Assembly (NCBI GenBank): GCA_963719225.1
Contig: CAVRAY010000002.1
Span: forward strand, 128,001 to 192,000
From: Thermoanaerobaculia bacterium
Lineage (GTDB): Bacteria; Acidobacteriota; Thermoanaerobaculia; UBA5066
DNA length: 64,000 nucleotides
Direction of reading: 5' to 3'
Below the pieces are notes generated by a model. The model worked only from the letters and a program-made list of their open reading frames with translations. It made no database searches and had not been told where the DNA came from. This document shows positions 1 to 64,000 of this stretch, piece after piece (within the stretch, counting starts at the first letter, position 1; every line of letters begins with the position of its first letter). Both the position numbers and the translations under genes were made by a program.

Positions 1-516
1 GACGGCCAGCATGACCAGGGAGTTGTAGTAGACGCGCTCTGTCGGAAATTCGCCCAACCGCGGACGCAACGCCTCAGCATGCGCTTCTTCAGGATCGCCT
101 CCAGCGCCGCTGGCGTCGCTCACCATGCGCTTTGCCACGAGGCGTGGCGGCCAAAGAGCAAACTCGCGAACGCTCTCAATCGCGAGCGCCTGCTTTAGGG
201 CGTCCGCGTCTTCATTGGACATGCCCCTCAAGCTCGACAGCGACACGGACGCGCTGTCACGTTCTTCATCAGGAAGTCCCTCGATGAGGTGGTTGCGCGA
301 CAGGCCCGTCTCGCCAGTGTCAGATTGGATCGAAGCGGCCGCGTTCGCGAATAGCCAGGATGACCCGAGGTCGAAGATGGTCTCAACCCCAATTCTCCCG
401 AGCGCGCTGGCGGCGCTGTCGCTGACGCCGAGGAGGGCTGACACGCGCAACTGCAGGACTTCGTCCGCTGATAGGGCTGAGTAACCTGCCTTGAGATGAT
501 CGGCGACGGTTGTCAT
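1..516 (-). CDS. Hypothetical protein, N-terminal 172 aa only (runs off the window start); two helix-hairpin-helix-like repeats
   Basis: Not in the ORF track because it is open-ended. ATG at 516 is preceded by AAGGAGAGG and the frame stays open to position 1: MTTVADHLKAGYSALSADEVLQLRVSALLGVSDSAASALGRIGVETIFDLGSS...SSLRGMSNEDADALKQALAIESVREFALWPP...RPRLGEFPTERVYYNSLVMLAV. Confidence 0.75.
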   Translation of the reverse strand, partial: MTTVADHLKAGYSALSADEVLQLRVSALLGVSDSAASALGRIGVETIFDLGSSWLFANAAASIQSDTGETGLSRNHLIEGLPDEERDSASVSLSSLRGMSNEDADALKQALAIESVREFALWPPRLVAKRMVSDASGAGGDPEEAHAEALRPRLGEFPTERVYYNSLVMLAV

Positions 517-664
517 GGTTGCCTCTCCTTCGCTTGGTCAACGTCAACTGAGGGATCGAAGAATTGCCGCATGAGCGCGGCGACGTCATTGACGGGATCT
601 AAAACCATACGTGGGCGGACACCGCGTTATCAGCCGAGCTACTACGATCGGCGCATCTCGTTGT

Positions 665-1270
665 ACCGGAATCGGTGGATCTGAGGACCCCGCCGCCATA
701 TGTCCAGGCCTAGATCGTGGCGGGGTTGGCAGGATTGATGGCCTGGGCTGGCACGTTCAGGTTCGTAACTTCCGCCATGGCGGCGGTCCACGTCCCACCA
801 GCGTCAGTGGACTTGAAGACCCCGCCAGCCATCCCGGCATAGAGTGTAGCGGGGTCTACGGGATTTATGGCCAGAGCCAGGACCTGCAGGTTCGTGAGTC
901 CCGTGTTGGCGGCGGCCCAGGTGCTGCCGGAGTTGGTGGACTTGAAGACCCCGTCGATCGTCGCAGCGTAGAGCGTAGCGGGGGTCGAGGGATTGATGGC
1001 CAGGGCGCTGACGGCCCCGGACGTGAGTCCCGTGCTGGCGTCCGTCCAAATGCCGCCGGCGTCAGTCGACCTGATGACCCCGCTGCCGCCCGCGGCGTAG
1101 ATCGTGGCGGGAGTCACTGGGTTGATGGCCAGAGCTGTGATGTTTCCGTCGAATGGCCCGCCGCCCGTCCAGACGCCCTGTCCGGCGTGAGCGACCGTGG
1201 AGAACGATGTGCCGATCGCCAGGAGGAGGCAGGCTGCCGTGTAACGCAGTGGAGAGTCTGTGTGTCGCAT
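665..1270 (-). pseudogene. Truncated BNR/VPS10-type beta-propeller surface protein (signal peptide plus ~4 blades)
   Basis: Same repeat as the two neighbouring paralogs. TAG at 712-710 replaces the conserved Tyr of PATIY. Repeat similarity continues in frame after the stop (AWTYGGGVLRSTDSG) and then breaks off near 665. Confidence 0.75.
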
Positions 1271-1306
1271 TTTGCTACCTCAATCTTCCGACTGTGGAAC
1301 GCGGTT

Positions 1307-4300
1307 CTATTTCGCTTCGACGGCGGTGGGATCGTTGGTGGTCTCGTCGATGACGGAGGCGAAGCCGGTGAAAGCGGCTCCTGGCGTGGATGAAGAGAGA
1401 ACGAGCCGGGCGCCGGTGACCAGGCCCGAGACTCCCATGTCGCGGACGACCCGATTGATCTGCGTCATGCCGTTCGGGGGAACGGAGTAGCTCCTCGTGG
1501 CAAGGGTCGCGCCGGCAGGAGATACGAGAGCGGCGTCGACCGTCGTGGAAACGTCGGCGTTGCTGGCGAGGATGAGATTGGAGCGGAAGCCGTCGCCCTC
1601 GCGGATGTAGAGGATCGAGCCTGAAGAGCCGGCGGGAATCAAGTTCGAGGCAGAAACGGCCGGAATGGTCTGGCTCAACGTTCCGCCAAACCCGGGCGTG
1701 GACGTCACGGAGACGATGTTGAGAGAAGGGGTGTCCGACGAGATACGGATAGCTCCGAAGTTCGAGGTCTGGTTGAAGACCGAGCCGAGAACGTCCAAGT
1801 AGGTGACAGACTTGCCGGACTCGAGGTTGAAGGTCTTCTCGGGGCCGCTCGAGCCGTCCTGGTTGTTGCCGAGGAACTTCATCGTGAAATTCGCGGGCGC
1901 GGCGCCGACGTTGGCGACCGCGACTTTCGTCGTATAGAAGGCGAGGTTGAGGCCGCTCGAATGGGCGCTCGCGGGAAGAAGCCAGATGTACGGCGCGGAC
2001 CCGGAGACGGCGAGGGGTTGGGCGAGGACCGCGGTCGGATCATTCGTCGTCTCGTCGATGACGGAGGCGAGAGCGGTGAAGGAGGCGCCCGTAGTCGAGG
2101 AGGAGAGAACGAGACGTGCGCCGGTGACGGGACCCGAGACTCCCATGTCCCTCACGACGCGGCTGATCTGGGTCATGCCGTTCGGCGGAACGGGGTAGGT
2201 CTTCGTCGCGAGGGTCTCGCCCGCCGGCGAGACGAGCGCGACGTCGACTTCCGTGGTGACGGAGGATCCGCTCGCGAGGATGAGGTTGGAGCGGAAACCG
2301 TCGCCCTCGCGGATGTAGAGGATCGATCGTGTGGAGCCGGCGGGAATGAGATCGGTGAAAGGGATGGTCGGAATCGCCTGACCGAAAGTTCCGCCGAAGC
2401 CGGGAGTGGAAGTCACCGAGACGATGTCAAGCGTCGAGGAATTCGACGTGATGCGGATGGCGCCGAAGTTATTCGTCTGGCTGAAGACCGAGCCGAGGAC
2501 GTCGAGGAACGTCGTGGACTTGCCCGGATCGAGGTTGAAGGACCGCTCGGGACCGGTCGAGCCGTCCTGGTTGTTGCCGAGGAACTTCAGTGTAAAGGAA
2601 GCCGCCGAGACGCCGGTGTTCGCGACCGCGACGTTCGTCGTGTAGAAGGCGCCGTTTACGCCAGAGGAGTGAGCGCTCGTGGGGAGGAGTGCGGTGATCG
2701 TGCTCGCTGCTGGAGCCGTCAATTGCCACACGCCGCCGCCCTCGAGCCCGGCGTAGAGGGTCACGGTTGCCCCCGTTGGGGCCAGGGCCAGAGCGTTGAC
2801 GTACAGGCTCGGCAGGCCGGTGTTAATCGCCTCCCAGGTGCCCCCGGAGTCGGTGGACCTGAGGACCCCGCCATTCGTCCCGGCGTACAGCGTGGCTGGC
2901 GTCGTCGGATCGATGGCCAGGGCGTTGACGCTCAGGTTCGTCAGCCCCGTGTTGGCGGCGGCCCAGGTCGACCCGCCGTTAGTGCTCTTGAAGACGCCCC
3001 TGTCAGTCCCGGCATAGAGCGTGGCCGTCTTCGAAGGATCGATGACCAGGTTTTCAACGCGGGTGGCGGTCAGGCCTGCGTTGATGGCGCTCCAGCTCCC
3101 CCCACCGTTGGTGCTCTTGAAGGCGCCGCCGTTCGACGTGCCGGCGTAGAGCGTGGCAGGCGTCGAGGGATCGATGGCCAGGGCCGTCACGTAAGTCACG
3201 TAAGTGTCGGGCGCAAGTTGCAGACCTGTGTTGATCGCGCTCCAGCTCCCCCCGCCGTTGGTGCTCTTGAAGAGGCCCCCGCCACCCTCCCGATAGCTGC
3301 GAGTCCCTGCATAGAGCGTGGCCGGCGACAAAGGATCAATCACCAGCGCGTAGACGGAACCCAGTGCGAAGACATAACTCCCGAGGCTCCCCGACCAGTG
3401 AGCTCCGCCGTCGGTGCTTTTGTAGAACCCGGGGTATTCATAATAGAAATCAGATGATGTGCCGGCGTAGACGGTGTCCGGCGCCGAAGGATCGACGGCC
3501 AGGGCCTGGAGCTTGGAGTAGAGGGCTTGGATAGCCGTCCAGCTCCCTCCGCCGTCGGTGCTCTTGAAGACGCTGCCATTGGGGTAACTGCCGGCGTACA
3601 CGGTGGTCGGCGCCGAGGGACCAACGGCCAGGGCGGTGACAGAGGACTTCATGCCCGTGTTGGTGGCCGTCCAGCTCTCCCCGCCGTCGGTGCTCTTGAA
3701 GACTCCTAGGAGAGTGCCGGCATAGAGGGTGGCTCCCGAAGGATCAATGGCGAGGGCCTGGACACCGCTGTCGGTCAGGCCGGAGTTGATGGGGCTCCAG
3801 CTCCCCCCGCCGTTGGTGCTCTTGAAGACGCCGCCGCCATAGGTTCCGGCGTAGAGGGTGGCCGGCGCAGAAGGGTCGATGACCAGGGCGTAGACGTACC
3901 GATTCGCCAGGCCCGTGTTGATGGCCGTCCAGCTCTCCCCACCGTTGGTGCTCTTGAAGGCACCGTTATACGCACCGGCGTAGAGCGTGGCGGGAGTCGA
4001 GCGATCGATGACCAGGGCGTCGACGGAGACGTTGGTCAGGCCGGTGTTGATGGCGGTCCAGCTCCCCCCGCCGTTGGTGCTCTTGAAGACACCGCCGCCC
4101 TCGTTCGCCGTGCTCGCGTAAAGCGTGGTCGGCGTCGACGGGTCAACCGCCAGGGCGATGACCAGGGTGCTGGTCAGGCCCGTGTTGATGGCTGTCCAGC
4201 TCGCCCCGCCGTTGGTGCTCTTGAAGACGCCCGCCAGGAGCGTGCCGGCGTAGAGCGTAGCTGGAGTCATAGGCTCAATGGCCAGGGTGTTGACATAAGT

Positions 4301-4690
4301 GTCTGTCAGGCCAGTGTTGATGGCTATCCAGCTCTCCCCGCCATTGGTGCTCTTGAAGACGCCGCCCTGAGTACCGGCGTACACCGTGGCTGGGTTCGAG
4401 GGGTCGATGGCCAGGGCGTAGACGCCCACGTTCGTCAGTCCGGTGTTGGCGGCAGCCCATGTGCCGCCCGAGTCGGTGCTCTTGAGGACGCCGCGGCCGT
4501 CGCCTGTGCCGGCGTAGAGCGTCGCCGGGTTCGCGGGGTTTATGGCCAGGGCTCTGATGTCCCCGCCGTAGGGTCCGTTGGTTGTCCAGGCTCCGACGCC
4601 CGCCGAGACTGTCGATGCGGGAGAAGCCAGGCCTGCGAGTATGAGGAGGGGAAGAAGACGGCGGATGCGGTTGTGCGTGGCGTTCTTCAT
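1307..4690 (-). CDS. Secreted 14-blade BNR/VPS10-like double beta-propeller protein with a tandem-duplicated C-terminal beta domain
   Basis: Signal peptide; 14 repeats of ALAIDPxxPATLYAGT-x-GVFKSTxGGxSW; two ~220-aa C-terminal copies running LLPxSAHSSG...VIDETTNDPTAV. Confidence 0.85.
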   Translation of the reverse strand: MKNATHNRIRRLLPLLILAGLASPASTVSAGVGAWTTNGPYGGDIRALAINPANPATLYAGTGDGRGVLKSTDSGGTWAAANTGLTNVGVYALAIDPSNPATVYAGTQGGVFKSTNGGESWIAINTGLTDTYVNTLAIEPMTPATLYAGTLLAGVFKSTNGGASWTAINTGLTSTLVIALAVDPSTPTTLYASTANEGGGVFKSTNGGGSWTAINTGLTNVSVDALVIDRSTPATLYAGAYNGAFKSTNGGESWTAINTGLANRYVYALVIDPSAPATLYAGTYGGGVFKSTNGGGSWSPINSGLTDSGVQALAIDPSGATLYAGTLLGVFKSTDGGESWTATNTGMKSSVTALAVGPSAPTTVYAGSYPNGSVFKSTDGGGSWTAIQALYSKLQALAVDPSAPDTVYAGTSSDFYYEYPGFYKSTDGGAHWSGSLGSYVFALGSVYALVIDPLSPATLYAGTRSYREGGGGLFKSTNGGGSWSAINTGLQLAPDTYVTYVTALAIDPSTPATLYAGTSNGGAFKSTNGGGSWSAINAGLTATRVENLVIDPSKTATLYAGTDRGVFKSTNGGSTWAAANTGLTNLSVNALAIDPTTPATLYAGTNGGVLRSTDSGGTWEAINTGLPSLYVNALALAPTGATVTLYAGLEGGGVWQLTAPAASTITALLPTSAHSSGVNGAFYTTNVAVANTGVSAASFTLKFLGNNQDGSTGPERSFNLDPGKSTTFLDVLGSVFSQTNNFGAIRITSNSSTLDIVSVTSTPGFGGTFGQAIPTIPFTDLIPAGSTRSILYIREGDGFRSNLILASGSSVTTEVDVALVSPAGETLATKTYPVPPNGMTQISRVVRDMGVSGPVTGARLVLSSSTTGASFTALASVIDETTNDPTAVLAQPLAVSGSAPYIWLLPASAHSSGLNLAFYTTKVAVANVGAAPANFTMKFLGNNQDGSSGPEKTFNLESGKSVTYLDVLGSVFNQTSNFGAIRISSDTPSLNIVSVTSTPGFGGTLSQTIPAVSASNLIPAGSSGSILYIREGDGFRSNLILASNADVSTTVDAALVSPAGATLATRSYSVPPNGMTQINRVVRDMGVSGLVTGARLVLSSSTPGAAFTGFASVIDETTNDPTAVEAK
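1318..2690. repeat. Intragenic tandem duplication (~0.7 kb unit) encoding the doubled C-terminal domain
   Basis: About 1318-1985 resembles about 2028-2690, e.g. gagccgtcctggttgttgccgaggaacttca and gagcggaa(g/a)ccgtcgccctcgcggatgtagaggatcga occur in both. Confidence 0.85.
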
Positions 4691-4806
4691 GGTCCCCTTC
4701 CTACGTGATGATCAAGATGTCGCCGCGACGTCGGGAAGTCGTTGGAGAAACAATGGAAAGTTCCGGGATTCTTCCGGGAGCGCTGATGCGGATTCGATTC
4801 GGGAAG
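4691..4806. promoter_or_regulatory. Duplicated copy of the 7374-7490 divergent promoter, including a relic of the regulator's first codons
   Basis: Near identity with 7374-7490 (atcaagatgtcgccgcgacgtcgggaagtcgttggagaaaca...ccgggagcgctga). Relic ATG CGG ATT CGA TTC GGG (MRIRFG) at 4786 matches MRIQFG at 7471. Confidence 0.8.
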
Positions 4807-4844
4807 GTGCCGGGCCGGGCTCAGGGCCCGAACGGCCTGCCCGC

Positions 4845-7373
4845 TCACGGGTAAACGAAGAAGTACGGGTCGTAGAGCAGCGTCTTGTTTCCGGGTGCGC
4901 TGTGATACTCCTTCGACTGTCCGCTGACGGTGTCCGTAACGTCGATCCAGAATTCCACGTCCGTGAACGTCGGGATCGCGATCCAGGCCCGGCCGTTATC
5001 CGTCGCCGTGTTGATCCGGATCAGATACTCGTACGTGCTCGCGTTCGCGATCCAGAAGGCGCCTATAACGTCGGTCAGCTTCGCCTTTGAGAGGGTCGAC
5101 ACGGCGCCGCCCGCGTACTGGTTCCTCCAGTGGCTGCGGATCCGGTAGCGCCCCCCGGCGAGGCACATTGTGGCCGCGTCCTCGACACAGCTACTCGCCC
5201 CAGCGGACGCCACGGTGATCGACTTCGTCGTCGCATTCGAGCCGCCGCTGTTGCTCGCGGTAAGCGTAACCGGGAACGCGCCCGCCGTCGCAAAGGCGTG
5301 GGTCGGACTCTGCGCAGGGGAGCTAAACCCGTCCCCGAAATCCCACGACCACGACGTCGGCCCGCCGGTCGACGTGTCCGTGAACTGGATCGTCTGGCCG
5401 GCTGAGGGGGACGAAGGGGTGAACGAGAAGTTCGCGATGGTGCCGCTCGTAGGAGCTGTCAATTGCCACACGCTGCCGCCGTAGAGTCCGGCGTAAAGGG
5501 TCGTCGCTCCTGTGGGATCGAGGACGAGAGTTTTGATGTTCAGGTTCGGCAGACCAGCATTAACGGCCTCCCACGTACTGCCGGAGTTGGTGGACCTGAA
5601 GACCCCGCCGCCCCAGATCGCGGCGTAGAGCGTTATCGGAGCTGCTGGATTGATGGCCAGGGCAGTGACGTGCATGCCCGTCAGCCCCGTGTTGGCGGCG
5701 GCCCATGTGTCGCCAGAATCGACGGACTTGAAGACCCCGCCGTTGTATGTCCCGGCGTAAAGCGTGGCGCTAGTCGAAGGATCGATGGCCAAGGCGAAGA
5801 CGTTCAGGCCCGTCAGGCCCGAAGCAGCCCAGCTGGCCCCGGAGTCGGTGGACTTGAAGACTCCGCCGGGGCCGTATGTACCGGCGTAGAGGGTAGCCGG
5901 GGACGAGGGATCGATGGCCAAGGCGCTGAAGTACGCGTTCGTCAGGCCCGTATTCGCGGCGGTCCAACTGGCCCCCGAGTCAGTGCTCTTGAAGACGCCG
6001 CCGCCCAACGTGCCAGCGTAGAGCGTGGCGGGGGTCGTGGGGTTGATGGCAACGGCACTCACGTTCAGGTTTGTCAATCCCGTGCTGGCGGCCGCCCACG
6101 TACCGCCGGAGTCCGTGGACTTGAAGAGTCCGCTGCCGTTCGTCCCGGTATAGAGGGTTGTGGGGCTCGACGGATTGATGGCGAGGACGTATGGTGAATT
6201 CGACAATCCCGTGTTGGCGGCGGTCCAGGTGCCGCCTGAGTCGGTGGACTTGAGGACTCCTCCGCCGCCGTACGTCCCGGCGTAGAGCGTGGCGGGGGTC
6301 GTGGGGTTAATCGCCAGGGCCAAGACGTCTACGTTTGTCAGGCCCGTGTCGGCACGGACCCACGTGCTCCCTGAGTCGGTGGACTTGAAAACCCCATCGC
6401 CCGCGGCATAGAGCGTGGCAGGCGCCACGGGATTGATGGCCAGGGTTCGGATCGAAAAGTCCGTCGTTTCCCTATGGACGGCGACCCATGTCCCGCCAGC
6501 GTTGGTGGACTTGAAGATTTCGCCACCGCCCGCGGCGTAGAGCGTTGTGGGGGTCCGCGGATCGATGGCCAGGGCGCTGGCCCAATTCACCAGTCCACTG
6601 TTGGCGGCTCCCCACGTGCGGCCGGAATTGATGGACTTGAAGACTCCGCTGTTCGTCAAGACGTAGAGCGTTGTCGGCGTCGCGGGATCGATGACCGGGG
6701 TGGAGACGGAGTTGAACCACCACGGGTCGTACGGCAGTCCCACGTTGGCGTCGGCCCAGGTGCCGCCGGAGTCACTGGACCTGAAGACTCCGCCACTCCC
6801 CGCGGCGTATAGCGTTGTGGGAGTCGCGGGGTCGATGGCCAGGGAATAGACGTCCACGCTCGGCAGTCCCTCGCTGGCGGCGGCCCAAGTGCCGCCGGAG
6901 TCGGTGGACTTGAAGACCCCGCTGCCGCCCGCGGCGTAGATCGTGGCGGGAGTCACTGGGTTAATGGCCAGGGCGGAGATGTACACGCTCGGCAGTCCCT
7001 CGCTGGCGGCGGCCCAGGTGCCGCCGGAGTCCGTGGACTTGAAGACTCCGTCATTCGCCCCGGCGTAGAGCGTGGCGGGAGTTAGTGGGTTGATGGCCAG
7101 GGCGTAAACGGACACGCCGGTCAGGCCGCTGTTGACGGCGGCCCAACTGGCTCCGCCATCGGTGCTCTTGAAGACGCCGCCGCCATTCGCCCCGGCATAG
7201 AGCGTGGCGGGGTTCACGGGATCGATGGCCAGGGCTGTGATGTCTCCGCCGTACGGCCCACCGGTCGTCCAGACCCCGACGCCCGCCGCGACCGTCGAGG
7301 CGGGAAAGGCCAGGCCAACGAGAATGAGGAGGGGAAGAAGAGGGCGGATTCGGCTGTGTGCGGCGTTCTTCAT
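4845..7373 (-). CDS. Secreted 14-blade BNR/VPS10-like beta-propeller protein with a PKD domain and a Cys-containing C-terminal domain
   Basis: Signal peptide nearly identical to the 1307-4690 paralog; 14 blades; PKD motif FTDTSTGGPTSWSWDFGDG; C-terminal CVEDAATMCLAGGRYRI... domain. Confidence 0.85.
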   Translation of the reverse strand: MKNAAHSRIRPLLPLLILVGLAFPASTVAAGVGVWTTGGPYGGDITALAIDPVNPATLYAGANGGGVFKSTDGGASWAAVNSGLTGVSVYALAINPLTPATLYAGANDGVFKSTDSGGTWAAASEGLPSVYISALAINPVTPATIYAAGGSGVFKSTDSGGTWAAASEGLPSVDVYSLAIDPATPTTLYAAGSGGVFRSSDSGGTWADANVGLPYDPWWFNSVSTPVIDPATPTTLYVLTNSGVFKSINSGRTWGAANSGLVNWASALAIDPRTPTTLYAAGGGEIFKSTNAGGTWVAVHRETTDFSIRTLAINPVAPATLYAAGDGVFKSTDSGSTWVRADTGLTNVDVLALAINPTTPATLYAGTYGGGGVLKSTDSGGTWTAANTGLSNSPYVLAINPSSPTTLYTGTNGSGLFKSTDSGGTWAAASTGLTNLNVSAVAINPTTPATLYAGTLGGGVFKSTDSGASWTAANTGLTNAYFSALAIDPSSPATLYAGTYGPGGVFKSTDSGASWAASGLTGLNVFALAIDPSTSATLYAGTYNGGVFKSVDSGDTWAAANTGLTGMHVTALAINPAAPITLYAAIWGGGVFRSTNSGSTWEAVNAGLPNLNIKTLVLDPTGATTLYAGLYGGSVWQLTAPTSGTIANFSFTPSSPSAGQTIQFTDTSTGGPTSWSWDFGDGFSSPAQSPTHAFATAGAFPVTLTASNSGGSNATTKSITVASAGASSCVEDAATMCLAGGRYRIRSHWRNQYAGGAVSTLSKAKLTDVIGAFWIANASTYEYLIRINTATDNGRAWIAIPTFTDVEFWIDVTDTVSGQSKEYHSAPGNKTLLYDPYFFVYP

Positions 7374-7414
7374 GGTTTCCCTCCCGGCGTGATAATCAAG
7401 ATGTCGCCGCGACG

Positions 7415-7463
7415 TCGGGAAGTCGTTGGAGAAACACTGGGAAGTTCCGGGGTTTCTCCGGGA
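7415..7463. promoter_or_regulatory. Putative winged-helix regulator binding site (direct repeats with ~11-bp period)
   Basis: tcggga (7415), ttggag (7426), ctggga (7437), ccgggg (7447), ccggga (7458) in the divergent intergenic region. SARP/OmpR-type domains bind helically phased direct repeats. Confidence 0.5.
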
Positions 7464-7470
7464 GCGCTGA

Positions 7471-8127
7471 TTGAGGATTCAATTCGGGGAGTGCGTGCTC
7501 GACTCCGAGACGCGGCAGCTCTCCGTTCGAGGTGAGGCGGTTCACCTTTCGCCGAAGGCCTTTCAGTTTCTGGAGCTGCTCCTGGAGAGCCGTCCCAAGG
7601 CCGTATCCAAGAGCGAGATCCACGAGCGCCTCTGGCCCGGCACGTTCGTTTCGGAGGGCACGCTCACGAGCCTTCTCGCCGAGGTCCGGTCGGCGACCGA
7701 AGACAGCGCTCGAGACTCGCGTTTCGTGCGGACCGTTCACCGCTTTGGCTATGCCTTCAGCGGACCTGCCGAGGAACATCGGGGAAGGGCTTCCGTCGCC
7801 GAAGGCCAGAACTTCGTTTACCGGCTCATCTGGGGAAACCGCGAAATCGCGCTGGGCCCAGGCGAGAACTTGTTTGGACGCGACGAAGATGCCGTCGTCT
7901 GGATCGACGATGCTCTCGTGTCGCGCCGGCATGCCCGAATCGTCATCGACGCGACGGGGGCGGTTCTGGAAGATCTCGGCAGCAAGAACGGGACGTACCT
8001 GCGCGGGAAGAGAATCGAAAACTCCAGGGAGCTCGCCGACGAGGATCAGATGACGATCGGACCGGCCTCGATGATCTTCCGCGTCTTCAAGCAGACGGCT
8101 TCGACGGCCACTGCGGTCGAGAAATAG
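7471..8127 (+). CDS. Winged-helix (OmpR/SARP-type trans_reg_C) plus FHA domain transcriptional regulator
   Basis: N-terminal LSPKAFQFLELL...LWPGTFVSEGTL...RTVHRFGYAF; FHA motifs GR, SRRHA and DLGSKNGT; TTG start. Confidence 0.9.
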   Translation: MRIQFGECVLDSETRQLSVRGEAVHLSPKAFQFLELLLESRPKAVSKSEIHERLWPGTFVSEGTLTSLLAEVRSATEDSARDSRFVRTVHRFGYAFSGPAEEHRGRASVAEGQNFVYRLIWGNREIALGPGENLFGRDEDAVVWIDDALVSRRHARIVIDATGAVLEDLGSKNGTYLRGKRIENSRELADEDQMTIGPASMIFRVFKQTASTATAVEK

Positions 8128-8187
8128 TCAGAACGTCACTCCCCTGCCTGTGGATTGTGCGACGATCGGAGACGAGCGCTGGTGCCG

Positions 8188-11157
8188 ATGAAGGCCAGGA
8201 TCTCAATTGTCTCCCTGCTGAGCGTAGTCCTTGGACTCGTCGGTGGGAGCGCGCTCTCCCAGGTGGACGTCACGACCGGGCGCATCGTGGGAACCGTCGT
8301 GGATCCCGATGGGCAGCCCTTGCCGGGCGCGACGATCGCCGCGAAGAGCAAGGCGACCGGCTTGACGCTCACGGGTCTCACCGATGCACGCGGCACCTAC
8401 CGCATCGTGAGCATGCCCGTCGGAACCTATTCGGTGACGGCGTCGCTTTCGGGTTTCGGAAGTCAAAGCGAGCCCGACGTCGTGATCACCCTCGGCTCGG
8501 CCCGCACGGTCGACTTCAACCTCGGTCTCGCGCCCCGCTCCGCGGCCATCACGATCACCGACGAGGTTCGCACAGTCGAAACGACGCAGACGGCCAGCCA
8601 AACCACGGTCGACAACAACGCGATCAGGAGCCTCCCCATCAACGGGCGCAACTTCTCGGACCTCGTCCTCCTCGTGCCCAACGCGCAGAAGGACCCCGTC
8701 AAGGGAAACATCCAGCTCGCCGGCCAGCGCGGCATCAACACGAGCGTCACGCTCGACGGCGTCGACTACAACGACGCGTTCTTCGGCGGTTCGTCCGGAG
8801 ACGGCTCCGCCGAAGGCCGGGCTCCGTTCACCTTGTCGCAGGAGTCCGTCCGTGAATTGCAGGTGATCGGAAACGGCGCCTCGGTGGAGTTCGGGCGCTC
8901 CGGCGGCGGCTTCGTGAACGTCGTCACGAAGAGCGGGAGCAACGCTCTACACGGCTCGGCATTCACTTACAGCCGTCCAAAATCGCTCACGGCCCGATTC
9001 GCAGACGGCACGGATCCAAAGGACCAGCAGACGCAGCAGGTCGGCGCGTCGATCGGTGGGCCGGTTCTTCGCAACAAGCTGTTCTTTTTCGGAGCGTGGG
9101 ACCAGCAGAAACAGTCGACGACGATTCCGATCACGTCGAGCCTCATCACCGACCCGGACATCGCCGCTCGCTATCCGAGGCTCGGACAGACGGACACGAG
9201 CTACGTCCAGGAGCAGAACGGCAGGGTGTTTTTCGGCCGTGTCGACCTGCAACTCGGCAGCCGGCACCGCGTTTACGCCCGGGCGAACTACGCGACGTAC
9301 GACGGGCTGAACGGCACGTCGAGCAGCCAGGCGCAGTCCACGAGCCACAACGGTATCGAGGGGCTGACGTCGAGCTCGTACGTGGCGAGCTGGAACGCGC
9401 TCTATTACCCAAGCACCATCAACGACCTCAACTTCCAGTATGCCCGGAACGATGTCCCGCGCAGGGACAAGGGCCTGGGCCTGCCGGAGATCCGGCTCGG
9501 AAGACCCAGGGGCCCATTTGCCTCGTTCGGCGAGGTCAGTCTCCTCCCGACCCTGGCGACGGACGACCGCATCAGCATCGGCGACACGGCGGCCTTTCTC
9601 GCCGGCGCTCACATGATGAAGGTGGGTGGCGACTACAACGACACCGGCGCGGACCAGATCTTCAAGACCTACTGGCGTGGCAGCTTCAGCTTCAGCTACG
9701 TGACGGCGGACCTTGCAAAGCAAGCCTTTCTCGCCGGCAAGTGGACCCAATACGTCGAGTTCCTCGGCTTGAAAGGCAACACGGTGGACCAGGCCGGACG
9801 GTTCAACGCCCGCCAGAGGGAACTCGCCTTCTTCGTTCAGGACCAGTGGTACGTCAGCTCGTCGCTGACCATCACGGCGGGCCTGAGGTACGAGCGCCTC
9901 GACAATCCCGACGATCCGGTTCTAGACGCGAGAAAGGTCGTCGTGCCGGGCGCCAGGAACGTCCAGCCCGACGCGCAGATTCCGGATGCAAACAACCAGT
10001 GGTCGCCGCGCCTGTCGCTCGCGTGGTCGCCCGGGAGGGACGCGAAGAGCGTCGTACGCATCTCCCTCGGCCGCTACTGGAGCCGCACACCGGCAGTCCT
10101 CTTCGCCCAGCTCTACTCGAACAACGGCCTTGCCGGGGCGACCTACGCCGTGGACGCCAACACCGCGGGGCCGACCGGATTCCCCGCCCCCGGGTGGGGA
10201 ACGGACTTCAACCCGAACGCCGTCCAGCAGCTCGGGAATCTGCCGCCCGGCACCTCCATCGGGGCCCTGAGCGTTTACAGCATGTCGCCGGATTTCAAGA
10301 ACCCGCACACCGACAAGATTACGGTCGGCGCCGAGCGCGAGCTCTTCGGCATCGCCTGGGGCCTCGAAGGGATCTGGGCCAAGAGCTACGACCTCGAGCG
10401 CCTGGACGACCCGAACCTCCTCGCCGCGCCGGCCGCGAACTGCCCCCTGCTCGACCCGAATTCCGGCTCGGCCTGCTACGGCGCCTCGCCGATTTCCGCC
10501 GCGCAGAACTCGGTCAACCCGAACTACGGGCGCCTCACGGTCTACGCGTCGGACGCGCGTTCGGATTTCAAGTCCTTGACGCTGTCCTTCCGGAGGAATT
10601 TCTCGAATGGCTTCCGCTTCTTCGGCTCGGTCACGCGCGCGTCCGATTACGACACCGACTCGAACGAGCGCAACTTCGTCGGCGTCACGCTCTGGGACCG
10701 CCACAACCCTGAGCTGAACTGGGGCCCGTCCGATCGCGACATCGAGTGGCGCGGCGTGGCGAACGCCTCGTATGAGCGCCGGTTCGGGAAAGTCGACGCG
10801 TTCTCGTCCGTTCTCTTCGTCTACCAGACCGGCCACCCGTACACCGCGTACACGGGCAGGGACGACAACAAAGACGGGGCCTTTTTCGACCGCGCCACGA
10901 TCGACGGCGTCGTCGTCGGACGGAATTCGTTCCGCCAGCCCGACTTCTACACGGTGGACGTGCGCTTCGGCCTGGGCTTTCGGCTGGGGCCCGGCACGCT
11001 TGCGGTGTTCCTCGACGTTTTCAACCTCACGAACACGGGCAACCGCTCGACGAGCCTGACGATTTATCCGGGCAGCGGATCGACGTCCTTCGGCGCACTC
11101 GACGCCTTCACGACGACCCCGCGCACGCTACAGCTTTCGGGCCGGTACGATTTCTAG
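8188..11157 (+). CDS. TonB-dependent receptor, Oar-like, with N-terminal carboxypeptidase-regulatory-like domain
   Basis: Signal peptide MKARISIVSLL; GTVVDPDGQPLPGATI; LPINGRNF; EFGRSGGGFVNVVTKSGSN; C-terminal PRTLQLSGRYDF ending in Phe. Confidence 0.92.
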   Translation: MKARISIVSLLSVVLGLVGGSALSQVDVTTGRIVGTVVDPDGQPLPGATIAAKSKATGLTLTGLTDARGTYRIVSMPVGTYSVTASLSGFGSQSEPDVVITLGSARTVDFNLGLAPRSAAITITDEVRTVETTQTASQTTVDNNAIRSLPINGRNFSDLVLLVPNAQKDPVKGNIQLAGQRGINTSVTLDGVDYNDAFFGGSSGDGSAEGRAPFTLSQESVRELQVIGNGASVEFGRSGGGFVNVVTKSGSNALHGSAFTYSRPKSLTARFADGTDPKDQQTQQVGASIGGPVLRNKLFFFGAWDQQKQSTTIPITSSLITDPDIAARYPRLGQTDTSYVQEQNGRVFFGRVDLQLGSRHRVYARANYATYDGLNGTSSSQAQSTSHNGIEGLTSSSYVASWNALYYPSTINDLNFQYARNDVPRRDKGLGLPEIRLGRPRGPFASFGEVSLLPTLATDDRISIGDTAAFLAGAHMMKVGGDYNDTGADQIFKTYWRGSFSFSYVTADLAKQAFLAGKWTQYVEFLGLKGNTVDQAGRFNARQRELAFFVQDQWYVSSSLTITAGLRYERLDNPDDPVLDARKVVVPGARNVQPDAQIPDANNQWSPRLSLAWSPGRDAKSVVRISLGRYWSRTPAVLFAQLYSNNGLAGATYAVDANTAGPTGFPAPGWGTDFNPNAVQQLGNLPPGTSIGALSVYSMSPDFKNPHTDKITVGAERELFGIAWGLEGIWAKSYDLERLDDPNLLAAPAANCPLLDPNSGSACYGASPISAAQNSVNPNYGRLTVYASDARSDFKSLTLSFRRNFSNGFRFFGSVTRASDYDTDSNERNFVGVTLWDRHNPELNWGPSDRDIEWRGVANASYERRFGKVDAFSSVLFVYQTGHPYTAYTGRDDNKDGAFFDRATIDGVVVGRNSFRQPDFYTVDVRFGLGFRLGPGTLAVFLDVFNLTNTGNRSTSLTIYPGSGSTSFGALDAFTTTPRTLQLSGRYDF

Positions 11158-11186
11158 ACCCCGCGCCGCGGCAGCCGCCTGCGCCC

Positions 11187-13790
11187 TCACTTCAACCCCT
11201 CGACGAGGAAGAGCTCGGAGGAATAGCGGTGGTGCGTGTAGACGCAGGCCTTCCCGTCCGCCGAGAAGAGGATCGCCCCGATGGCTCCGCCACCCGACGG
11301 ATTGACGGGCGGGATCTCCTTCCAGAGCTCCCGGCGTCCGGTGCGTGGATCGAGGCGGTGGACACGCGTGGGGATCGCCGGCTCGCCGGCGCGCAGCTCG
11401 TCCGCGCTGCGGACGTAGAGGAGCTTTCCGTCCGCGGAAAACTGATTCGGCTCCTCACCGGGAAGGAGGCCGACGACCTTGTGGGTTTCCGTCGTCTCCG
11501 TTGAATAGAGGGTCCAGTCGCCATCGGCCGCTTGCGCACAGAAGAAGCGTCCGTCGCCCGACAGCAGCGTCCCTCCGACCCCCAGGGGCGTGACCGCGCG
11601 GGGCTTCCCCCCGGAGAGATCCTGCACCCATGCACGCCGTCCGTGCGCGGAATCCTCCGCCATGAACCAGATTCTTCGACTGTCCGGAAAGAAACCCATC
11701 CGTCCCCCCTGGAGGAGGCCAGGCGTCTCGATGAGCCGTTTCTGTCCGGGACCGGTTGGAATGAGCAGAATCAGCGGGTCCGGACGGGCGCTGGCGAGCA
11801 CCAACTTTCCGTCCGGCGAAAGCGCCCACGCATAGCCGTCGCCCAGCCGTTTCGGCGGCGCGCCGTCGGTCCGCCGCAGATAGAGCCCGCGCCGGCCGCC
11901 CTGCCCCATGTCGTTGAAGAGAAGAGTGTCGCCGCTCGGAGCCAGATCCACGGCCACCGGGCGGTCGAGGTGGGAGAGATTCCGTGGGCGGGCCTCGCCC
12001 GGAAAGTCCCCCAGGATCTCCGAGCTCTCGGAGATGCGACCGAGGAGCACACGACCATCCGACGAGATGTCGTGGAGGACGAAGTCTCCCGGCAGCGTCG
12101 TCACGCGCCTCTTCGGGCGGCCCGGAACGACGGCGAACAGCTCGGTGGTCCCGCCCGCGACGGAGTTGAACCAGATCTCATTCGTCGCGCGGCTCCACGC
12201 AACCTCCAGGGCTCGCTCGCCCAGATCGCGGACCTGGCCACCGGGCTCCGTCACGTAGAGGTTGAGGCGGGAGACGAACGCAACCCGATCACCCGACGGC
12301 GAGATCGAAATGCGGGGATAAAGAGGGGTTCTTTCGTAGAGCACCTTGCCCACCGGAAACTCGAGCTGGTTCTTGCCTCCGACTTGGCGCACGACCGCGA
12401 GTGACTTGCCGTCCGGGCTCCAGTTTGCGAAGTACACGTCTTCGAGAAGCTCTCGTGGGGTGCCGCCGGCGAGCGGCGCCTCGGCGAGCACCCCCCGGGC
12501 CTGACTCGGGCTGGCACCCGAAATGTCCGAGTGTGGCGCGCGAAAAAACAAGGAGAACCGCGGCGCGAGAAGAAGCGCCATCTGGCCGGAGGAGGAGATG
12601 GAGAGAATCTCCGCCCCCCGAAGGCCGAGCGAACGCGTCTCTGGGCTGTCGAGGCGCGCGGTGAAGAGCTCGAGGGGCTTGCCCTCCCACTGCGCGGCGT
12701 ACACCACCGTTTGCCCGTCCGGCGCAAACCGCGCCGTCGAGATGCCGGCGCCGCGAAATGTCAGCTGCCGGAAGCGTGGCGGGGAGGTGCTCGACCGCTC
12801 GACGCGCCGGCCGAGCAGATAGATTCCGCCCAGCGCTGCTAGCAGCGCAGCCGCCAGACCGATCGCTCCCCATCGTGCCCGGCGCCGCGGAGTCTCGAGC
12901 GAGTGTCTGGCCTCGCCCGAGAGATCCGAGACGTGCTCCCGCAGGGTTGCGAGATCTCGCGCGAGGTCCTCCGTCGCCGCATAGCGGCCCCGCGGCTCCT
13001 TGGCGAGGCACCGCTCGACGATCCAGCGCAACTGAGAGGGGGCCTTGGAATTGAGTGCCGCAATCGACTCCGGCTGCTCCCGAATGATCGCCGCGAGTAC
13101 TTCCGGCCTGGTCGCCCGGTCGAATGCCTGTTTGCCAGTCATCATCTCGTAGAGGATCGAGCCAAAGGAGAACTGATCGGACCGGAAATCCACCGCTTGT
13201 CCGGCCGCCTGCTCGGGCGACATGTAGCCGACGGTCCCCAGGACGACACCGGGCTCGGTCGCGCCGGAAATTGTGATGCCTGGCTCCGTCTGCCCTCTTT
13301 CCGACTCGGAATGCGTCAACTTCGCGACGCCGAAATCGAGGATCTTGACGAAGCCGTCGCTCGTGACCATGACGTTTTCGGGCTTCAGGTCCCGGTGAAC
13401 GATGCCCGACGCATGAGCCTTGGCGAGCCCGTCGGCCACCTGAGCGGCGATCGAGAGCACCTTGCGCAGAGGAAGAGGGTCGGCATAAAGCAACTCCCGC
13501 AACGTATTTCCATCTACCAGCTCCATGACGATGAAAGAGGTCGAATCGCTCTGTCCGACCTCGTGGATCGTCACGATGTTGGGATGGTTCAAGGCGGAGG
13601 CCAGTCGCGCCTCCGCCTCGAAGCGTTTCAGGCGAGCCGTATCGGAGGACAGCGCGGCGGGCAGCACCTTGATCGCGACCTCGCGCTCAAGCCGCGTGTC
13701 CCTGGCACGGTAAACCTCCCCCATCCCGCCCGCTCCAAGCGGGCTCAGCACCTCGTACGGGCCAAGTCGCGTACTCGCGGGAATCGTCAT
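11187..13790 (-). CDS. Hanks-type Ser/Thr protein kinase with a TM helix and an extracytoplasmic TolB/PD40-like beta-propeller
   Basis: GAGGMGEVY, VAIK, HRDLKPEN, DFG, GTVGYMSPEQ; TM WGAIGLAAALLAALGGIYLLG; repeated SPDG-type blades. The start could alternatively be 13808. Confidence 0.92.
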   Translation of the reverse strand: MTIPASTRLGPYEVLSPLGAGGMGEVYRARDTRLEREVAIKVLPAALSSDTARLKRFEAEARLASALNHPNIVTIHEVGQSDSTSFIVMELVDGNTLRELLYADPLPLRKVLSIAAQVADGLAKAHASGIVHRDLKPENVMVTSDGFVKILDFGVAKLTHSESERGQTEPGITISGATEPGVVLGTVGYMSPEQAAGQAVDFRSDQFSFGSILYEMMTGKQAFDRATRPEVLAAIIREQPESIAALNSKAPSQLRWIVERCLAKEPRGRYAATEDLARDLATLREHVSDLSGEARHSLETPRRRARWGAIGLAAALLAALGGIYLLGRRVERSSTSPPRFRQLTFRGAGISTARFAPDGQTVVYAAQWEGKPLELFTARLDSPETRSLGLRGAEILSISSSGQMALLLAPRFSLFFRAPHSDISGASPSQARGVLAEAPLAGGTPRELLEDVYFANWSPDGKSLAVVRQVGGKNQLEFPVGKVLYERTPLYPRISISPSGDRVAFVSRLNLYVTEPGGQVRDLGERALEVAWSRATNEIWFNSVAGGTTELFAVVPGRPKRRVTTLPGDFVLHDISSDGRVLLGRISESSEILGDFPGEARPRNLSHLDRPVAVDLAPSGDTLLFNDMGQGGRRGLYLRRTDGAPPKRLGDGYAWALSPDGKLVLASARPDPLILLIPTGPGQKRLIETPGLLQGGRMGFFPDSRRIWFMAEDSAHGRRAWVQDLSGGKPRAVTPLGVGGTLLSGDGRFFCAQAADGDWTLYSTETTETHKVVGLLPGEEPNQFSADGKLLYVRSADELRAGEPAIPTRVHRLDPRTGRRELWKEIPPVNPSGGGAIGAILFSADGKACVYTHHRYSSELFLVEGLK

Positions 13791-13856
13791 CGGACCACCG
13801 GAAATCATATCGCCCGGGGGGCCGTCGCCTCATCGTGTACCGGTGCCCTGACCGTT

Positions 13857-15611
13857 CTACGGGCCCTCCTTCCAGGTGAACTTCCGCGACGGGTAATGAC
13901 GCACGAGACCGCCGGGGCCCTGGAAGACGACCGAGAGCTCGTGCTCACCCTTGTCCCCCGGGTGAAAAGCGAAGGAGCTCTCATAACCCGCAGTCGAGCA
14001 GTCTCCGAGTGACGGGAGCGCCGCCTGGACGTCCGGGCGCGCGACGCGCGACTGGCTGATCGCGAATCGCGGAGCGCCGTCGATGAGGACGGTCACCCCG
14101 AGGTCGCTCCCCGGAACGCGCGCCCAGCCCTTCACGGTGAGGTCTCCCGTCACAGTGGCGCCCTCGGCCGGCATGTCGATCGAGCCCGTCAGCGTCGCCG
14201 CCTCCGTGCCGATCGGAATCAGCAGCGAGCCGTCCATCTCCGCCCAGGAGATGAACACCCCCGCGACGGATTTTCCGAGCTGCACACCTGCCACGTTGTC
14301 CATCTGGTAGTGAATGCCGGCCCAGATTCTCGAGTCGCCGCCCTCCTTGCCGACGGCCCGGATGAAATCGGCACGCGTCGGGAACAGGTACGCGAGGATC
14401 TCGGACCGGCTCGCCGAGAACGTCGAGTGGTTCGAGGGATAGGACGGGAAGTTGGGAACCGCGAAGAGCGGCACGATCGCGGGATCGAGCTGATGTGGCC
14501 GCGGGTACCAGTACGCAAACTTCCCGTCCTGGCTTGCGATGAAGGCGTCGTACTGCGTCGAGGCGAGGAGCGCGTACACGCGCGCCGCGCGGGGCGGATT
14601 CCGGTCCAGCCCGTCCTCGAACATGAACTTGTCGGCGTACCGGTAGGGCCAGCTGTTGAGGCCTTCCGGACTCTGCCAGTAATAGGCCTTGTAATTGCTC
14701 ACGAACGTCCGCGGAAAGTTTCGAACCGTCGCCACGTCGGCCAGCACCTCGGGCGTGTCGCACGCCGGCGGCGCCGCCGGTCTGAACTCGCTGGCAGAGG
14801 TCAGCAGAAGTGGTCTCCAGGTCCCGCCCGTGACGTTGCCCGGATTCGTGCCGGTCCACTTGCAGGGTCCGGTCGGCACGCTGCCCGTCCAGACGGCATC
14901 CGAACCATCCGCTTTCGCCTTCGCGATGACCTGCTCGGCGACTTTCCGGCCGAGCTCGAGTCCGGCCGTGTAGTCGCTGGGGTACTGAAGGCCGGCGAGG
15001 ACCCGGGACCAACCCGCCTCCTCGGCCATCGCCTGGAAAGACTGTGCCTCCGCGGGCAGGAAATACGCGAGCACGGACGCCGCGGCCTGCGCCGTCGCGG
15101 CGTGCTCGGACGGATACGACGGGCTGTTCGGAACCGACAGGGCCGTGGGCAGGCCGCGCCGGACCTCGCTCGGCCGCCGACGGTTGTAGACGTACTTTGA
15201 TTCCCACGTCGCGATCGTCGCGTCGTACATAGCCTGCGCCAGGTACGTGTAAACGCGGTGCGCGTAAGCGGTCGTCGCCGTTCCGGCGAGGAGGCGCGCG
15301 TTGAGCATATCCATCCAGCGATAGGCCGGGGCCCCGGCGTCCCAGAACTCGATTCGCTGAAGGGTCTGCGCATCGTTGCGGCCGACGAGGCTTCCGAGAG
15401 CGTTCAGTTCGGCTTGGGTCTCCGCGAATCCCGGAGGCGCGGGGGCGCGAAAGTCCTTGCCGGAGGAAATGACCCACGTGCGCCAGGTGCCGGCTGTCGG
15501 CTCGATCTGGGCGCGATCGCGTCCCCCGCCGTCCGCGTGGGCGCGTGACGCGATGCAGGCGACGATGAGCGACATGCCGATGCCGGTCGCAAGATGTGAT
15601 CGAGTCTTCAT
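13857..15611 (-). CDS. Secreted vanadium-dependent haloperoxidase / PAP2-superfamily protein with two PAP2 domains and a C-terminal Ig-like domain
   Basis: Domain 1 has KYVYNRRRP, PSYPSEH and SRVLAGLQYPSD. Domain 2 has KFAYWYPRP, PSYPSNH and SRIWAGIHYQMD. Signal peptide present. Confidence 0.85.
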   Translation of the reverse strand: MKTRSHLATGIGMSLIVACIASRAHADGGGRDRAQIEPTAGTWRTWVISSGKDFRAPAPPGFAETQAELNALGSLVGRNDAQTLQRIEFWDAGAPAYRWMDMLNARLLAGTATTAYAHRVYTYLAQAMYDATIATWESKYVYNRRRPSEVRRGLPTALSVPNSPSYPSEHAATAQAAASVLAYFLPAEAQSFQAMAEEAGWSRVLAGLQYPSDYTAGLELGRKVAEQVIAKAKADGSDAVWTGSVPTGPCKWTGTNPGNVTGGTWRPLLLTSASEFRPAAPPACDTPEVLADVATVRNFPRTFVSNYKAYYWQSPEGLNSWPYRYADKFMFEDGLDRNPPRAARVYALLASTQYDAFIASQDGKFAYWYPRPHQLDPAIVPLFAVPNFPSYPSNHSTFSASRSEILAYLFPTRADFIRAVGKEGGDSRIWAGIHYQMDNVAGVQLGKSVAGVFISWAEMDGSLLIPIGTEAATLTGSIDMPAEGATVTGDLTVKGWARVPGSDLGVTVLIDGAPRFAISQSRVARPDVQAALPSLGDCSTAGYESSFAFHPGDKGEHELSVVFQGPGGLVRHYPSRKFTWKEGP

Positions 15612-15718
15612 AACTGCCGTCCTTTCACTTTCGCGTGTGGATTAACCGCCGTTCCTGAGACTCCGTCGCATTCCCGTGGCTCTCAAAATGGGTTCGCCTC
15701 CTCGAGATGTCTCAGGAG

Positions 15719-15757
15719 TGCGATAAGCTCTCGCTACCTTTTCGCTAAGGGTTCGCG
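15719..15757. promoter_or_regulatory. Putative regulator binding site (11-bp-phased tcgct repeats)
   Basis: gcgat (15720), tcgct (15731), tcgct (15742), tcgcg (15753) directly upstream of the second wHTH-FHA gene. Confidence 0.45.
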
Positions 15758-15758
15758 G

Positions 15759-16403
15759 ATGCGGCTGACGATCGGTCGTTGCCTCTTCGATTCGGGAGCC
15801 CGGGAGGTTTCTCGGGACGGTCGGCCCGTGGCGATTTCTCCGAAAGCCTTTCAGCTCCTGGACCTCCTCATCGGCAGGCGCCCCAACGCCGTCTCGAAGG
15901 AGCAGCTTCACGAGGTCCTCTGGCCGGACACGTTCGTTTCCGACGCGAACCTGCCGAACCTCGTCGCGGAGCTGCGTGCGAGCCTCGGCGACGAGGCCCG
16001 AAATCCCCGCGTGATCCGGACGGTGCCGCGGTTCGGCTACGCGTTCTGCGGCGAAGCGGTGCCGGTGCCGAGCGAGCCGGGCCGCCCAGCCGGATTCAAG
16101 CTGACCTGGAGCGGCCGCGCGATCGCGCTTCGGGAAGGAGAGAACATCCTGGGCAGAGAGCCCGACGCCGCGGTCTGGCTCGACGTGGGCAGCGTGTCGC
16201 GCCGCCATGCGCGCATCGTCGTGTCGGGAGATTCGGCGACGCTGGAGGACCTCGGCAGCAAGAACGGAACGTTCCGGAAGGGTAAGGCGGTCACACGGCC
16301 GGCCGCCCTTGCCGACGGCGATCGCTTACGCATCGGAACCGTGGAGATGACCTTACGGTACTACGCTGGGGCCGTCTCGACGCAGGGGGTGCGAAGCCGG
16401 TGA
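15759..16403 (+). CDS. Winged-helix plus FHA domain transcriptional regulator (paralog of 7471-8127)
   Basis: ISPKAFQLLDLL, LWPDTFVSDANL, RTVPRFGYAF, SRRHARI, DLGSKNGT. Confidence 0.9.
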   Translation: MRLTIGRCLFDSGAREVSRDGRPVAISPKAFQLLDLLIGRRPNAVSKEQLHEVLWPDTFVSDANLPNLVAELRASLGDEARNPRVIRTVPRFGYAFCGEAVPVPSEPGRPAGFKLTWSGRAIALREGENILGREPDAAVWLDVGSVSRRHARIVVSGDSATLEDLGSKNGTFRKGKAVTRPAALADGDRLRIGTVEMTLRYYAGAVSTQGVRSR

Positions 16404-19081
16404 GCGGACCACACGCCGCTGCGGGCCGCGACCTGACGGGGTCCCGACTCGGCCACTACGAGATTCGCGCGCGCCTCGGCGCAGGCGGCATGGGAGACGT
16501 CTACAGAGCGCAGGATTCGCGGCTCGAGAGGGAGGTCGCGCTGAAGGTCCTGCCGGAAGACTTCTTCGATGACAAGGACAGGAGAAGGCGCTTCGAGCAG
16601 GAAGCGAAACTGCTCGCCGCGCTCAGCCACCCGAACGTCGCGGCCGTCTATTCGTTCGAAGAGGTTCCCGGCTTCACCGGTTCCCCTGCCCGGCACCTTC
16701 TCGCGATGGAGCTCGTCGAGGGAAAGACGCTGCGCGAGCTTCTCGCCGCGGGTCCGCTTCCTCCGAAGACCCTTCTCGACCTCTCCTGCCAGGTCTCGAC
16801 GGGCCTGGCGCAGGCGCACGAGGCGGGGATCGTCCATCGGGACCTCAAGCCCGAGAACATCATGGTCTCGAAGGACGGCTTCGTGAAGATCCTCGACTTT
16901 GGTCTGGCGAAGAGGCTGCCCTTCGAACGGGGCGCTCCGGTCTCCGGCGCGACGGTGACCGCCCTGACGGAAGCCGGGCACGTCGTCGGGACCGCGGGTT
17001 ACATGTCGCCCGAACAGGCCGGGGGCGGCGCCGTGGACTTTCGCTCGGACCAGTTCTCGTTCGGATCGATCCTGTACGAGATGGTCGCGGGCGTGAGAGC
17101 GTTTCAAAAAAAGACCGCCGTCGAAACGCTTTCGGCGATTCTGAACGAAGAGCCGAGACCCGTCGCCGAGATCAACCCGGCCGCGCCCCCGCCTGTGCGC
17201 TGGGTCATCGAGCGGTGCCTGGCCAAGGATCCGGCGGGCCGCTACGCCTCCACCCAGGACCTGGCGAGAGAGCTGAGAACCGTTCGCGATCACTTGACGG
17301 AAGTGTCTGGCATGTCGGCCCCCGCTTTCGCCGCCGCCGCGCCGCGCCGCCGGATCATCGCGCTCATGGGATTTGCGGCAGCGATTCTTCTCGCGCTCGG
17401 CTGGGCGGCCGGGCGACTCCCCCGGGCTGGCGCTGCATGGGAAAACCCCCTGGCGGGAGCCCGCTTCACCCGACTCACGGACTTCGAAGGTTCAGAACTG
17501 GACGCGGTGATCTCAGCGGACGGCAAGCTCGTGGCGTTTCTCGCGGACCGTGATGGCCCGTTCGATGTCTGGGTGGGTCAGGTTGGCGGCACGGGATTCG
17601 TGAATCTCACGCGTGGGCGCTTTCCATCGCTGTACAACGCCTCCACACGCAACATCGGCTTCACCCCGGATGGCACTCAGGTTTGGGTCCACGTCACCGG
17701 CAAAGGCATGACCGAGCACACCATCTGGCTCATCCCCACGCTCGGAGGCGAGGCCCGCCCGTTCCTCACCAATGCGGTTTCCGTCGCCTGGTCACCCGAC
17801 GGGAAGCGCCTCGTCTACCACGAGCCCACGAAAGGGGATCCGGTCTTCCTGGCTGACGCGACCGGTGGCGGCATCGCCAGGCGGTTCGAGGACAAGCCGG
17901 GGCTTCACTGGCACGACCCGGCGTGGGGATCTGACGGACGTTCGCTCTTCTTCTCGCGCGGCCTGCCGCGGGAGGACATGGATCTCTGGCACCTTCCCGT
18001 CGCAACGGGCCCGCCCGAGCGGATGACGAAGCACAGTGCGCGGGTGCGTTATCCGGCGCCGCTAAACGCCAGAACGATCGTCTACTGCGCGATCGGCGAA
18101 GAGGCTTCGGGTTCCGCCCTTTACGCGCTCGACGTGGAGTCCCGGGTGACGCGACGCATCAGCTCCGGACTCGAGGAGTACCTTTCGATCGCCGTTAGCG
18201 CGGACGGCATGCGTCTCGTCGCCGCAGTGGCAAATCCGGATCGGAATCTCTGGACCGTTCCGGTAACCGAGGGGGTCGTCGAGGAGGCGAGCGCCACACG
18301 TGTTTCCCTGTCCGCGGTGCGGGCGATCCGTCCGCGGTGGGACCACGATTCTCTGCTCTTCCTTTCGTACAAGGGCGGCTCGGATCGCCTGTTCAGGAGC
18401 AGCGGCCGGGAGGTCTCGGAACTTTGGAATCCGGTCGGAGGTTCGATAAGCGGGGCGCCCGCCGTTTCCCCCGATGGCGCAAGTATCTGTTTTCCGGTTC
18501 GACGGGCCGGCCGCACTCAGCTTCAGATCATTGCCGCGGACGGCACGAACCCGCGAATCCTCGGAGCGTCTCTCGAGCTCCATGACGGCGCGACCTGGTC
18601 GGCCGACTCGAAGTCGATTGCGGTCTCCGCGACGGACGAGACGGGCTTCGGGCTCTTCAAGGTGCCCGTGGACGGGGGAGCCGTGCAGCGCCTCGTCACG
18701 GGAATCGTCTGGAATCTGGTCTGGTCGCCGGACGGCCGCTTCATCGTCTATTCGGAATCGATTGCCGGGCCGCTCCGGCGCATTCGCGCCGTGACGGCGG
18801 CCGGGACACCACACCCCGTTCCGGAGCTGACCGTTTGGCATGAGGCGGATCGATACCGCTTCCTCGGCGACAGCAGACGTCTCGTCGTCCTGAAGGGACC
18901 GTACCGGCACCAGGACTTCTGGCTGGTCGACCTCGAGACGGGAAAGGAGCGTCGACTCACGAACCTCAAGCCGGGATACGAGCCCAACAGCTTCGACATT
19001 TCGCCCGACGGTCGCCAGATCGTGTTCGACCGCGTTCGGGAGAACTCCGACATCGTCCTGATCGACCGGGTCCGGCAATGA
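16400..19081 (+). CDS. Hanks-type Ser/Thr protein kinase with a TM helix and a TolB-like beta-propeller
   Basis: GAGGMGDVY, VALK, HRDLKPEN, DFG, GTAGYMSPEQ; TM helix; WSPDG repeats; GTGA overlap with the regulator stop. Confidence 0.92.
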   Translation: MSGPHAAAGRDLTGSRLGHYEIRARLGAGGMGDVYRAQDSRLEREVALKVLPEDFFDDKDRRRRFEQEAKLLAALSHPNVAAVYSFEEVPGFTGSPARHLLAMELVEGKTLRELLAAGPLPPKTLLDLSCQVSTGLAQAHEAGIVHRDLKPENIMVSKDGFVKILDFGLAKRLPFERGAPVSGATVTALTEAGHVVGTAGYMSPEQAGGGAVDFRSDQFSFGSILYEMVAGVRAFQKKTAVETLSAILNEEPRPVAEINPAAPPPVRWVIERCLAKDPAGRYASTQDLARELRTVRDHLTEVSGMSAPAFAAAAPRRRIIALMGFAAAILLALGWAAGRLPRAGAAWENPLAGARFTRLTDFEGSELDAVISADGKLVAFLADRDGPFDVWVGQVGGTGFVNLTRGRFPSLYNASTRNIGFTPDGTQVWVHVTGKGMTEHTIWLIPTLGGEARPFLTNAVSVAWSPDGKRLVYHEPTKGDPVFLADATGGGIARRFEDKPGLHWHDPAWGSDGRSLFFSRGLPREDMDLWHLPVATGPPERMTKHSARVRYPAPLNARTIVYCAIGEEASGSALYALDVESRVTRRISSGLEEYLSIAVSADGMRLVAAVANPDRNLWTVPVTEGVVEEASATRVSLSAVRAIRPRWDHDSLLFLSYKGGSDRLFRSSGREVSELWNPVGGSISGAPAVSPDGASICFPVRRAGRTQLQIIAADGTNPRILGASLELHDGATWSADSKSIAVSATDETGFGLFKVPVDGGAVQRLVTGIVWNLVWSPDGRFIVYSESIAGPLRRIRAVTAAGTPHPVPELTVWHEADRYRFLGDSRRLVVLKGPYRHQDFWLVDLETGKERRLTNLKPGYEPNSFDISPDGRQIVFDRVRENSDIVLIDRVRQ

Positions 19082-19123
19082 GGTACCGCGTATGGCTGGC
19101 AGTCGGCCGGATGTTCGGCGCCC

Positions 19124-19264
19124 TCACTTCGGGAAAGCCGAGGTGTCGATCGAGGGAAGGATCCTGAGCGCGTTCTTGTAATAGAACTCCTCGATCGACA
19201 TCGTCTGGGCGTTTGCGAACCGGGCAAGAAGTAGCGCGGTCAGCGCTCCGGTGCGCAATCTCAC
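19124..19264 (-). pseudogene. Internally deleted remnant of a secreted amidohydrolase-family gene (46 aa)
   Basis: GTG start overlaps the murF stop, with SD GGAGG. Signal-like RLRTGALTALLLARFANA and QTMSIEEF are fused directly to YYKNALRILPSIDTSAFPK. From memory, both ends resemble termini of secreted Amidohydro_2 proteins (not searched). Confidence 0.6.
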
Positions 19265-20715
19265 GGGTGACTTTCCTCCGACGCCGCGAGCGCGTCGACC
19301 ACGCGCTCGAGCTTCATCCCGCGACTCCCCTTGACGAGGACGGTGTCGCCCGGCTGAAGGATTGGGCGAAGCCAGGCGAGGAGCGGCTCGATCTCGGTGA
19401 AGTGGGCCGAGGGATGAGAGGAAGAAGAAGAGAATTCCTTGAAAGTAAGAGAGGAACGCGGCCCGAAGAATGCCGCCAGCTCGACGGATTCCGCGGCCTT
19501 CCGTCCCAGCTTTCGATGCTCTTCCTCTTCGGAGGCTCCGAGCTCGAGCATGTCGCCCAGCACCGCGATCGCGCGGGCGGACCCGGGCACGCTCAGGCTC
19601 GCGAGGGTCGTGAGCGCAGCCTCCATGGACGCAGGCGAGGCGTTGTAGCAATCGTCGAGGATCGTGATCCCGCCCGCGCCCGCCACCAAGCGGGAGCGGT
19701 GCGAATAAGGCTTCGCAGCGGCAAGCCCGCGGGAGATTTCCTCGAATGTATAAGAGAGCGCGAGAGCCGTGGCCGCCGCGGCTGCCGCATTCATGGCGTT
19801 GTGCTCCCCCACGAACCCCAGCCTGACGGTGACCTTGCGGAGCTGTAGGTCGCCGCCGAGACGTCCACGCCCCGGATGGCCGTCCCACTCTTCCCCTTCC
19901 AAGCAGATTTCCTGCCCTTGAATTCCGAGAGGCGTTACCCGCACAAGACGGACGTCCGCAACGGCGCTCTTGCCAAAGAAGATCTTCTTCACGCCGCTCG
20001 CCACCCGCTCCGCCTGCGTCAGGCAGCGCGCGTCGTCCGCGTTCACGACCGCGACGGAGCCCGGAAGGAGGCCGCGGTAGAGCTCGCCCTCGGCTTCCGC
20101 GACGCCGTCGAGGTCCTTCAGGAACTCGAGGTGCTCGGCCGCCACGAGCGTCAGGACACCGGCGTCCGGGCGGGCCATCGCGGTGATCCGCTGGAGCTCG
20201 CCCGGCGTCGACATGCCGAGCTCCACGACCGCGGCCTTATGCTCGCTTCGGAGGGAGAGAAGCGTCAGCGGGACTCCGATCTCGTTGTTGAAGTTACCTT
20301 CCGTCGCGAGCGCGGGACCGCGCGTCCTGAGGATCGCCGCGACCATCTCCTTCGTGGTGGTCTTGCCGGCCGATCCGCCGACCGCCGCGACGGGAATCGA
20401 GAACCGGCTTCGGTGGAAAGCCGCGAGAGCCCCGAGCGCCCGGAGCGTGTCGTCGACCTCGAAGAGCGGAAGTCCCCAAACGCGCGGCGTTCCCTTCCTC
20501 ACGACCGCCGCGACCGCGCCTTTGGCGGCCGCCTCGCCGAGAAACGCGTGCCCGTCGAACCGGTCGCCCTTCAGCGCGACGTAGAGCGCGCCCGGAAGCA
20601 GCGTGCGCGTGTCGATCGAAACGGACGAAAACGCAGGTGGAAAAGCGTCGGCCCGGGAAGCAGCCGTCGCGCGCGCGACGTCCTCCGCCGTGAAGACTCC
20701 CTCAGTCGAGGCCGT
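19261..20715 (-). CDS. murF: UDP-N-acetylmuramoyl-tripeptide--D-alanyl-D-alanine ligase
   Basis: SIDTRTL...ALKGDRFDGHAF lies upstream of the ORF-track start. Also GSAGKTTTKE, GNFNNEIGVPLTL, DDCYNASPASM, GDMLELG and KGSRGMKLE. Proposed start is ACG at 20715, 7 nt after AGGAG. Confidence 0.92.
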   Translation of the reverse strand, partial: TASTEGVFTAEDVARATAASRADAFPPAFSSVSIDTRTLLPGALYVALKGDRFDGHAFLGEAAAKGAVAAVVRKGTPRVWGLPLFEVDDTLRALGALAAFHRSRFSIPVAAVGGSAGKTTTKEMVAAILRTRGPALATEGNFNNEIGVPLTLLSLRSEHKAAVVELGMSTPGELQRITAMARPDAGVLTLVAAEHLEFLKDLDGVAEAEGELYRGLLPGSVAVVNADDARCLTQAERVASGVKKIFFGKSAVADVRLVRVTPLGIQGQEICLEGEEWDGHPGRGRLGGDLQLRKVTVRLGFVGEHNAMNAAAAAATALALSYTFEEISRGLAAAKPYSHRSRLVAGAGGITILDDCYNASPASMEAALTTLASLSVPGSARAIAVLGDMLELGASEEEEHRKLGRKAAESVELAAFFGPRSSLTFKEFSSSSSHPSAHFTEIEPLLAWLRPILQPGDTVLVKGSRGMKLERVVDALAASEESHP

Positions 20716-21814
20716 AGCGCGTCTCCTGGAGGATGTAGTCCACGACCGCGGGCAGGCTCTGCGTCTTCTCGTAGACCTCGCGCTGGCGGTCCGCGCCCGT
20801 GCGGCGCGCCAGGATCGTGTGGACGTACTCGATCTCCTTCCGCGACCCGAGGTCGTCCAGGACGTCGTCCACGAACGCGAGAAGCTCCCCGAGGAGCGAC
20901 GCGAACGGAACCTCCTCTTTCTTCCCGAAGTCGATCAGGGGGCCGTCGATGCCGAAGCGCGCCGCGCGTGTCTTGTTCTCGCTGATGAGGGCCCGCGGGT
21001 AGAGCCGGAAGGTCAGGTTCCCGTCGTAGAGCTTCCAGAGCTTTACGGTGATCGCCTGGAAAAGCGCCGCCAGGCAGATCGTCTCGTCCACGCGCATCGG
21101 GATGTCGCAGATCCGGTACTCGAGGGTCGGGAAGAACGGGTGCGGCCGCACGTCCCACCAGATCTTCTTCGGGTTGTCGATGCAGTTCGTCTTCACGAGC
21201 GTCTCGACGTAGCTCATGTAATCGGCCCACGAGAAATACTGGTCCGGAATTCCCGTGCGCGGGAACCGTTCGAACACCTTCGCGCGGAAGCTCTTCCACC
21301 CCGTGTCGCGTCCCGACCAGAACGGCGAGTTCGTCGAGAGCGCGAAGACGTGCGGAAGAAAGTACCGAACTGCGTTCTGCAGCGCGATCCGGGTCTCGTC
21401 GTGCTCGACGGCGACATGCACGTGGAGCCCGAAGATCAGGTTGCCGCGCGCGACATCCCCGAGGTCGTAGAGGATCCTCTCGTAGCGCGGGTTCTCGGTG
21501 ATCGGCACTTCCGACCAGTTCGTGAAGGGATGCGTTCCGGCGGCGCCGATCGCGAGGCCCGCCGAGCCCGTGAGCGCCACGAGCTCCCGCCTGAGGTTCG
21601 TCACGTCGGCACGCGCCTCGGCGATGTCCTTGCAGATTCCCGTTCCCACCTCGACGACGGACTGGTGGAATTCGCGCTTGATCTTGTCCTTGAGGCGCAG
21701 CTCGCCGGCCGCGAAGAGCTCCTGGATGTGGGCCTTGAGCGCGCGCGTCCCGGGATCGATGATCTGGAACTCCTCCTCGATCCCGAGGGTGAACGACGGG
21801 CGCGGCGCTCCCAC
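20702..21814 (-). CDS. ybdK: Carboxylate-amine ligase (GCS2/YbdK family glutamate--cysteine ligase-like)
   Basis: FTLGIEEEFQ, AAGTHPF, IFGLHVHV, STNSPFW, FPRTGIP, IWWDVRPHPFFPTLEYRICD, ENKTRAARFG. Confidence 0.9.
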   Translation of the reverse strand: MGAPRPSFTLGIEEEFQIIDPGTRALKAHIQELFAAGELRLKDKIKREFHQSVVEVGTGICKDIAEARADVTNLRRELVALTGSAGLAIGAAGTHPFTNWSEVPITENPRYERILYDLGDVARGNLIFGLHVHVAVEHDETRIALQNAVRYFLPHVFALSTNSPFWSGRDTGWKSFRAKVFERFPRTGIPDQYFSWADYMSYVETLVKTNCIDNPKKIWWDVRPHPFFPTLEYRICDIPMRVDETICLAALFQAITVKLWKLYDGNLTFRLYPRALISENKTRAARFGIDGPLIDFGKKEEVPFASLLGELLAFVDDVLDDLGSRKEIEYVHTILARRTGADRQREVYEKTQSLPAVVDYILQETRYGLD

Positions 21815-21840
21815 GGCTCAGCCCGCGCGGTCCGCGGCTC

Positions 21841-22803
21841 TCATTTCGCGATGCCCAGGAGCTTCGGCCAGGTGCCGAGGCTCTCGAAGGGGCGCGGCTG
21901 ACGAACGCGGTCGAGGAGGAACTCGGCCATCGCGCGGACGATCCAGTCGAAGTTCTCCTGGCCCACGGAGGCGACGTCGGCGTCCGGCGCGCAGTTCATG
22001 AAGTCGATCGCATAGGGAACGCCGTCCCTCACGGCGAACTCCACGGTGTTCAGGTCGTAGCCCAGGGCCTCGCACAGGGCAATGGATCCCTCCGTCACGC
22101 GCTGGACGATCGCCGCGGGGACGGCCCGGCCCCGCGCCGCCTCGTAGCGCAGGTGGTGCGGCTCCTTCGGGGCGTATCCCATGATGCGCACGCGCTTTCG
22201 CCCCACGACGTAGCAGCGATAGTAGTCCGTGAACTCGATCGCCTCCTGCGCCATCATCTCGAGGTCACGGGTCTCTTCGTACGCGGAGAAGAACGCGTCC
22301 GGCGTGTCGCACTTGTAGACGTCCTTCCAGCCTCCGCCGTTCGCGGGCTTCAGGAAGATCGGGAACCCGAGGTACGAGAAGACACGGTCCCAGTCCACCA
22401 TTTCCAGGTTCCGGAAGGACTTCTCGGTCGTGTTCGGCGGGCGGTGCTTGTGCGGGAGGAGGACCGTCTTCGGCACGGCGACGCCGGCCGCGAGCGCGAC
22501 GACGTTGTCGAAGAACTTGTCGTCCGCCGACCACCAGATCGGGTTGTTCACGACGTCGACGCCGCGCGCGACGGCGCACTTCAGGAACGTCCGGTAGAAG
22601 GGAACTTCGTGGCTGATGCGGTCGAGGATGACGGAATCCTCGAAGGACTGCTCCTGCGTCAGATGGGAAATCTTCACGGGGCCGGACTCGATCGCTTCTC
22701 CGCTCTTTTTCGCGAGCGTGTTGATCTCGTTCATCAGGGCCCAGGGAAACGTGTCCTCCATGCCGAACAGAATCCCGATCCGCTTGTTCGCCACCTCCGT
22801 CAC
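21841..22803 (-). CDS. ATP-grasp ligase (RimK/glutathione synthetase-like)
   Basis: ADDKFF, VPKTVLLP, FPIFLKPANGGGWKDVYK, QEAIEF, VEFAVRDGVPYAIDFMN; GTG start after GAGG. Confidence 0.85.
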   Translation of the reverse strand: MTEVANKRIGILFGMEDTFPWALMNEINTLAKKSGEAIESGPVKISHLTQEQSFEDSVILDRISHEVPFYRTFLKCAVARGVDVVNNPIWWSADDKFFDNVVALAAGVAVPKTVLLPHKHRPPNTTEKSFRNLEMVDWDRVFSYLGFPIFLKPANGGGWKDVYKCDTPDAFFSAYEETRDLEMMAQEAIEFTDYYRCYVVGRKRVRIMGYAPKEPHHLRYEAARGRAVPAAIVQRVTEGSIALCEALGYDLNTVEFAVRDGVPYAIDFMNCAPDADVASVGQENFDWIVRAMAEFLLDRVRQPRPFESLGTWPKLLGIAK

Positions 22804-22889
22804 CGATTCCTCCCCGAGCGGCGCTCGCCGCGGGCGCATCCTAACGGAGCGGCGAAGAGAAGCGCAAAGGACTTGGTTAGACTCCCTCG

Positions 22890-23594
22890 ATGAAACGCGA
22901 GTACGGATCCTGGAAGAGCGCCGCGCTTTCGAGGCCGATGGAGTTTCTCTGGTTCGGCGACCGCGGGCGGCCCGTCCTCTTCTTCCCGACGTCGATGGGG
23001 CGCTTCTATCAGAACGAGGACTTCGGCCTCACGGGGGCGCTCGCCGACAAGGTGGACGCCGGATGGCTGCAGCTCGTCTGCGTCGACTCCGTGGACGCCG
23101 AGAGCTGGTACAACAAGACGATCCCCCCCGCCGCGCGCGCGCGTCGCCACGACGCCTACGACCGCTACTTTCGAGACGAGATGCTGCCGTACATCACGGC
23201 GCGGACCGGCGGGAACATCGTGACCGTCGGCGCGTCCTTCGGGGCGTACCACGCCGCGAACGTAGCGGCGCGGTATCCCGGCGTCGTCACGAAGGCGATC
23301 TGCTTCTCCGGCCTCTACGACGTGTTCCAGTTCCTCGACGGCTACTGGGACCAGACCTGCTACTACCACTCGCCGATGGCCTACATCGCGAACATGGACG
23401 AAGCCTGGAAAGAGAAGCTTCGCGAGGTCGAATGGGTCGTCGCGACCGGCGAGAACGATTCGCTCGTGCGCCAGAACCGGGAGTTCGCGGCGCTCCTCGA
23501 AAGGCAGGGGCAGCGCGTTCAGGCGGAGTTCTGGCCCGGCGTCTTCGGCCACGACTGGCCGTTCTGGAAAGAGCACATCCGGAGATTCATCTGA
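22890..23594 (+). CDS. Putative esterase (alpha/beta hydrolase)
   Basis: FPTSMGRFYQNED, nucleophile elbow GASFG, GHDWPFW. Confidence 0.88.
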   Translation: MKREYGSWKSAALSRPMEFLWFGDRGRPVLFFPTSMGRFYQNEDFGLTGALADKVDAGWLQLVCVDSVDAESWYNKTIPPAARARRHDAYDRYFRDEMLPYITARTGGNIVTVGASFGAYHAANVAARYPGVVTKAICFSGLYDVFQFLDGYWDQTCYYHSPMAYIANMDEAWKEKLREVEWVVATGENDSLVRQNREFAALLERQGQRVQAEFWPGVFGHDWPFWKEHIRRFI

Positions 23595-24388
23595 CTCGTG
23601 GCGTTCCGATCGCCTTTTTCGCGAGCCTCGTCTGGATCGGCGCGGCCTCCGTGCAGGCGGCAGGCCTTGAAGCCGCGGACGGTTATTCCTACCCGTATAC
23701 CGTACGGTCCGACCGTCTGATTGTCGAGCAGGAAGGTTCCGTCGCCGTTTCCGGCCCGAGGCGCCGGATCGAGAGGAGAACGGATGGTGTCGCGATCGTG
23801 ACGACGTGGCCGGACTCGAGCCGTTGTTTTTCGTTCGACGTCCAGCGCCGGACGTTCTGGGAATGTTCCGAGGCGGCGGCGCCGGCCTCGCCGGGCCCCC
23901 TGCCCGAAGTCTCCCGGCTGACGGTGCGCGAGATCCCTCCTCCCGAGGACGCTGCCGGCGGAGCCGCGGGCCTGAAGCGCCGCGCCCGGCTTCTCTCCTG
24001 CCGCCTCACGACGCCGCTGCCGGGAGGCGCGAAGAACCCCGCGGCGCGCTTTCTGAAGGCGTACGTCGCGGACCTCAGCGTCGAGCTCGTCGTCTCGGAG
24101 GTGGAGGCGCCGGGTCTCGTCGTGCCGTGGCGGCTGCACGCGAATCTCTTCGGGCAGCATCTCGCGCCGGTCGAGGACGCGCTCGCGGCCTTCCTTGCCT
24201 CCCGCGAAGGGAGGCCCGTGCGCCTGCGCGTGCGTACGACCCGCACGGCCGAGGGCGGTACCGCCGTTCGCGACGAAGTCGAGGTCGTCTTCGGGGAATT
24301 CCGTCCTCTTCCGGCGGACCCGGCGTTCTTCGAGGTGCCGCGGGGCTACCGGCACGAGAAGCCGGTCGTCGGCATTCCCGCGCTCTGA
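23591..24388 (+). CDS. Hypothetical exported protein
   Basis: 3' part of ORF 22616-24388. Signal-like TRGVPIAFFASLVWIGAASVQA; C-terminal DPAFFEVPRGY resembles DUF4412-type tails. Proposed CTG start overlaps the esterase stop. Confidence 0.6.
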   Translation: MTRGVPIAFFASLVWIGAASVQAAGLEAADGYSYPYTVRSDRLIVEQEGSVAVSGPRRRIERRTDGVAIVTTWPDSSRCFSFDVQRRTFWECSEAAAPASPGPLPEVSRLTVREIPPPEDAAGGAAGLKRRARLLSCRLTTPLPGGAKNPAARFLKAYVADLSVELVVSEVEAPGLVVPWRLHANLFGQHLAPVEDALAAFLASREGRPVRLRVRTTRTAEGGTAVRDEVEVVFGEFRPLPADPAFFEVPRGYRHEKPVVGIPAL

Positions 24389-24443
24389 CGCAGGGCACTC
24401 TCTTTCCGCGTAGCGGCGCGTTGGGAAAGAAAGCCGTGAATCC

Positions 24444-26360
24444 CTAGGACAGGATCTCCCGGACTTTGCTCGCGAGGATCCCGGGCGTGAACGGCTTCTG
24501 AAGAAAGGCATGCCCCGACCCGAGCTGGCCGCTGCGGACCACGCCGTCGTCCGTGTAGCCGGACATGAACAGGACTCGGACGCCCGGTCGCATCTCCTCC
24601 ACGCGGGACGCGAGCTCCGTTCCCGGCATGTCGGGCATGACGAGATCGGTCAGGAGCAGGTTGATCGGCCCCTCCTCCGCTCGGACTCGTTCCAGTGCGT
24701 CCTTCCCGCTGCCCGCGTCGATCACGCGGTAGCCGCGTCCCTCGAGAACCCGTTTCGCGAGAGCGCGGATCGCCGGCTCGTCCTCCACGACCAGGATCGT
24801 CCCGGTTCCGGAAATGGAAGGGGAGTCTGCCGCGCGCGGGACGCCTACCTCGGCGGCCTCTTCCAACCTTGGAAGGTACACCTTGAAGATCGTTCCCTTT
24901 CCCGGTTCGCTGTACACCCAGATGTTCCCGCCCGACTGCTTGACGATGCCGTACACCGTCGAGAGTCCGAGCCCCGTTCCCCTCCCCTTTTCCTTCGTCG
25001 TGTAGAAGGGCTCGAAGATGTGCGCCTGGGTCTCGGCATTCATGCCCGTGCCGGTGTCGCTCACGGCCACCATCACGTAGCGGCCCGGCTGGACCGTGAC
25101 GTGGCGCTGAGCGTAAAACTCGTCGAGATCGGCGTTGGCCGTTTCGATCGTCAGTCTGCCTCCGTTCGGCATGGCATCGCGGGCGTTGAGGACCAGGTTC
25201 ATGATCACCTGCTCGAGCTGCCCGTAGTCCGCACGGACCCTTCCCGCAAGCGCATCGAGCTTCGTCGCCAGCTCCAAATCCTCTCCGATCAGGCGCCGCA
25301 GCATCTTCTCCAGGTTACGAACCAGCTCGTTGACGTCGAGAACGACCGGCTCGAGCACCTGCTTGCGGCTGAAAGCGAGGAGCTGCTGAGTCAGCGCGGT
25401 CGCGCGCTCCGAAGCGCGGATCATTTCATCGAGCTCCTCGCGGCCGGGGTCGCCGGGCGCCAAACGTGAGGACAGAAGGCTTCCGTATCCGAGGATCGCC
25501 GTCAGGAGGTTGTTGAAGTCGTGCGCGACGCCGCCCGCGAGCCGCCCGACGGCCTCCATCTTCTGCGAGAGGCGAAGCCGCTCCTCGAGAACCTTCTGCG
25601 AAGAAAGGTCCACGATGTGGGCAATGCAGGCTCCTTCCGAGGCCGGCAGCATCGCGACGCCGATCAGGACCGGCACGCGCTTCCCGTCCTTTCGAAGGAG
25701 CTCCTTCTCCCAGGAAGACGCGACGCCCGTTCGCTGCAGCTCTTCGACCGCCTTCCTGTCTCGCTCGAGATGCTCAGGCGGGGTCAGCTCGTCCCACTTG
25801 ATCCTTCCCGCAAGGAGCTCCTCTCGGGTGTACCCCAGCATGTCCAGGTAGGCGTCGTTGGCCTCGAGCGTGCGGCCGGCGAGATCCGCGATCACGATCC
25901 CGATCGTGTGCGAATCGAAGAGCCGCCGAAACCGCTCCTCGCTACGCCGCATCCCCTCTTCGGCCTTTCGTCTTCCCCGCCGCTGCGCGGCCTGCGCGAG
26001 CTCTCGCCCGACCGCTGGAGCGAGGCGCGTCAGGCTTCCTTTCAGAATGAAGTCCTGCGCGCCCGCCCTCATCCCCTCGACCGCGACATCCTCTCCGACA
26101 GTCCCCGAGACGATGATGAAAGGCAGGTCGAGCCCGGACCTCTGGAGCGTCGCGAGAGCGGCCGGCGCGCTGAAAGCCGGCAAGTTGTAGTCGGAGATGA
26201 CGAAGTCCCAGGACTCCTTTTCGAGCGCGGCCTTCATCGCCTCGGCCGTCTCGACACGCTTCGAGGACACGTCGTAGCCGACGCGCTCGAGCTCGCGCGC
26301 CAGGAGGCGCGCGTCGTCTTCCGAGTCCTCGACGATGAGGACCTTGAGCGCTTCCGCCAT
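24444..26360 (-). CDS. Hybrid sensor histidine kinase (REC-PAS-HisKA-HATPase-REC)
   Basis: LIVEDSEDD, PAS region, GGVAHDFNNLL, NLVLNARDAM, GTGLGLS, C-terminal REC with LLTDLVMP and KPF. Confidence 0.93.
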   Translation of the reverse strand: MAEALKVLIVEDSEDDARLLARELERVGYDVSSKRVETAEAMKAALEKESWDFVISDYNLPAFSAPAALATLQRSGLDLPFIIVSGTVGEDVAVEGMRAGAQDFILKGSLTRLAPAVGRELAQAAQRRGRRKAEEGMRRSEERFRRLFDSHTIGIVIADLAGRTLEANDAYLDMLGYTREELLAGRIKWDELTPPEHLERDRKAVEELQRTGVASSWEKELLRKDGKRVPVLIGVAMLPASEGACIAHIVDLSSQKVLEERLRLSQKMEAVGRLAGGVAHDFNNLLTAILGYGSLLSSRLAPGDPGREELDEMIRASERATALTQQLLAFSRKQVLEPVVLDVNELVRNLEKMLRRLIGEDLELATKLDALAGRVRADYGQLEQVIMNLVLNARDAMPNGGRLTIETANADLDEFYAQRHVTVQPGRYVMVAVSDTGTGMNAETQAHIFEPFYTTKEKGRGTGLGLSTVYGIVKQSGGNIWVYSEPGKGTIFKVYLPRLEEAAEVGVPRAADSPSISGTGTILVVEDEPAIRALAKRVLEGRGYRVIDAGSGKDALERVRAEEGPINLLLTDLVMPDMPGTELASRVEEMRPGVRVLFMSGYTDDGVVRSGQLGSGHAFLQKPFTPGILASKVREILS

Positions 26361-26809
26361 CAGGCTCCTCTTCGAACGGGAGGCGCCTCGTTGAGAACGA
26401 GCCAGTAGAGGCCCATGTGCCGCGCCGCCTCCATGAACTGATTGAAGTCCACGGGCTTGCGCACGTAGCTGTTGGCCCCGAGCGCGTAACTGTTGACCAG
26501 GTCCTGCTCCTCCTTCGAGGAGGTCAGAACGACGACCGGCAGCAGCTTCGTCCTTTCGTCGGCGCGCAGCCGCCGCAGGACCTCGAGGCCGTCGATCTTC
26601 GGCAGCTTCAAGTCGAGAAGGACCATCGTGGGCATCTCGGCCATGTCCCGTCCCGCATGGCGTCCCGTTCCGAAAAGGTAATCCAGCGCTTCCACGCCGT
26701 CGGCCGCCACCACGATCCGGTTGGCGATGTTGTTCTTCCCGAACGCGCGAAGCGTCAGGGCGACGTCGTCCGGATTGTCTTCCACGAGCAGGATCGTCTT
26801 TTCTGCCAT
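26360..26809 (-). CDS. Single-domain response regulator (Rcp1-like)
   Basis: MAEKTILLVEDNPDD, LLDLKLPKIDG, VLTSS, NSYVRKPVDF. Confidence 0.92.
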   Translation of the reverse strand: MAEKTILLVEDNPDDVALTLRAFGKNNIANRIVVAADGVEALDYLFGTGRHAGRDMAEMPTMVLLDLKLPKIDGLEVLRRLRADERTKLLPVVVLTSSKEEQDLVNSYALGANSYVRKPVDFNQFMEAARHMGLYWLVLNEAPPVRRGA

Positions 26810-26819
26810 GTCTCCCCTC

Positions 26820-28031
26820 TCACAGCGTGAATCGGAAGGTTGCCCCCCCGCCCACCGCGCCTTCCGCCCAGACGCGTCCGCCGTGCCGGCGAACGATCCG
26901 CTGCACCGTGGCGAGGCCGATACCCGTGCCTGGGAACTCGGCCTCGGAATGGAGCCTCTGAAAGGCGCCAAAGAGCTTTTCGCCGTAGGCCATGTCGAAG
27001 CCAGCGCCGTTGTCGCGGACGTAATAGACCGGTCCGCTGCTCTGCCGTTCGACGCCGAACTCCACACGCGCCTCTGGCCGCTTCGATGTGAACTTGAAGG
27101 CGTTGCCCAGCAGGTTCTCCAGGACCTGCTGCAGGAGCGTCTGGTCTCCCTCGACGATGACTCCCTCCTCGATCCGGGTGTCCACGTGCCGGTCCGGCTC
27201 TGCGCGCGCCAGCTCGGCCACCACGCGGCGGGCCGTCTCGCTCAGGTCGACCCGCGACCGTTGCAGGCCCGCCCGGGTGACCCGCGAGAGATTGAGCAGG
27301 TCGTCGATCAGGCGCGACATCCGGCCGGCGCCCGCCCGAACCCGCACGAGCGCGTCCCGTCCCGAGTCCCCGAGCCTCTCCCCGTGATCCTCGAGAAGGA
27401 TCTGGCTGAACCCATCGATCGCCCGCAGCGGCGCGCGCAGATCGTGGGAGACGGAGTAGGCGAAGGCTTCCAGCTCCTTGTTGGCCTCTTCCAGCTGCGC
27501 GCTGCGTTCGGCCAGGACCTGCTCCGCCCGCTTGCGCTCTTCCTCGACCCGCTTGCGGGCGGTGTTGTCGGTGCCGATCAACAGATAGCCGATGATGGCG
27601 TTCTGGGCGTCGCGCAGCGCCGTGACGGACACCACCGCCGGGAACCGGCTGCCATCCTTGCGGAAGTAGGTCAGCTCGTAGATGTCCTCGATCCCACGCG
27701 AGGCTTTGAAGACCAGGGCTTCGAACCCAGGCGCAATCGGGGTCTCGAATTCGAGGCTCAAGGCGGTGGCGCGGGCGATCACTTCCTGCGGATCTGAAAT
27801 CTCGGCCGGCGTGATCTTGTTCATCACCTCCGCGGCCGTGTAGCCGAGCATCCGCTCGGCGCCGACGTTGAAGATCTGGATCACGCCCTTCGCGTCTGTT
27901 GCGATGCTCGAGAAATTGGCGCTGTTGAAAATCGCGCTCTGCAGGGCTCCCGTCGTCAGCAGAGCATCTGTGTGTCGAACGTCTGTCGCGACATCAGTCT
28001 CAGTGGCAGTACGTTTTTCGACGGGAAGCAT
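26820..28031 (-). CDS. Cytoplasmic PAS-domain sensor histidine kinase
   Basis: PAS (FNVGAERMLGYTAAEV...RKDGSRFP), SVSHDLRAPLR, NLLGNAFKFT, DNGAGFD, GTGIGLA. Confidence 0.9.
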   Translation of the reverse strand: MLPVEKRTATETDVATDVRHTDALLTTGALQSAIFNSANFSSIATDAKGVIQIFNVGAERMLGYTAAEVMNKITPAEISDPQEVIARATALSLEFETPIAPGFEALVFKASRGIEDIYELTYFRKDGSRFPAVVSVTALRDAQNAIIGYLLIGTDNTARKRVEEERKRAEQVLAERSAQLEEANKELEAFAYSVSHDLRAPLRAIDGFSQILLEDHGERLGDSGRDALVRVRAGAGRMSRLIDDLLNLSRVTRAGLQRSRVDLSETARRVVAELARAEPDRHVDTRIEEGVIVEGDQTLLQQVLENLLGNAFKFTSKRPEARVEFGVERQSSGPVYYVRDNGAGFDMAYGEKLFGAFQRLHSEAEFPGTGIGLATVQRIVRRHGGRVWAEGAVGGGATFRFTL

Positions 28032-28051
28032 GCATTCCCAGTATCGCCCCG

Positions 28052-30334
28052 TCAGGCCTTTTTCGTCTCCGGCGGATTCGCGCGCAGCGACCTCAGCCGC
28101 CTCTCCGCCTGCCCCGCCTTCCGGCGCGCGTCGCTCGCGTCTTCCTTGGGCCCCAGGATGCCGCGGATCGCCGCGAGAGCGCCCCAGCTCTCCGGGCGGA
28201 AGGGCGCCAGGCGCGTCGCTTCCTGCGCGGCGGCGAGGGCGTCCTCGAACGCGCCCTGGCGCTCGAGATGCCGTGCGTGCGCGGTCGCCATTTCCCACGA
28301 GTCGGAAAAGGCCTTTCGTCCTCTCGCGAGCAGGGCGACCCCTTCGTCGGCACGTCCGGTCCACTCGCGGTACCGCGCGAGCGTCAGGAAATCGACGGGC
28401 TCGCAGTGCGCGGCGTCCGCGATGATCTTCTCGAAGAAGCTCATCGCCGCGTCGTCCACGACACGGCGCCCGTCCATCTCGACGCCGAGGACGAAGCCTT
28501 CGGCGAAGGCGAGCGCGCGATTTCGCGCGAGCGCCACGCTGTCGGGGAAGACGGCGAGCGAGCGGTTGCACTGCGCGAGACAGGCCGCGTACTCGCGAAG
28601 GGAGAGGAGACACTTCGCAAGGAGCTCGGCGGACTCCCGCGCGCGGCGCGTGTCGCGCGCCTCCGAGAGCCCCTCGAGGACGGCGCGTGCCTCCGGCCAG
28701 CGCTCGAGGGCCGCGAAGGCTCGCGCGAGCGGAAGTCGCCACGAGGGATCCAGAGGAGCCTGTTCCCGCGCTTCCGAGAGAAGGGCGACGGCCTCGTGCA
28801 GGGAGGCGAAGCCCTCGGGAAGGCGTGCCTCGGAGACGTGCGCGGCATGCTCGACGAGCTGCTCGGCGACCGTCGAAAGAGAGCCGGCGTCCCGCGAGAC
28901 GGCGAGCCGCTGCCGCGCGGTGGCGACCGCGTCCGAAGTGAGCCCCTGGACCTGCTGCGCCTCGAGGAGACATTCGAGGAGCTTCGGGTTGCCTTCATGG
29001 GCGGCAAGCCCCGCTCGCGCGGCACGCTCGGCGAGCGCCGTGCGACGGAGAGCGAGGTGCGCCCGTGCCAGGAAGATGAACAGATCGACCGGCTTTTCGA
29101 CCGCGCCGGAGAGAGCGTCGAGGGCGGTGGCGGCCTCCGCCGGGCGGCCGAGCTCGAGGAGCCCTTGCGCGAACGTGAGCACGGCCGTCTGCTGCAGGGG
29201 GTCGTCGGGAAGCTCGCGCACGACAGAGGGCAGGACGACGCGCGAGAGGAGATCGACCGCGCCCTTCCAGTCGCCTTTCCCCGCGAGCCTCTTCGCTTCC
29301 TCGACGTCGCGCGCGGCGCCGCGAACGTCGACCGAGGCTCGCCCCTCCACTCCCCGCCCCGTGATGACCGCGCCGCCGGCGACGCGCGCCCGGAGCACGC
29401 CGACGTTGCGCGACGACGCCTGATAGCGCATTTTCGGAACGAAAGGCGTCACCGTGATGCCGCGCCGGGCCGCGGCCATCGTGAGGACGTTCACGAAGGC
29501 TTTCCAGTCGGAAAACCGGTCGTGACGCTCCCGCTGCAGGCAGCGCATGGTGACGTCCTCGGCTCCGAACGAGGTCTTGCGAAAGAGCCCGCTCGCGATT
29601 CGCGGGGGCTCGCCGCGAATTTTTGCCTCGCGGATCTCGTGCCACGTGCCGGAGAACGGAATGCGGCCGGTTTCCCACTCGTACATGAGGCAGCCGAGGC
29701 TGTAGATGTCGGACCTCAGGTCGAGCGGGACGCCGCCCAGGAGCTGCTCGGGCGAGGCGTAAGCCGCCGTGCCGAAGATCAGGTGTCCGCCGTCGGGAGT
29801 CGACTCCAGCTCGCCGTCGCCGAGAGGCGACGAGATGCCCCAATCGCTGACCGCGGCGCGCCCGAGCTCGTCGAGGAGGATGTTCTCCGGCTTGAGGTCA
29901 CGGTGCACGATGCGATGCTCGAGGGCGGCCCACTCCAGGGCGCCCGCGATGCGCACGAGCGTCCTGTAGAACAGCTCGGGATCCTTCGAGAGCATCTGCG
30001 ATCTCAGGCTTCCGCCCGCCATCCACCGCGAGCAGACGACCGGCATCTTCTCGAGCGGAAAGACGCACAGCGCCTCCACGATGCCGTCGCAGACGGAGAG
30101 GGTCAGCCAGACCTGGAGCTCGGCCAGAAATCGCTCGAAGTCCTCCTTGCTGTTGCCGCCGCGCGGCAGCGCTTTCAGCGCGAAGCTGGGGCCCGACGGC
30201 GTCTGCCTCACGCGCGCGCAAACGCCCATTCCTCCCCGGATGACGTCCATCACCGTGAACACATCCGAGTCGAAGCCCTGCGTCCGCGCGAGGGCGGGCA
30301 GGGACAACTCTTCTCCGGGGCGAAAAGGAACCAC
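28052..30334 (-). CDS. Ser/Thr protein kinase with C-terminal TPR repeats
   Basis: GGMGVCARV, FALK, HRDLKPEN, DWG in place of DFG, GTAAYASPEQ; Ala/Leu-rich helical repeats follow. Confidence 0.82.
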   Translation of the reverse strand: MVPFRPGEELSLPALARTQGFDSDVFTVMDVIRGGMGVCARVRQTPSGPSFALKALPRGGNSKEDFERFLAELQVWLTLSVCDGIVEALCVFPLEKMPVVCSRWMAGGSLRSQMLSKDPELFYRTLVRIAGALEWAALEHRIVHRDLKPENILLDELGRAAVSDWGISSPLGDGELESTPDGGHLIFGTAAYASPEQLLGGVPLDLRSDIYSLGCLMYEWETGRIPFSGTWHEIREAKIRGEPPRIASGLFRKTSFGAEDVTMRCLQRERHDRFSDWKAFVNVLTMAAARRGITVTPFVPKMRYQASSRNVGVLRARVAGGAVITGRGVEGRASVDVRGAARDVEEAKRLAGKGDWKGAVDLLSRVVLPSVVRELPDDPLQQTAVLTFAQGLLELGRPAEAATALDALSGAVEKPVDLFIFLARAHLALRRTALAERAARAGLAAHEGNPKLLECLLEAQQVQGLTSDAVATARQRLAVSRDAGSLSTVAEQLVEHAAHVSEARLPEGFASLHEAVALLSEAREQAPLDPSWRLPLARAFAALERWPEARAVLEGLSEARDTRRARESAELLAKCLLSLREYAACLAQCNRSLAVFPDSVALARNRALAFAEGFVLGVEMDGRRVVDDAAMSFFEKIIADAAHCEPVDFLTLARYREWTGRADEGVALLARGRKAFSDSWEMATAHARHLERQGAFEDALAAAQEATRLAPFRPESWGALAAIRGILGPKEDASDARRKAGQAERRLRSLRANPPETKKA

Positions 30335-30437
30335 CTGTCTTCGATTCTCTCACTCCCGCGACGCCGGACCGGTCCAGAACCGGAACGGACCTTTACGCGT
30401 ACGATGGCGCGCCCCGAATTTCCGAAGAGAGGACTCC

Positions 30438-32618
30438 ATGAGACGTCTCTCGCTCGCGGCGGCCGCCGCACTCGTTCTCCTCGCCGCGCCCGTCGCTCGC
30501 TCCCGGGGCGGCGATGCCGAAGAACACGCTTCAAAACCCCTCACGCTCGAGAAGATCTCGGAGCCGTCGCCCGACGGGGCCGGCGCCGGCGGCTTCGTCT
30601 GGCGCGACGCGAGCCACGTGACCTGGCTCGTTTCCGAGGGCGCCGGACCGGAGGCCTCCGCGACGCTCTGGGAGTTCGACGCCGCCCGTGGGACGAGGCG
30701 GAAGCTCTTCGCGCCGCTCTTCGTGAAGGATCGGGCGGGCAAGGAGCGGAAGCTCTCGCTTCGCGGCGGGAAGTGGAGCCCGAAGGGAGACGCTCTCCTC
30801 GTCCCCTTCGACCACGACCTGTGGCTCCTCGTTCCCGGCGGCGAGCCGAGACGTCTCACGAATGATCCCGACGACGAGGAGGCTCCCACGTTCTCTCCGG
30901 ACGGCTCGCGTCTGGCATACGTGAAGAAGTCCGACCTCTTCACGCTCGAGCGCGCGACCGGGATCGAGACCCGCCTCACGACGACGGGCGGCGAGCACGT
31001 CTTCAACGGCAAGCTCGACTGGGTCTACGAGGAGGAGCTCGCGCAGCGGGGCGCCAAGGGCGCGTACACGTGGGCGCCAGACTCCTCCGCGATCGCCTAC
31101 CTCCGCCTCGACGAGAACCGCGTGCCGGCGTTTCCCGTCGTGGATTTCACGCCCGTGAACGGCAAGGTCCTCCCCCAGCGCTATCCGAAGGCGGGCGACG
31201 AAAACGCGATTCCGTCGGTGCACGTCGTCGACCTCACCGGCAGGGAGACCGGCTCTTACGCGCCGGCGCCCGACGACGTCTACGTGGCGCCGGAGCTCTC
31301 CTGGACCTCCGACGGCAAGGAGGCCTGCTTCCTCGTCCTGAACCGCGCGCAGACGACGCTCGACGTCTTCCTCCTGCCGCGCATGGGCGGCGTTCCCAGG
31401 AGGCTTTTCACCCAGACCGACCCGGCCTGGATCAACGCGATCGAGCCGCCGCGATTCCTCGCCGACGGAACGTTCCTGTTCCGGTCCGAGCGCACGGGCT
31501 TCCAGCATCTCGATCGCCATTCGCCGGACGGCACGCTCCTCAACGCCGTCACGAAGGGCGACTGGATGATCGACGGGCCGTGGAGCGTCGACGAGAAGGC
31601 GGGGCTCGTCTTTTTCGTCGCGACCGAGAAGGATCCTCGCGAACGCCACGTGTACCGGGTGAAGCTGGACGGGAGCGGCTTCCAGCGCATCACCCAGGAG
31701 CGCGGCACACATTCGCTCGTTCCGGCTCCCTCCGGGGGGTCCTTCGTGAGCACGTACTCGAACGTCACGACGTCCCCGAAGACGTTCGTGCGCAGGGCCG
31801 ACGGTTCCCTCGTGGCCGTCCTCGTCGACGCGCCCGACCGGCTGGCCGGCTACACCCTCGGTTCCATCGAGATGGACTCTTTCCGCGGTTCCGACGGGAC
31901 GCTCTTCTACACGCGGCTCGTCAAGCCGGTGCCTTTCGATTCCTCGAAGAGGTATCCCGCGATCGTCTTCGTCTACGGCGGTCCGCATGCGCAGCTCGTG
32001 CAGGACCGCTGGGGCGCAGTTTCGGGAGCCATCCATTACCTCGCGTCGAAGGGATTCCTCGTGTGGACGATGGACAACCGGGGGTCGTGGGGCCGCGGGC
32101 ACGCGTTCGAGACGCCGCTGCTCGGAAACATGGGCGCGCAGGAGCTGAAGGACCAGCTCGAGGGCGTCGCCGTTCTCGAAAGAAAGCCGTTCGTCGACGC
32201 GGCGCGCCTGGGAATCTGGGGCTGGTCGTACGGCGGCTACCTGACGCTGTACGCCGTCACGCACACGAACGGGACGTTCAAGTGCGCGGTCGCCGGCGCG
32301 CCCGTGACGGACTGGAAGCTCTACGACTCGATCTACACCGAGCGCTACATGAGGCGCCCGAAGGACAATCCCGAAGGCTACAAGACCTCCTCGCCGCTCG
32401 AAGCCGCGAAGAATCTCTCGACGAAGCTTCTCGTCATCCACGGGACCGCGGACAACAACGTCCACATGCAGAATTCCATCGTCTTTCTGGACGAGCTCAT
32501 GAAGGCGCGCAAGGACTTCGTCTTCGTGCCCTTGCCGCGCCAGCAGCACGGCCCGCGGCGCGAGGCTCTTCTCTACAGCAACCAGCGCCTCGTCGAGTGG
32601 TTCGAGAAGAACCTATGA
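30438..32618 (+). CDS. Dipeptidyl peptidase IV (S9B family), secreted
   Basis: DWVYEEE, RYPKAG, VYGGPHAQ, GWSYGG, YDSIYTERYM, HGTADNNVH; signal peptide after SD GAGGA. Confidence 0.93.
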   Translation: MRRLSLAAAAALVLLAAPVARSRGGDAEEHASKPLTLEKISEPSPDGAGAGGFVWRDASHVTWLVSEGAGPEASATLWEFDAARGTRRKLFAPLFVKDRAGKERKLSLRGGKWSPKGDALLVPFDHDLWLLVPGGEPRRLTNDPDDEEAPTFSPDGSRLAYVKKSDLFTLERATGIETRLTTTGGEHVFNGKLDWVYEEELAQRGAKGAYTWAPDSSAIAYLRLDENRVPAFPVVDFTPVNGKVLPQRYPKAGDENAIPSVHVVDLTGRETGSYAPAPDDVYVAPELSWTSDGKEACFLVLNRAQTTLDVFLLPRMGGVPRRLFTQTDPAWINAIEPPRFLADGTFLFRSERTGFQHLDRHSPDGTLLNAVTKGDWMIDGPWSVDEKAGLVFFVATEKDPRERHVYRVKLDGSGFQRITQERGTHSLVPAPSGGSFVSTYSNVTTSPKTFVRRADGSLVAVLVDAPDRLAGYTLGSIEMDSFRGSDGTLFYTRLVKPVPFDSSKRYPAIVFVYGGPHAQLVQDRWGAVSGAIHYLASKGFLVWTMDNRGSWGRGHAFETPLLGNMGAQELKDQLEGVAVLERKPFVDAARLGIWGWSYGGYLTLYAVTHTNGTFKCAVAGAPVTDWKLYDSIYTERYMRRPKDNPEGYKTSSPLEAAKNLSTKLLVIHGTADNNVHMQNSIVFLDELMKARKDFVFVPLPRQQHGPRREALLYSNQRLVEWFEKNL

Positions 32619-32637
32619 GAAAGTGACGTGCCGGTTG

Positions 32638-32678
32638 TTGACGCCTGACGGGTATGACCATAAACTCATGACCATGAG
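32638..32678 (+). promoter_or_regulatory. Sigma70 promoter and autorepression operator of the TA operon
   Basis: TTGACG (32638), 17-nt spacer, TAAACT (32661); palindromes TATG-AC-CATA (32653) and CTCATG-AC-CATGAG (32665). Confidence 0.7.
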
Positions 32679-32904
32679 TGAAGTGACGCGCCAGATCCCA
32701 GCCGGAATCTTCAAGGCCAAATGCCTCGCACTCCTGGACGAGGTCGCGGAAACAGGCCGTAGCGTCGTCGTCACGAAGCGCGGACGGCCGGTTGCCCGCG
32801 TCTCGCCAGTCAAGGCCTCGCCACCCCGCCCCCTCCTGGGCAGCGTTCTCAAGGAGCGCGATCTCCTGACTCCGATCAAGGAGCGCTGGAAAGCCGACCG
32901 GTGA
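32674..32904 (+). CDS. Phd/YefM family antitoxin
   Basis: AGIFKAKCLALLDEVAETGRSVVVTKRGRPVARV; GTGA overlap with the toxin gene. Confidence 0.9.
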   Translation: MSEVTRQIPAGIFKAKCLALLDEVAETGRSVVVTKRGRPVARVSPVKASPPRPLLGSVLKERDLLTPIKERWKADR

Positions 32905-33287
32905 TCGTCCTCGACACCCATGCCTGGATCTGGTGGATCGCCTCGCCGCGAAAACTCTCCGCACCCGCGCGCCGTGCCATCGAAGAGGCGAAGGAGCTCG
33001 TGGTCAGCGCCATATCCCTTTGGGAGGTCGCGATGCTGGTCGCGAAATCGCGCCTCGTGCTCGACCGCGACGTCGGCCTCTGGATGAGGCAGGCTCTCGC
33101 GGCGCCCCGGATCCAACTCGTGCCACTTTCCCCGGAGATCGCCGTTCGTTCAACGGCTCTCGGCCGCGACTTCCAGGGTGATCCCGCCGATCGGCTCATC
33201 GTCGCGACGGCGCTCGAGCTCGACGCAGCTCTTATCACGAAGGATGATCGGATTCGTTCCTGGAAGAGGATCGTGACGATCTGGTGA
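32901..33287 (+). CDS. vapC: PIN-domain VapC toxin
   Basis: MIVLDTHAWIWW, SAISLWEVAML, DPADRLIVATA, LITKD. Confidence 0.92.
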   Translation: MIVLDTHAWIWWIASPRKLSAPARRAIEEAKELVVSAISLWEVAMLVAKSRLVLDRDVGLWMRQALAAPRIQLVPLSPEIAVRSTALGRDFQGDPADRLIVATALELDAALITKDDRIRSWKRIVTIW

Positions 33288-34116
33288 CGACGAGGCCGAC
33301 CCTGAGCGGCTCTCCTCCCACGTCCTCGAACCAGCCTTCGAACTCGCGGACGAGATCGAGCTCGAGAAAGTACGTGCCGGCGGAGCCGGGAGCCGGACGT
33401 CCATGTCGATCCACTCCCCGGGCCGGACCCTTCCGGAGAGCGCGCCGCGGTATCTCCGGTAATCCCATTCCAGGACGTTCTCGGCTTCGTCCAGGAGGTG
33501 AACGCCCAGGAGCACCGCGCCGCGCTCTTCCTCCCGGCCCGCGGAGGCTTCCCACGCCGCCGTGCCCACGTTCCAGACACGAATCGCGAGAAGAACCTCG
33601 CCCGCTTCGGAAACCGATACGACGCTCTCCCGGGCGACGAACCGCGCCCGATAGCTTCCGGCGCGGGCATCGTGGGACGCGTCCCCGGCCTGCGTGCACA
33701 CGAAGAGATTTCTTTCGACGGAGATCGGGACGTGCCGGACGTCGCTGAATCCGACCGAAGAGAGGAGCGCCGCGAGACTTGCCGCCGAAGGCAGGAACCA
33801 GTTGTAGACCGCCTCGGCCGCATCGGGCTCGTTCTCGATGTAGAAGGCCGGAACGAGCCTCCGCACGAGCCCGCCGACGGAACGCGTCTGGGCGCTGCCC
33901 GTCCACTCCTCCACGCCCGCGATCCCGAAGCAGACCCCGAGCACCTTCGGCAGCGTCATACGGTCGGAGGGGACGAAAAAGTGCGCGAGAGCGAGGCCGA
34001 ACGCCGGGATCGTGGCCTGAAGCACGGCCGCGAGGCCGGACGACGTGCGCTGCTCGCCCCAGAAGACGAGGCCGTAGTTCACGGAGGACGCACCAGACGA
34101 CGACGGCGAGCGGCAC
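33235..34116 (-). pseudogene. Mosaic pseudogene: EamA/DMT transporter fragments joined to the 3' part of a methyltransferase-like/Ig-like-domain gene
   Basis: MPLAVVVWCVL, then a frame change to SVNYGLVFWGEQRTSSGLAAVLQATIPAF (EamA). Then an abrupt switch to YNWFLPSAASLAALLSSVGF...VWNVGTAAW...GVHLLD, and a frameshift near 33380 to GTYFLELDLVREFEGWF. Confidence 0.7.
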
Positions 34117-34187
34117 GCTCCGAGGTTAGGGCAGAGAGCGCGATGCGCCCGCCCCGGATCGACCAAGGGGGTCCGGACCGATTCGGC

Positions 34188-35867
34188 TCAGTCGGCCGGG
34201 AAGCTCGCGATCGCGGACCCCGAAGCCCCCGTCTTCAGCTCCTCGACGAAGACCGAGTAGTTCTTCGCGGCGGTCGGCCAATCGATCGGCGCCGTGTAGA
34301 TCCACACGTCCCCGTGAAGCGTCGATTTTTCGAGCGGCTTCTGGTCGTGATGGACGAACGGAACCGTCTTCGGCTCCCACACGGCGACCGTGACGCGCAT
34401 CTCGCCCGAGCCGATCTTCTCGAGAACGTGCGGCAGATCCCCGAGCTTCACGCGCACTTCCAGGCGCCCCGAGCGCCTCTTTTTGCTCTTCTTCGAGTCG
34501 GCCGTGTCGATCTTCAAGGCGATCGGCAGGTCTCCCCCGGAGCCCCGGGCGAGAAGCGCGTCGAGCGCCCGTGTGCCCGCGACCTCAGCGGGCGTACCGG
34601 CCGACACGACGCGCGCGGTCCGCACGACGACGTCCTTCGACCGCGACCTGACCTTCAGGCGGTGCACCTTGCCGTCCGGCGGCCGGTCGACCTGGTACGT
34701 GAAGACCCAAAGGTCCGAGAGGCGGTCCAGGGCGCTCTCGATCTTGCCGACGTTCGAGATGACCTCGCCGCCGGTCACGTCCGCATACGTTTCCATCGGA
34801 TCCATCGGATGCTCGAGGGCGACCCGCCCGATGACCATCTGGCCAGGCCTCGTGTACCGCGTCCCGGGCGTGTAGCCGCCCACGGTGTCGGCGCTGCTCA
34901 TGCTCTGGGCGGAGGCCGAGGTGTAGCCCCGGAGGGAGAACGGCATCACGATCCAGCCCCGCGCCGCGAGGAGCGCCGAGATCGTGTCGACCATCGGCGA
35001 CGTGGACGTGGGCAGGAGCTGGCCGAGGAACGCCGAGGGGGTGATCTCCACGAATCCTCCCGGGCCGACCGCGGCTGTTTCGCGCGCGAAGTCCTCGCGC
35101 TGGCTCTCGCCGTAGAAATCCGCCGCCAGGTCGAAGCCGTCGCTCACGAGATAGAGGACGCCGGGCGCGCCCTGGCGCGTGTTCGCCCAGCCGGCGAGGC
35201 GGCCGAGCGTCGTCCTCAGGAGGAGCTTCTCCTCGTCCATCAAGAGCGCATTCCCGAAATTCGGCGTGCCCCCCGCTCCCTGAGCGGCCTGGGTTCTCAG
35301 GCGGACGACCATGTCGCGGCCGACGACGCCGACGGAGAGCCGCTCGAGCGCGTCCTGAGCCGTGGGGATGTCGTCCGTCGCGGCGAGAAAGACCTTGGGC
35401 TGGGGATCGGCGACGACGATCTCCACGGGTCCGAGCTTCAGGAACCGGTCGATACGTCCCTTCAGGCTGCGCACCGTGACGAGCACCGAATCGCGCTTGA
35501 GAAAGGCCGTGTCGAAGTAGAAGACCTGCGGCAGGCGCTTGAGCGGCGTTGCCGCGGGCTGCGCCGGCGCCGCCGCCGCGCGCGCCGCCTCTTCGAGCTT
35601 CTCCGGCGGCGGAACGTGCCTCGCTCCGGCGTGGTCGAAGACCGGATCGATTCCGAGGAGCGTCGTGGCGAGACCGTCCTCGAAGACCTCGAAGTCCGAG
35701 GGGACGGGCTGGACGCGGAGCGCCTTCCCCGACTTGTCCGTGAGGACCACCTTCACGGTCCGGACGAGAACGCTCTCCTTCGCGGTCACGCGCGGAGCGG
35801 GAGTCTCCTGGGCGGCGGCCGTCGCGGCCAGGAGAACGAGAGCAAATGCGGATCCAACGGGCCTCAT
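34188..35867 (-). CDS. Exported VWA-like (acidobacterial VWFA-related) domain protein
   Basis: Signal peptide; VKVVLTDKSGK...DFEVFEDG; YLVSDGFD; ADVTGGEV; DGKVHRLKVRSRSKDVVVR. Confidence 0.78.
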   Translation of the reverse strand: MRPVGSAFALVLLAATAAAQETPAPRVTAKESVLVRTVKVVLTDKSGKALRVQPVPSDFEVFEDGLATTLLGIDPVFDHAGARHVPPPEKLEEAARAAAAPAQPAATPLKRLPQVFYFDTAFLKRDSVLVTVRSLKGRIDRFLKLGPVEIVVADPQPKVFLAATDDIPTAQDALERLSVGVVGRDMVVRLRTQAAQGAGGTPNFGNALLMDEEKLLLRTTLGRLAGWANTRQGAPGVLYLVSDGFDLAADFYGESQREDFARETAAVGPGGFVEITPSAFLGQLLPTSTSPMVDTISALLAARGWIVMPFSLRGYTSASAQSMSSADTVGGYTPGTRYTRPGQMVIGRVALEHPMDPMETYADVTGGEVISNVGKIESALDRLSDLWVFTYQVDRPPDGKVHRLKVRSRSKDVVVRTARVVSAGTPAEVAGTRALDALLARGSGGDLPIALKIDTADSKKSKKRRSGRLEVRVKLGDLPHVLEKIGSGEMRVTVAVWEPKTVPFVHHDQKPLEKSTLHGDVWIYTAPIDWPTAAKNYSVFVEELKTGASGSAIASFPAD

Positions 35868-35946
35868 CGGCCACCTCCAGGGGACGTTTCCTCCCCACCT
35901 CTGCAAGCGCGCTGCCGCGCGGGCGCGGAGAGCGCGGAGATCCGGG

Positions 35947-36387
35947 TCAGACGGGCTTCGGCGTCACGGTGAGCGCGAGCGACGCTTTCACCGCCTTGGA
36001 GACGATGCAGTACTTCTCGGCGAGCGAGAGAGTTTTCTCGACGTCCGCCCGCCGCGATTCCCAGAGCGCCGCCGGCACGTGCGCAGCAAGGTCGATCTTC
36101 GTGACGCGGAAGCCCCCCGCCGGGTCCTTGTCGAGCTCGCACGAGCCGTCGAGGGCCGGTTTCTCGATCGGGACCTGGAGCTTCGCGAGAAAAATCGCCC
36201 ACGTCTGGATGAAGCACGCCGAGACGGCCGCGAGGAGCAGCTCCTCGGGATTCGGCGCCCCGTTCTCTCCGCCGAGGGACCTGGCGCCGGCGTGCGCGAT
36301 GTTCAGGCTGCTGTCTTCAGTCGCAAGCGTCCCCCGCTTCCCGGAAGGATCCCAGGTTGCGGCGATCGTGAAAACCTGTTCGGACAT
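35947..36387 (-). CDS. OsmC/Ohr family protein
   Basis: NPEELLLAAVSACF and AEKYCIVS Cys motifs. Confidence 0.88.
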   Translation of the reverse strand: MSEQVFTIAATWDPSGKRGTLATEDSSLNIAHAGARSLGGENGAPNPEELLLAAVSACFIQTWAIFLAKLQVPIEKPALDGSCELDKDPAGGFRVTKIDLAAHVPAALWESRRADVEKTLSLAEKYCIVSKAVKASLALTVTPKPV

Positions 36388-36405
36388 GAAGTGCTCTCTT
36401 TCTTC

Positions 36406-37785
36406 TCAGCTCCGGATCACGAGGAGCCGGGGCTCCGTGTACTCCTCCATCGCGTAGGCCGGTCCTTCGCGCCCGGAGCCCGATTCCTTCACGCCGCCGT
36501 ACGGCATGCGGTCCGCGCGCCAGGTCGGGACGTCGTTCGCGAGGACCGCCCCCACCTCGAGGACGTCGAAAGCGCGCTGGATGCGCGCGAGGTCCCGCGT
36601 GAAGACGCCCGCCTGCAGCCCGTACCTCGAGTCGTTCACGCGCCGGAGCGCCTCCTCGAAGTCGTCGTACGCGTTGAGCGTGACGACGGGGGCAAAGACC
36701 TCCTGCGCCTCGACCTTCATCGAGGGCGTCGTGTTCGCGAGGATCACGGGCGAGAGACAGTCTCCGACGCGCGTCCCTCCACGGAGCGACGTGGCGCCGG
36801 CCGCCACGGCCTCGGCGATCCAGGCCTCGACGCGCGCGGCCTCCGAGGGCGCGATCATGGGACCGACGTCCGTCCTTTCGTCGAGAGGGTCGCCCACGAC
36901 GAGCGACGCCGTCGCGGCGAGCAGCTTCTCGCGGAAGGCCTCGAGAGCGGGCCGGTGGACGAGCGCGCGCTGGACCGAGATACAGGACTGGCCCGCGTAC
37001 GAGAACGCGCCCGACGCCGTGCGCCGCGCCGCGTCGTCGAGGTCCGCGTCCGAATGGACGACGACGGCGGCGTTTCCGCCCAGCTCGAGGGCGACGCGTT
37101 TTTTCGGCACGAGGGATTTCAGGCGCCAGCCGACGGCGCCCGAGCCCGTGAAGGAGACGACGGGGAGGCGTGGATCCAGAACGAGCGATTCGGCCGCGGC
37201 GCCCGAGATCGGGAGGATGGCGTACGCGTCCTTGGGCCAGCCGGCTTCGAGCACGATCTCCCGCAGGTGGAGCGCCGAGAGCGGCGTCTTGGAGGCGGGC
37301 TTCTGGACGACCGGAGCGCCTACGGCGATCGCCGGCGCGACTTTGTGCGACGTGAGGTTCAGCGGGAAGTTGAAGGGAGTGATGGCGAGGACGGGTCCCA
37401 GCGGCACGCGCTTCACGACCCCCCAGCGGCCGAGAGAAGCCGCGTTCACGTCGAGCGGCAGCATCTCCCCTTTTTGGGCCTCGAGCGCCGCGGCCGTCGC
37501 CGAGAACGTCGCGACCGCGCGTTCGGCTTCGGTCCGCGCGGCTTTCATCGGCTTGCCGGCCTCGGCCGCGATCGTCCGCGCCAGCTCGTCCCGGCGCCGC
37601 TCGAGCTCGGACGCGACCTTTCTCAGGATCGCGACGCGCGTGAAGGTCGGAATCACGCGGGTCTTCTCGAAGACCGAGACGGAGGCGCGGACGGCGGCTT
37701 CGATGTCTCCGGCGGAGGGCGACGGGATCCGCGCGAGCTCCGCCCCGCCGAACGGGGAAGTGACGACGAGCTCTTCGACGGTCAT
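36406..37785 (-). CDS. Aldehyde dehydrogenase family protein
   Basis: ITPFNFPLN, SFTGS, LELGGN, GQSCIS, EVFAPV, PYGGVKESGSGREG; ATGA overlap with the upstream gene. Confidence 0.92.
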   Translation of the reverse strand: MTVEELVVTSPFGGAELARIPSPSAGDIEAAVRASVSVFEKTRVIPTFTRVAILRKVASELERRRDELARTIAAEAGKPMKAARTEAERAVATFSATAAALEAQKGEMLPLDVNAASLGRWGVVKRVPLGPVLAITPFNFPLNLTSHKVAPAIAVGAPVVQKPASKTPLSALHLREIVLEAGWPKDAYAILPISGAAAESLVLDPRLPVVSFTGSGAVGWRLKSLVPKKRVALELGGNAAVVVHSDADLDDAARRTASGAFSYAGQSCISVQRALVHRPALEAFREKLLAATASLVVGDPLDERTDVGPMIAPSEAARVEAWIAEAVAAGATSLRGGTRVGDCLSPVILANTTPSMKVEAQEVFAPVVTLNAYDDFEEALRRVNDSRYGLQAGVFTRDLARIQRAFDVLEVGAVLANDVPTWRADRMPYGGVKESGSGREGPAYAMEEYTEPRLLVIRS

Positions 37786-39131
37786 TCCTTTTCCTCCTTG
37801 AGAGCGTCCGGATTCCAGCCCTTTGGAGCCGTCCACGCCCGCGCCGAGAAGAGCGCGGAGAGGGCGCGCCCGACCAGCGGGCTTCTCGTCCGGGCCCAGA
37901 AAGCGTCCACGACGCGCGCCACCTCGGCCGGAGCGGAGGCCGGCGCCGCGAGACGCGCGAGCGAGAGCAGTCCGGCGGGCGCTTCGCTTCTGACTCTCTC
38001 CCAGGGCTCCCCGAGCGCGGCTTCCTCCGCGGGCGAAAGCGGCGTCACGCCGGAGAGGGAAAGCCGTCCGGAGACGACGGCGAAGAGGAGCGGCAGGTCG
38101 CGAAGGACGGGAACGGCCGTCTCGAACTTGAACGTCGTGAACGGCGCGCGGGAACCGTCCCGCGCGTTTCCGAGAAGCGTGACGGGACGCGTCGCATGGC
38201 CCGCGTTCGCGATGGCGCTCCAGACGGCGGCCACGGGCCAGAGCGGAAGGGAGAGGGCGAGAGCGACGAGCCCGAGTCCCCGGCTCGACGCCGAGGACGG
38301 CTTCTTCGGGGCGGAAGGCAGCCGATCCGTCAAGAAGCTCGTCGTGTCCGAAGCCGCATCCACGACGAGGTTGCCCGAGACGAGGACCCTCTCGAGGGCG
38401 ACGCCGGGCGGAATCGCCGTGCGCGGCAGGACGCTCACCGCCGAAAGCCGCGCGCCGGAAAGGACGACGGCTTCCTCGGCCACCGTGGTTCCTTCGAGGA
38501 GCGCCGCGGACCCCTCGACGGTCGCGCGTTCCGAGATCGCGGGAGCGGCGCCCGCGGCCGTGCGGTCGGCCTTGTCGTACGACGCGGCGTCGGCGAGAAG
38601 GATCGGCCCCTCCGAGAGCGCGAGAGCCGCGAAATCAGGATCCTTCACCCACTCCGCCGAGCCAGGCTCTCTCGGAAAATCCTTTTTCTTGAGCGCTCCG
38701 GGCAGGAGCCGCCAGAGTCCCGCGGGGCGGCCGCCGAGGAGCCCCGCGACCACGGGGCCGCGCACGTCGTCCACCCTGGCGAGGAACTCGCCGATGAGGG
38801 CGTGGGCACCGACGTCGCCGCGCACGACGACCGTCTCGCCGTCGAGCCGCGGCTCGAGACGCCGCAGCACGTCGCCGGGAGTCTCGTCGTCCTCGCGTCG
38901 CACGATCTCGAGCGCGATGCCCCACCGGATGCCCTTGCCGAAGCGGCGCTCGATCTCCCCCGCCCGCGGGCCGACGACGAGGAGAGCCGACCGCCGCCCG
39001 GCGCGGACGAGCGCCTCGAGCGCGTGCTCGAGCGCGGGGATCCCGCCGAGCGGCAGGAGCGCGGGGACGGTGCGCCCGCCGAGAGCGCCGAAAGAGGAGC
39101 CGTCGCGGTCGGCGAAGAGGACAGTCGTCAT
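37782..39131 (-). CDS. Degenerate NTP-transferase-like / hexapeptide / sugar-transferase-like fusion protein
   Basis: PALLPLGGIPALEH...GKGIRWGIAL (nucleotidyltransferase fold, lacking GxGTR); short LbH-like stretch; ALSLPLWP and RDLPLLFAVVSGRLSLSGVTP (Bac_transf-like). Confidence 0.65.
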   Translation of the reverse strand: MTTVLFADRDGSSFGALGGRTVPALLPLGGIPALEHALEALVRAGRRSALLVVGPRAGEIERRFGKGIRWGIALEIVRREDDETPGDVLRRLEPRLDGETVVVRGDVGAHALIGEFLARVDDVRGPVVAGLLGGRPAGLWRLLPGALKKKDFPREPGSAEWVKDPDFAALALSEGPILLADAASYDKADRTAAGAAPAISERATVEGSAALLEGTTVAEEAVVLSGARLSAVSVLPRTAIPPGVALERVLVSGNLVVDAASDTTSFLTDRLPSAPKKPSSASSRGLGLVALALSLPLWPVAAVWSAIANAGHATRPVTLLGNARDGSRAPFTTFKFETAVPVLRDLPLLFAVVSGRLSLSGVTPLSPAEEAALGEPWERVRSEAPAGLLSLARLAAPASAPAEVARVVDAFWARTRSPLVGRALSALFSARAWTAPKGWNPDALKEEKE

Positions 39132-39141
39132 CGGGAGGGGA

Positions 39142-40701
39142 TTATGGGACGAAGACGGCGAGGCCGGTGACGCGGCCGGCGCGGGCGTTCACGTCGGCCG
39201 TGATCTCGCGCGTGTGCTCCTTGAGCCACGCTCTGACGTCGGGAGGAGGAACGCTCTCGTTCGTCCGGTAGGCCCAGCAGCGCACGCGGCCGGCGCGCGC
39301 CTCGTCCTCGATCGCGGAGACCGAAGTCACGCCGTCCCAGGAGAGGCCCGTCTTGAAGAGGCGAAACTCCAGCCCTTCGGGCTCGGCCGCCCGAAACGAC
39401 GGAACCGCGGGCGGCAGGGGCGCCAGAGCGGGAGCGATCTGATCCGCGAGCTCGCGCGCACCCGTCCTGTGCGTGAGGAGATCATGACGAATCTGGCGCG
39501 CGGCCTCGATCCCTCCCCATGCGAGGAGGGCGACGAGGACGCCCCTCGTGAGGCGGCCCGCGAAAGGCGAGGTCCTGTTCTTCACCGCGAGCAACAGCCA
39601 CGTCCCTCCCAGCCCCGTGAACGCGGCGAGGGCCGGCATCACGGGGATCGACGAGAGCCGGTACCGACCCGCCACCGCGACGAGGATGAGGAGCTCCACG
39701 ACGTAGGCTCCCCAGAGGACGCCGTGCGCGAGACGGCGATCGCCTCCCGTCGCTCCCGACGCGATCTCCGACTCCCCCACGGGACGCCCGAGGAAGACGA
39801 CCCCGAGGACCGCCAGCGGCAGGAAGAAGAAGAGCGACCGCACGAGCGTGAGGACGTCGACGCCGAATGCCGTCGGGAGCACCGCCGCGCGCGACGCGGC
39901 CTCGGACGCGCCGAACGCGGTCGCGAGCTCGAAACCGAAGGACGCGCGCCGGAAGAGAAATACGGCCAGGAGATGCGAGAAACCCACGAGTACGAAGGCG
40001 GAGGCGAGGAACGCGAGCGCGCGCTTCGTCCGTCCCAGCCCGAACAGGCGGGGCCGCGCGCCGAGTGCGAGAAGGAGCGGGATGAGGTAGAGGCCGACGG
40101 CGTAGCCCTTCGCGAGGAAGCCGAGGCCGAAGAAGGCGCCCGCGATCGCGCCCTCGAAGGGGATGTCCTCCTCGAAGGCCCTGAGGCCGAAGATGATGCC
40201 GGCGAGGCCGAGCATCACGAGCGTGGGCTCCACGGTCGCGGCTCGCGACGCGGCCACGAGCGGAGGAAACAGCGCCGCGAACGCGCCCGCGAGATGTCCG
40301 GCCGGCTGGCCCCAGCCGCGCCGGATCACGCGCTCGAGGAGGAGCGCGCCCAGAAGACCGAGGATCGCCGACGGCAGCCTCACCGTCCATTCCTCCGGCC
40401 CGAAGACGCGCAGCATCACGGAGAGGACCCACGGAAAGAGGATCGGCGTCCCTCCGGGTGGTCCCAGAGGAGTCTCCGAGAGACCGAGGAGCTGCCCCGT
40501 TCCGCCCACGACGAGGTTCTGCGCGCCGATGGCCCAGCGGCCCTCGTCGGCGCCGAAGAGGTCCGGCTGGCCGAGCAGCACGAGCCTCAGCAGGGCGCCG
40601 GCCGCGAGCGCGGCCGCGAAGAGGATCCGCCCGGACGCTTCCGGATCGTCTGAAGATGGCCCGGACGTCACGGCCGGGGAGTATACGGAGGCGCCGGGCA
40701 C
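39142..40701 (-). CDS. ArnT/PMT-family (GT83/GT39-like) membrane glycosyltransferase
   Basis: ADEGRW, PILFPW, FGPEEWTVRLPSA, GLGFLAKG; many TM helices. Exact start uncertain. Confidence 0.82.
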   Translation of the reverse strand: MPGASVYSPAVTSGPSSDDPEASGRILFAAALAAGALLRLVLLGQPDLFGADEGRWAIGAQNLVVGGTGQLLGLSETPLGPPGGTPILFPWVLSVMLRVFGPEEWTVRLPSAILGLLGALLLERVIRRGWGQPAGHLAGAFAALFPPLVAASRAATVEPTLVMLGLAGIIFGLRAFEEDIPFEGAIAGAFFGLGFLAKGYAVGLYLIPLLLALGARPRLFGLGRTKRALAFLASAFVLVGFSHLLAVFLFRRASFGFELATAFGASEAASRAAVLPTAFGVDVLTLVRSLFFFLPLAVLGVVFLGRPVGESEIASGATGGDRRLAHGVLWGAYVVELLILVAVAGRYRLSSIPVMPALAAFTGLGGTWLLLAVKNRTSPFAGRLTRGVLVALLAWGGIEAARQIRHDLLTHRTGARELADQIAPALAPLPPAVPSFRAAEPEGLEFRLFKTGLSWDGVTSVSAIEDEARAGRVRCWAYRTNESVPPPDVRAWLKEHTREITADVNARAGRVTGLAVFVP

Positions 40702-40729
40702 GAGGTCTCGGGTTCATACTGAGGAGACG

Positions 40730-41590
40730 ATGACGGCCCCGGAAGAGCCTCGCCTCAGCGTCACGCTCATCGCCCGCGACGAGGAAGACCGCCTCCCGGA
40801 AGCTCTCGCCTCGGTGGCCTTCGCCCACGAGCGCATCGTCGTCGTGGACGCCGCGTCGACCGATCGCACCGAGAAGGTCGCCCGCCAGTCGGGCGCCCGC
40901 GTCCTCGTGCGGCCGTTCGACGGCTTCGGCCGGCAGAAGAACGCGGCGGCCGCGCTCGCGACGAACCGCTGGATCCTCTCGATCGACGCCGACGAGATCG
41001 TCACGCCGAAGCTCGCCCTCGAGATCCGCTCCGCTCTCGCCGCGGCCGCTTCGGATCCGTCTCCGCCCGCCGCCTACCGCGTGCCCATCCGGCTCGAGTT
41101 CCTCGGACGCGAGCTTCTCTTCGGGCGCGACACGGTCGTGAGGCCCGCCCGTCTCTACGACCGGATGCGGGCCCGATTCTCCGACGATCCGATTCACGAA
41201 AAGATCCTCGCCACGGGTCCGGTCGAATCGCTCGACGAGACCGTCCTTCACCGCTCCTACCGCGACCTCGCCCACTATCTCGAGAAGCTCGACCGTTACA
41301 CGACGCTGGCGGCCGAGGCGAAGTGGGCCGCCGGGAAGGGGGGCGGCGGCTTCCTGCCCGCGCGCGTCCTCTGGGAGTTCTTCGACCGTGCTTTCCTGCG
41401 TCTCGGCTTCCTCGACGGCTCGGCCGGGCTCACGTTCGCGGCCCTCTCGTCCACGAACACCCTGCTGAAATATCTCAAGCTGCGCGAGCTCGAGCGGGCC
41501 ATCGCGCTCGGCGAGCGCCTGCCTCCGGAGGACGCGCGGATCGAGGACACCGCGACGATCCGGATCCGCGCGCTCCTCAGGGCACGCTGA
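40730..41590 (+). CDS. Glycosyltransferase family 2 (WaaE/KdtX-like)
   Basis: LSVTLIARDEE, VVDAASTDRT, GFGRQKN, WILSIDADE, IHE, KLDRYTTLAA, LGFLDG; SD GAGGAG. Confidence 0.9.
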   Translation: MTAPEEPRLSVTLIARDEEDRLPEALASVAFAHERIVVVDAASTDRTEKVARQSGARVLVRPFDGFGRQKNAAAALATNRWILSIDADEIVTPKLALEIRSALAAAASDPSPPAAYRVPIRLEFLGRELLFGRDTVVRPARLYDRMRARFSDDPIHEKILATGPVESLDETVLHRSYRDLAHYLEKLDRYTTLAAEAKWAAGKGGGGFLPARVLWEFFDRAFLRLGFLDGSAGLTFAALSSTNTLLKYLKLRELERAIALGERLPPEDARIEDTATIRIRALLRAR

Positions 41591-41603
41591 CGGCGACAGC
41601 GGC

Positions 41604-42386
41604 GTGAGCGGCGCTCTCCTCGCGGCTGGCCTGGGCGCGGCGGGGCTGGGCTTCTCCCTCCGCTACACCTGGTGGCGAAAGAAGCGCCCGGGGACGCCGA
41701 TTCTGATGTACCACCAGGTCGGAAACCACCGCTCCGGCTCGCCGCTGAACAGGTGGCGCGTGACGGAAGAGGACTTCGCCTGGCAGCTCGACGCTCTCCT
41801 GCGCCGCAGCACCCGGGGGATCTCGCTCCGGGAGCTTCTCGAGGCGCCTTCCTCCGCCGGCCGGCGGGCCGTCCTCACGTTCGACGACGGCTACCGTGGG
41901 ATCGTGACGCGCGCGCTGCCCGCCCTCCTCGCGCGCGGATTCAAAGCGACGGTCTTCGTGGTCTCGGACAAGCTCGGCGGGACGAACGACTGGGACAGAG
42001 AGACCCAGGGAGAGGAGCTCCTCTCGGCGGACGAGATCCGCGAGCTTCACGCGAAAGGCCTCGAGATCGGCTCTCACGGCGCCACGCATCGTGCCCTCAC
42101 CCGGCTCTCCGACGGCGAGCTTTCCCGGGAGATCGAAGGGAGCCGCGAGACGCTCGAACGCCTCGTCGGCGCCCCGGTCACGTCCTTCTGCTATCCCTTC
42201 GGCGACTTCGACGACCGCGTCGTCGAGGCCGTGCGGAAGGCGGGATATCGCGCGGCCACCGTCATCCGCGGCGGCATTTCGATAGATCTGTCCGATCCCT
42301 TCCGGCTGAAACGCATCGCCGTGCGCGGCACGAACACGCGCCTCGACTTCACGCTCGCGCTCACGCGCGGGAGGTCGAGGCTGTAG
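41604..42386 (+). CDS. Polysaccharide deacetylase (CE4/NodB)
   Basis: PILMYHQV, LTFDDGY, EIGSHGATH, FCYPFG. Confidence 0.9.
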   Translation: MSGALLAAGLGAAGLGFSLRYTWWRKKRPGTPILMYHQVGNHRSGSPLNRWRVTEEDFAWQLDALLRRSTRGISLRELLEAPSSAGRRAVLTFDDGYRGIVTRALPALLARGFKATVFVVSDKLGGTNDWDRETQGEELLSADEIRELHAKGLEIGSHGATHRALTRLSDGELSREIEGSRETLERLVGAPVTSFCYPFGDFDDRVVEAVRKAGYRAATVIRGGISIDLSDPFRLKRIAVRGTNTRLDFTLALTRGRSRL

Positions 42387-42433
42387 GCTGCGGCGAAGCC
42401 TCGCGCGTCATAGCATCCGCGCACTTTCGAGCC

Positions 42434-43972
42434 ATGCCAGGACGCCGACCGTTCTTCCGCGCCGGGGACCTGAACGCGTTCTTCGCGCTCATGTTCGACA
42501 ACGTGGCGAATCTCGTCATCCTCGCGACGATCCTGATCGGCGCCTTCCATTTTCCCCGGGAGATCGTGCTCGAGCGCATGGTGCCGGGCACCGCGATCGG
42601 CGTCCTCCTCGGGGATCTCGTCTACGCATACCTCGCGCGCCGGCTCGCGCACCGAACCGGCCGCGACGACGTGACCGCGATGCCGCTGGGACTCAACGCC
42701 CCGAGCGTCTTCGGAATGTCCTTCGCCGTCCTCGGGCCGGCCTATCTCGCGACGGGCGACGCGGTCCTCTCCTGGAAGATGGGCATGGCCGTGACGGTTC
42801 TCGTCGGCCTCTTCAAGACAGGCCTTTCGTTCTTCGGCAACGCCGTCCGCTCCGTCCTTCCGCGGGCGGCCCTGCTCGGCTCGATCGGCGGAGCGGGGAT
42901 CGCGCTCATCGGGCTCCTTCCGCTCCTCAAGGTCTTCGCCGATCCGATCGTGGGCTTCGTCGGGCTCGGCGTCATCCTTGTCACGCTCTTCGGCCGGGTG
43001 CGGCTGCCGGGAGGCCTGCCGGGAGCGTTCATCTCGGTGATCGCCGCCGTCGCCGTCTCGTGGGCGCTCACCGCCGCCGGCTTTCACAGTCCGCTCCTCG
43101 CGCCGGTCGTCCACGCGCCCGCGCCGCTCCACCTCTCCGTCCCCTGGCCGAGCCTCGCGTTCCTGGGCGGGCTGTCTCTCGCATGGGTGTACCTCCCGAT
43201 CGCGCTCCCGTTCGCGCTCTCGACGATCGTCGGCGGAATCGACAACACGGAGAGCGCGGCCGCCGCGGGCGACGAGTACGACACGCGCGCAATCCTCGCG
43301 ACCGAGGGACTCTGCACGGTGGCGGCCGGGCTCTGCGGCGGCGTCGTCGAGTCGACGCCGTACATCGGGCACCCGGCCTACAAGAAGATGGGAGCGGGAG
43401 CGGGCTATGCCGTCGCGACCGGGCTCTTCGTCGGGCTCGGCGGAATCCTCGGATATCTGCCGCTCCTCGTCGACTGGATCCCCGCCGCCGCCGTCGCGCC
43501 GATCCTGATCTACATCGGCATCGAGGTTCTGGCGCAGGCGTTCACGGCGACTCCGTCGCGCCACGCGGCCGCCGCCGCGATCGCCACGCTGCCGTCTCTC
43601 GCATTCGTCGCAGCGCTCCAAGCGCGCGCGCTGCTGCCCCCGGGCGCCGCCTCACCCGGCGGCGAGACCGGCGAGACGCTGCGCGCGTTGACGCTGTTGG
43701 GAAACGGCTTCGTCATCACCGCGGTGATCTGGGGCGCCGCGACCGCGGATCTCGTCGACCGCCGCTTCTTCCGGAGCGCGCTCGCTTTCTTCGCCGGATC
43801 TCTGCTCTGCCTCTTCGGCGTGATCCATTCCTCGACGCCGACCGGCACTCTCTTCTGGCCGTGGCGCGCCGGGTCCGACGTCCCTTACCACTTCGCCGCG
43901 GCTTATTCCGCCCTCGCCCTCATCGTCCTGTTCGCGGCGCGCGGCCGGGAGGAAGACCGCGTGACTTCCTGA
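42434..43972 (+). CDS. NCS2/AzgA-like nucleobase permease family membrane protein
   Basis: GDLNAFFALMFDN, VTAMPLGL, ESAAAAGDEY, PYIGHPAYKKMGA; many TM helices. Confidence 0.8.
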   Translation: MPGRRPFFRAGDLNAFFALMFDNVANLVILATILIGAFHFPREIVLERMVPGTAIGVLLGDLVYAYLARRLAHRTGRDDVTAMPLGLNAPSVFGMSFAVLGPAYLATGDAVLSWKMGMAVTVLVGLFKTGLSFFGNAVRSVLPRAALLGSIGGAGIALIGLLPLLKVFADPIVGFVGLGVILVTLFGRVRLPGGLPGAFISVIAAVAVSWALTAAGFHSPLLAPVVHAPAPLHLSVPWPSLAFLGGLSLAWVYLPIALPFALSTIVGGIDNTESAAAAGDEYDTRAILATEGLCTVAAGLCGGVVESTPYIGHPAYKKMGAGAGYAVATGLFVGLGGILGYLPLLVDWIPAAAVAPILIYIGIEVLAQAFTATPSRHAAAAAIATLPSLAFVAALQARALLPPGAASPGGETGETLRALTLLGNGFVITAVIWGAATADLVDRRFFRSALAFFAGSLLCLFGVIHSSTPTGTLFWPWRAGSDVPYHFAAAYSALALIVLFAARGREEDRVTS

Positions 43973-43984
43973 GTCACCGCCCCC

Positions 43985-45178
43985 TCACACGTTCGCGCTC
44001 CAGGCGATCGCGCGCTGCCGAAGCGCCTCGCGCGTCGCGACGTCCGGAAGCCCGAGGAGAACCGGCACGATCGGCAGGTCGCCCGGATCCCAGTCGAGGA
44101 GCGCGGCCACGGCCGGCGCGAGGCGCTCGGCGAGCGGCCAGCTCTTCGCCGACTTCCGCGCGAGGCGGGCCGTGGCGGCCGCGTCCGCCGCGACGTCCTC
44201 GTCCTCGCCGAAGAGCTCGGACACGGCCGCGCCGCTTCGGCGGCGCGCGAGCGCGATCGCGTACTCCGTCCAGTTCGGCAGCGGCACGCCGAGCCGCTCC
44301 TCCTCGAAGAGCCGCAGGATCTCCATGAAGCGGTCTCCCGCACGGGCCACCTGCCGTCGCGCGTCGGGCGCGTCCGCCCCTTCGGGCTCGGAGAGCGCGA
44401 GAGCGGCCGCGTGATGCCGCTCCACGAGATCGCGGAAGCGCGTCCAGCTCATCTGCACGTGGAGGCCCGTCCGGCGCGGGCCTTCGGGCCCGGTGGCCCC
44501 GAGAGCGCGCATCGCTTCGTCCCGCGGCAGCGCGCCCGGCGTCCAGTGTCCGGCCGAAAGGAGCACGACGGCGCCGAGGGCGAGGTCGGCCGCCCGGACG
44601 GACCGGAGAGCCTCGCGTGCGCCGGCGCCCGAGACGGAGCGATCGACGAGGCGCTCGGCTTCGAGGAGGCGCGCGCCCGTCTTGGCGAGAACGCGCACGC
44701 CTTCGGCGCGGTCGGGACCTCCGCGAAACACCTCGTCGTAGGGTGGAAGGAGACCGGGCGGGCCGTCCACGACCCGTCGGGCCGCGACGAGCTCCATGTT
44801 CCAGAACGTCGGCGGCAGAAAGCGCAGGCCCCGCCGCGCGACCGCCGACACGGACGCCTCCACGCGGCGGCTCTTCGCCGTCTCGGCGGCCGCCCGCGCG
44901 AGGTGCCGGGAGAGCGCCGGCACCTCCCTCACGGGCGCATCGAGCACGGCGAGAAGCTCGAAGGGATCGGCGGGACGCCCCGTCCCGTCGCGGGCGACAA
45001 CCGTCGCGCCTTCGCCGAGCCCGAGCGCGCCGCCGAGCGCCGCGCCCGCCCAGGCATCGCCGGCGGCGTCGGCCAGGGCCGAGACGAGAGCGCGCACCAC
45101 GTCGGCCGCCCGCGCTTCGGCGCCGGCGTCCCGCGCCCGCGTCAGGGGCCGGAGAGCTTCGCCCGTGTCGGTCGCCAC
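43985..45178 (-). CDS. Hypothetical protein with a degenerate Pol-beta-type nucleotidyltransferase-like N-terminus
   Basis: LGGALGLGEG...PADPFELLAV resembles the GG-x-GRGEG...NDxD motif with the acidic residues altered; codon usage looks coding; start uncertain. Confidence 0.55.
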   Translation of the reverse strand: MATDTGEALRPLTRARDAGAEARAADVVRALVSALADAAGDAWAGAALGGALGLGEGATVVARDGTGRPADPFELLAVLDAPVREVPALSRHLARAAAETAKSRRVEASVSAVARRGLRFLPPTFWNMELVAARRVVDGPPGLLPPYDEVFRGGPDRAEGVRVLAKTGARLLEAERLVDRSVSGAGAREALRSVRAADLALGAVVLLSAGHWTPGALPRDEAMRALGATGPEGPRRTGLHVQMSWTRFRDLVERHHAAALALSEPEGADAPDARRQVARAGDRFMEILRLFEEERLGVPLPNWTEYAIALARRRSGAAVSELFGEDEDVAADAAATARLARKSAKSWPLAERLAPAVAALLDWDPGDLPIVPVLLGLPDVATREALRQRAIAWSANV

Positions 45179-45200
45179 GACGTTCGGAGAGAATAGCCGA

Positions 45201-46001
45201 ATGCCACCCCGCTCCGTCCTGCGCGCCACCCTCGAATACGACGGCGGGCGCTACCGCGGCTGGCAGGCCCAGGTGAACGCCCGGACGGTTCAGGGCGAGC
45301 TCGTGCGCGCCTGCCGCGAAGCGCTCGGCCAGGACGTGAAGGTCAACGGCGCCGGTCGCACGGACGCCGGCGTCCACGCGTTCGCGCAGGTCGCCTCGCT
45401 GCACGGAGCGAGCGTCAAGAGCGCCGATCTCGGGGTGCTTCGCCAGGACCTCAACGACCTTCTCCCGCCCGACATCCACGTGCTGCGCCTCGACGCCGCG
45501 CCGTCCTCGTTCCACGCGCGCCATTCCGCCGGCGAGCGCATCTACCGGTACCGGATCTCGCGGCGTCGGACCGCGTTCGGCAAGCGATACGTCTACTGGG
45601 TGAAGGACCGCCTCGACGCCTCTCTCATGCAGGCGGCCGCGGACCTCTTCGTGGGCCGGCACGATTTCGGAAGCTTTTGCGAAAACGCCGAGGGCCACGA
45701 CTCGACGCTCGTGGAAGTCGCGTTCGCGCGCGTGGAGACGCCCCGCGAGGCGCCGGACCTCATCCTCTTCCGGATCGGCGCGTCCCACTTCCTCTGGAAG
45801 ATGGTGCGCCGTCTCGCGGGGACGCTGCTCGAGGCCGGGCGCGGACACCTCGGCGTCGCGGACGTCCGCGCGCTCCTCGCGGAGCGCTCGGGCAAGCCGG
45901 CCGGGTGGACGGCCCCGCCTTCGGGCCTCTTCCTGGAATCCGTCACGTACGCGGGCGACCCGCCTCCGCCTCCGATCGACCCCTTCCGGCCCGGGTTTTG
46001 A
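45201..46001 (+). CDS. truA: tRNA pseudouridine(38-40) synthase
   Basis: EYDGGRYRGWQAQ, AGRTDAGVHA, FHARHSA, GRHDFGSF, FLWKMVR, TAPPSGLFL. Confidence 0.95.
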   Translation: MPPRSVLRATLEYDGGRYRGWQAQVNARTVQGELVRACREALGQDVKVNGAGRTDAGVHAFAQVASLHGASVKSADLGVLRQDLNDLLPPDIHVLRLDAAPSSFHARHSAGERIYRYRISRRRTAFGKRYVYWVKDRLDASLMQAAADLFVGRHDFGSFCENAEGHDSTLVEVAFARVETPREAPDLILFRIGASHFLWKMVRRLAGTLLEAGRGHLGVADVRALLAERSGKPAGWTAPPSGLFLESVTYAGDPPPPPIDPFRPGF

Positions 46002-46086
46002 GGGAATAATCGAGAGAAGAGAAAGAGTTAGAGGGGAAGAGAAAGAAGAGGATCTTCTTAGAAAAGGGAAGAGAGGAAGAAACCAC
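46001..46086 (+). repeat. Polypurine intergenic tract containing TTCTTAGAA
   Basis: gagagaagagaaagagttagaggggaagagaaagaagaggatcTTCTTAGAAaagggaagagaggaagaaa. Confidence 0.7.
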
Positions 46087-47454
46087 TTGCGATTCCGAAA
46101 TCTCATCGCGGCCGTCGCCGTCTCACTTGCCGCTCCGCCGGCCGCCCGGGCCGTGGCCCAGCCCTCTTCCCCTTCTCAGCAGCCCCCGGCGCCCGCGAAG
46201 GCGGGCGCTCCTTCCGGCGTCCACATTCCGTTCCTCGAGGGAAAGCCCTTCGCCGAAGTCCGGAGACGCGCGAAGGCGGAAGCCAAGCCGGTCATGCTCG
46301 ACGTCGTCGCGGCGTGGTGCGGCCCGTGCAAGGTCATGGATCAGACGACCTTCTCCGACCCGGCCGTCGTGGCCTGGTCGAAGAAGAACGTCGTTCCCGC
46401 GCGCGTCGACGCGGAGAAGGGCGAAGGGCGCCGCATCGCGGCGCGCTATCAGTCCTTTTCGTACCCCACCGTGCTTTTCCTGGACGCGGACGGAAACGAG
46501 ATCGATCGCCTCGTCGGCGCCTTCGGGCCGGCCGATTTCCAGCGCGCGTCGGAGGCCATCCTCGCCGGCAAGACTCCGGTCCTCCAGGGGCTCGCGAAGC
46601 TCAAGGCGTCCTGGAACCCCGACGAGGCGCTCTCGATCGCGAGCGCGCTCACGGCGCGGCGCGATCTCCCGCGACTCAGGCCCCTCGTCCTTCGGATCGT
46701 GAGCGACGAAGGCGACCTGAGCCGGCCGGAAATCCTCCAGCTCTTCCTGCAGCTCGTGGCCGTCGAGACCCTGCAGGGCGACCAATACGCCGAGACGGCC
46801 GATCTCATCGCGACCTTTCTTCCAAAGCTCGGCTCGGATCCGCGGCGCGCCTTCCTCGCGGCCGCGCTCGTGGCCGGCCTCGGGAGGCGGGGCGACGTGA
46901 CGTCGGCGCGCGCAGTGGCCCAGGAGACGCTCAACGCGCTCGGCGAGTCCTCGCCATTCGTGGTCGACGTCGTCGCGGCGCTCGGCGTTGCCGAGCGGCA
47001 GGCCGGCAACGGGCCGCAGGCGCTCGCCGCGTTTCAGCGCGCCGCATCGCTCGCCGAGAAGAACGGCGCCGCCGGAGGGACGCGCGTCGAGAGGCAGCTC
47101 GACCTCGCCGAAGCGCTCGCGTCGAGCGGAAAGCTGGACGAGGCGAAGAAGGCCTACCTCGGCGCGATCGCGGTCGGGCAGCTCGACACGCAGCTCTCCA
47201 CCCGGGCAGCGCGCGCCGCGCTCGCGGCGAAGGACTTCCCCGAAGCCCTCAAGCAGGCGCGCCGCGCCGTCGAGCTCTCGAACGGCGAGGACGCGGCCGC
47301 GCAGGCCGCGCTCGCGGCGGCGCTGAGCGCGACCGGCGACCGTGCGGGCGCTGCGGCGGCCCTGAAAAAGGCCTCGGAGATCGACCCTCGCAACGTCGAG
47401 TACCGCGCGACGACGCCCGGGCCCGCAAAGAAGAAGTCCGCAAAGGCTTCCTGA
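46087..47454 (+). CDS. Exported thioredoxin-family protein with TPR repeats
   Basis: Signal peptide, WCGPC, YPTVLFLDADG, then Ala-rich TPR-like helices. Confidence 0.85.
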   Translation: MRFRNLIAAVAVSLAAPPAARAVAQPSSPSQQPPAPAKAGAPSGVHIPFLEGKPFAEVRRRAKAEAKPVMLDVVAAWCGPCKVMDQTTFSDPAVVAWSKKNVVPARVDAEKGEGRRIAARYQSFSYPTVLFLDADGNEIDRLVGAFGPADFQRASEAILAGKTPVLQGLAKLKASWNPDEALSIASALTARRDLPRLRPLVLRIVSDEGDLSRPEILQLFLQLVAVETLQGDQYAETADLIATFLPKLGSDPRRAFLAAALVAGLGRRGDVTSARAVAQETLNALGESSPFVVDVVAALGVAERQAGNGPQALAAFQRAASLAEKNGAAGGTRVERQLDLAEALASSGKLDEAKKAYLGAIAVGQLDTQLSTRAARAALAAKDFPEALKQARRAVELSNGEDAAAQAALAAALSATGDRAGAAAALKKASEIDPRNVEYRATTPGPAKKKSAKAS

Positions 47455-47471
47455 AAGGCGCCCGCGCGCGC

Positions 47472-48368
47472 ATGCGATCGCCCGTGGGCATCCTGCTTTC
47501 CCCCGTGGGCCTCGTCCCCGCGACCGCGTCCGTGGAGGCCTTCCACGCGGCGGTCCGGGAGGCCGCCGGGCCCGAGGGGTCGGTCGAGATCTTCACGCAC
47601 GAGGGCGATCCGCGCGAGCCGGCACGCCTCTCGGCTCTCTTCGCGACGCGGGGCGGGCCCGGGGCGAGGGGCACTCTCCTCTTCCTTCACGGCAAGGGAG
47701 GGTGCGGCGCCGAATGGACGACCGATTCCATTCGGGCGCTGGGCCTCGGCTTCAACGTCCTCGTGCCCGAGCTTCGGGGGCATCCGCCCTCGACCGGCAC
47801 GCGCATCACGTACGGCCTCCTGGAGACGGGCGACCTGATTCGCCTCCTGGACTGCGCCGGGACGCGCTTCGGCATCGCGAGGAGTCGCGTGGGAATCGAC
47901 GGCTGCTCGATGGGCGCCGTTCTCGCGGTCCACCTCGCGGCCGCTTCCCCGCCCGCGGCCCTGTGGCTGCAGGCGCCGTTCGACGACATGGTCGCGATGG
48001 CAGCGCACTACCTTCATCGCGCCACCGCTCTTCCCGCCTTCCTCTTCGCGGTCCCCGTGCGCGTTCTCATCTGGAGGATCGCGCGCACCGAGGGGATCGA
48101 CCTCTCGAAGGTGGATCCGTTGCGCGCCGCGCGGCGCGTGACGTGCCCGACCGTCGTCGTTCACGGCGAGAACGACGGCCTCGTCCCGATCCGGTTTTCG
48201 CCGCGCCTGTACGAGGCGCTCGCGGGCGAGAAGTCCTACTGGCGGGTCCCCCGCTGCGGCCACTGCCACCACGCGGACGAGCCCCAGGCCGTGGCGCGCG
48301 CCGAGTACGAGAGGCGCTGGACGGAGTTCTTCCTCCCGCGGCTCGGCCCGACGTTACTCGAGCGGTGA
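47472..48368 (+). CDS. Alpha/beta hydrolase
   Basis: FLHGKGG, ELRGH, GCSMG, HGENDGLVP, CGH. Confidence 0.82.
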   Translation: MRSPVGILLSPVGLVPATASVEAFHAAVREAAGPEGSVEIFTHEGDPREPARLSALFATRGGPGARGTLLFLHGKGGCGAEWTTDSIRALGLGFNVLVPELRGHPPSTGTRITYGLLETGDLIRLLDCAGTRFGIARSRVGIDGCSMGAVLAVHLAAASPPAALWLQAPFDDMVAMAAHYLHRATALPAFLFAVPVRVLIWRIARTEGIDLSKVDPLRAARRVTCPTVVVHGENDGLVPIRFSPRLYEALAGEKSYWRVPRCGHCHHADEPQAVARAEYERRWTEFFLPRLGPTLLER

Positions 48369-48893
48369 AGGGGGTTCGGGGTGAGACCGCGAAGCGGTCT
48401 GCGGGCCTAGCTGCGAGAACCCGGCCGCGAACGCCCCGACCGCGGCGAGAAGCCGGACGACGAGCGTGAGAGACGAGAGTCCGTGGAGGCGTCCCCATTC
48501 CTGCCTCAGAGGATCCGACTTCGCGACGAGATCGATGGCGCCCATCCGGTCTCTGAGCGACATCATTTCCGGAGTGATGACGTAGAGCGACGCGATCGCG
48601 GCGACCGCCGCGATCGCGAGGAGGCGGAGCCCGAGCCCGCGCGCGCGGGGCGACCACGGCCGCTCGCGGTTCCAGAAGACGATGCCGGCGAGCAGGAGGA
48701 CGACGGCGCCGAGCGACACGGTGTCCAGCCGGTCGAGAAGCGCGCGATTCACGGCGCCTGCGGCGTGCCGGCTCGGAGCGGTCAGAAGCACGGTGCGCGC
48801 CCCGAAGGCGCCGAAGAAGGCGAGCATGCCGCACCAGAGCGCGGCGACGAAGAGCCACGTCCCCGCGAGGACCGTCCGGCCGCGAGCCCTCAT
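48354..48893 (-). CDS. DUF4149-like membrane protein
   Basis: Four TM helices, AGAVNRALL, VITPEMMSLR, WGRLHGLSS. Confidence 0.75.
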   Translation of the reverse strand: MRARGRTVLAGTWLFVAALWCGMLAFFGAFGARTVLLTAPSRHAAGAVNRALLDRLDTVSLGAVVLLLAGIVFWNRERPWSPRARGLGLRLLAIAAVAAIASLYVITPEMMSLRDRMGAIDLVAKSDPLRQEWGRLHGLSSLTLVVRLLAAVGAFAAGFSQLGPQTASRSHPEPPSPLE

Positions 48894-48903
48894 CCCGCGG
48901 CTC

Positions 48904-49755
48904 TCAGCTCTCTTCCACCCACTCGGGCGTCACGCGGCGGGGAAGAGCTCCCACGGCGTGTCCGCGCTCGAGAAGAAGCCGCACGGCTTCGCGTCCTTTG
49001 TCTCCATAGGAGCGCGTCCACTCGTTCACGTACATGGCGACGAAGCGGTCGGCCTTCTCGCGCGGAAGGCCGCGCGCGAACCGCATCGCGTCGGTGAGGG
49101 CGTCCTCGCGATGGTCGAGAGCGTAGGTGATGGACCGGCCGAGGGCGCGCGACACGCGGGCGATCAGCTCCGGCCCGAGGTCCCTGCGCACGGCGTTGCC
49201 TCCGAGCGGCAGCGGGAGAGAGGTCTCGGCTTTCCAGACGACGCCGAGGTCCGCCACGAGGTGGAAGCCTTCGTCCTTCCACGTGAGCTGGCCCTCGTGA
49301 ATGACGACGCCGGCGTCCACGTCCCCGCGCGTCACGGCCTCGCCGACCCGGTCGAAGGGCGTGACGACGGGAATCGAGAGAGGAGCGTAAATCGTGAGCG
49401 CGAGAGCCGCGGACGTGAGACGACCGGGGATCGCGACACGCCTTCCGGCGAGATCGGAGAGCGTGCGCGGCGCGTCGGCGGCCTCGCGGGCGACCACGCA
49501 CGGGCCGTACCCGTCGCCGAAAGACGCGCCGTGCGGCAGGAGAAGGTAGCGGTCCGCGAGAAAGGCGTACGCGTGAAAGGACACGGCCGTGATCGCGAGC
49601 TCGCCCGAGAGTGCGCGCGTGTTGAGCGTCTCGATGTCGGCGAGCTCGTGCCGATACGAGACGCCTTCGGTGTCGACTGCGTTCTCGCGAAGCCCGTAGA
49701 ACATGAAGGCGTCATCCGAGTCGGGCGAGTGGGCGAGGACGAGCGTCTCGTTCAT
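48904..49755 (-). CDS. mqnD: 1,4-dihydroxy-6-naphthoate synthase (futalosine menaquinone pathway)
   Basis: AHSPDSDDAFMFY, DIETLN, SFGDGYGP, IHEGQLT, LPLPLG, MYVNEWT. Confidence 0.9.
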   Translation of the reverse strand: MNETLVLAHSPDSDDAFMFYGLRENAVDTEGVSYRHELADIETLNTRALSGELAITAVSFHAYAFLADRYLLLPHGASFGDGYGPCVVAREAADAPRTLSDLAGRRVAIPGRLTSAALALTIYAPLSIPVVTPFDRVGEAVTRGDVDAGVVIHEGQLTWKDEGFHLVADLGVVWKAETSLPLPLGGNAVRRDLGPELIARVSRALGRSITYALDHREDALTDAMRFARGLPREKADRFVAMYVNEWTRSYGDKGREAVRLLLERGHAVGALPRRVTPEWVEES

Positions 49756-49858
49756 GCGATGTCTCCGAATCTCCACGTCACGCGATCGTAGCCCGGATGC
49801 GCGACGCCGGTCGTGCGGCGTCGCGAAGGAAGGCGGGTGAAAAAAACTTCGCACGTCA

Positions 49859-49898
49859 AGAAAAAAATTCTTGATTCGTGCTCGAAACTCTCTACAAT
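49859..49898 (+). promoter_or_regulatory. Sigma70 promoter with UP-like A-tracts driving the K-rich mini-ORF transcript
   Basis: A-tracts at ~49840 and 49861-49867; TTGATT (49871), 16-nt spacer, TACAAT (49893). Confidence 0.65.
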
Positions 49899-49909
49899 TC
49901 GTTCAAGAA

Positions 49910-50056
49910 GAAAAAAGGACGGCGAGGCGATCACGAGTCGCTTCACCGTCCTTACGGAAACCCCGAGCTCTTTTGAAATCGATCGGCGACGAAAATTTTC
50001 TGGTTTTTTCGGCAGTCGACAGATTCGGAAAACGCGAGGTCCCCGTCCTTCGAGGG
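49910..50056 (-). ncRNA. Predicted ~145-nt structured cis-antisense small RNA (unassigned family)
   Basis: It has its own promoter (50063-50092) and an intrinsic terminator. An internal long hairpin ACGGGGACCUCG/CGGGGUUUCCGU relies on G-U pairs that only form on this strand; the apical stem is CGAAAA/UUUUCG. Confidence 0.6.
49911..49953 (-). terminator. Intrinsic terminator on the minus strand
   Basis: AAGGACGGTGAAGCGA-loop-TCGCCTCGCCGTCCTT followed by a T-run (plus-strand aaaaaa at 49911-49916). Confidence 0.7.
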
Positions 50057-50062
50057 GCGGCC

Positions 50063-50092
50063 AACCTAGCACGCGGCTTTCGGGACTGTCAA
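50063..50092 (-). promoter_or_regulatory. Sigma70 promoter on the minus strand
   Basis: Perfect TTGACA (50092-50087), 18-nt spacer, extended -10 TGc-TAGGTT (50068-50063). Confidence 0.65.
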
Positions 50093-50123
50093 TCAAATCT
50101 GCCAGGAGGAGGTGACAGACCAC

Positions 50124-50186
50124 ATGCCGGCTAAGAAGAAGGCTGCCAAGAAGAGCACCAAGAAGGGGAAAAAGGGTAAGAAGTAA
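50124..50186 (+). CDS. 20-aa lysine-rich peptide MPAKKKAAKKSTKKGKKGKK
   Basis: Below the ORF-track cutoff. Very strong SD AGGAGGAGGTGA 8 nt upstream, ATG...TAA, and a terminator just downstream. Confidence 0.8.
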   Translation: MPAKKKAAKKSTKKGKKGKK

Positions 50187-50230
50187 GTACCCACCTTCAA
50201 ACTGTTCCATTCAAGGTATTTCCGGGATTC

Positions 50231-50258
50231 GGGGGCTGGACCAGCCCCCTTATTTTTT
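50231..50258 (+). terminator. Rho-independent terminator after the mini-ORF
   Basis: GGGGGCTG-GAC-CAGCCCCC followed by TTATTTTTT. Confidence 0.88.
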
Positions 50259-50329
50259 GCCCGCGCGTTCCCGATCACGCCGCCAGGGCACAGGTTTTCC
50301 ACAGGCGATTCCAACCCTTATGCACCCCG

Positions 50330-50349
50330 GTATATAAACTTTTATATAC
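50330..50349. promoter_or_regulatory. Perfect AT-rich inverted repeat, probable PadR operator
   Basis: GTATATAAA-CT-TTTATATAC ending 7 nt before the PadR ATG. Confidence 0.65.
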
Positions 50350-50356
50350 TTGTTTC

Positions 50357-50866
50357 ATGTCCCTTCCGCACGTCCTTCTCGGGCTCCTCGGACGTGGCCC
50401 GGCGAGCGGATGGGACCTCGGAACGCGGCTCGCCGCCGAGCCTTCTTTCGGCTGGAGCGCAGACCTCGCGCAGGTCTATCCCGCGCTCCGCCGTCTCCTG
50501 CGCGGCGGCTTCGTGGCGCTTCGGAGGCGGCGCTCCTCCAAGGGACCGCCGAGGCGCGAGTACCGTCTCACTGCCGCCGGCCGCCGGGAGTTCCGCGAGT
50601 GGCTCGCCGAGCCGCTCGAACTTCCCAAGGCCCACGCCGCGTCGCTCGTGAGGCTCGCGTTCCTCGAGAAGCGCGCCCCCGAGGCACGGCTCGCCTCCCT
50701 CCAGCTCTACCGCGGACTTCTCGCCGACGAGCTCGAACGCGCCGCGCCCGGCACCACGGCCGCGCGAAGGAGAAGGCTGGTGCTCCTCGAGGCGGAGCTC
50801 GCCTGGGCGGACGGCGAAGCCGCCGCGATCCTGGCCGGGCGTACGCTCTCGAAGGGAATCCGATGA
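50357..50866 (+). CDS. PadR-family transcriptional regulator
   Basis: MSLPHVLLGLL, SGWDL, QVYPALRRL, YRLTAAGRREFREWL. Confidence 0.9.
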   Translation: MSLPHVLLGLLGRGPASGWDLGTRLAAEPSFGWSADLAQVYPALRRLLRGGFVALRRRRSSKGPPRREYRLTAAGRREFREWLAEPLELPKAHAASLVRLAFLEKRAPEARLASLQLYRGLLADELERAAPGTTAARRRRLVLLEAELAWADGEAAAILAGRTLSKGIR

Positions 50867-52548
50867 CCGCACGCGAGGCGCTCCTCACGCTCGAGAGACT
50901 CCGGACCGCCGCGGGCGAAGACGCGGCTCTTCGGAAGAGAGCCTGCCTCGCGGTCCTCGCGCGGCGGTCCCTTCGCGGCGCGCGCCCCGTGGCGCGCCTC
51001 CATGAAGCGCTCTGCTACCTCCGCGCCTATCCCGACGACGCCGGGGTCCTCACAGACGTCGTCGGGATGCTCGCGCGCTTTTCACAGCGCCACGACCTTC
51101 GCCGCGCCCGCCGCGTGCTCGAAAGCTCCGGGATCGCGGGCACGGCCATCCGCTTTTCCTTCTACGCCGGCACGGCCCGCTGGCTCGCCGCGCGGTGGGG
51201 GAACCGCCTCACGGTCGACTGGAAGAAGTTCGCGAACGCGGACGCGCTCGAGGGCGTGTTCCCGCTCATCTCGCTCTTCGCCGAGACTCCGGGACTCGAC
51301 GAGCTGGACCTCGGCGTCCGCGGCTGGGTGAAGCGCCTGAAGGGGCCTCTCGAGACGGACGCGGTGTTCCTCGTCCGCCGGCTCGCGACGCTCGGACGCG
51401 ACGCCTTCGAGAACGAGTGGGCCTACGAAGGGCTCGAGCTGCCGCTGGTCCTCGCGCCCGGGAGGGACGGCCCTTCGCGCACCCAGGCCGCGATCCCCGT
51501 CCCCGCCGTCAGCTTCCAGACCGCGCCGCTCGACAGCGGCCGGCCGGACGTCGCGCGCGAAGTCGCGGTCCCGCCCCTGCGCGTCGTGCCCGCGCGCGGC
51601 GACGAAGCCGGACGCCTCCTGGACCTCGCGCGCGAATCCATGGTCACGAGAGAGCGCGATCTCGACGTCTTCCAGTGGGGCGACCGCCGCGACGTCCGCC
51701 TCGCGCACTTTCCGGACGGCCTCACGTTCGTCGTGATCGGCGCGGTGCCCGAGCGGCGTCTCCTCCTCGAGTCCGTCTACGGCTTCCTGACGCTGAAGAA
51801 CGGCGTCCCCGTCGGCTACGTCCTCGTGAGCGCGCTCTTCGGGTCCTCGGAAATCGCGTACAACGTCTTCGAGACGTTCCGGGGCGGCGAGTCGGGCCGC
51901 ATCTACGGAAAGGTCCTCGCGTTGACCCGGCACCTCTTCGGCCCGGACGTGTTCACGATCTTCCCGTACCAGCTCGGCGGCTACGGCAACCCGGAGGCGC
52001 TCTCTTCCGGCGCGTGGTGGTTCTACCAGAAGCTCGGCTTTCGGCCGAGGGCCCCTCACGTCGTGGCTCTCATGAACGAGGAGCTCGTCCGGATGAAGGC
52101 GGACCCGAAGCACCGGTCGTCCCTCGCCACACTGAAGGTCCTCGCCTCCGAGAACCTCTATTTCCACCTCGGGAAAGAGCGCGACGACGCGATCGGTCTC
52201 CTCGAGCTGCCGAACGTGGGACTCACCGTCACGGACATGCTGGCGCGGCGCTTCGGCTCGGACCGCGAGCGCGCCGAGGCCGTCCTGACGCTCGAGGCGC
52301 GCGATCTCCTCGGCCTCCGGTCCCTGTCGGGCTGGAGCTCGGGCGAGCGGCTCGCCTTCCGGCGCTGGGCTCCCCTCGTCACGATCCTGCCGGGGCTGGC
52401 GCGCTGGTCCGCGGCCGAAAAGCGTGGCCTCGCCGCCGTCGTGAGAGCCAAGGGAGGCCGGCGCGAGTCGGACTTCGTGCGCCTCTTCGACCGCCACCGG
52501 AAGCTGCGCCGGGCGATCACGTCGCTCGCGCAGGGCGAGCCGACCTGA
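50863..52548 (+). CDS. Conserved-looking hypothetical protein with a GNAT-like C-terminal motif
   Basis: ATGA overlap with PadR; 561 aa; NVFETFRGGES...SGAWWFYQKLGFRP. Confidence 0.75.
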   Translation: MTAREALLTLERLRTAAGEDAALRKRACLAVLARRSLRGARPVARLHEALCYLRAYPDDAGVLTDVVGMLARFSQRHDLRRARRVLESSGIAGTAIRFSFYAGTARWLAARWGNRLTVDWKKFANADALEGVFPLISLFAETPGLDELDLGVRGWVKRLKGPLETDAVFLVRRLATLGRDAFENEWAYEGLELPLVLAPGRDGPSRTQAAIPVPAVSFQTAPLDSGRPDVAREVAVPPLRVVPARGDEAGRLLDLARESMVTRERDLDVFQWGDRRDVRLAHFPDGLTFVVIGAVPERRLLLESVYGFLTLKNGVPVGYVLVSALFGSSEIAYNVFETFRGGESGRIYGKVLALTRHLFGPDVFTIFPYQLGGYGNPEALSSGAWWFYQKLGFRPRAPHVVALMNEELVRMKADPKHRSSLATLKVLASENLYFHLGKERDDAIGLLELPNVGLTVTDMLARRFGSDRERAEAVLTLEARDLLGLRSLSGWSSGERLAFRRWAPLVTILPGLARWSAAEKRGLAAVVRAKGGRRESDFVRLFDRHRKLRRAITSLAQGEPT

Positions 52549-52552
52549 CCGC

Positions 52553-54919
52553 TCAGCCCGGCGAGAGGTTCGCGTAGCGCGCCACGAACTTCTTGCGGCC
52601 CGCACGGTCGAAGTAGACGGTCAGCTTTTCGGCGTCGCCGGAGCCCTCGATCGTCAGGACGACGCCCGGACCGTAGTCCGGATGGCGCACCTTCGAGCCC
52701 CGCCGGAAGCCGGAGGCCGTGGGAGGCGGCGGCGTCCGCCGCATGACGGGTCTGACGGGCGTCAGGCTGCGCGCCGGGAAGCGCGAAGAGGGGGATGAAG
52801 ATTTCCGCCCCACCTCCTGGGATTCGTTTTCGTAGTCGGGAAACAGGGATCCGCCGCGCCCGCCGCCGAAGCCGCGTCCCGGGCCGAAGCCCCGCTCACG
52901 CGCGCCGCCTCTCTCTCCACCTTCTAAGAAATCCCCCGTTCCCCCCGTCCTTCCCCTTCCGAAACCAGAAGTCAGATCTTCCCGCTCGAGCACCGCCTCC
53001 GGGATCGCCGAAAGAAAAGGCGACGGCTCGCGGCTCATCCACTCGCCACGGACCATCCGACGGAGGACGTAGGAGAGCGTGAGGCGGTCCTTCGCGCGTG
53101 TCATGCCGACGTACGCGAGTCGGCGCTCCTCCTCGAACTGGTCGTCGTCGTCGCGCGAGGAGGCGTGGGGAAGAGAGCCCTCTTCGAACCCCGCGAGGAA
53201 CACCTCGTCGAACTCGAGGCCCTTCGCCGCGTGGAGCGTGATGAGGAGGATGCCCTTCTTCTCGTCGGCTTCGTCCGCATCGGCGCGCAGCGTCACGGCG
53301 TCGAGGAACCCCGCGACGGAAGGGTCGTCGCCTTCCCCGCCGAAGGAGGTCGTGCGCTCGTGGTCGCGGGCCGCGGCGAGGAGCTCGTCCAGATTCTCGC
53401 GGCGCGCCTCGTCCTGCGGATCCAGGGAGCTCTCGTAGAGCTTCAGGAGGCCCGTTTCCTCGAGCGCAAACGCGACCGCGGCGCCGGCGACGTTCTCCCC
53501 CGCCGAGCCGAAGTCGCGCAGCTTCGCGACGAGGTCCCGAAACTCGGCGAGCGCTTTCTTCGCGCGCTCCGTGAGACTTTCGGGGAGCGCGTCGAGGACC
53601 TCGAGAAGAGGGACGCCGCGCTCGGACGCCGCGGCCTCGACGGCCTCCAGCGTCGCCGCCCCCACGCCGCGCGCCGGGACGTTCACGACCCTCCGGAAGG
53701 ACACGTCGTCGGACGGGTTGTTCGCGAGGCGCAGGTACGCGAGCGCGTCCTTGATCTCGGCCCTCTCGTAGAACTTGGTCCCGCCGACGAGGATGTAGGG
53801 CATGTTCGAGCGCAGGAGCTCGTCCTCGAACGGCCGGGATTGCGCGTTCGTGCGGAAGAGGACGGCGACCTCGGCCAGAGGTCTCGCGCGGCGCGCGGCC
53901 GCGATCCGGGAGACGACCTCGCGCGCCTCGTCGCGCTCCTCGTCGAAGACGGCGAGGCGCACGTTCCCGCCGCCCGACTTCGTCGCCTTGAGCGTCTTGC
54001 CGAGGCGGCGGCGGTTCTCGGCGACGACGGCTCCCGCGGCCTTCAGGATCGGCGCCGTCGAACGGTAGTTGCGCTCGAGGCGGACCGTCCTCGCCGTGGG
54101 GAACTCGCGCGCGAACTCCAGGATGTTCGACACGTCGGCGCCGCGCCAGCGATAGATCGACTGGTCCTCGTCGCCCACCACGAAGAGGTTCCCGGTCTCG
54201 CCGGCGATGAGGCACACGAGCTTCGCCTGGACGCGGTTCGTGTCCTGGTATTCATCCACGAGCAGGTGCCGGATGCTCCGCCGGAGGAGCTCGCGAACGC
54301 CGTCGTGCTTCGCGACGAGGCGGGTCGAGAGGACGAGGAGGTCGTCGAAGTCGAGGGCCTTCGACGCGCGCAGGGATCTCTCGTACGCACGCGCGATGTC
54401 CGCGAGGCGGGAGCCCAGGAAGTCGCCGAAGCGGCGCGGGAAGTCCTCCGGCTGGATCCCCTCGTTCTTGGCCTGCGAGATGCGCGACTGGATCTGCCGA
54501 GGCGTGGCTGACTTCTCGGGCAGCGCGACCTCCTTCATCGCGCGCTTCACGACCGCGAGCTGGTCGTCCGAGTCGAAGACGACGAACCCCTTCGGCACGC
54601 CCGCTTCCTCCGGGAAGCGCCGAAGGAGCCGCACCCCCCACGCGTGGAACGTCCCCACGAAAGAGCGCGGCCGCTCGGTGCCCAGGAGCGCGGCGACACG
54701 GTCTTTCATCTCGCCCGCGGCCTTGTTCGTGAAGGTGACGGCGACGACCGATTCCTGCGGCACGCCGTGCGCCACGACCCAGGCGAGCCGGCGCGTCAGG
54801 ACGCGCGTCTTCCCCGATCCCGCGCCCGCGAGGACGAGGAGCGGCCCTTCGCCGTGCGACACGGCGGCGGCCTGTTCGGGATTGAGGCCTTCGAGAAGAT
54901 CTTCCGGGCGGGCGACCAA
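52553..54919 (-). CDS. pcrA: ATP-dependent DNA helicase PcrA/UvrD
   Basis: LNPEQ, AGAGSGKTRVLT, VTFTNKAA, DEYQDTN, VGDEDQSIY, LERNYRS, TLHAAKGLEF, EERRLAYVGMTRA, C-terminal Tudor-like VRHPDYG. Start is TTG 54919 or ATG 54955. Confidence 0.93.
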   Translation of the reverse strand: MVARPEDLLEGLNPEQAAAVSHGEGPLLVLAGAGSGKTRVLTRRLAWVVAHGVPQESVVAVTFTNKAAGEMKDRVAALLGTERPRSFVGTFHAWGVRLLRRFPEEAGVPKGFVVFDSDDQLAVVKRAMKEVALPEKSATPRQIQSRISQAKNEGIQPEDFPRRFGDFLGSRLADIARAYERSLRASKALDFDDLLVLSTRLVAKHDGVRELLRRSIRHLLVDEYQDTNRVQAKLVCLIAGETGNLFVVGDEDQSIYRWRGADVSNILEFAREFPTARTVRLERNYRSTAPILKAAGAVVAENRRRLGKTLKATKSGGGNVRLAVFDEERDEAREVVSRIAAARRARPLAEVAVLFRTNAQSRPFEDELLRSNMPYILVGGTKFYERAEIKDALAYLRLANNPSDDVSFRRVVNVPARGVGAATLEAVEAAASERGVPLLEVLDALPESLTERAKKALAEFRDLVAKLRDFGSAGENVAGAAVAFALEETGLLKLYESSLDPQDEARRENLDELLAAARDHERTTSFGGEGDDPSVAGFLDAVTLRADADEADEKKGILLITLHAAKGLEFDEVFLAGFEEGSLPHASSRDDDDQFEEERRLAYVGMTRAKDRLTLSYVLRRMVRGEWMSREPSPFLSAIPEAVLEREDLTSGFGRGRTGGTGDFLEGGERGGARERGFGPGRGFGGGRGGSLFPDYENESQEVGRKSSSPSSRFPARSLTPVRPVMRRTPPPPTASGFRRGSKVRHPDYGPGVVLTIEGSGDAEKLTVYFDRAGRKKFVARYANLSPG

Positions 54920-54974
54920 GGGGAGCGATGGTAGCGCAGCGCGTGGGCTTAACATGGAAAGGAACGAGGACGTC

Positions 54975-55358
54975 ATGGCGGGCGCGGTACTTCTCCTCTC
55001 GGTCCTCGCGGGCACGGCGAAGCCGGCGCCCCCGAAGCCGACGCCCGCCTCGACGCTGGTCCCGGCCGTGCGGGTCCTCCGGACTCCCGCCGACGCGCCG
55101 CGCTGGACCGGCAAGCCGATCTCGCTGAACCTCAGCGACGCCGATCTCACCGACGTCCTGCGAAGCTTCGCCGAGCTCAGCGGCCTCAACTTCGTCGTCA
55201 CTCCCGAGGTCCGCGGCACCGTGACCGTGAGCCTGAAGGACGTCCCGTGGGACCAGGCCCTCGACCTCATCCTCAGGGTCAACGGCTATGGATGCGTGAT
55301 CGAGGGAAAGGTCGTCCTCATCGGCCCTCCCGCTCGGTTCGCGGACGTGCGCCGCTAG
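54975..55358 (+). CDS. Stand-alone secretin N0/STN domain protein (PilQ N-terminal-like), exported
   Basis: Signal peptide plus WTGKPISLNLSDADLTDVLRSFAELSGLNFVV...VSLKDVPWDQALDLIL; 127 aa, no secretin barrel. Confidence 0.8.
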   Translation: MAGAVLLLSVLAGTAKPAPPKPTPASTLVPAVRVLRTPADAPRWTGKPISLNLSDADLTDVLRSFAELSGLNFVVTPEVRGTVTVSLKDVPWDQALDLILRVNGYGCVIEGKVVLIGPPARFADVRR

Positions 55359-55412
55359 CGCGATTGTACGAAAGGTATTCGCCAAACCGACCATTGCTCT
55401 AGGGGGATCTCG

Positions 55413-56454
55413 ATGAGAGCGACCGTTCTTGCCGCCACATCGGGTTTGCTCGCGGTTTCCCTCGGTAGCTCGGCGAACGCGCAGAACCTGCTCGCCAATT
55501 CCAGCTTTCACCAGGGCCTATCGGGGTGGACGGTCTACCGTGACGTACCGATCGCCCCGCGACCGGGGACGGCTTTCGGGGGTGTGGATCCGAGTTCGGC
55601 CGGCTCGGCTGGAGAAGGGTCGTATTCGGCCGCGATTAACGCGTTCGGCCACGGAGGCAGCGCTGTCGTAGGACTGAGTCAGTGCGTCCCCGTCCGTGGC
55701 GATCTCGCCTACGGGTTCGGGGCTCAGGTCCGCGTCGACTCGCTGGAAGGCCTCCTCGTCGGTCTCTTCATCGGGGTCGTGTTCGACCCGACGCCGACCT
55801 GCCGTGGATTCATCCGCCCCCCGCTGGGCTCGTCCTCAAGCAGCCTGTCGGGTCCCCTCCCCACGGCCGGCGCTTGGACCCTGGTCGCCGGGGAGGTCAT
55901 CGCTCCCTCCTGGGCTCGCCTCGGGAGAGGAGCGAGCGCTCCTGGTCAGGGCCGGCGGACTCGTCGCGATCCGCGACGTGCTCGCGACCTTCTTCTCAGG
56001 ACCGGCCGCGTATGGGGCGGTCCAAATCCTGACGGAGCCAGGCACCGTCGTGGTCAGCGAAACCTCGACGCCCTCCTCGGACGGCACCGTTGGTCAGGCC
56101 TTGCCGGCATTTGGATCCGCCGACTTTGCCGGCGCGACACCAAGGACGCTCGCGCCCATCCGCGAGAGCGCGTCCTTCCGCACGAACCTCGTCCTCACGA
56201 ACGCGGTCGCGTTCCCGGTTATCGCGCACGTCGTGCTCTTCGACGCCGACGGGACCCCGATCGGCACGCGCGACGTCGACCTCCCCCCGCTCGGTATGAC
56301 GCAGATCAACCACGTCGCCGTCGCACTCGGGGCTCCGACGCTCGATCTCGGCCGGATCGCCGTCTCGACGCCCACGCCCGGCGGCCTCGTCGCGGCGTAC
56401 GCCTCCGTCATCGACAACCTCTCGAACGACCCGCGCACGATCCTGCCACGCTGA
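55413..56454 (+). pseudogene. Internally deleted/frameshifted exported protein: N-terminal CBM-like domain plus the same C-terminal domain family as 1307-4690
   Basis: Signal peptide and AQNLLANSSFHQGLSGW in the frame of 55413. After ~55915 the other frame reads SGEERALL...TVGQALPA...FRTNLVL...GMTQIN...ASVIDNLSNDPRTILPR. Confidence 0.72.
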
Positions 56455-56490
56455 CGCGCCCGCCGCGCGGTGCGGCATGATGTCGCGCCG

Positions 56491-57969
56491 ATGCCGTTCG
56501 TCCTCGCCCTCGACCAGGGCACGACCAGCTCGCGCGCGCTCGTCTTCGACGAGCGCGGCGCCGTGCGCGGGATGGCCCAGCAGGAGCTCCGGCAGATCTA
56601 TCCCGAGCCCGGATGGGTCGAGCACGACCCGACGGAGATCTGGGCGACGCAGTCGGGCGTGATGCACGAGGCGCTCGCGAAGGCGGGCCTCACGGGCCGC
56701 GACGTGGCGGCGATCGGCATCACGAACCAGCGCGAGACGACGCTCCTCTGGGAGCGCGCGACCTCCCGTCCCCTCGCGAACGCGATCGTCTGGCAGGACC
56801 GGAGGACCGCGGCCGACTGCGACGCGCTCCGCGCGGCCGGCCACGAGGCGACGTTCGCCGCGAAGACGGGCCTCGTCCTCGACCCTTATTTCTCCGGCAC
56901 GAAGCTGAAGTGGCTCCTCGACCACGTGCCTCTCGCGCGGGCGCGCGCCGCGCGGGGCGAGCTCGCTTTCGGCACGGTCGACTCGTGGCTCGTCTGGAAG
57001 CTCACGAACGGAGCCGTGCACGTGACCGACGCCTCGAATGCGAGCCGGACGCTCCTCTACGACATCCATGCCGGAACCTGGGACGACGAGCTCCTGGCCC
57101 TTCTCGACATCCCCAAGGAGGTGCTGCCGCGCGTCGTGCCTTCTTCGGGTGTCGTCGCGACGGCGGCTCTCGGCGGCGTGAAAGTCCCGATCGCGGGGAT
57201 CGCCGGCGATCAGCAGGCGGCCCTCTTCGGACAGTCCTGCGACCGGCCGGGCCTCGCGAAGAACACGTACGGGACGGGCTGTTTCCTCCTCCTCAACACG
57301 GGAGCGCAGGCCGTCGCCTCGAAGAACCGCCTGCTCACGACCGTCGCGTGGGACCTCGGCAGGGGCCGCACGTTCGCCCTCGAGGGGAGCGTCTTCATCG
57401 GCGGCGCCGCCGTGCAGTGGTTGAGGGACGGGCTGAAGCTCATCCCCAGAACCGCCGACGTCGAGGCGCTCGCCGCGAGCGAGAAAGACAACGGCGGCGT
57501 CTTCATGGTGCCGGCCTTCGCGGGACTCGGCGCGCCGCACTGGGATGCCTACGCGCGAGGCGCCGTCTTCGGGCTCACGCGTGGCTCGACGGCCGGCCAT
57601 CTCGCGCGCGCGGTCCTCGAGTCGATCGCCTTCCAGAGCGCCGACGTCCTCCTCGCGATGGAGAAGGACGCGGGCCTCGCGCTCACGGAGCTCCGCGTCG
57701 ACGGCGGCGCCACCGAAAACAATCTTCTGATGCAGTTCCAGTCCGATCTCCTCGGCGTCCCCGTCGTGAGGCCCGAGGTCCTCGAGACGACCGCCCTCGG
57801 CGCCGCGTATCTCGCCGGGCTCGCCGTCGGCACCTGGAAGGACACGGACGAGATCCGCGCGAACTGGAGAGTCGCCCGCCGCTTCGAGCCGACGATGGCG
57901 CGCGCTCGTGCCGCGGAGCTGCGCGCGGGATGGGAGAAGGCCGTCAGCCGCGCGAAAGCCTGGGCCTGA
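56491..57969 (+). CDS. glpK: Glycerol kinase
   Basis: [62 protein letters not shown]. Confidence 0.96.
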
Positions 57970-57972
57970 ACC

Positions 57973-59817
57973 TCATTCCACGGTGACCGACTTCGCGAGG
58001 TTGCGGGGCTGGTCCACGTCACAGCCGCGGCGGCGGGCGACGTGGTACGCGAGGAGCTGGAGGGGCACGACGGACACGATCGGCTGAAGCGCCGGATGGA
58101 TCTTCGGCATCGTCAGGAGGGCGTCGGCGAACGTGGACACGTCCGCGTCCCCCGGGTTGACGAATGCGATGACGATGCCGTCCCGCGCCTTCGCTTCCCT
58201 CAGGTTCGAGGCGATCTTCTCGTAGAGCGCGTCGTCGGGCGCGAGGCCGACGACGGGAAGAGCGTCGTCGATGAGGGCGATCGGGCCGTGCTTCATCTCG
58301 CCCCCGGGATAGCCCTCCGCGTGAAGGTACGAGATCTCCTTCAGCTTGAGCGCCCCTTCCAGGGCGATCGGGTAATGCGCGCCGCGCCCGAGGAAAAGGA
58401 CGTCCCGCGCCTTTTCGAGACGGCGGGCGACCTTCTCGATCTCGCTCTCGAGGGCGAGCGCCTCGTGGAGAACGCCGGGGAGTCGGGCCAGGCCAGCGAG
58501 AAATGCCCCGTCGACCGGGACCTCCTCGGTCGTGCGCGCGCCTTTCACGTAGTGCGCAAAGAGGGCGAGCGCGACGAGCTGCGTCGTGAAAGCCTTCGTA
58601 GACGCGACGCCGATCTCCGGTCCCGCGTGCGTCGCGATCACTCCGTCCACCAGTCGCGCGATCGCCGAGCCCGGCACGTTCACGAGGCCGACCGTGCGCG
58701 CTCCCAGGCGCCGGGCCTCCTTGAGCGCCGCCACGGTGTCCGCCGTCTCGCCGGACTGCGAGATGCCGAGGACGAGGGTCTTCTGGTCCACGAGCGGCGA
58801 GCGGTAACGGAACTCGGAAGCGTAATCGACGTCGGCGGGAATACGGGCGATTTCCTCCAGCAGGAACTTTCCGACGAGGCCCGCGTGCCAGCTCGTCCCG
58901 CAGGCCACGATCTGCACGCGGTCGATCTGCGCGAGGAGCGCGCGCGAAACGCCCATCTCCGCTTCGTTGAAGAGGCCGGTCTCCAAAGAGAGCTTGTTGC
59001 CGATCGTCTCGACGACGACCGTGGGCTGCTCGGCGATCTCCTTGGCCATGTAGTGCGGGTAGCCGCCCTTCTCGGCCGAGACGGCGTCCCACGGGACGCG
59101 CTGGGTGAGCCGCTCGTGCGGCGTCCCGTCGAACCCTGTCACGGTCACGCTGGATGCGGTCACGCGCGCGAGGTCCCCGTCCTCGAGGAAGATCAGGTCG
59201 CGCGTGTACGCGAGCAGCGCGGTCGCGTCCGAGGCGACGAAATTCTCGCCCGTTCCGAGCCCGAGGACGATCGGCGGCCCCCATTTGAGGGCATAGAGGA
59301 CGCCCGGCTCGTCCGCCGAGAAGAGGACGAGCGCGAACATGCCCTTGAAGGAAGCCGCCGTCTTCCGGACGATCTCGCCGAAAGGGGTCGTCGGGTCGGC
59401 CTTCTGCGCCGCCCCGAGCGCCTGAGCGACGACCTCGGTGTCGGTCTCCGAAAGGAACCGAACGCCCTCCTTCTGGAGCCGCTGTTTCAAGGGCAGGAAA
59501 TTCTCGATGATCCCGTTGTGAATGACGACGACGCGGCCGGAAGCGTCGCGATGCGGGTGCGCGTTCTCCTCGGAGGGGCGGCCGTGCGTGGCCCAGCGCG
59601 TGTGCCCGACGCCGAACCGGCCGGGCGGCGGATCCTGCGCGATCTTGTCCGTGAGGTTGCCGAGCTTGCCCTCGCTACGGGCGACGCGCACGACGCCGTC
59701 GTTCCCGAGGACCGCGATGCCCGCCGAGTCGTAGCCTCGGTACTCGAGGCGCTTCAGGCCGTCGAGGAGAACCGGCGTCGCGTCGCGGCTCCCGACGTAC
59801 CCGACGATGCCGCACAC
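57973..59817 (-). CDS. glmS: Glutamine--fructose-6-phosphate transaminase
   Basis: MCGIVG, LEYRGYDSAG, GHTRWATHG, SQSGETAD, VASTKAF, DQPRNLAKSVTVE. Confidence 0.97.
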   Translation of the reverse strand: MCGIVGYVGSRDATPVLLDGLKRLEYRGYDSAGIAVLGNDGVVRVARSEGKLGNLTDKIAQDPPPGRFGVGHTRWATHGRPSEENAHPHRDASGRVVVIHNGIIENFLPLKQRLQKEGVRFLSETDTEVVAQALGAAQKADPTTPFGEIVRKTAASFKGMFALVLFSADEPGVLYALKWGPPIVLGLGTGENFVASDATALLAYTRDLIFLEDGDLARVTASSVTVTGFDGTPHERLTQRVPWDAVSAEKGGYPHYMAKEIAEQPTVVVETIGNKLSLETGLFNEAEMGVSRALLAQIDRVQIVACGTSWHAGLVGKFLLEEIARIPADVDYASEFRYRSPLVDQKTLVLGISQSGETADTVAALKEARRLGARTVGLVNVPGSAIARLVDGVIATHAGPEIGVASTKAFTTQLVALALFAHYVKGARTTEEVPVDGAFLAGLARLPGVLHEALALESEIEKVARRLEKARDVLFLGRGAHYPIALEGALKLKEISYLHAEGYPGGEMKHGPIALIDDALPVVGLAPDDALYEKIASNLREAKARDGIVIAFVNPGDADVSTFADALLTMPKIHPALQPIVSVVPLQLLAYHVARRRGCDVDQPRNLAKSVTVE

Positions 59818-59818
59818 C

Positions 59819-61240
59819 TCAGGTCTTCTTCCCGCCGCTCTTCTTCTCGCGGTACCGCGCCCCGCCCTCGGGCACGTTCTTCTGCGGCACGCGGGAGAGG
59901 GCGAGCGCGTCCTTCTCGACGTCCACCGTCACGGTCGTGCCCGCGGCGACGATCGCGCCGTCGCCGATCGTGACCGGAGCGACGAGCTGCACGTCCGAGC
60001 CGACGAAGACGTCCTTGCCGATCGTCGTGCGGTTCTTCGCGAAGCCGTCGTAGTTGCAGGTGATCACGCCCGCGCCCACGTTCGTGCGCTCGCCGATCTC
60101 CGTGTCGCCGAGATACGTCAGGTGGTTCGCCTTGACGCCTTTTCTCAGCACGGCTTTCTTCGTCTCCACGAAGTTCCCGACGTGAACACCCTCGGCGAGG
60201 TCCGTCCCTTCGCGCAGGCGTGCGAACGGTCCCACGACGGCGCCGTCGCCGACGGCGGCCGATTCGATCACGCAGTACGGCCTCACCGTCACGTTCTTCC
60301 CGAAGACCGAGTCCTTGACGACCGTCCCCTGGCCGATCACGGTGCCGGTGCCGACGCGCGTCTTCCCGAGGAGCGTCACGAACGGCTCGAGCTCCGTGTC
60401 GGGTTCGAGGACGACGGTATCGTCGAGCGTTACGGTCTCGGGCCGCAGGATCGTCGTCCCGGTGCGCATCGCCTCGGATGCCTTGCGGTCCCGGAGGATC
60501 CGCTCGACGGTCGCGAGGTCCTCGCGAGAGTTGACACCGAGAGCGGAGGAGGGGTCGCCGGAGACGGTGACCACCTTTCGCTTCGCCTTCAGCGCGAGGG
60601 AAAGGACGTCCGTGAGATAGAACTCGGATTGAAGATTCTTAGAAGTGAGAAGAGGGAGGGATTTGTCCAGGAACGCTCGATCAAACACATAGGTCCCGGT
60701 GTTGATCTCCGCGATCTTCTTCTCATTCGCAGAAGAATCCTTCTCCTCTCTTATCCGAAGAAATCTCTTCTTCCTGTCCCGCACGATCCGCCCATAGCCC
60801 GTGGGGTTCGCGAGCGTGGCCGTCAGGACGGCGACGGCCGCCTTCTTGTCCTCGTTCAGCGCGTCGACGAGGCTCTTCACCGCGTCGGCCGTCAGGAGCG
60901 GGACGTCGCCCGAGAGGACGACGACCGTCTTCGCCTTCCCGAAGGCGCCGGCCGCAGCCGCGACCCGGACGGCATCGCCCGTTCCCCGCGGCGGATCCTG
61001 GATGGCGATCCGGACGCCCGCGTGCTTCGCCTTCAGATGCGCGACGACCGTCACATTACCCTTCGAAGAGTCTTCCTTCGGAATGATCGCCACCACCGCT
61101 GCGGCCTCGCCCGCGACGGAGACAGCGGTGTCGAGCGCGCGGTCGAGAAGCGATCGGCCCGCGGCCTCGTGCAGGACCTTCGGCCGTTCGGAGCTCATCC
61201 TCACGCCGCGGCCCGCAGCGAGGAGGACGACGACGGTCAC
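59819..61240 (-). CDS. glmU: Bifunctional UDP-GlcNAc pyrophosphorylase / glucosamine-1-phosphate acetyltransferase
   Basis: LAAGRGVRMSSERPKVLH, GTGDAV, GYGRIVR, EFYLTD, GNFVETK, HLTYLGD, TCNYDG. Confidence 0.96.
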   Translation of the reverse strand: MTVVVLLAAGRGVRMSSERPKVLHEAAGRSLLDRALDTAVSVAGEAAAVVAIIPKEDSSKGNVTVVAHLKAKHAGVRIAIQDPPRGTGDAVRVAAAAGAFGKAKTVVVLSGDVPLLTADAVKSLVDALNEDKKAAVAVLTATLANPTGYGRIVRDRKKRFLRIREEKDSSANEKKIAEINTGTYVFDRAFLDKSLPLLTSKNLQSEFYLTDVLSLALKAKRKVVTVSGDPSSALGVNSREDLATVERILRDRKASEAMRTGTTILRPETVTLDDTVVLEPDTELEPFVTLLGKTRVGTGTVIGQGTVVKDSVFGKNVTVRPYCVIESAAVGDGAVVGPFARLREGTDLAEGVHVGNFVETKKAVLRKGVKANHLTYLGDTEIGERTNVGAGVITCNYDGFAKNRTTIGKDVFVGSDVQLVAPVTIGDGAIVAAGTTVTVDVEKDALALSRVPQKNVPEGGARYREKKSGGKKT

Positions 61241-61917
61241 GCTCCTCCCGCGACGAGCTCCGCGAATCCCTGGGTTCCCCGGAGAGCGGCGAGGTCGGCC
61301 TCGAGTCGCGCCTGGATCCGGTTCTGATCGTCCGCCGCGATGGCCTTCCTCAGGCTCAGAAGGGCCTGCTCCACCTCGCCCTGGAGCGCGAGGCAGCAGG
61401 CCGTGAGGTAGTGCACGCGGCCGTCGCCGTCACGTCGGCCCGGATTCCGGCGGAGCAGCTCGAGCGCCCTGTCGACGTTTCCGCGATTCTTCTCGAACAC
61501 GGCGGCGTGGTAGAGCTCCTCCGGCTCGGCGGCCGTGGGACCCTTCGACCTCCGCCCGCTGCGGCACGCGCCCAGGTACATGCGCGCGCGGTCGAGAAAT
61601 TCCTTTTCATCGGGATGCTTTTCAATCAGATCCTCGAAGCGACGCGCGGCCTCGTCGAAATGCCTCTTGTGAAAAAGCTCGATGGCCTTCTCGTATTCCT
61701 TGCGCGCCGCCGAGGATTCCTTCACGGCCTCCTTGAGGGAAACCGGTGCCTTTCGGGACCGGTCCGGCTCGGGACCGGCGAGCTTCATCTGCCGGATCTT
61801 CTTTTCCAGGTCCTCGAGCGGCAGCCCGAGCTCCTTGGAAAGAGTCTGCAAATCCATTCGGCCGAAATTCGCTTTCAGCCAGCGGGCGTCGTCGTCGGTC
61901 CACTTCCTGAGCATCAT
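61237..61917 (-). CDS. TPR-repeat protein with an N-terminal HTH/Myb-like segment
   Basis: WTDDDARWLKANF...LSKELGL, followed by TPR helices (YEKAIELF, HYLTACCLALQG, LRKAI); GTGA overlap with glmU. Confidence 0.78.
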   Translation of the reverse strand: MMLRKWTDDDARWLKANFGRMDLQTLSKELGLPLEDLEKKIRQMKLAGPEPDRSRKAPVSLKEAVKESSAARKEYEKAIELFHKRHFDEAARRFEDLIEKHPDEKEFLDRARMYLGACRSGRRSKGPTAAEPEELYHAAVFEKNRGNVDRALELLRRNPGRRDGDGRVHYLTACCLALQGEVEQALLSLRKAIAADDQNRIQARLEADLAALRGTQGFAELVAGGA

Positions 61918-62046
61918 TTTGGACGGGCCTCCCGCTGGACTCCGATCTCGAGGGGTGTTCGGAGCAAACGGCGAATTCTCTTCACCTCTCTGCTCCGCGT
62001 CAAGGAGGCCTCCAAACGGGGTCCCAAATCGCGGTAGCCTGAGGGC

Positions 62047-62562
62047 GTGTACGAAGCTCCGATCTTCTGCACGCAATGCGCCGCCCGGCTCGAGGAACAG
62101 GCGCTGGGCCCTTCCGCCAAGAAGGTCCCGGTCTGCGTCAAATGCGGCGCCGTGCACTGGATCGACCCCAAGATCGCGGCCGGCATCCTCATCGTGCGAG
62201 AGGACCGCGTCCTTCTCGTCAAGCGCGCGATCGAGCCTGGGCTCGGCCGGTGGACGTTTCCCGGGGGACACGTGGACCGCGGCGAGACGCTCGAGGAGGC
62301 CGCTCTGCGCGAAACGCTCGAAGAATGCGGCGCGACGGCCGACCTCGGAGACCTCTTGGGAGCCTTCTCGTATCCCGGAAGGCCCGTCGTCATCGTGGTT
62401 TACCGGGGCTCGCTCGCCGTCGGCAGCCGCGAGCCGCACGCGGGCGACGAGACGCTGGAGGTGGGCTGGTTCACCGCGGAGGAGGCGGCCGGCCTGCCGC
62501 TCGCGTTTCGATCCGTGGCCGACGCGCTCTCGCGGCTCTTCGGCCGGACGTATGCGGTGTGA
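62047..62562 (+). CDS. NUDIX hydrolase with an N-terminal zinc ribbon
   Basis: CTQC...CVKC, DPKIAAG, Nudix box [23 protein letters not shown]. Confidence 0.9.
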
Positions 62563-62641
62563 GCGCGCTCACGCCGGGGAACAAGCGGAGCGTCTCGAAT
62601 CATCCATGGGGCGCGGTCGTCCCGTAGGACAATCGCCGGAG

Positions 62642-63292
62642 ATGAACCAGATGCGCCGCAGCATTCGCTTCCTCGTGCCGCTCTTCACGCTCGTCCTCTT
62701 CGCGTTCTTCGCGAGGGCGGACGAGCCCATCGTCGCGACGGCTCCCGCGCCGGCGGGGCTCGCGAAAGCCGCTTTCGCGGGCGGCTGCTTCTGGTGCATG
62801 CAGAGGCCGTACGACGACCTTCCGGGCGTCGTCTCGGCCACCGTGGGATACACGGGCGGCGAGAAGGCGAATCCCACGTACCACGAGGTCTCCGCCGGCG
62901 GCACGGGACACTTCGAGGCCATCGAGATCGTTTACGACCCGAAGAGGGTCACGTACGAGAAACTCCTCGACGTCTTCTGGCACAACGTCGACCCGACGAA
63001 CGCGAACGGCCAGTTCTGCGACAACGGCGCGCAGTACCGCACCGCGATCTTCGTCGCCGACGACGCGCAGCGGAAGGCGGCCGAGGCCAGCAAGAAGGCC
63101 CTCGAGGCCTCCGGCGTCCTGAAGCGTCCCATCGTCACCGAGATCCTGAAGGCGGGAACGTTCTGGAAGGCCGAGGGCTACCACCAGAGCTACTACAAGA
63201 AGAACCCGATCCGCTACAGCTTCTATCGCTCGGGCTGCGGGCGGGATGCGCGCCTGAAGCAGCTCTGGGGCGACGCCGCCCCGAAACACTGA
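62642..63292 (+). CDS. msrA: Peptide-methionine (S)-S-oxide reductase, exported
   Basis: FAGGCFWC, VGYTGG, GTGHFEA, GQFCD, AEGYHQSYY; signal peptide. Confidence 0.95.
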   Translation: MNQMRRSIRFLVPLFTLVLFAFFARADEPIVATAPAPAGLAKAAFAGGCFWCMQRPYDDLPGVVSATVGYTGGEKANPTYHEVSAGGTGHFEAIEIVYDPKRVTYEKLLDVFWHNVDPTNANGQFCDNGAQYRTAIFVADDAQRKAAEASKKALEASGVLKRPIVTEILKAGTFWKAEGYHQSYYKKNPIRYSFYRSGCGRDARLKQLWGDAAPKH

Positions 63293-63296
63293 GCCC

Positions 63297-63869
63297 CTAT
63301 CGTGAAATGCGACTGAGTACGTATGTCCGGAAGACTTTGTCGTGCCAGGCTTGTTTCTCGCCGTCCCAGATGACCCAGAGGAAACCAAGGTAGAAAATCG
63401 GTGCCGAGATAAGCGCGGCGAAAAGGTTACGGCCGAATGCGCGCCAGAAACCGATTGGGCCGCCCTCAGTGCCGACGACCTTCAAACCGACGACCTTGCG
63501 ACCCCAGGACTGGCCCGTAGCGCCGACCAAGTACGTGAAGTTCCAGAGGACCCACGCCCACGCAAAAATGTCAGCGGCGCCGGGTGCCCTCTGTTTATCG
63601 AAGAAGCTGCCTTGATGGTCCAGGATCGAGCGATCGACAACAAAGTAAACCGCGAAGGCGAGAGCGGTGAGGATCGCGCCATCGCATATGTCCGCGAAAA
63701 GACGATCCCAGAACCCCGCAAGATCCCAGTCGGCAGGGATTGCCGAGGGCGCCGTAGCTGAAGGATGGGCCGAAGGTGGCCGAGGCTGATACCGCCCGAA
63801 AATGATGCCGCAAGCAAGACATTCGTCCCGACCGTCGGGTTGGTCCGCGCCGCACTTCGGGCATTTCAC
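63297..63869 (-). CDS. RDD family membrane protein with an N-terminal zinc ribbon
   Basis: CPKC...CLAC, AGFWDRLFA, GQSWGRKVVGLKVV, WDGEKQAWHDKVFRTYV. Confidence 0.88.
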   Translation of the reverse strand: MKCPKCGADQPDGRDECLACGIIFGRYQPRPPSAHPSATAPSAIPADWDLAGFWDRLFADICDGAILTALAFAVYFVVDRSILDHQGSFFDKQRAPGAADIFAWAWVLWNFTYLVGATGQSWGRKVVGLKVVGTEGGPIGFWRAFGRNLFAALISAPIFYLGFLWVIWDGEKQAWHDKVFRTYVLSRISR

Positions 63870-64000
63870 GCTGGGCCTCTCTCGGTGACGAAGGTTGGAG
63901 AACGCGCCGCTTCGGCGCCGCCTACGAACGAACCGCCAAGTTTCTGACAGAGCTCACCGAGTCTTCCTGAGCAACGCCGAAAGGATGTTCAGGGGGTGGT

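Follow-up and report, generated by a model that had tools for sequence, protein, structure and literature searches.

Across the genome of this uncultured Thermoanaerobaculia bacterium, polar DNA sites recur as head-to-head pairs, and the pair is the unit of the pattern, with about 350 pairs, or one per ~13 kb. The pattern fits none of the palindromes known in tens of copies, the replication-polarised words, the uptake sequences or the mobile hairpins, and our literature search found no description of such paired sites. The sites are very probably read by a sequence-specific protein. Our best explanation, to which we give about an even chance, is that the pairs are docking sites for predicted protein complexes that meet or bridge across the DNA between the arms (the filler), probably for chromosome anchoring or partition. 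The pattern matters because selection keeps both the orientation and the distance of two sites, at ~350 places, in two genera and inside essential genes.

A preliminary description had noticed the word TTCTTAGAA, taken as an interrupted palindrome, in the 64-kb window, that is, the whole stretch of 64,000 nucleotides analysed here. Within the window alone the word is marginal, with 6 matches versus 2.39 expected, a count reached in 6 of 100 shuffles. Genome-wide counting, as that description had advised, yielded 273 copies versus 3.7 expected, making it the top family among 9-mers, and 157 coding copies versus 0-3 under a codon-aware null of synonymous resampling. This excess over both nulls rejects a base-composition artefact, and the presence of the motif in all 28 genomes compared within the genus rejects an assembly artefact, including the low-quality assembly that had been named as a possible refutation. 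The palindromic form did not survive. TTCTTAGAA is instead the centre of a polar site of ~30 bp with the core TTTCTTnGAAnG, and the consensus, 28.8 bits in a matrix trained on the genome, is asymmetric in both centre and flanks. Scanning the genome with this matrix returned 822 sites, 688 of them strong (~700 copies overall). Coding sites (571 of the 822) occupy both strands and use every reading frame, and among intergenic sites every orientation of the neighbouring genes is represented.

The pairing is evident from neighbouring sites at most 400 bp apart, of which 325 face each other, 15 diverge and 96 are tandem, versus 108.8 ± 9.6 facing pairs (maximum 141) in 200 strand permutations. For 562 of the 688 strong sites a facing partner lies downstream, and for 31 upstream; 175, about one quarter, have no partner at our partner-arm threshold of 14 bits. 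Half of the 118 strongest pairs in the GTDB genomes (59) are spaced by 74-76 bp, as are 27 of 68 after orthologous loci are collapsed. In the bacterium's own genome, the 73-79 bp class holds just 35 of 346 pairs and 16 are closer than 60 bp, while the tail reaches ~300 bp with a mean excess of 73 bp beyond 76 bp. We found no 10-11 bp periodicity in the pair spacing, indicative of no helical phasing. Tandem arms tolerate distances of 21-45 bp and facing arms need at least 60, so something likely projects 25-30 bp past the 3' side of each site. Furthermore, mates score 15.61/29 in likeness versus 15.52 ± 0.12 for shuffled arms and show no covariation; since pairing adds nothing to likeness, each arm answers to the consensus and not to its partner. 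From this geometry we infer, with slightly better than even confidence, that each arm sends a complex toward its partner, with an optimum of ~76 bp and a one-dimensional reach of ~300 bp, and not a phased rigid loop.

Rickettsia palindromic elements (RPEs) are inserted in genes too, and the pairs could conceivably be relics of a small mobile hairpin element of ~87 bp, similar to REPINs or RPEs and multiplied by copying. REPINs, too, are inverted doublets, with length modes at 71 and 110 bp (PMC3116915). The sharp mode seen here would suit such an origin, as would the mainly intergenic position of the strongest pairs (29 of 118 in genes), the short in-frame insertions that carry some arms, and the identity of 76-bp fillers, 0.39 versus 0.32 when shuffled, a value that still includes orthologues. 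However, the fillers are neither conserved nor prone to fold, their folding showing no excess over chance (z +0.04 ± 0.10), and the mates do not covary. Genic fillers are ordinary aligned protein sequence whose arms were built by point substitution, indels shift the spacing at orthologous loci, and the own genome (G000) contains no Y1/RAYT transposase. For the coding pairs we consider this origin largely refuted, and for the pattern as a whole very unlikely.

The arms also run from purine-rich to pyrimidine-rich whichever strand is read, as would long stems in RNA or single-stranded DNA (for processing, termination or pausing), a reading that we group with facing promoters. Sense-strand mismatches of the G.U type slightly exceed those of the A.C type (908 vs 823), and the arm partly resembles the complement of the 16S 3' end. 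Yet stems would fold in either polarity, whereas facing pairs vastly outnumber diverging ones; mates are 54% identical and lack covariation, short loops are avoided, and neither promoter nor terminator contexts are favoured, which makes this reading quite improbable. The geometry of inverted arms 60-300 bp apart would also be that of invertons, recombination sites at which the filler is flipped or cut out. The unflipped alignment is nevertheless better for 110 of 121 orthologous fillers, with no clear flip in the other 10, crossover cores are unmatched between mates, and no strand switch occurs at any of the 7 joints listed for the glmU pair in contigs of relatives. The site is unlike both dif arms, and the arms of Xer/dif-like sites are 6-8 bp apart. 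We therefore rate invertons as extremely unlikely.

Within the window, three genes identified in the preliminary description host sites, and the best NCBIfam matches agree with its assignments: murF (19261..20502, minus strand; TIGR01143, above cut-off), a pcrA/uvrD helicase gene (52553..54919, minus strand; best match TIGR01073, under its cut-off) and glmU (59819..61240, minus strand; TIGR01173, above cut-off). The exact copies of TTCTTAGAA reported at 46055 (+), 52922-52930 (-) and 60636 (+) were all recovered. murF hosts three arms. The copy noted at 19435, with the core TTCCTTGAA, is a strong site of 30.3 bits (19425..19454, plus strand, antisense in the gene), and the odd MurF peptide FKEFSSSSSHPS is as described. 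It is an extra arm, its closest facing arm being 462 bp off, and is kept in a congeneric copy. The facing pair of murF comprises a left arm at 19728..19757 (plus strand, core 19738, 25.8 bits) and a right arm at 19886..19915 (minus strand, core 19897, 23.3 bits), spaced by 159 bp. The intergenic site past truA (46045..46074, plus strand, core 46055, 30.8 bits) is a left arm, with its right arm 118 bp away at the start of the next gene (46162..46191, minus strand, core 46173, 16.5 bits). The partner arms 19738/19897 and 46173 had been overlooked before.

In pcrA, a strong lone site of 35.8 bits (52911..52940, minus strand) lies in the variable C-terminal linker, where it reads GDFLEG, and no partner above 4 bits occurs within 500 bp. 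glmU hosts four arms. The arm at 60626..60655 (plus strand, core 60636, antisense, encoding TSKN; 24.0 bits) reaches at least 14 bits in 14 of 25 genus sequences and faces two others, one at 60715..60744 (minus strand, core 60726, spacing 90 bp, encoding DSSAN; 27.4 bits) and a tandem extra arm at 60743..60772 (minus strand, core 60754, spacing 118 bp; 26.0 bits). At the glmU codon of arm 60726, 24 of 25 genus sequences have a site. The fourth, a loop arm (61051..61080, minus strand, core 61062; 23.4 bits), sits on a short in-frame insertion that is absent from some relatives in the alignment. Thus the copies near 60720-60775 and 61070, previously called weaker, are strong sites, whereas another placed near 38680 is no site (best score 6.3 bits, at 38669). 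A weak lone match in a hybrid histidine kinase gene (25680..25709, minus strand, 17.4 bits) may be due to chance. The window contains no tRNA or Rfam matches.

The motif is limited to two genera, both in the same Thermoanaerobaculia family; 36 of 36 of their genomes carry it, versus 0-2 copies in 27 others. Among 251 class genomes, a clear excess of the 9-mer occurs just in genus g1, G174 and G181, and in G181 the copies belong to a REP-like repeat that is unrelated and lies at the ends of contigs; a class-wide motif is not supported for TTCTTAGAA. The second genus has the same consensus and geometry (32 facing vs 2 diverging), and 30 of its 51 coding sites are matched by a counterpart in the orthologue of the own genome. 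Site positions are kept across genera despite rare codons and altered residues; 56 of 278 TTA codons, one fifth of the genome total, fall within sites. Retention of these codons and residues across the genus bears out the earlier view that selection acts on the DNA and not on the protein, and makes the genome a natural experiment in the amount of protein sequence that is given up for a DNA signal. A small sample of a motif-negative genus (160 kb of G166) revealed no different paired word; in an equal length of G000 the same word-finding method did find the motif.

The chromosome has a single dnaA origin and a dif site (C1:2037568); canonical DnaA boxes are few. Site density is 8-13 per 100 kb up to 750 kb from dnaA and 16-33 per 100 kb farther out, so that the terminus half is 2-3 times denser than the rest, symmetrically about dif. 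Intergenic DNA displays the gradient too, with 4.8, 7.7 and 9.7 sites per 10 kb. GC3 declines slightly along the same axis (0.878 to 0.862), and because the gradient parallels both GC3 and gene conservation, part of it may be explained by mutation bias or constraint. Mapping against ori and ter, also proposed earlier, thus uncovered a rise in density but no replichore polarity: 248 paired sites point toward ter and 245 toward ori, and singles 76 and 93, respectively. Three stretches that resemble islands (126, 48 and 70 kb long) contain no sites or pairs at all.

Such gaps might be expected of a DNA uptake or packaging signal, in which a receptor grips two facing sites and biased uptake with recombination enriches the genome. 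The USS of Pasteurellaceae and DUS of Neisseriaceae are polar, clade-specific words in hundreds of copies, occur in all frames, shape peptides, and are reported to be rare both among conserved genes and in DNA of foreign origin (PMC2817400). The motif here likewise numbers hundreds of copies, mostly in genes, is missing from the island-like stretches and is rarer in the most conserved genes (1.3 vs 7 pairs per 100 kb); the genome also encodes ComEC and a ComEA-like protein. However, ComEC is also found in motif-negative genomes, no conserved basic pilin stood out as a receptor, genes without a match in the compared part of the second genus are as pair-rich as core genes, and the site-free stretches may represent foreign contigs in a chimeric assembly. 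Uptake does not predict the ori-ter gradient, which holds in intergenic DNA as well, and we know of no uptake sequence that needs facing pairs with a 76-bp optimum. We consider uptake unlikely.

Site-free islands would equally suit pairs that serve as self marks: a defence or repair machine requiring two asymmetric sites in opposition would use them to spare or process host DNA. The 71 + 14 IMG/VR matches are at chance level with no pair-rich virus among them, and GenBank phages yielded no match to the motif. Type III enzymes likewise need two opposed asymmetric sites and communicate between them in one dimension, but they also take tail-to-tail pairs and act over kilobases (PMC3185417). Moreover, a nuclease target should be avoided and not enriched as here, and McrC is found in 0 of 11 genus genomes. 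We rate self marks as distinctly unlikely.

Under the docking-site explanation, each arm would be bound as double-stranded DNA by a sequence-specific protein, two complexes would be loaded on facing arms to meet or bridge over the filler, and the paired complexes would probably anchor or partition the chromosome. We give even odds to the pairs serving chromosome architecture or segregation. A physical analogy, and only that, is provided by the ORC sites of budding-yeast origins, which are asymmetric and head to head and load MCM most efficiently at a separation of 70-90 bp, with loading still seen at 300 bp and the decay over distance explained by sliding (PMC12440816). Here there is one dnaA origin, hundreds of pairs are genic, and MCM searches gave just weak partial AAA+ cross-matches, the same as in all 14 controls.

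Among the candidates tested, none was identified as the reader. Our screen covered 2.36 of the 4.36 Mb of G174 and led to 1025 orthologues in the own genome, 767 of which lack membrane or signal features; among those, the ones listed were judged by eye. A histone fold is absent in 5 of 5 genomes. A search for TniQ/TnsD, the protein of Tn7 TnsD target sites, gave no match in 31 genomes, nor in any control genome. SMC, ComEC and the terminus ParB are present in genomes with and without the motif, and the terminus ParB is not supported as reader, its distribution and recognition helix not tracking the motif. Canonical parS is present at parA. All but one of 71 genomes of the order encode the second ParB, and its GKSRV helix is identical in 6 motif-positive and 9 motif-negative genomes; residue 179 differs (A vs T/S/C), a position variable among ParBs generally (PMC7383237).

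We also considered a lineage-restricted orphan basic protein, tandem-HTH-like/AT-hook in character (G000 C1:3836045-3836539; 44 relatives), with no Pfam match. Among 61 class genomes it is confined to families f1 and f3, it occurs in 17 of 17 genomes of a motif-negative genus, and no clean diagnostic residue separates motif-positive from motif-negative genera. Its model (pLDDT 68) has no significant fold match, with CENP-B, SETMAR and POU domains at E >1 and Atlas matches all <0.9. It is conceivable, if doubtful, that the pairs form a genome-wide head-to-head code loading two ring- or clamp-like complexes that meet across ~76 bp, setting ~13-kb chromosome units and rewriting essential proteins, with an unannotated family, possibly this orphan, as reader. 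If true, this would be a prokaryotic parallel to opposed-site loading at eukaryotic origins or to convergent loop anchors. The 76-bp pair is a ready bait for a new DNA-acting machine.

Dispersed chromosome signals tolerated in genes include matS, parS, Noc and SlmA sites, KOPS, Chi and HIP1. The preliminary proposal of an undescribed chromosome-organisation or protein-binding signal persists as the best reading, shorn of its palindrome and with the chromosome role as a conjecture, but the likeness it drew to matS, parS and Noc/SlmA sites fails, as those signals are palindromic and number in the tens, whereas the motif is polar, paired and present in hundreds of copies. KOPS and Chi are polarised by replichore, unlike the motif, and HIP1 is a short palindrome linked to a methyltransferase. 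The consensus sequences of parS and NBS have common TTTC...GAAA half sites (PMC7383237), which the motif shares, with a 3-bp centre in place of their 4-bp one.

All three exact copies of the interrupted palindrome that the preliminary description placed in or beside murF, pcrA and glmU are present there. Its weaker copies fared unevenly: the matrix, trained on copies from the host genome, scores those at 19435, 60726, 60754 and 61062 as strong sites and finds no site at 38680. Within the window the count of the exact motif is marginal, with 6 of 100 shuffles matching or exceeding it; genome-wide, TTCTTAGAA occurs 273 times against 3.7 expected under an order-3 Markov model, and every one of the ten most enriched 9-mers is a frame of it. 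The excess persists under a codon-aware null, with 157 copies in native coding DNA versus 0-3 in eight synonymous resamplings (gene calls from our own hexamer model; 4143 genes, boundaries approximate). Scanning with the matrix yielded 822 sites of at least 18 bits. Since the reversed genome reaches this cut-off at 161 positions, versus 826 for the genome itself, true sites number about 650-800. The consensus is polar: roughly 20 purine-rich bases lead into TTTCTTnGAAnG, followed by a G/A-rich tail extending as far as +19, and the site holds 28.8 bits of information across 30 bp, with core base six not fixed (A, C, T or G). Coding DNA carries 571 of the 822 sites, in all frames and on both strands. 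The 16S rRNA 3' end and spacer at C1:905530 (C1 and C2 being host contigs) read GATCACCTCCTTTCTAAG, partially resembling the reverse strand of the site; because core base six varies, this is probably a coincidence.

The unit is a facing pair. Among neighbours within 400 bp, 325 face each other, 15 diverge and 96 are in tandem, and strand permutation yields only 108.8 ± 9.6 facing neighbours. An opposite site 25-400 bp away lies on the 3' side of 562 of 688 strong sites, and on the 5' side of 31. By spacing, the 346 pairs comprise 16 below 60 bp, 24 at 60-72, 35 at 73-79, 164 at 80-150, 95 at 151-300 and 12 longer; intergenic pairs are tighter than coding ones (medians 85 and 131). A GTDB scan with a spacing window of 63-93 gave 118 near-perfect pairs among the matches listed, of which 59 are spaced by 74-76 bp, 32 of these by precisely 76, and when orthologous loci were collapsed 27 of 68 of these listed pairs kept a spacing of 74-76. 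No 10-11 bp period was found in the spacings after collapsing paralogues or among strong pairs (p 0.09-0.38), and 32 further metagenome loci gave no clear period. The closest tandem arms (single sites) are 21 bp apart. Genes of a paralogous Ser/Thr kinase family (peptide EDFLEGEE; for example C1 ~2.29-2.32 Mb) contain a 93-bp pair, which has multiplied along with the family and gives 15 pairs in one cluster.

We then considered familiar elements with inverted arms. A hairpin is very unlikely: mates are not more alike than shuffled arms (15.61 vs 15.52 ± 0.12 matches of 29), and in 120 pairs the filler between them shows no folding beyond that of shuffles (z +0.04 ± 0.10, against -0.28 ± 0.11 for the control). 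Only one result points to RNA: G.U is slightly in excess on the sense strand (908 vs 823). A mobile element is very unlikely as well, no Y1/RAYT transposase being found in the host genome, and so is an inverton: filler orientation is kept in 110 of 121 orthologous comparisons, with no clear flip among the 10 that favour the reverse. The strongest 118 pairs among the matches listed lie in genes (29) and in tandem (46), convergent (21) and divergent (10) gaps, with 12 unresolved, and are therefore not specific to promoters or terminators.

Inside genes, selection acts on the DNA, as the preliminary description had proposed from atypical codons and odd peptides. In glmU, the arms contain codons rare in the host genome, namely GAT in 23/25 sequences (17% genome-wide), TCT in 20/25 (5%) and ACT in 13/25 (4%), and residues are replaced (LTSKNSQ vs LSADNAQ or LEPTNAQ). 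Of 25 sequences of the genus, 24 have the site at codons 180-181 and 14 its facing arm; five sequences from elsewhere in the family, including two of the weakly positive genus g11, have no site. An additional arm lies on short in-frame insertions within a loop. Genome-wide, 56 of 278 TTA codons fall inside sites. The genome G174 belongs to a second genus. The 2.36 Mb covered of its 4.36 Mb contain 106 sites that share the consensus, with 32 pairs facing against 2 diverging. Of its 51 coding sites in orthologues, 30 are matched by a host site on the same strand within 45 nt, and 27 of its 30 site-bearing genes also bear sites in the host, vs 86 of 1025 overall. The most conserved genes are poor in pairs (1.3 vs about 7 per 100 kb). 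Across the glmU pair stretch (60540-60821) a relative's contigs from two runs are <85% alike at equal length, and the adjoining 802 bp are ~94% alike, possibly marking a recombination border.

Copies of a 14-letter pattern number 62-311 per genome in genus g1 (all 28 genomes), 11-54 in g11 (all 8) and 0-2 across eight other genera of the family (27 genomes); a 12-mer was absent from all 16 genomes of two sister families. A class-wide signal was not supported for this word, as clear excess among 251 class genomes is confined to g1, G174 and G181. G181 was in turn rejected as a carrier, its excess being accounted for by an unrelated, abundant REP-like composite repeat, which breaks the assembly (L119-L148) and contains TTCTTAGAA by chance. 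Three unpublished genomes (G025, G193, G196) were counted solely among the negatives. Searches of viral sequences found no viruses with such facing pairs, and the consulted parts of the open-access literature hold no description of motif or pairs in Acidobacteriota.

With dnaA at C2:326 kb and dif at C1:2037568, site orientation is independent of replichore. Up to 750 kb from dnaA the density is 8-13 per 100 kb, and farther away it is 16-33; this gradient is symmetric about dif and present in intergenic DNA too. In two other genomes (G231, G019) sites likewise look sparser near dnaA, by eye, among the matches listed. A slight drop in GC3 toward the terminus may account for part of the gradient. 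The assembly is a chimera, with a contamination of 6.2%: C2 6-223 kb, which takes in the window at C2:128001-192000, has a second, congeneric copy at C2 ~608-802 kb, with ~75% amino-acid identity and some frameshifts. This copy was left out of the gradient, as were stretches that look like islands or foreign DNA and have 0-4 sites (C2 481-608 kb, C2 802-872 kb, C1 0-160 kb). C1 ~56-64 kb is AT-rich, G/T-skewed and of low complexity, and may be assembly junk.

The signal is real and lies outside every family tested; its mechanism we infer. Independent arms, symmetric strands and a polar site point to a reader protein that contacts duplex DNA. Two oriented complexes, one per arm, would meet along the DNA, which fits the lower limit of ~60 bp, the optimum of 76, the smooth tail and the lack of phasing. 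Opposed ORC sites show a matching spacing profile (PMC12440816, in part), and Type III enzymes communicate one-dimensionally between inverted sites (PMC3185417, in part); both likenesses are analogies and imply no membership. Copy number, indifference to genes and terminus bias suggest that the pairs may help to organise the chromosome. That they are instead uptake sequences, which behave alike in coding regions (PMC2817400, in part), seems unlikely.

No cognate reader of the duplex was found in an orthologue screen over 54% of one positive genome, nor histone, MCM or McrC in the genomes searched. A search for TniQ gave no hit in 31 genomes, and none in any control genome either. SMC and ComEC were rejected, neither tracking the motif distribution. 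A second parA-parB adjoins dif outside the window (C1:2037568-2039524), 137-292 bp separating dif from parB in five of five other genomes from three families; host dif is flanked by two facing pairs. This ParB was attractive because parS and NBS have TTTC...GAAA halves in common (PMC7383237, in part). It was not supported: all but one of the order's 71 genomes have it (70), with its recognition helix unchanged, and negative genomes have no site near the terminus parB. A conserved gene upstream of glmU (61237-61917, minus strand), also found in motif-negative genera, combines a Myb/GcrA-like N-terminal helix pattern, by eye, with TPR repeats. An unannotated basic protein of 164 aa (C1:3836045-3836539, L414), confined to families f1 and f3 and also present in motif-negative genera, appears by eye to have two HTH-like repeats, a linker with an AT-hook-like RGRP motif and a short domain at the C-terminus. 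As the reader it is a weak and very improbable lead; irrespective of any link to the motif, it is a candidate new nucleoid protein.

Follow-up and report, generated by a model that had tools for sequence, protein, structure and literature searches.

Between an mqnD-like and a padR-like gene of a Thermoanaerobaculia bacterium lies a conserved, unannotated micro-gene for a lysine-rich peptide, whose long leader carries a well-supported antisense promoter and terminator and, plausibly, a refolding switch. That the micro-gene is real is almost certain, and an antisense RNA is likely to be transcribed within its leader. We further consider it somewhat probable that this RNA represses the peptide, and reasonably probable that the peptide is a polycation that binds nucleic acids, and neither a ribosomal protein nor a toxin. 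The combined reading, in which translation of a micro-gene for a histone H1-tail-like polycation is turned off by a cis-antisense RNA, is one that we favor tentatively and would stop short of calling probable. The peptide gene is near-universal in its order (Acidobacteriota; Thermoanaerobaculia; UBA5066) and has relatives in several phyla, yet it has been missed by gene callers. A sequence-only reading of this DNA had proposed an RNA-controlled nucleoid-condensing or ribosome-binding micropeptide, or else a non-membrane type I toxin; the unannotated micro-gene and its conserved antisense promoter and terminator have stood, whereas the toxin has become a weak candidate and no support emerged for a ribosomal peptide. 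Positions given here are those of the window, that is, the whole stretch of 64,000 nucleotides that was analyzed.

The micro-gene and its transcription unit

The gap between the two flanking genes measures ~600 bp, and the entire unit occupies about 420 bp of it. UP-element-like A-tracts (49840-49869, plus strand) precede a sigma70-type promoter, TTGATT-16-TACAAT (49871-49898, -10 at 49893-49898), with a predicted start at about 49905; a palindrome, TCAAGAA-N5-TTCTTGA (49856-49874), lies over the -35 element and is, like the A-tracts, conserved in the family alignment. The palindrome is a possible repressor or activator site, and several loci of family f3 have a perfect CAAGAAATATTTCTTG at this position. 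This promoter is the only promoter-like site between 49300 and 50800 (shuffled sequences gave 0.1 +/- 0.3), and the pattern TTG..16-18..TAVANT is present at 48/49 loci. By eye, a second, tandem sense promoter (TTGACW-17/18-VANAAT) is seen 230-250 nt upstream of the ORF in the family f2 loci L035-L041, L044, L046, L048 and L050. The leader of the mRNA is ~220 nt long, the sense transcript folds more stably than its shuffles (z -3.49), and the unit ends at an intrinsic terminator (50231-50258, plus strand; stem 50231-50249 followed by a T-run) that is conserved in relatives with compensating stem changes. The A-tracts, the promoter and this terminator had all been listed in the sequence-only reading, and each is present and conserved. 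Just 5' of the terminator stem, TTTCCGGGAT(T/A)CGGGGG (50205-50230) is conserved across family f1 beyond the needs of a terminator.

The divergent neighbor (48904-49755, minus strand; PF02621 VitK2_biosynth, E 2e-66) is an mqnD-like gene of the futalosine menaquinone pathway, with a likely -10 of its own, TACGAT, at 49785-49790 (minus strand). Downstream follows a padR-like regulator gene (50357-50866, plus strand; Pfam PadR, E 6.5e-13), which also adjoins the cassette in relatives and is probably outside the peptide/antisense system. A palindrome conserved in relatives, GTATATAA-N4-TTATATAC (50330-50349), sits just 5' of the padR-like gene and is likely its autoregulatory operator. A 561-aa ORF further downstream (50863-52548) had no Pfam or NCBIfam match at E<=1.

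The micro-ORF (50124-50186, plus strand; ATG at 50124, stop at 50184-50186) encodes the 20-aa peptide MPAKKKAAKKSTKKGKKGKK behind the Shine-Dalgarno sequence (SD) AGGAGGAGGTGA (50104-50115, plus strand), whose GGAGGTG is invariant in 36 aligned sequences. Just as first described, 11/20 residues are lysine; the peptide has a mass of 2.2 kDa and a net charge of about +10.5, and with a GRAVY of -1.98 it is strongly hydrophilic. A small hairpin is predicted to fold across the stop codon (50174-50192, plus strand), and similar inverted repeats were seen by eye, uncounted, in relatives. Orthologues are 18-28 aa long, their indels are all in frame, and both TAA and TAG serve as stops. Variable sites fall 1/2/9 on codon positions one to three among 10 distinct coding sequences of the genus (8 codons silently changed, 2 with a changed residue) and 4/3/13 among 20 distinct f2 sequences (9 silent, 4 residue-changing). 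Lysine is written AAG 721 times versus AAA 56 times, the sum of lysine and arginine is 11 in 61/70 loci (range 10-13), and the family peptides use K, A, T, G, M, S, P, V and R only, with arginine almost absent, no aromatic residue and no other fixed non-lysine residue. Taken together, changes concentrated at third positions, indels that keep the frame and swaps of the stop codon show that a predicted peptide of 18-28 aa is under coding selection.

This gene has indeed escaped gene callers, as had been suggested: besides the coding-type conservation, 0/10 family peptides looked up were present in a collection of ~15 billion proteins. The 20-mer had no match to any Pfam or NCBIfam family, and the family profile retrieved 0 PDB sequences at E<=10 from a library that excludes chains under 20 aa. 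No paper on the gene or the RNA was found in the open literature searched; subscription papers and supplements (for instance tables of predicted RNA motifs or small proteins) could contain one.

RNA libraries are consistent with expression of the unit. Eight RNA runs from eight studies, out of 23 listed and found using the stretch itself, were examined, and the libraries of 7/8 studies yielded contigs with 0-5 differences inside 49928-50253, the libraries being unstranded and possibly containing DNA. A contig of run X17 (49928-50158, likewise unstranded) bridges the leader and the start of the ORF. The near-identical pieces listed for X15, X17 and X19 leave mqnD and padR uncovered, although gaps in contig cover prove nothing. 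Contigs of X10 cover both flanks and cross the sense promoter, and a piece from X8 (50115-50312, 11 differences) extends past the terminator, so that DNA or read-through is possible.

The antisense promoter and the predicted leader switch

Inside the leader, the minus strand carries the promoter TTGACA-18-TGCTAGGTT (50063-50092), with its -35 TTGACA at 50092-50087 and an extended -10, TGC-TAGGTT, at 50071-50063; it had been noticed from the letters of the window, and its elements recur at every informative relative. Such a site arose on either strand in 5/20000 dinucleotide shuffles of the leader. The 4.75 Mb genome holds ten promoter sites of this form, two of which are the cassette copies, and two more precede genes that we take to be rplU and tRNA-Ala. 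Whole-region BLAST gave a set of 50 loci, 49 of which extend to the leader, and all of these (49/49) keep TTGACA, TGC and TAnnTT at a spacing of 17 or 18 with variable spacer sequence; there are seven -10 variants, all TAnnTT, and they vary only at -10 positions 3-4. On the sense strand, TGTCAA is invariant while its partner strand in the sense hairpin varies in 17/49 loci, always in a G-U-compatible manner. Since TGTCAA never varies and its partner does, the constraint on the antisense -35 exceeds the needs of pairing.

Further along the minus strand lies an intrinsic terminator (49905-49953), in which a hairpin at 49917-49951 is followed by the U-run TTTTTTCTT (the plus-strand A-tract 49905-49916), about 147 nt from the predicted start and thus close to the ~145 nt of the first estimate. 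At least five T within nine positions follow the stem on the minus strand in 65/69 distinct loci and on the plus strand in 0/69; in f2 and f3 this evidence is not independent, because the minus-strand U-run overlaps the A-rich sense -10 region. Wobble pairs in this hairpin favor the minus strand as well, 37 to 13. The sequence-only reading had taken the hairpin for the first of two sense leader hairpins; it behaves as a minus-strand terminator, although it can also form a sense 5' stem-loop. The predicted cis-antisense RNA would hence run from 50056 to 49908 on the minus strand, about 147-149 nt with both ends predicted, and its predicted length across loci is 102-149 nt. Rfam gave no match at the gathering score in the window and none meaningful by E-value; two hits below threshold, on hairpins resembling terminators, are attributed to chance. 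When six relatives were examined, their cassettes likewise had no match. Identity with 6S RNA or SRP RNA was rejected, both genes being elsewhere in the genome.

The second leader hairpin also exists, but it is larger than had been drawn: this long hairpin, P3 (50011-50103, plus strand), reaches the SD, is the predicted ON fold, and has the antisense promoter as its 3' arm. The predicted antisense RNA covers the 5' arm and the apical loop of P3 and leaves the SD outside. The basal helix is paired in 100% of 36 sequences, with double changes from G-C to A-U and from C-G to U-A and with every single change giving G-U on the plus strand. Wobble in the arm alignment favors the plus strand, by 45 to 26, in the genus only; outside it the count is balanced (27 to 26). 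Swap tests of the ON arms were modest (76, 223 and 655 of 5000 permutations). The 66% pairing of the apical helix is uninformative, because the helix follows the register of f2 and is out of register for f1.

From this arrangement we derive the following mechanism. Without the antisense RNA, the 5' arm of P3 would sequester the 3' arm, so that SD and AUG stay relatively accessible (ON). The antisense RNA would pair with the apical loop and the 5' arm without touching the SD, and the freed 3' arm could refold over SD, AUG and the first codons (OFF). The ~147-bp sense/antisense duplex may also be a substrate of RNase III, and collision of the two convergent polymerases could add to repression. 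As the peptide would be produced in bulk from a strong promoter, quick shut-off might be worthwhile.

Folding predictions on related sequences support this ON/OFF switch, but do not show it. With the antisense-covered part masked, the ribosome footprint is predicted to be harder to open in 41/46 leaders and easier in 0, and opening of the SD by itself is harder in 29/46 and easier in 2. In 35/37 leaders the site is occluded more strongly by the native 3' arm than by shuffled versions of that arm (mean z 3.6 in the genus, 0.9-1.8 elsewhere), a measure to be read with the tendency of a freed GC-rich arm to raise occlusion anyway. In f1, native pairs of arm and ribosome-binding site beat swapped ones (6 of 5000 permutations), CUGUCA of the arm pairs with UGACAG behind the SD, and the spacer letters of the arm track the SD-AUG spacer. 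The same test of the OFF fold failed in f2, where 4846/5000 permutations scored as high and chimeras were slightly stronger than natives, and in f3 (1348/5000 as high). The f2 arm has CAYCUC, the complement of GAGGUG, in 35/35 loci. The swap tests drew on at most 20-22 random f2 sequences and three of the genus, and all permutation counts overstate, because related genomes are not independent. Identical sequences were counted once, and the folding counts leave out L029 (contig end, no leader) as well as L016 and L017 (ORF cut by the contig end). The predicted OFF fold, with the 3' arm over SD and start codon, has covariation support in the window's family only.

Distribution of the cassette and alternative readings

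The exact pattern of antisense promoter and SD occurs once per genome in 71/74 other genomes of the order (24/27, 43/43 and 4/4 by family; 70/73 without the unpublished genome G037, one of the 43) and in 0/226 other genomes of the class. Among the three order genomes lacking it, mqnD is cut at a contig end in G022 and has no match in G019 and G031, and so all three may reflect assembly gaps. ORF, SD and promoters proved to be conserved across the genomes of the order, in keeping with the original proposal, and a DNA match to the region was found in 52/61 genomes, the source genome included. The source assembly holds a second cassette copy (C2:640142-640630). On C2 of this assembly (G000), ~101-223 kb and ~688-608 kb form a long inverted syntenic duplicate of 70-85% identity that contains this second copy, and assembly contamination is 6.2%; a true paralogue was therefore rejected, and the duplicate block is probably a segment of a sister species within the assembly. 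In the source genome a covariance model recovered the two cassette copies and nothing else; in 80 other genomes, a set with no known positive and with only 46 candidates scored per genome, it recovered none, a negative of little weight.

A pattern of SD plus start alone occurs in 20/301 genomes of the phylum, two of the hits being the N-terminal ends of proteins of 307 and 510 aa and not micro-genes, and at 113 loci among GTDB contigs. The order-type antisense promoter accompanies 81 of these loci and is absent from 32, one of which is cut by a contig end. Named records bearing the cassette are mostly Thermoanaerobaculia or Acidobacteriota. The 32 loci include peptides of 12-68 aa in records of Acidobacteriota, Nitrospirota, Eremiobacteraceae, Dormiibacterota and Methylomirabilota, and H1-like proteins of 100-120 aa in Steroidobacter-type records; pure ATKKK repeat proteins of 35, 80 and 105 aa were found as well. 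At many loci outside the order, TTGACA-16/18-TATATT stands about 60 nt upstream, giving a ~55-nt leader with no antisense promoter. The peptide is thus an end member of a series of H1-tail-like sequences of graded length, to which this order has added the long leader and its antisense promoter. Homology across phyla is suggested by the pattern and, owing to low complexity, not proven.

Several observations stand beside this survey. Tandem lysine-rich micro-ORFs, each with its own terminator, occur at L115:1510-1830 and at L144, L151 and L188. In other Acidobacteriota (L100, L101, L104, L105) the short-leader peptide gene often lies 3' of a sigma-54 response regulator gene. L198, a contig of 5.4 kb recorded as Acidithiobacillales, carries an order-type cassette, probably through mis-binning. 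No plasmid match was found, and the one phage match, of 35 nt, is ascribed to chance. A looser pattern of promoter and SD gave 93 matches in viral contigs, of which only two (one sequence) precede a lysine-rich ORF; in these, L254 and L304, TTGACA..TGCTA on the opposite strand lies directly 5' of an SD and a 20-aa Lys/Gly ORF, MAKKGKGKGKGGGKGKGKGC.

We consider it unlikely that the peptide gene is real and works with no trans-acting antisense RNA, the minus-strand signals then acting by transcriptional interference, or the invariant UAGCA/UGUCAA being an RNA-level site in the hairpin, where a bound ligand or protein, perhaps the peptide, would flip the same ON/OFF folds. The antisense promoter letters do sit inside a covarying sense hairpin, the T at -10 position 5 never varies, a constraint that the sigma70 consensus does not call for, the 5' arm in f1 has an upstream helix as a possible competitor in cis (by eye), and the RNA contigs are unstranded. 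Yet the fixed 17/18 spacing, free spacer and variation confined to -10 positions 3-4 are a promoter signature, the same promoter form precedes other genes of the genome, and 102-149 nt further on the minus strand preserves a terminator dedicated to this promoter.

The same leader control could serve a small ribosome-associated basic protein of the type of bTHX, bS22 or eL41, which we judge to be quite unlikely. Size and charge would fit, as would the very strong SD, the single copy that is near-universal in the order and the 11 positive charges in 61/70 loci. Against it, neither PDB chains nor family profiles match, arginine is almost missing along with aromatic or other fixed non-lysine residues, family length varies from 12 to 105 aa, and no ribosomal gene is found among 70 neighbor ORFs scanned.

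Also quite unlikely, in our estimate, is that the minus-strand promoter serves mqnD from upstream and under attenuation, with 49905-49953 as a regulated attenuator and the leader overlap as a by-product of compact intergenic space. The N-terminal motif of mqnD lies upstream of the cassette in 69/69 distinct order loci and thereby places mqnD downstream of the promoter on the same strand. A candidate -10 of its own, a TAnVAT hexamer at most 110 nt from the mqnD start motif, is nonetheless present at 59/69 loci, f3 (0/6) being the group in which none was found and in which this account gains. It also loses by the 13 mqnD loci of other orders that have no peptide cassette within 1.5 kb, by the absence of an Rfam riboswitch match and, on inspection, of an antiterminator conserved beyond the genus; an antiterminator pairing through the AAGGACGG repeat, seen in the window, was dropped as it is not kept outside the genus (by eye).

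Type I toxins are typically small, hydrophobic and membrane-acting, SymE excepted. It is improbable that the present locus is a type I toxin-antitoxin system whose toxin, a polycation acting away from the membrane, would arrest growth by coating nucleic acids. Membership in this class is not supported, because the peptide is hydrophilic (GRAVY -1.98) and the locus is single-copy in fixed mqnD/padR synteny rather than mobile or repeated. Plasmid matches and real phage matches were both absent from the searches above, and in other lineages relatives express a like peptide behind a consensus promoter and a leader of ~55 nt that has no antisense promoter; apparently the peptide can do without an RNA antitoxin. 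What speaks for a toxin is, at sequence level, an antisense gene with its own promoter and terminator complementary to the mRNA, placed as in ldrD/RdlD inside a long 5' UTR with the ribosome-binding site uncovered (PMC4147584), and the lethality of the histone-like HctA in E. coli unless IhtA is co-expressed (PMC3469542).

A lysine-sensing leader-peptide attenuator was rejected, given that the gene downstream is padR-like within the order, with unrelated genes in its place in other lineages, and that no hairpin linked to the ORF overlaps the terminator in the predicted fold.

Comparison with known systems

Returning to the polycation under antisense control, the peptide would act as a disordered, charge-neutralizing ligand of the nucleoid or of RNA; DNA binding we infer from its composition. 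The lysine/alanine repeat proteins of the H1-like type, among which the AlgP tail is named, offer a close likeness: like Hc2 (PF07382), NF038053 and the AlgP tail, the peptide is an AAKK/ATKK/PAKK low-complexity sequence, basic and made of Lys, Ala, Pro and Thr, within a length series of 12-105 aa whose longer members (35-105 aa) are pure repeats. It differs in comprising only one to two repeat units and no folded domain. The nearest named profiles are H1-like but weak (for an 80-aa relative, NF038053 gave E 4.5 and 7.5 bits, the cut-off being 80), the 20-mer matched no curated H1-like family and nothing scored above any cut-off; HC2 was present in 17% of an Atlas cluster at 0.91.

A wider reading, which is speculative and on the unlikely side, would make the peptides a widespread, unannotated class of free "histone-tail" micro-peptides acting as gene-encoded polyamine or nucleoid-compaction agents, under an RNA-operated condensation or dormancy switch in abundant soil bacteria. 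In the same reading, the gene would have acquired a three-in-one element in this order: a single 30-bp stretch that is the antisense promoter as DNA and, as RNA, serves as the hairpin's 3' arm when ON and as anti-SD when OFF.

The layout itself has precedents. The ldrD/RdlD and hok/Sok loci combine a small ORF, a long structured 5' UTR and an antisense RNA inside that UTR that does not overlap the ribosome-binding site, which is the small-ORF, long-leader, internal-antisense arrangement met here (PMC4147584). Unlike our hydrophilic, single-copy and syntenic case, their toxins are small and hydrophobic and their loci often repeated, and their control is proposed to act via an upstream ORF, whereas refolding of an anti-SD arm is predicted here. 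Were the combined reading right, an antisense-in-leader layout that is usually read as a type I toxin locus would serve a housekeeping-like polycation. In repABC, a ctRNA transcribed from its own promoter changes the fold of a leader stem-loop that would otherwise keep SD and start codon unpaired (PMC3155836); we predict leader refolding by such a cis-antisense RNA here as well. That ctRNA, in contrast, targets the plasmid initiator repC and induces a terminator, while the present locus is a chromosomal micro-gene whose predicted OFF fold occludes initiation.

HctA has about 125 aa and IhtA is trans-encoded, whereas here a 20-aa peptide is paired with a predicted cis-encoded RNA that leaves the SD uncovered, and the two share no sequence family match. 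The likeness lies in a small RNA paired with a lysine-rich, histone-like product: in Chlamydia, the sRNA IhtA represses translation of the lysine-rich, histone H1-like HctA (Hc1) (PMC3469542). The predicted antisense control of the peptide gene is the new element, and if it operates in this way, free-living soil bacteria would possess, in minimal and cis-encoded form, a counterpart of the circuit that HctA and IhtA make up in Chlamydia.

What the first reader, a model, noticed from the sequence alone, without database searches (positions are those of the whole stretch)
49910..50060. Strand-specific fold and a duplicated 8-mer suggest a switchable RNA
Seen: the minus-strand RNA can form a long irregular hairpin. 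It has a 12-bp ACGGGGACCUCG/CGGGGUUUCCGU helix with three G-U pairs that would be A-C mismatches on the other strand, then GUCG/CGAU and CGAAAA/UUUUCG stems, followed by a terminator. The plus-strand leader has its own G-U-dependent hairpin (50018-50090). CCGTCCTT occurs twice (49946 and 50043) and is complementary to AAGGACGG at 49915, so mutually exclusive pairings are possible. Inference: either a new sRNA family or an attenuator or riboswitch controlling read-through into mqnD (start 49755).
Basis: partly seen in the sequence, partly recalled or inferred. Interest (0 to 1): 0.7.

Follow-up and report, generated by a model that had tools for sequence, protein, structure and literature searches.

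The report
Antisense RNA silencing a lysine micropeptide
This stretch likely makes a small RNA from the strand opposite the leader of a tiny lysine-rich peptide gene, and is predicted to switch that gene off by refolding its message over the ribosome binding site; the arrangement is conserved across one order of soil Acidobacteriota and is unlikely to be a menaquinone riboswitch.

Summary
The minus-strand fold and terminator are real and conserved. The duplicated 8-mer is chance-level, and the mqnD riboswitch reading is not supported. The RNA (about 50055→49910, 145 nt) follows a near-consensus sigma-70 promoter (TTGACA, 17/18 nt, TGnTAnnnT) found in 70 of 70 homologous loci picked by the neighbouring peptide alone. 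It lies wholly inside the ~220-nt leader of an uncalled 20-aa Lys/Ala peptide gene (50124-50186) on the other strand. Both strands carry G·U-dependent, covarying helices. In the sense leader, the antisense promoter's own -35/extended -10 letters can pair either upstream (ribosome site open) or over the Shine-Dalgarno region (closed). Removing the part the antisense RNA covers shifts the predicted balance to closed in 46 of 57 homologs and never to open. mqnD has its own -10-like site in 42 of 48 loci. The module is restricted to one order of Thermoanaerobaculia and has no Rfam match. It is laid out like hok/Sok and ldr/Rdl, but the peptide is polycationic rather than hydrophobic, and toxicity is untested. 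No strand-specific expression data were available. This scan noted the same module before on other genomes.

The parts
50063..50092 (-). Predicted antisense promoter P-: -35 TTGACA (50092-50087), 18-nt spacer with TG at 50071-50070, -10 TAGGTT (50068-50063), then a GC-rich discriminator
   Evidence: (70 of 70 peptide-selected loci); the exact pattern occurs 3 times in the 4.75-Mb assembly, two being copies of this locus
49910..50055 (-). Predicted antisense small RNA, about 145 nt (5' end inferred from the -10 box)
   Evidence: homologs 117-152 nt in family 1 and about 100 nt in families 2/3
49954..50046 (-). Closing helix of the antisense RNA (50046-50035 with 49965-49954), enclosing a variable inner hairpin
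   Evidence: in the predicted fold of 26 of 27 family-1 RNAs and stronger on this strand in 26 of 27; 34 of 35 in families 2/3; covariation
49910..49953 (-). Intrinsic terminator of the antisense RNA; the same hairpin is the 5' stem-loop of the sense RNA
   Evidence: z -5.63; compensatory changes; 7-8 T in the 8 nt after the stem in 25 of 27
49871..49898 (+). Predicted sense promoter P+ (TTGATT-16-TACAAT), start near 49905
   Evidence: 8 or more of 12 consensus matches in 57 of 57 homologs against 645 of 2850 shuffles
50011..50103 (+). Sense-leader 'open' fold: GGCAG 50011-15 with CUGCC 50099-103 and GACAG 50018-22 with CUGUC 50086-90, enclosing inner helices
   Evidence: G-U/A-U variation and a C-G to U-A change on the plus strand
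50086..50118 (+). Sense-leader 'closed' helix: CUGUCA 50086-91 with UGACAG 50113-18, closing over the Shine-Dalgarno sequence GGAGGUGA (50108-50115)
50124..50186 (+). ORF for the 20-aa peptide MPAKKKAAKKSTKKGKKGKK
   Evidence: conserved in 134 of 175 genomes of the order; 13 synonymous against 2 amino-acid variants in 13 genus-level coding sequences
50216..50259 (+). Conserved 3' UTR motif GTATTTCCGGGA and intrinsic terminator of the peptide mRNA
49785..49790 (-). mqnD's own -10-like hexamer TACGAT (flanking, not part of the module)

Best explanation
The minus-strand element is likely a cis-antisense RNA that is predicted to repress translation of the 20-aa lysine-rich peptide encoded on the plus strand. 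Two promoter-like sites face each other. P+ would give a ~355-nt mRNA (5' hairpin, ~220-nt leader, peptide, terminator); P- would give the ~145-nt RNA that covers the leader's first ~150 nt and stops at the shared hairpin. The leader is predicted to be bistable. The segment that reads as P-'s -35 and extended -10 on the other strand (CUGUCA here; CAYCUC in families 2/3) pairs either with upstream GGCAG/GACAG, leaving the ribosome site open, or with the Shine-Dalgarno region, closing it. The antisense RNA starts just downstream of its own promoter, so it covers the upstream partner but cannot cover the anti-SD segment; binding would therefore lock the closed form, and the long duplex may also be cut by RNase III (inferred from hok/Sok). 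Shown: conservation, synteny, strand-specific covariation, promoter and terminator patterns. Predicted: folding energies. Inferred: transcription, binding, repression, peptide function.
For: P- in 70 of 70 loci picked by the peptide pattern alone (70 of the 134 matches were examined). Its -35 is invariant, the spacer is 17 or 18 nt, and the -10 is TAnnTT with variable middle letters. Antisense closing helix, families 2/3: 9 pairs, 94.9% paired, 67 G-U cells against 3 A-C; whole structure 0 of 500 shuffles. Family 1: 26 of 27. Sense helices vary by G-U on their 5' strand (A/G in 10 of 21 and 4 of 35) while the TGTCAA strand never varies. Cost to open SD-to-start in the nascent leader rises by more than 1 kcal/mol when the covered part is removed in 22 of 22 (8.5 to 14.2) and 24 of 35 (7.3 to 10.4), falls in none, and exceeds the shuffled-segment mean in 57 of 57. 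Open and closed folds of the window leader lie 0.83 and 0.54 kcal/mol above the ensemble. Closed helix in family 1: 86.8% paired, 10 compensatory cells (3 of 500 shuffles), A-U/U-A and G-C/C-G swaps. Same layout as hok/Sok and ldr/Rdl (PMC8594479 and PMC4147584, passages).
Against: No strand-resolved transcript evidence: the RNA runs were contigs only. The U tract after the hairpin is weaker in families 2/3 (3-7 T in 8 nt, mode 4). The occlusion test is a folding model: only 18 of 22 and 15 of 35 homologs reach p<=0.1 individually, and in full-length mRNA 3 of 35 move the other way. Only 2 pairs of the closed helix change on both sides, a count 493 of 500 shuffles reach, and the genomes are related. 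Part of the family-2/3 anti-SD (CA) is already fixed by the TG of the extended -10. The free leader is itself fairly closed in the model (7-9 kcal/mol), so another trigger may set the balance. No test of peptide function or toxicity.
Confidence: 0.62

Rival explanations
1. The antisense transcript exists, but acts mainly by transcriptional interference between the two facing promoters or by duplex-triggered mRNA decay. Its fold only stabilises it and the SD switch is incidental.
For: The two promoters face each other about 165 nt apart, and P- is among the closest-to-consensus promoter patterns in the assembly. Full complementarity suits RNase III decay, as for hok/Sok (PMC4147584, passages).
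Against: The freed segment closes the SD more than shuffles in 57 of 57, and the closed helix has compensatory changes outside the SD and -35.
Confidence: 0.15
2. The minus-strand RNA is a trans-acting sRNA (or protein-binding RNA) in its own right, with targets elsewhere; the overlap with the peptide leader is secondary or serves to titrate it.
For: Own strong promoter and terminator, and a conserved fold that a pure antisense RNA would not strictly need. In families 2/3 the conserved CUGUCGCUGCCG sits in the large apical loop.
Against: That conserved stretch is the complement of the sense helix strand GGCAG/GACAG, so the sense fold already explains it. The rest of the body varies widely in family 1. 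No trans-target search was run.
Confidence: 0.1
3. P- is the promoter of mqnD and the RNA is an attenuator or riboswitch controlling read-through.
For: mqnD lies downstream on the minus strand in 100 of 101 loci with enough flank. Six of 48 loci lack a scored mqnD -10, among them the three family-3 representatives and L123, so read-through may feed mqnD there. Weaker U tract in families 2/3.
Against: No conserved antiterminator: the 8-mer alternative costs 10.4 kcal/mol, the terminator pair probability is 0.9997 and the repeat is not conserved. mqnD has its own -10-like hexamer in 42 of 48 loci (no shuffle control). The peptide-to-mqnD distance ranges from 238 to 604 nt. 19 of 19 mqnD loci of other orders lack the neighbouring peptide gene and the RNA model finds 0 of 70 such genomes.
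Confidence: 0.07
4. There is no antisense RNA. TTGACA and TGCTA are conserved only as parts of the sense-leader structure, which is switched by a ligand or by the peptide itself.
For: TGTCAA and TAGCA do sit in or beside sense helices, and the leader is bistable on its own.
Against: It does not explain the G-U-dependent minus-strand helix, the U tract on the minus side, the fixed 17/18-nt spacing, or the TAnnTT pattern.
Confidence: 0.06

Closest known systems
hok/Sok and ldr/Rdl type I toxin-antitoxin loci (PMC8594479 and PMC4147584, passages read)
   Same: Antisense RNA fully overlapped by the mRNA and located 5' of the ORF, inside a long structured leader, not covering the SD or start codon; small peptide; SD/anti-SD pairing; mRNA length in the 200-400 nt range.
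   Different: The peptide has about 11 positive charges, no acidic and almost no hydrophobic residues, so it is not a membrane peptide. No conserved mok/ldrX-type leader ORF. The RNA is longer (100-150 nt against about 60 for Rdl). Single copy at a fixed chromosomal site across an order. Toxicity untested.
Chlamydia HctA / IhtA (PMC3469542, passages read)
   Same: A small RNA of about 105 nt holds down translation of a histone-like, genome-binding protein until it is needed.
   Different: IhtA is trans-encoded at a separate locus; here the RNA is cis-encoded and fully complementary. The target here is a 20-aa peptide. No sequence relationship was tested, and nucleic-acid binding is only inferred.
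6S RNA (RF00013)
   Same: Long irregular hairpin from a strong sigma-70-type promoter.
   Different: No match at E<=10 in this region; the assembly has a full-length 6S RNA elsewhere; the RNA here is shorter and its inner part is not conserved.

Membership tests
Type I toxin-antitoxin system | Antisense RNA gene complementary to the peptide mRNA, with own promoter and terminator | tested here: met
   Met at sequence level. Transcription itself not shown.
Type I toxin-antitoxin system | SD sequestration by an anti-SD element in the mRNA | tested here: met
   Predicted and partly covarying.
Type I toxin-antitoxin system | Protein product is toxic and the RNA neutralises it | not testable with these tools
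   Needs expression with and without the RNA.
Hok/Ldr-type (membrane peptide) families | Small hydrophobic peptide of a known toxin family | tested here: not met
   One L/I/V/F/W/Y residue in total among 36 distinct peptides; no Pfam or NCBIfam match.
Hok/Ldr-type (membrane peptide) families | Leader ORF (mok/ldrX) under the antisense RNA | tested here: not met
   No conserved SD-led start in the leader of 57 homologs.
Any Rfam family (riboswitch, sRNA, antitoxin) | Covariance-model score at the gathering threshold | tested here: not met
   0 hits in the window; only sub-threshold hits in the region and in 6 homolog loci.
Transcription attenuator / riboswitch for mqnD | Conserved structure mutually exclusive with the terminator | tested here: not met
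   closing helix and terminator coexist in the predicted folds.
Transcription attenuator / riboswitch for mqnD | Regulated gene depends on the leader promoter | tested here: inconclusive
   Own -10-like hexamer in 42 of 48, not scored in 6; no transcript data.
Transcription attenuator / riboswitch for mqnD | Ligand-dependent read-through | not testable with these tools
   Needs in vitro termination assays.
6S RNA | RF00013 match and sole 6S-type gene | tested here: not met

The most novel reading that the evidence does not exclude
A type I toxin-antitoxin-like core module whose effector is not a membrane peptide but a fixed-charge (+11) protamine-like peptide that condenses the nucleoid or blocks ribosomes on entry to dormancy. 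It is controlled by an antisense RNA whose own promoter letters double as the anti-Shine-Dalgarno element of the message, so one DNA segment encodes both the repressor's promoter and the repression helix.
Probability: 0.25. Interest if true: 0.8.

Novelty: new variant of a known kind. Interest (0 to 1): 0.58.

Why it matters
It would add an undescribed antisense RNA family and an uncalled, near-universal small gene to a widespread group of soil Acidobacteriota with almost no RNA biology. The control layout is that of type I toxin-antitoxin loci, but the cargo is a purely cationic peptide with conserved net charge, which points to nucleic-acid condensation or translation control rather than membrane damage. 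The whole module is about 400 bp with sigma-70-type promoters, so every step can be tested in laboratory E. coli. The dual use of promoter letters as anti-SD gives a compact, testable design for an RNA switch.

Tried and rejected
6S, SRP, tmRNA or RNase P in disguise: each is present elsewhere in the assembly; no tRNA/tmRNA in the window. 8-mer switch: rejected. Expression: 20 of 23 listed runs hold part of the stretch, none half of its words. Six runs were laid; all are contigs of relatives, give no strand or ends, and several cross both promoters, so DNA or read-through cannot be told apart; no conclusion drawn. RNAalifold on the family-1 alignment did not recover the closing helix because of indels, and the family-1 half mis-placed the terminator (5 of 22); it was redone per sequence. 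Scripts 27, 44, 59 and 63 stopped with errors; only their printed parts are used. The peptide was scanned in the wrong frame and redone in frame (no family); the exact peptide is not in the 15-billion protein collection; no language-model search was obtained for so short a peptide. Outside the order: 4 of 299 genomes matched the loose peptide pattern, all starts of longer unrelated proteins. Viral contigs: 54 pattern matches, none a credible model hit (best 23.4 bits, 32% GC). No trans-target search and no tree-based covariation test were run. Literature: eight searches, seen as listings only, showed no title or abstract start describing this RNA or peptide; most subscription papers and all supplements were not searched, so a motif listed only in a supplement could have been missed.

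Full report
Observation. The minus strand 50058-49910 folds at -59.4 kcal/mol (z -3.13), but the terminator carries most of that (z -5.63; body alone z -0.86), so single-sequence folding does not prove the body. Rfam gives no hit at the gathering threshold in the window and only weak hits at relaxed E. 6S, SRP, tmRNA and RNase P RNAs are encoded elsewhere in the assembly.

Context. The region lies between mqnD (minus strand, start 49755; PF02621) and a padR-type gene (plus strand, 50357; PF03551). Between them is an ORF at 50124-50186 for MPAKKKAAKKSTKKGKKGKK with a strong SD and a terminator at 50231. It has no Pfam or NCBIfam match and is not in the protein collection. Named records carrying the same locus are Thermoanaerobaculia and other Acidobacteriota. 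A pattern for SD plus the first codons finds it in 134 of 175 genomes of the order, almost always once. A looser pattern finds 94 of 101 genomes of the order against 4 of 299 elsewhere in the class, those four being unrelated longer proteins. A covariance model of the leader finds 9 of 10 in-order and 0 of 70 other genomes. mqnD is upstream in 100 of 101 loci and padR downstream in 101 of 101 loci with enough flank. Among 36 distinct peptides (18-28 aa), 32 have exactly 11 K/R and none has an acidic residue; genus-level coding sequences show 13 synonymous against 2 amino-acid variants.

Two facing promoters. On the minus strand, TTGACA (50092-87) and TGn-TAGGTT (50071-63) precede the RNA. The pattern is present in 70 of 70 loci chosen by the peptide alone (these are 70 of the 134 matches). 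Over 114 of 116 distinct leaders (two were cut by contig ends, and part of this set was found with the pattern itself) the -35 is always TTGACA, the spacer 17 or 18 nt, and the -10 TAnnTT with variable middle letters, followed by a GC-rich stretch. The exact pattern occurs three times in the 4.75-Mb assembly, twice at copies of this locus. On the plus strand, TTGATT-16-TACAAT (49871-98) lies just beyond the terminator hairpin. A site with 8 or more of 12 matches is found there in 57 of 57 representatives (43 with 9 or more), against 645 and 125 of 2850 shuffles. The predicted ~145-nt minus RNA is therefore wholly inside the ~220-nt leader of the peptide mRNA and does not cover the SD.

Both strands are structured. 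In 35 family-2/3 representatives the minus-strand closing helix has 9 pairs, 94.9% paired, with 67 G-U cells against 3 A-C; the whole structure has 8 pairs with changes on both sides and beats 500 of 500 shuffles and all slid controls (relatedness is not corrected). It appears in 34 of 35 predicted folds, and the body is more stable than its reverse complement in 35 of 35. The U tract is weaker in families 2/3. On the plus strand, GGCAG/CUGYC and GACAG/CUGUC are kept in both groups with G-U and compensatory changes, and only the upstream strand varies while the TGTCAA strand does not, as expected if that strand is also a -35 box.

The 8-mer and mqnD. An 8-mer repeat arises in 1542 of 5000 shuffles, and this one is kept at 8 nt or more in 5 of 22 and 0 of 35 representatives. 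Forcing the alternative pairing costs 10.4 and 11.7 kcal/mol. mqnD has a -10-like hexamer close to its start in 42 of 48 loci (no shuffle control), and 19 of 19 mqnD loci from other orders lack the peptide gene and padR nearby. Read-through could still feed mqnD in the few lineages that lack that hexamer, but nothing conserved makes the terminator switchable.

The conserved switch is in the sense leader. CUGUCA (50086-91) can pair upstream with GACAG or downstream with UGACAG (50113-18) across the SD. In the window the two folds lie 0.83 and 0.54 kcal/mol above the ensemble. In family 1 the closed helix is 86.8% paired with 10 compensatory cells (3 of 500 shuffles), though only 2 pairs change on both sides, which 493 of 500 shuffles reach. 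In families 2/3 the equivalent is CAYCUC with GAGGUG: four pairs in 35 of 35, and the two further pairs in 32 of 35 each, partly fixed by the extended -10. Removing the part that the antisense RNA covers raises the cost of opening SD-to-start by more than 1 kcal/mol in 22 of 22 and 24 of 35 nascent leaders, lowers it in none, and exceeds the mean of 40 shuffles of the freed segment in 57 of 57; 18 of 22 and 15 of 35 reach p<=0.1 singly. In full-length mRNA it rises in 21 of 22 and 27 of 35 and falls in 3 of 35. These are model results.

Mechanism. Most likely the antisense RNA binds the leader, strips the upstream partner from the anti-SD segment, which it cannot itself cover because that segment is its own promoter, and locks the ribosome site closed; decay of the duplex may add to this. 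The peptide's charge and composition suggest that it coats nucleic acid or other polyanions (inference). No expression evidence was obtained: the available RNA runs are contigs without strand.

Comparison. [quoted passage not shown] It fails their peptide type and leader-ORF features, and toxicity is untested, so it works like such a locus but is not filed as a member. Chlamydia IhtA/HctA is the nearest functional analogy, but IhtA acts in trans (PMC3469542, passages). Eight literature searches, read as listings, showed no description of this RNA. Two unchecked earlier notes of this scan describe the same module in other genomes. My antisense reading was recorded, before either note was shown; they are not independent support, and one supplied the IhtA paper. 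Verdict: a real, conserved, undescribed antisense RNA and leader switch on an unusual peptide gene; a new variant of a known kind; interest 0.58.

Noticed in passing
G000:C2:640142-640540 (outside the window): A second copy of the locus (76% identical) lies in an inverted block of at least 70 kb that is 70-85% identical to the window's region and also holds a second tmRNA gene. With 6.2% contamination, contig C2 probably contains DNA of a related species rather than a true duplication.
   Followed up: partly
window 50331-50348: Palindrome TATATAAACTTTTATATA just upstream of the padR-type gene, with a TATAT-N8-ATATA counterpart in the other families; likely an autoregulatory operator overlapping the padR promoter.
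   Followed up: no
window 50216-50227: The 3' UTR motif GTATTTCCGGGA is nearly invariant in family 1 and resembles the leader strand GCUUUCGGGA, so it could pair back to the leader (a 5'-3' long-range contact); it is not kept in families 2/3.
   Followed up: partly
window 49841-49875: Phased A tracts and the inverted repeat TCAAGAA-N5-TTCTTGA upstream of P+, conserved in family 1 and in family 3: possible UP element or regulator site.
   Followed up: no
family-2 loci, e.g. L029, L040, L081: A second plus-strand promoter-like site (TTGACW-17/18-SASAAT) about 60 nt upstream of the first, giving tandem promoters for the peptide mRNA.
   Followed up: partly
L004, L006, L123; contigs in runs X11-X14: Some close relatives lack about 70 nt that hold mqnD's own -10-like site, so mqnD there may depend on read-through or another promoter.
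   Followed up: partly
L281 and L310 (IMG/VR contigs): Two identical viral stretches encode a 20-aa Lys/Gly peptide, MAKKGKGKGKGGGKGKGKGC, behind a strong SD; the upstream region does not match this leader.
   Followed up: partly
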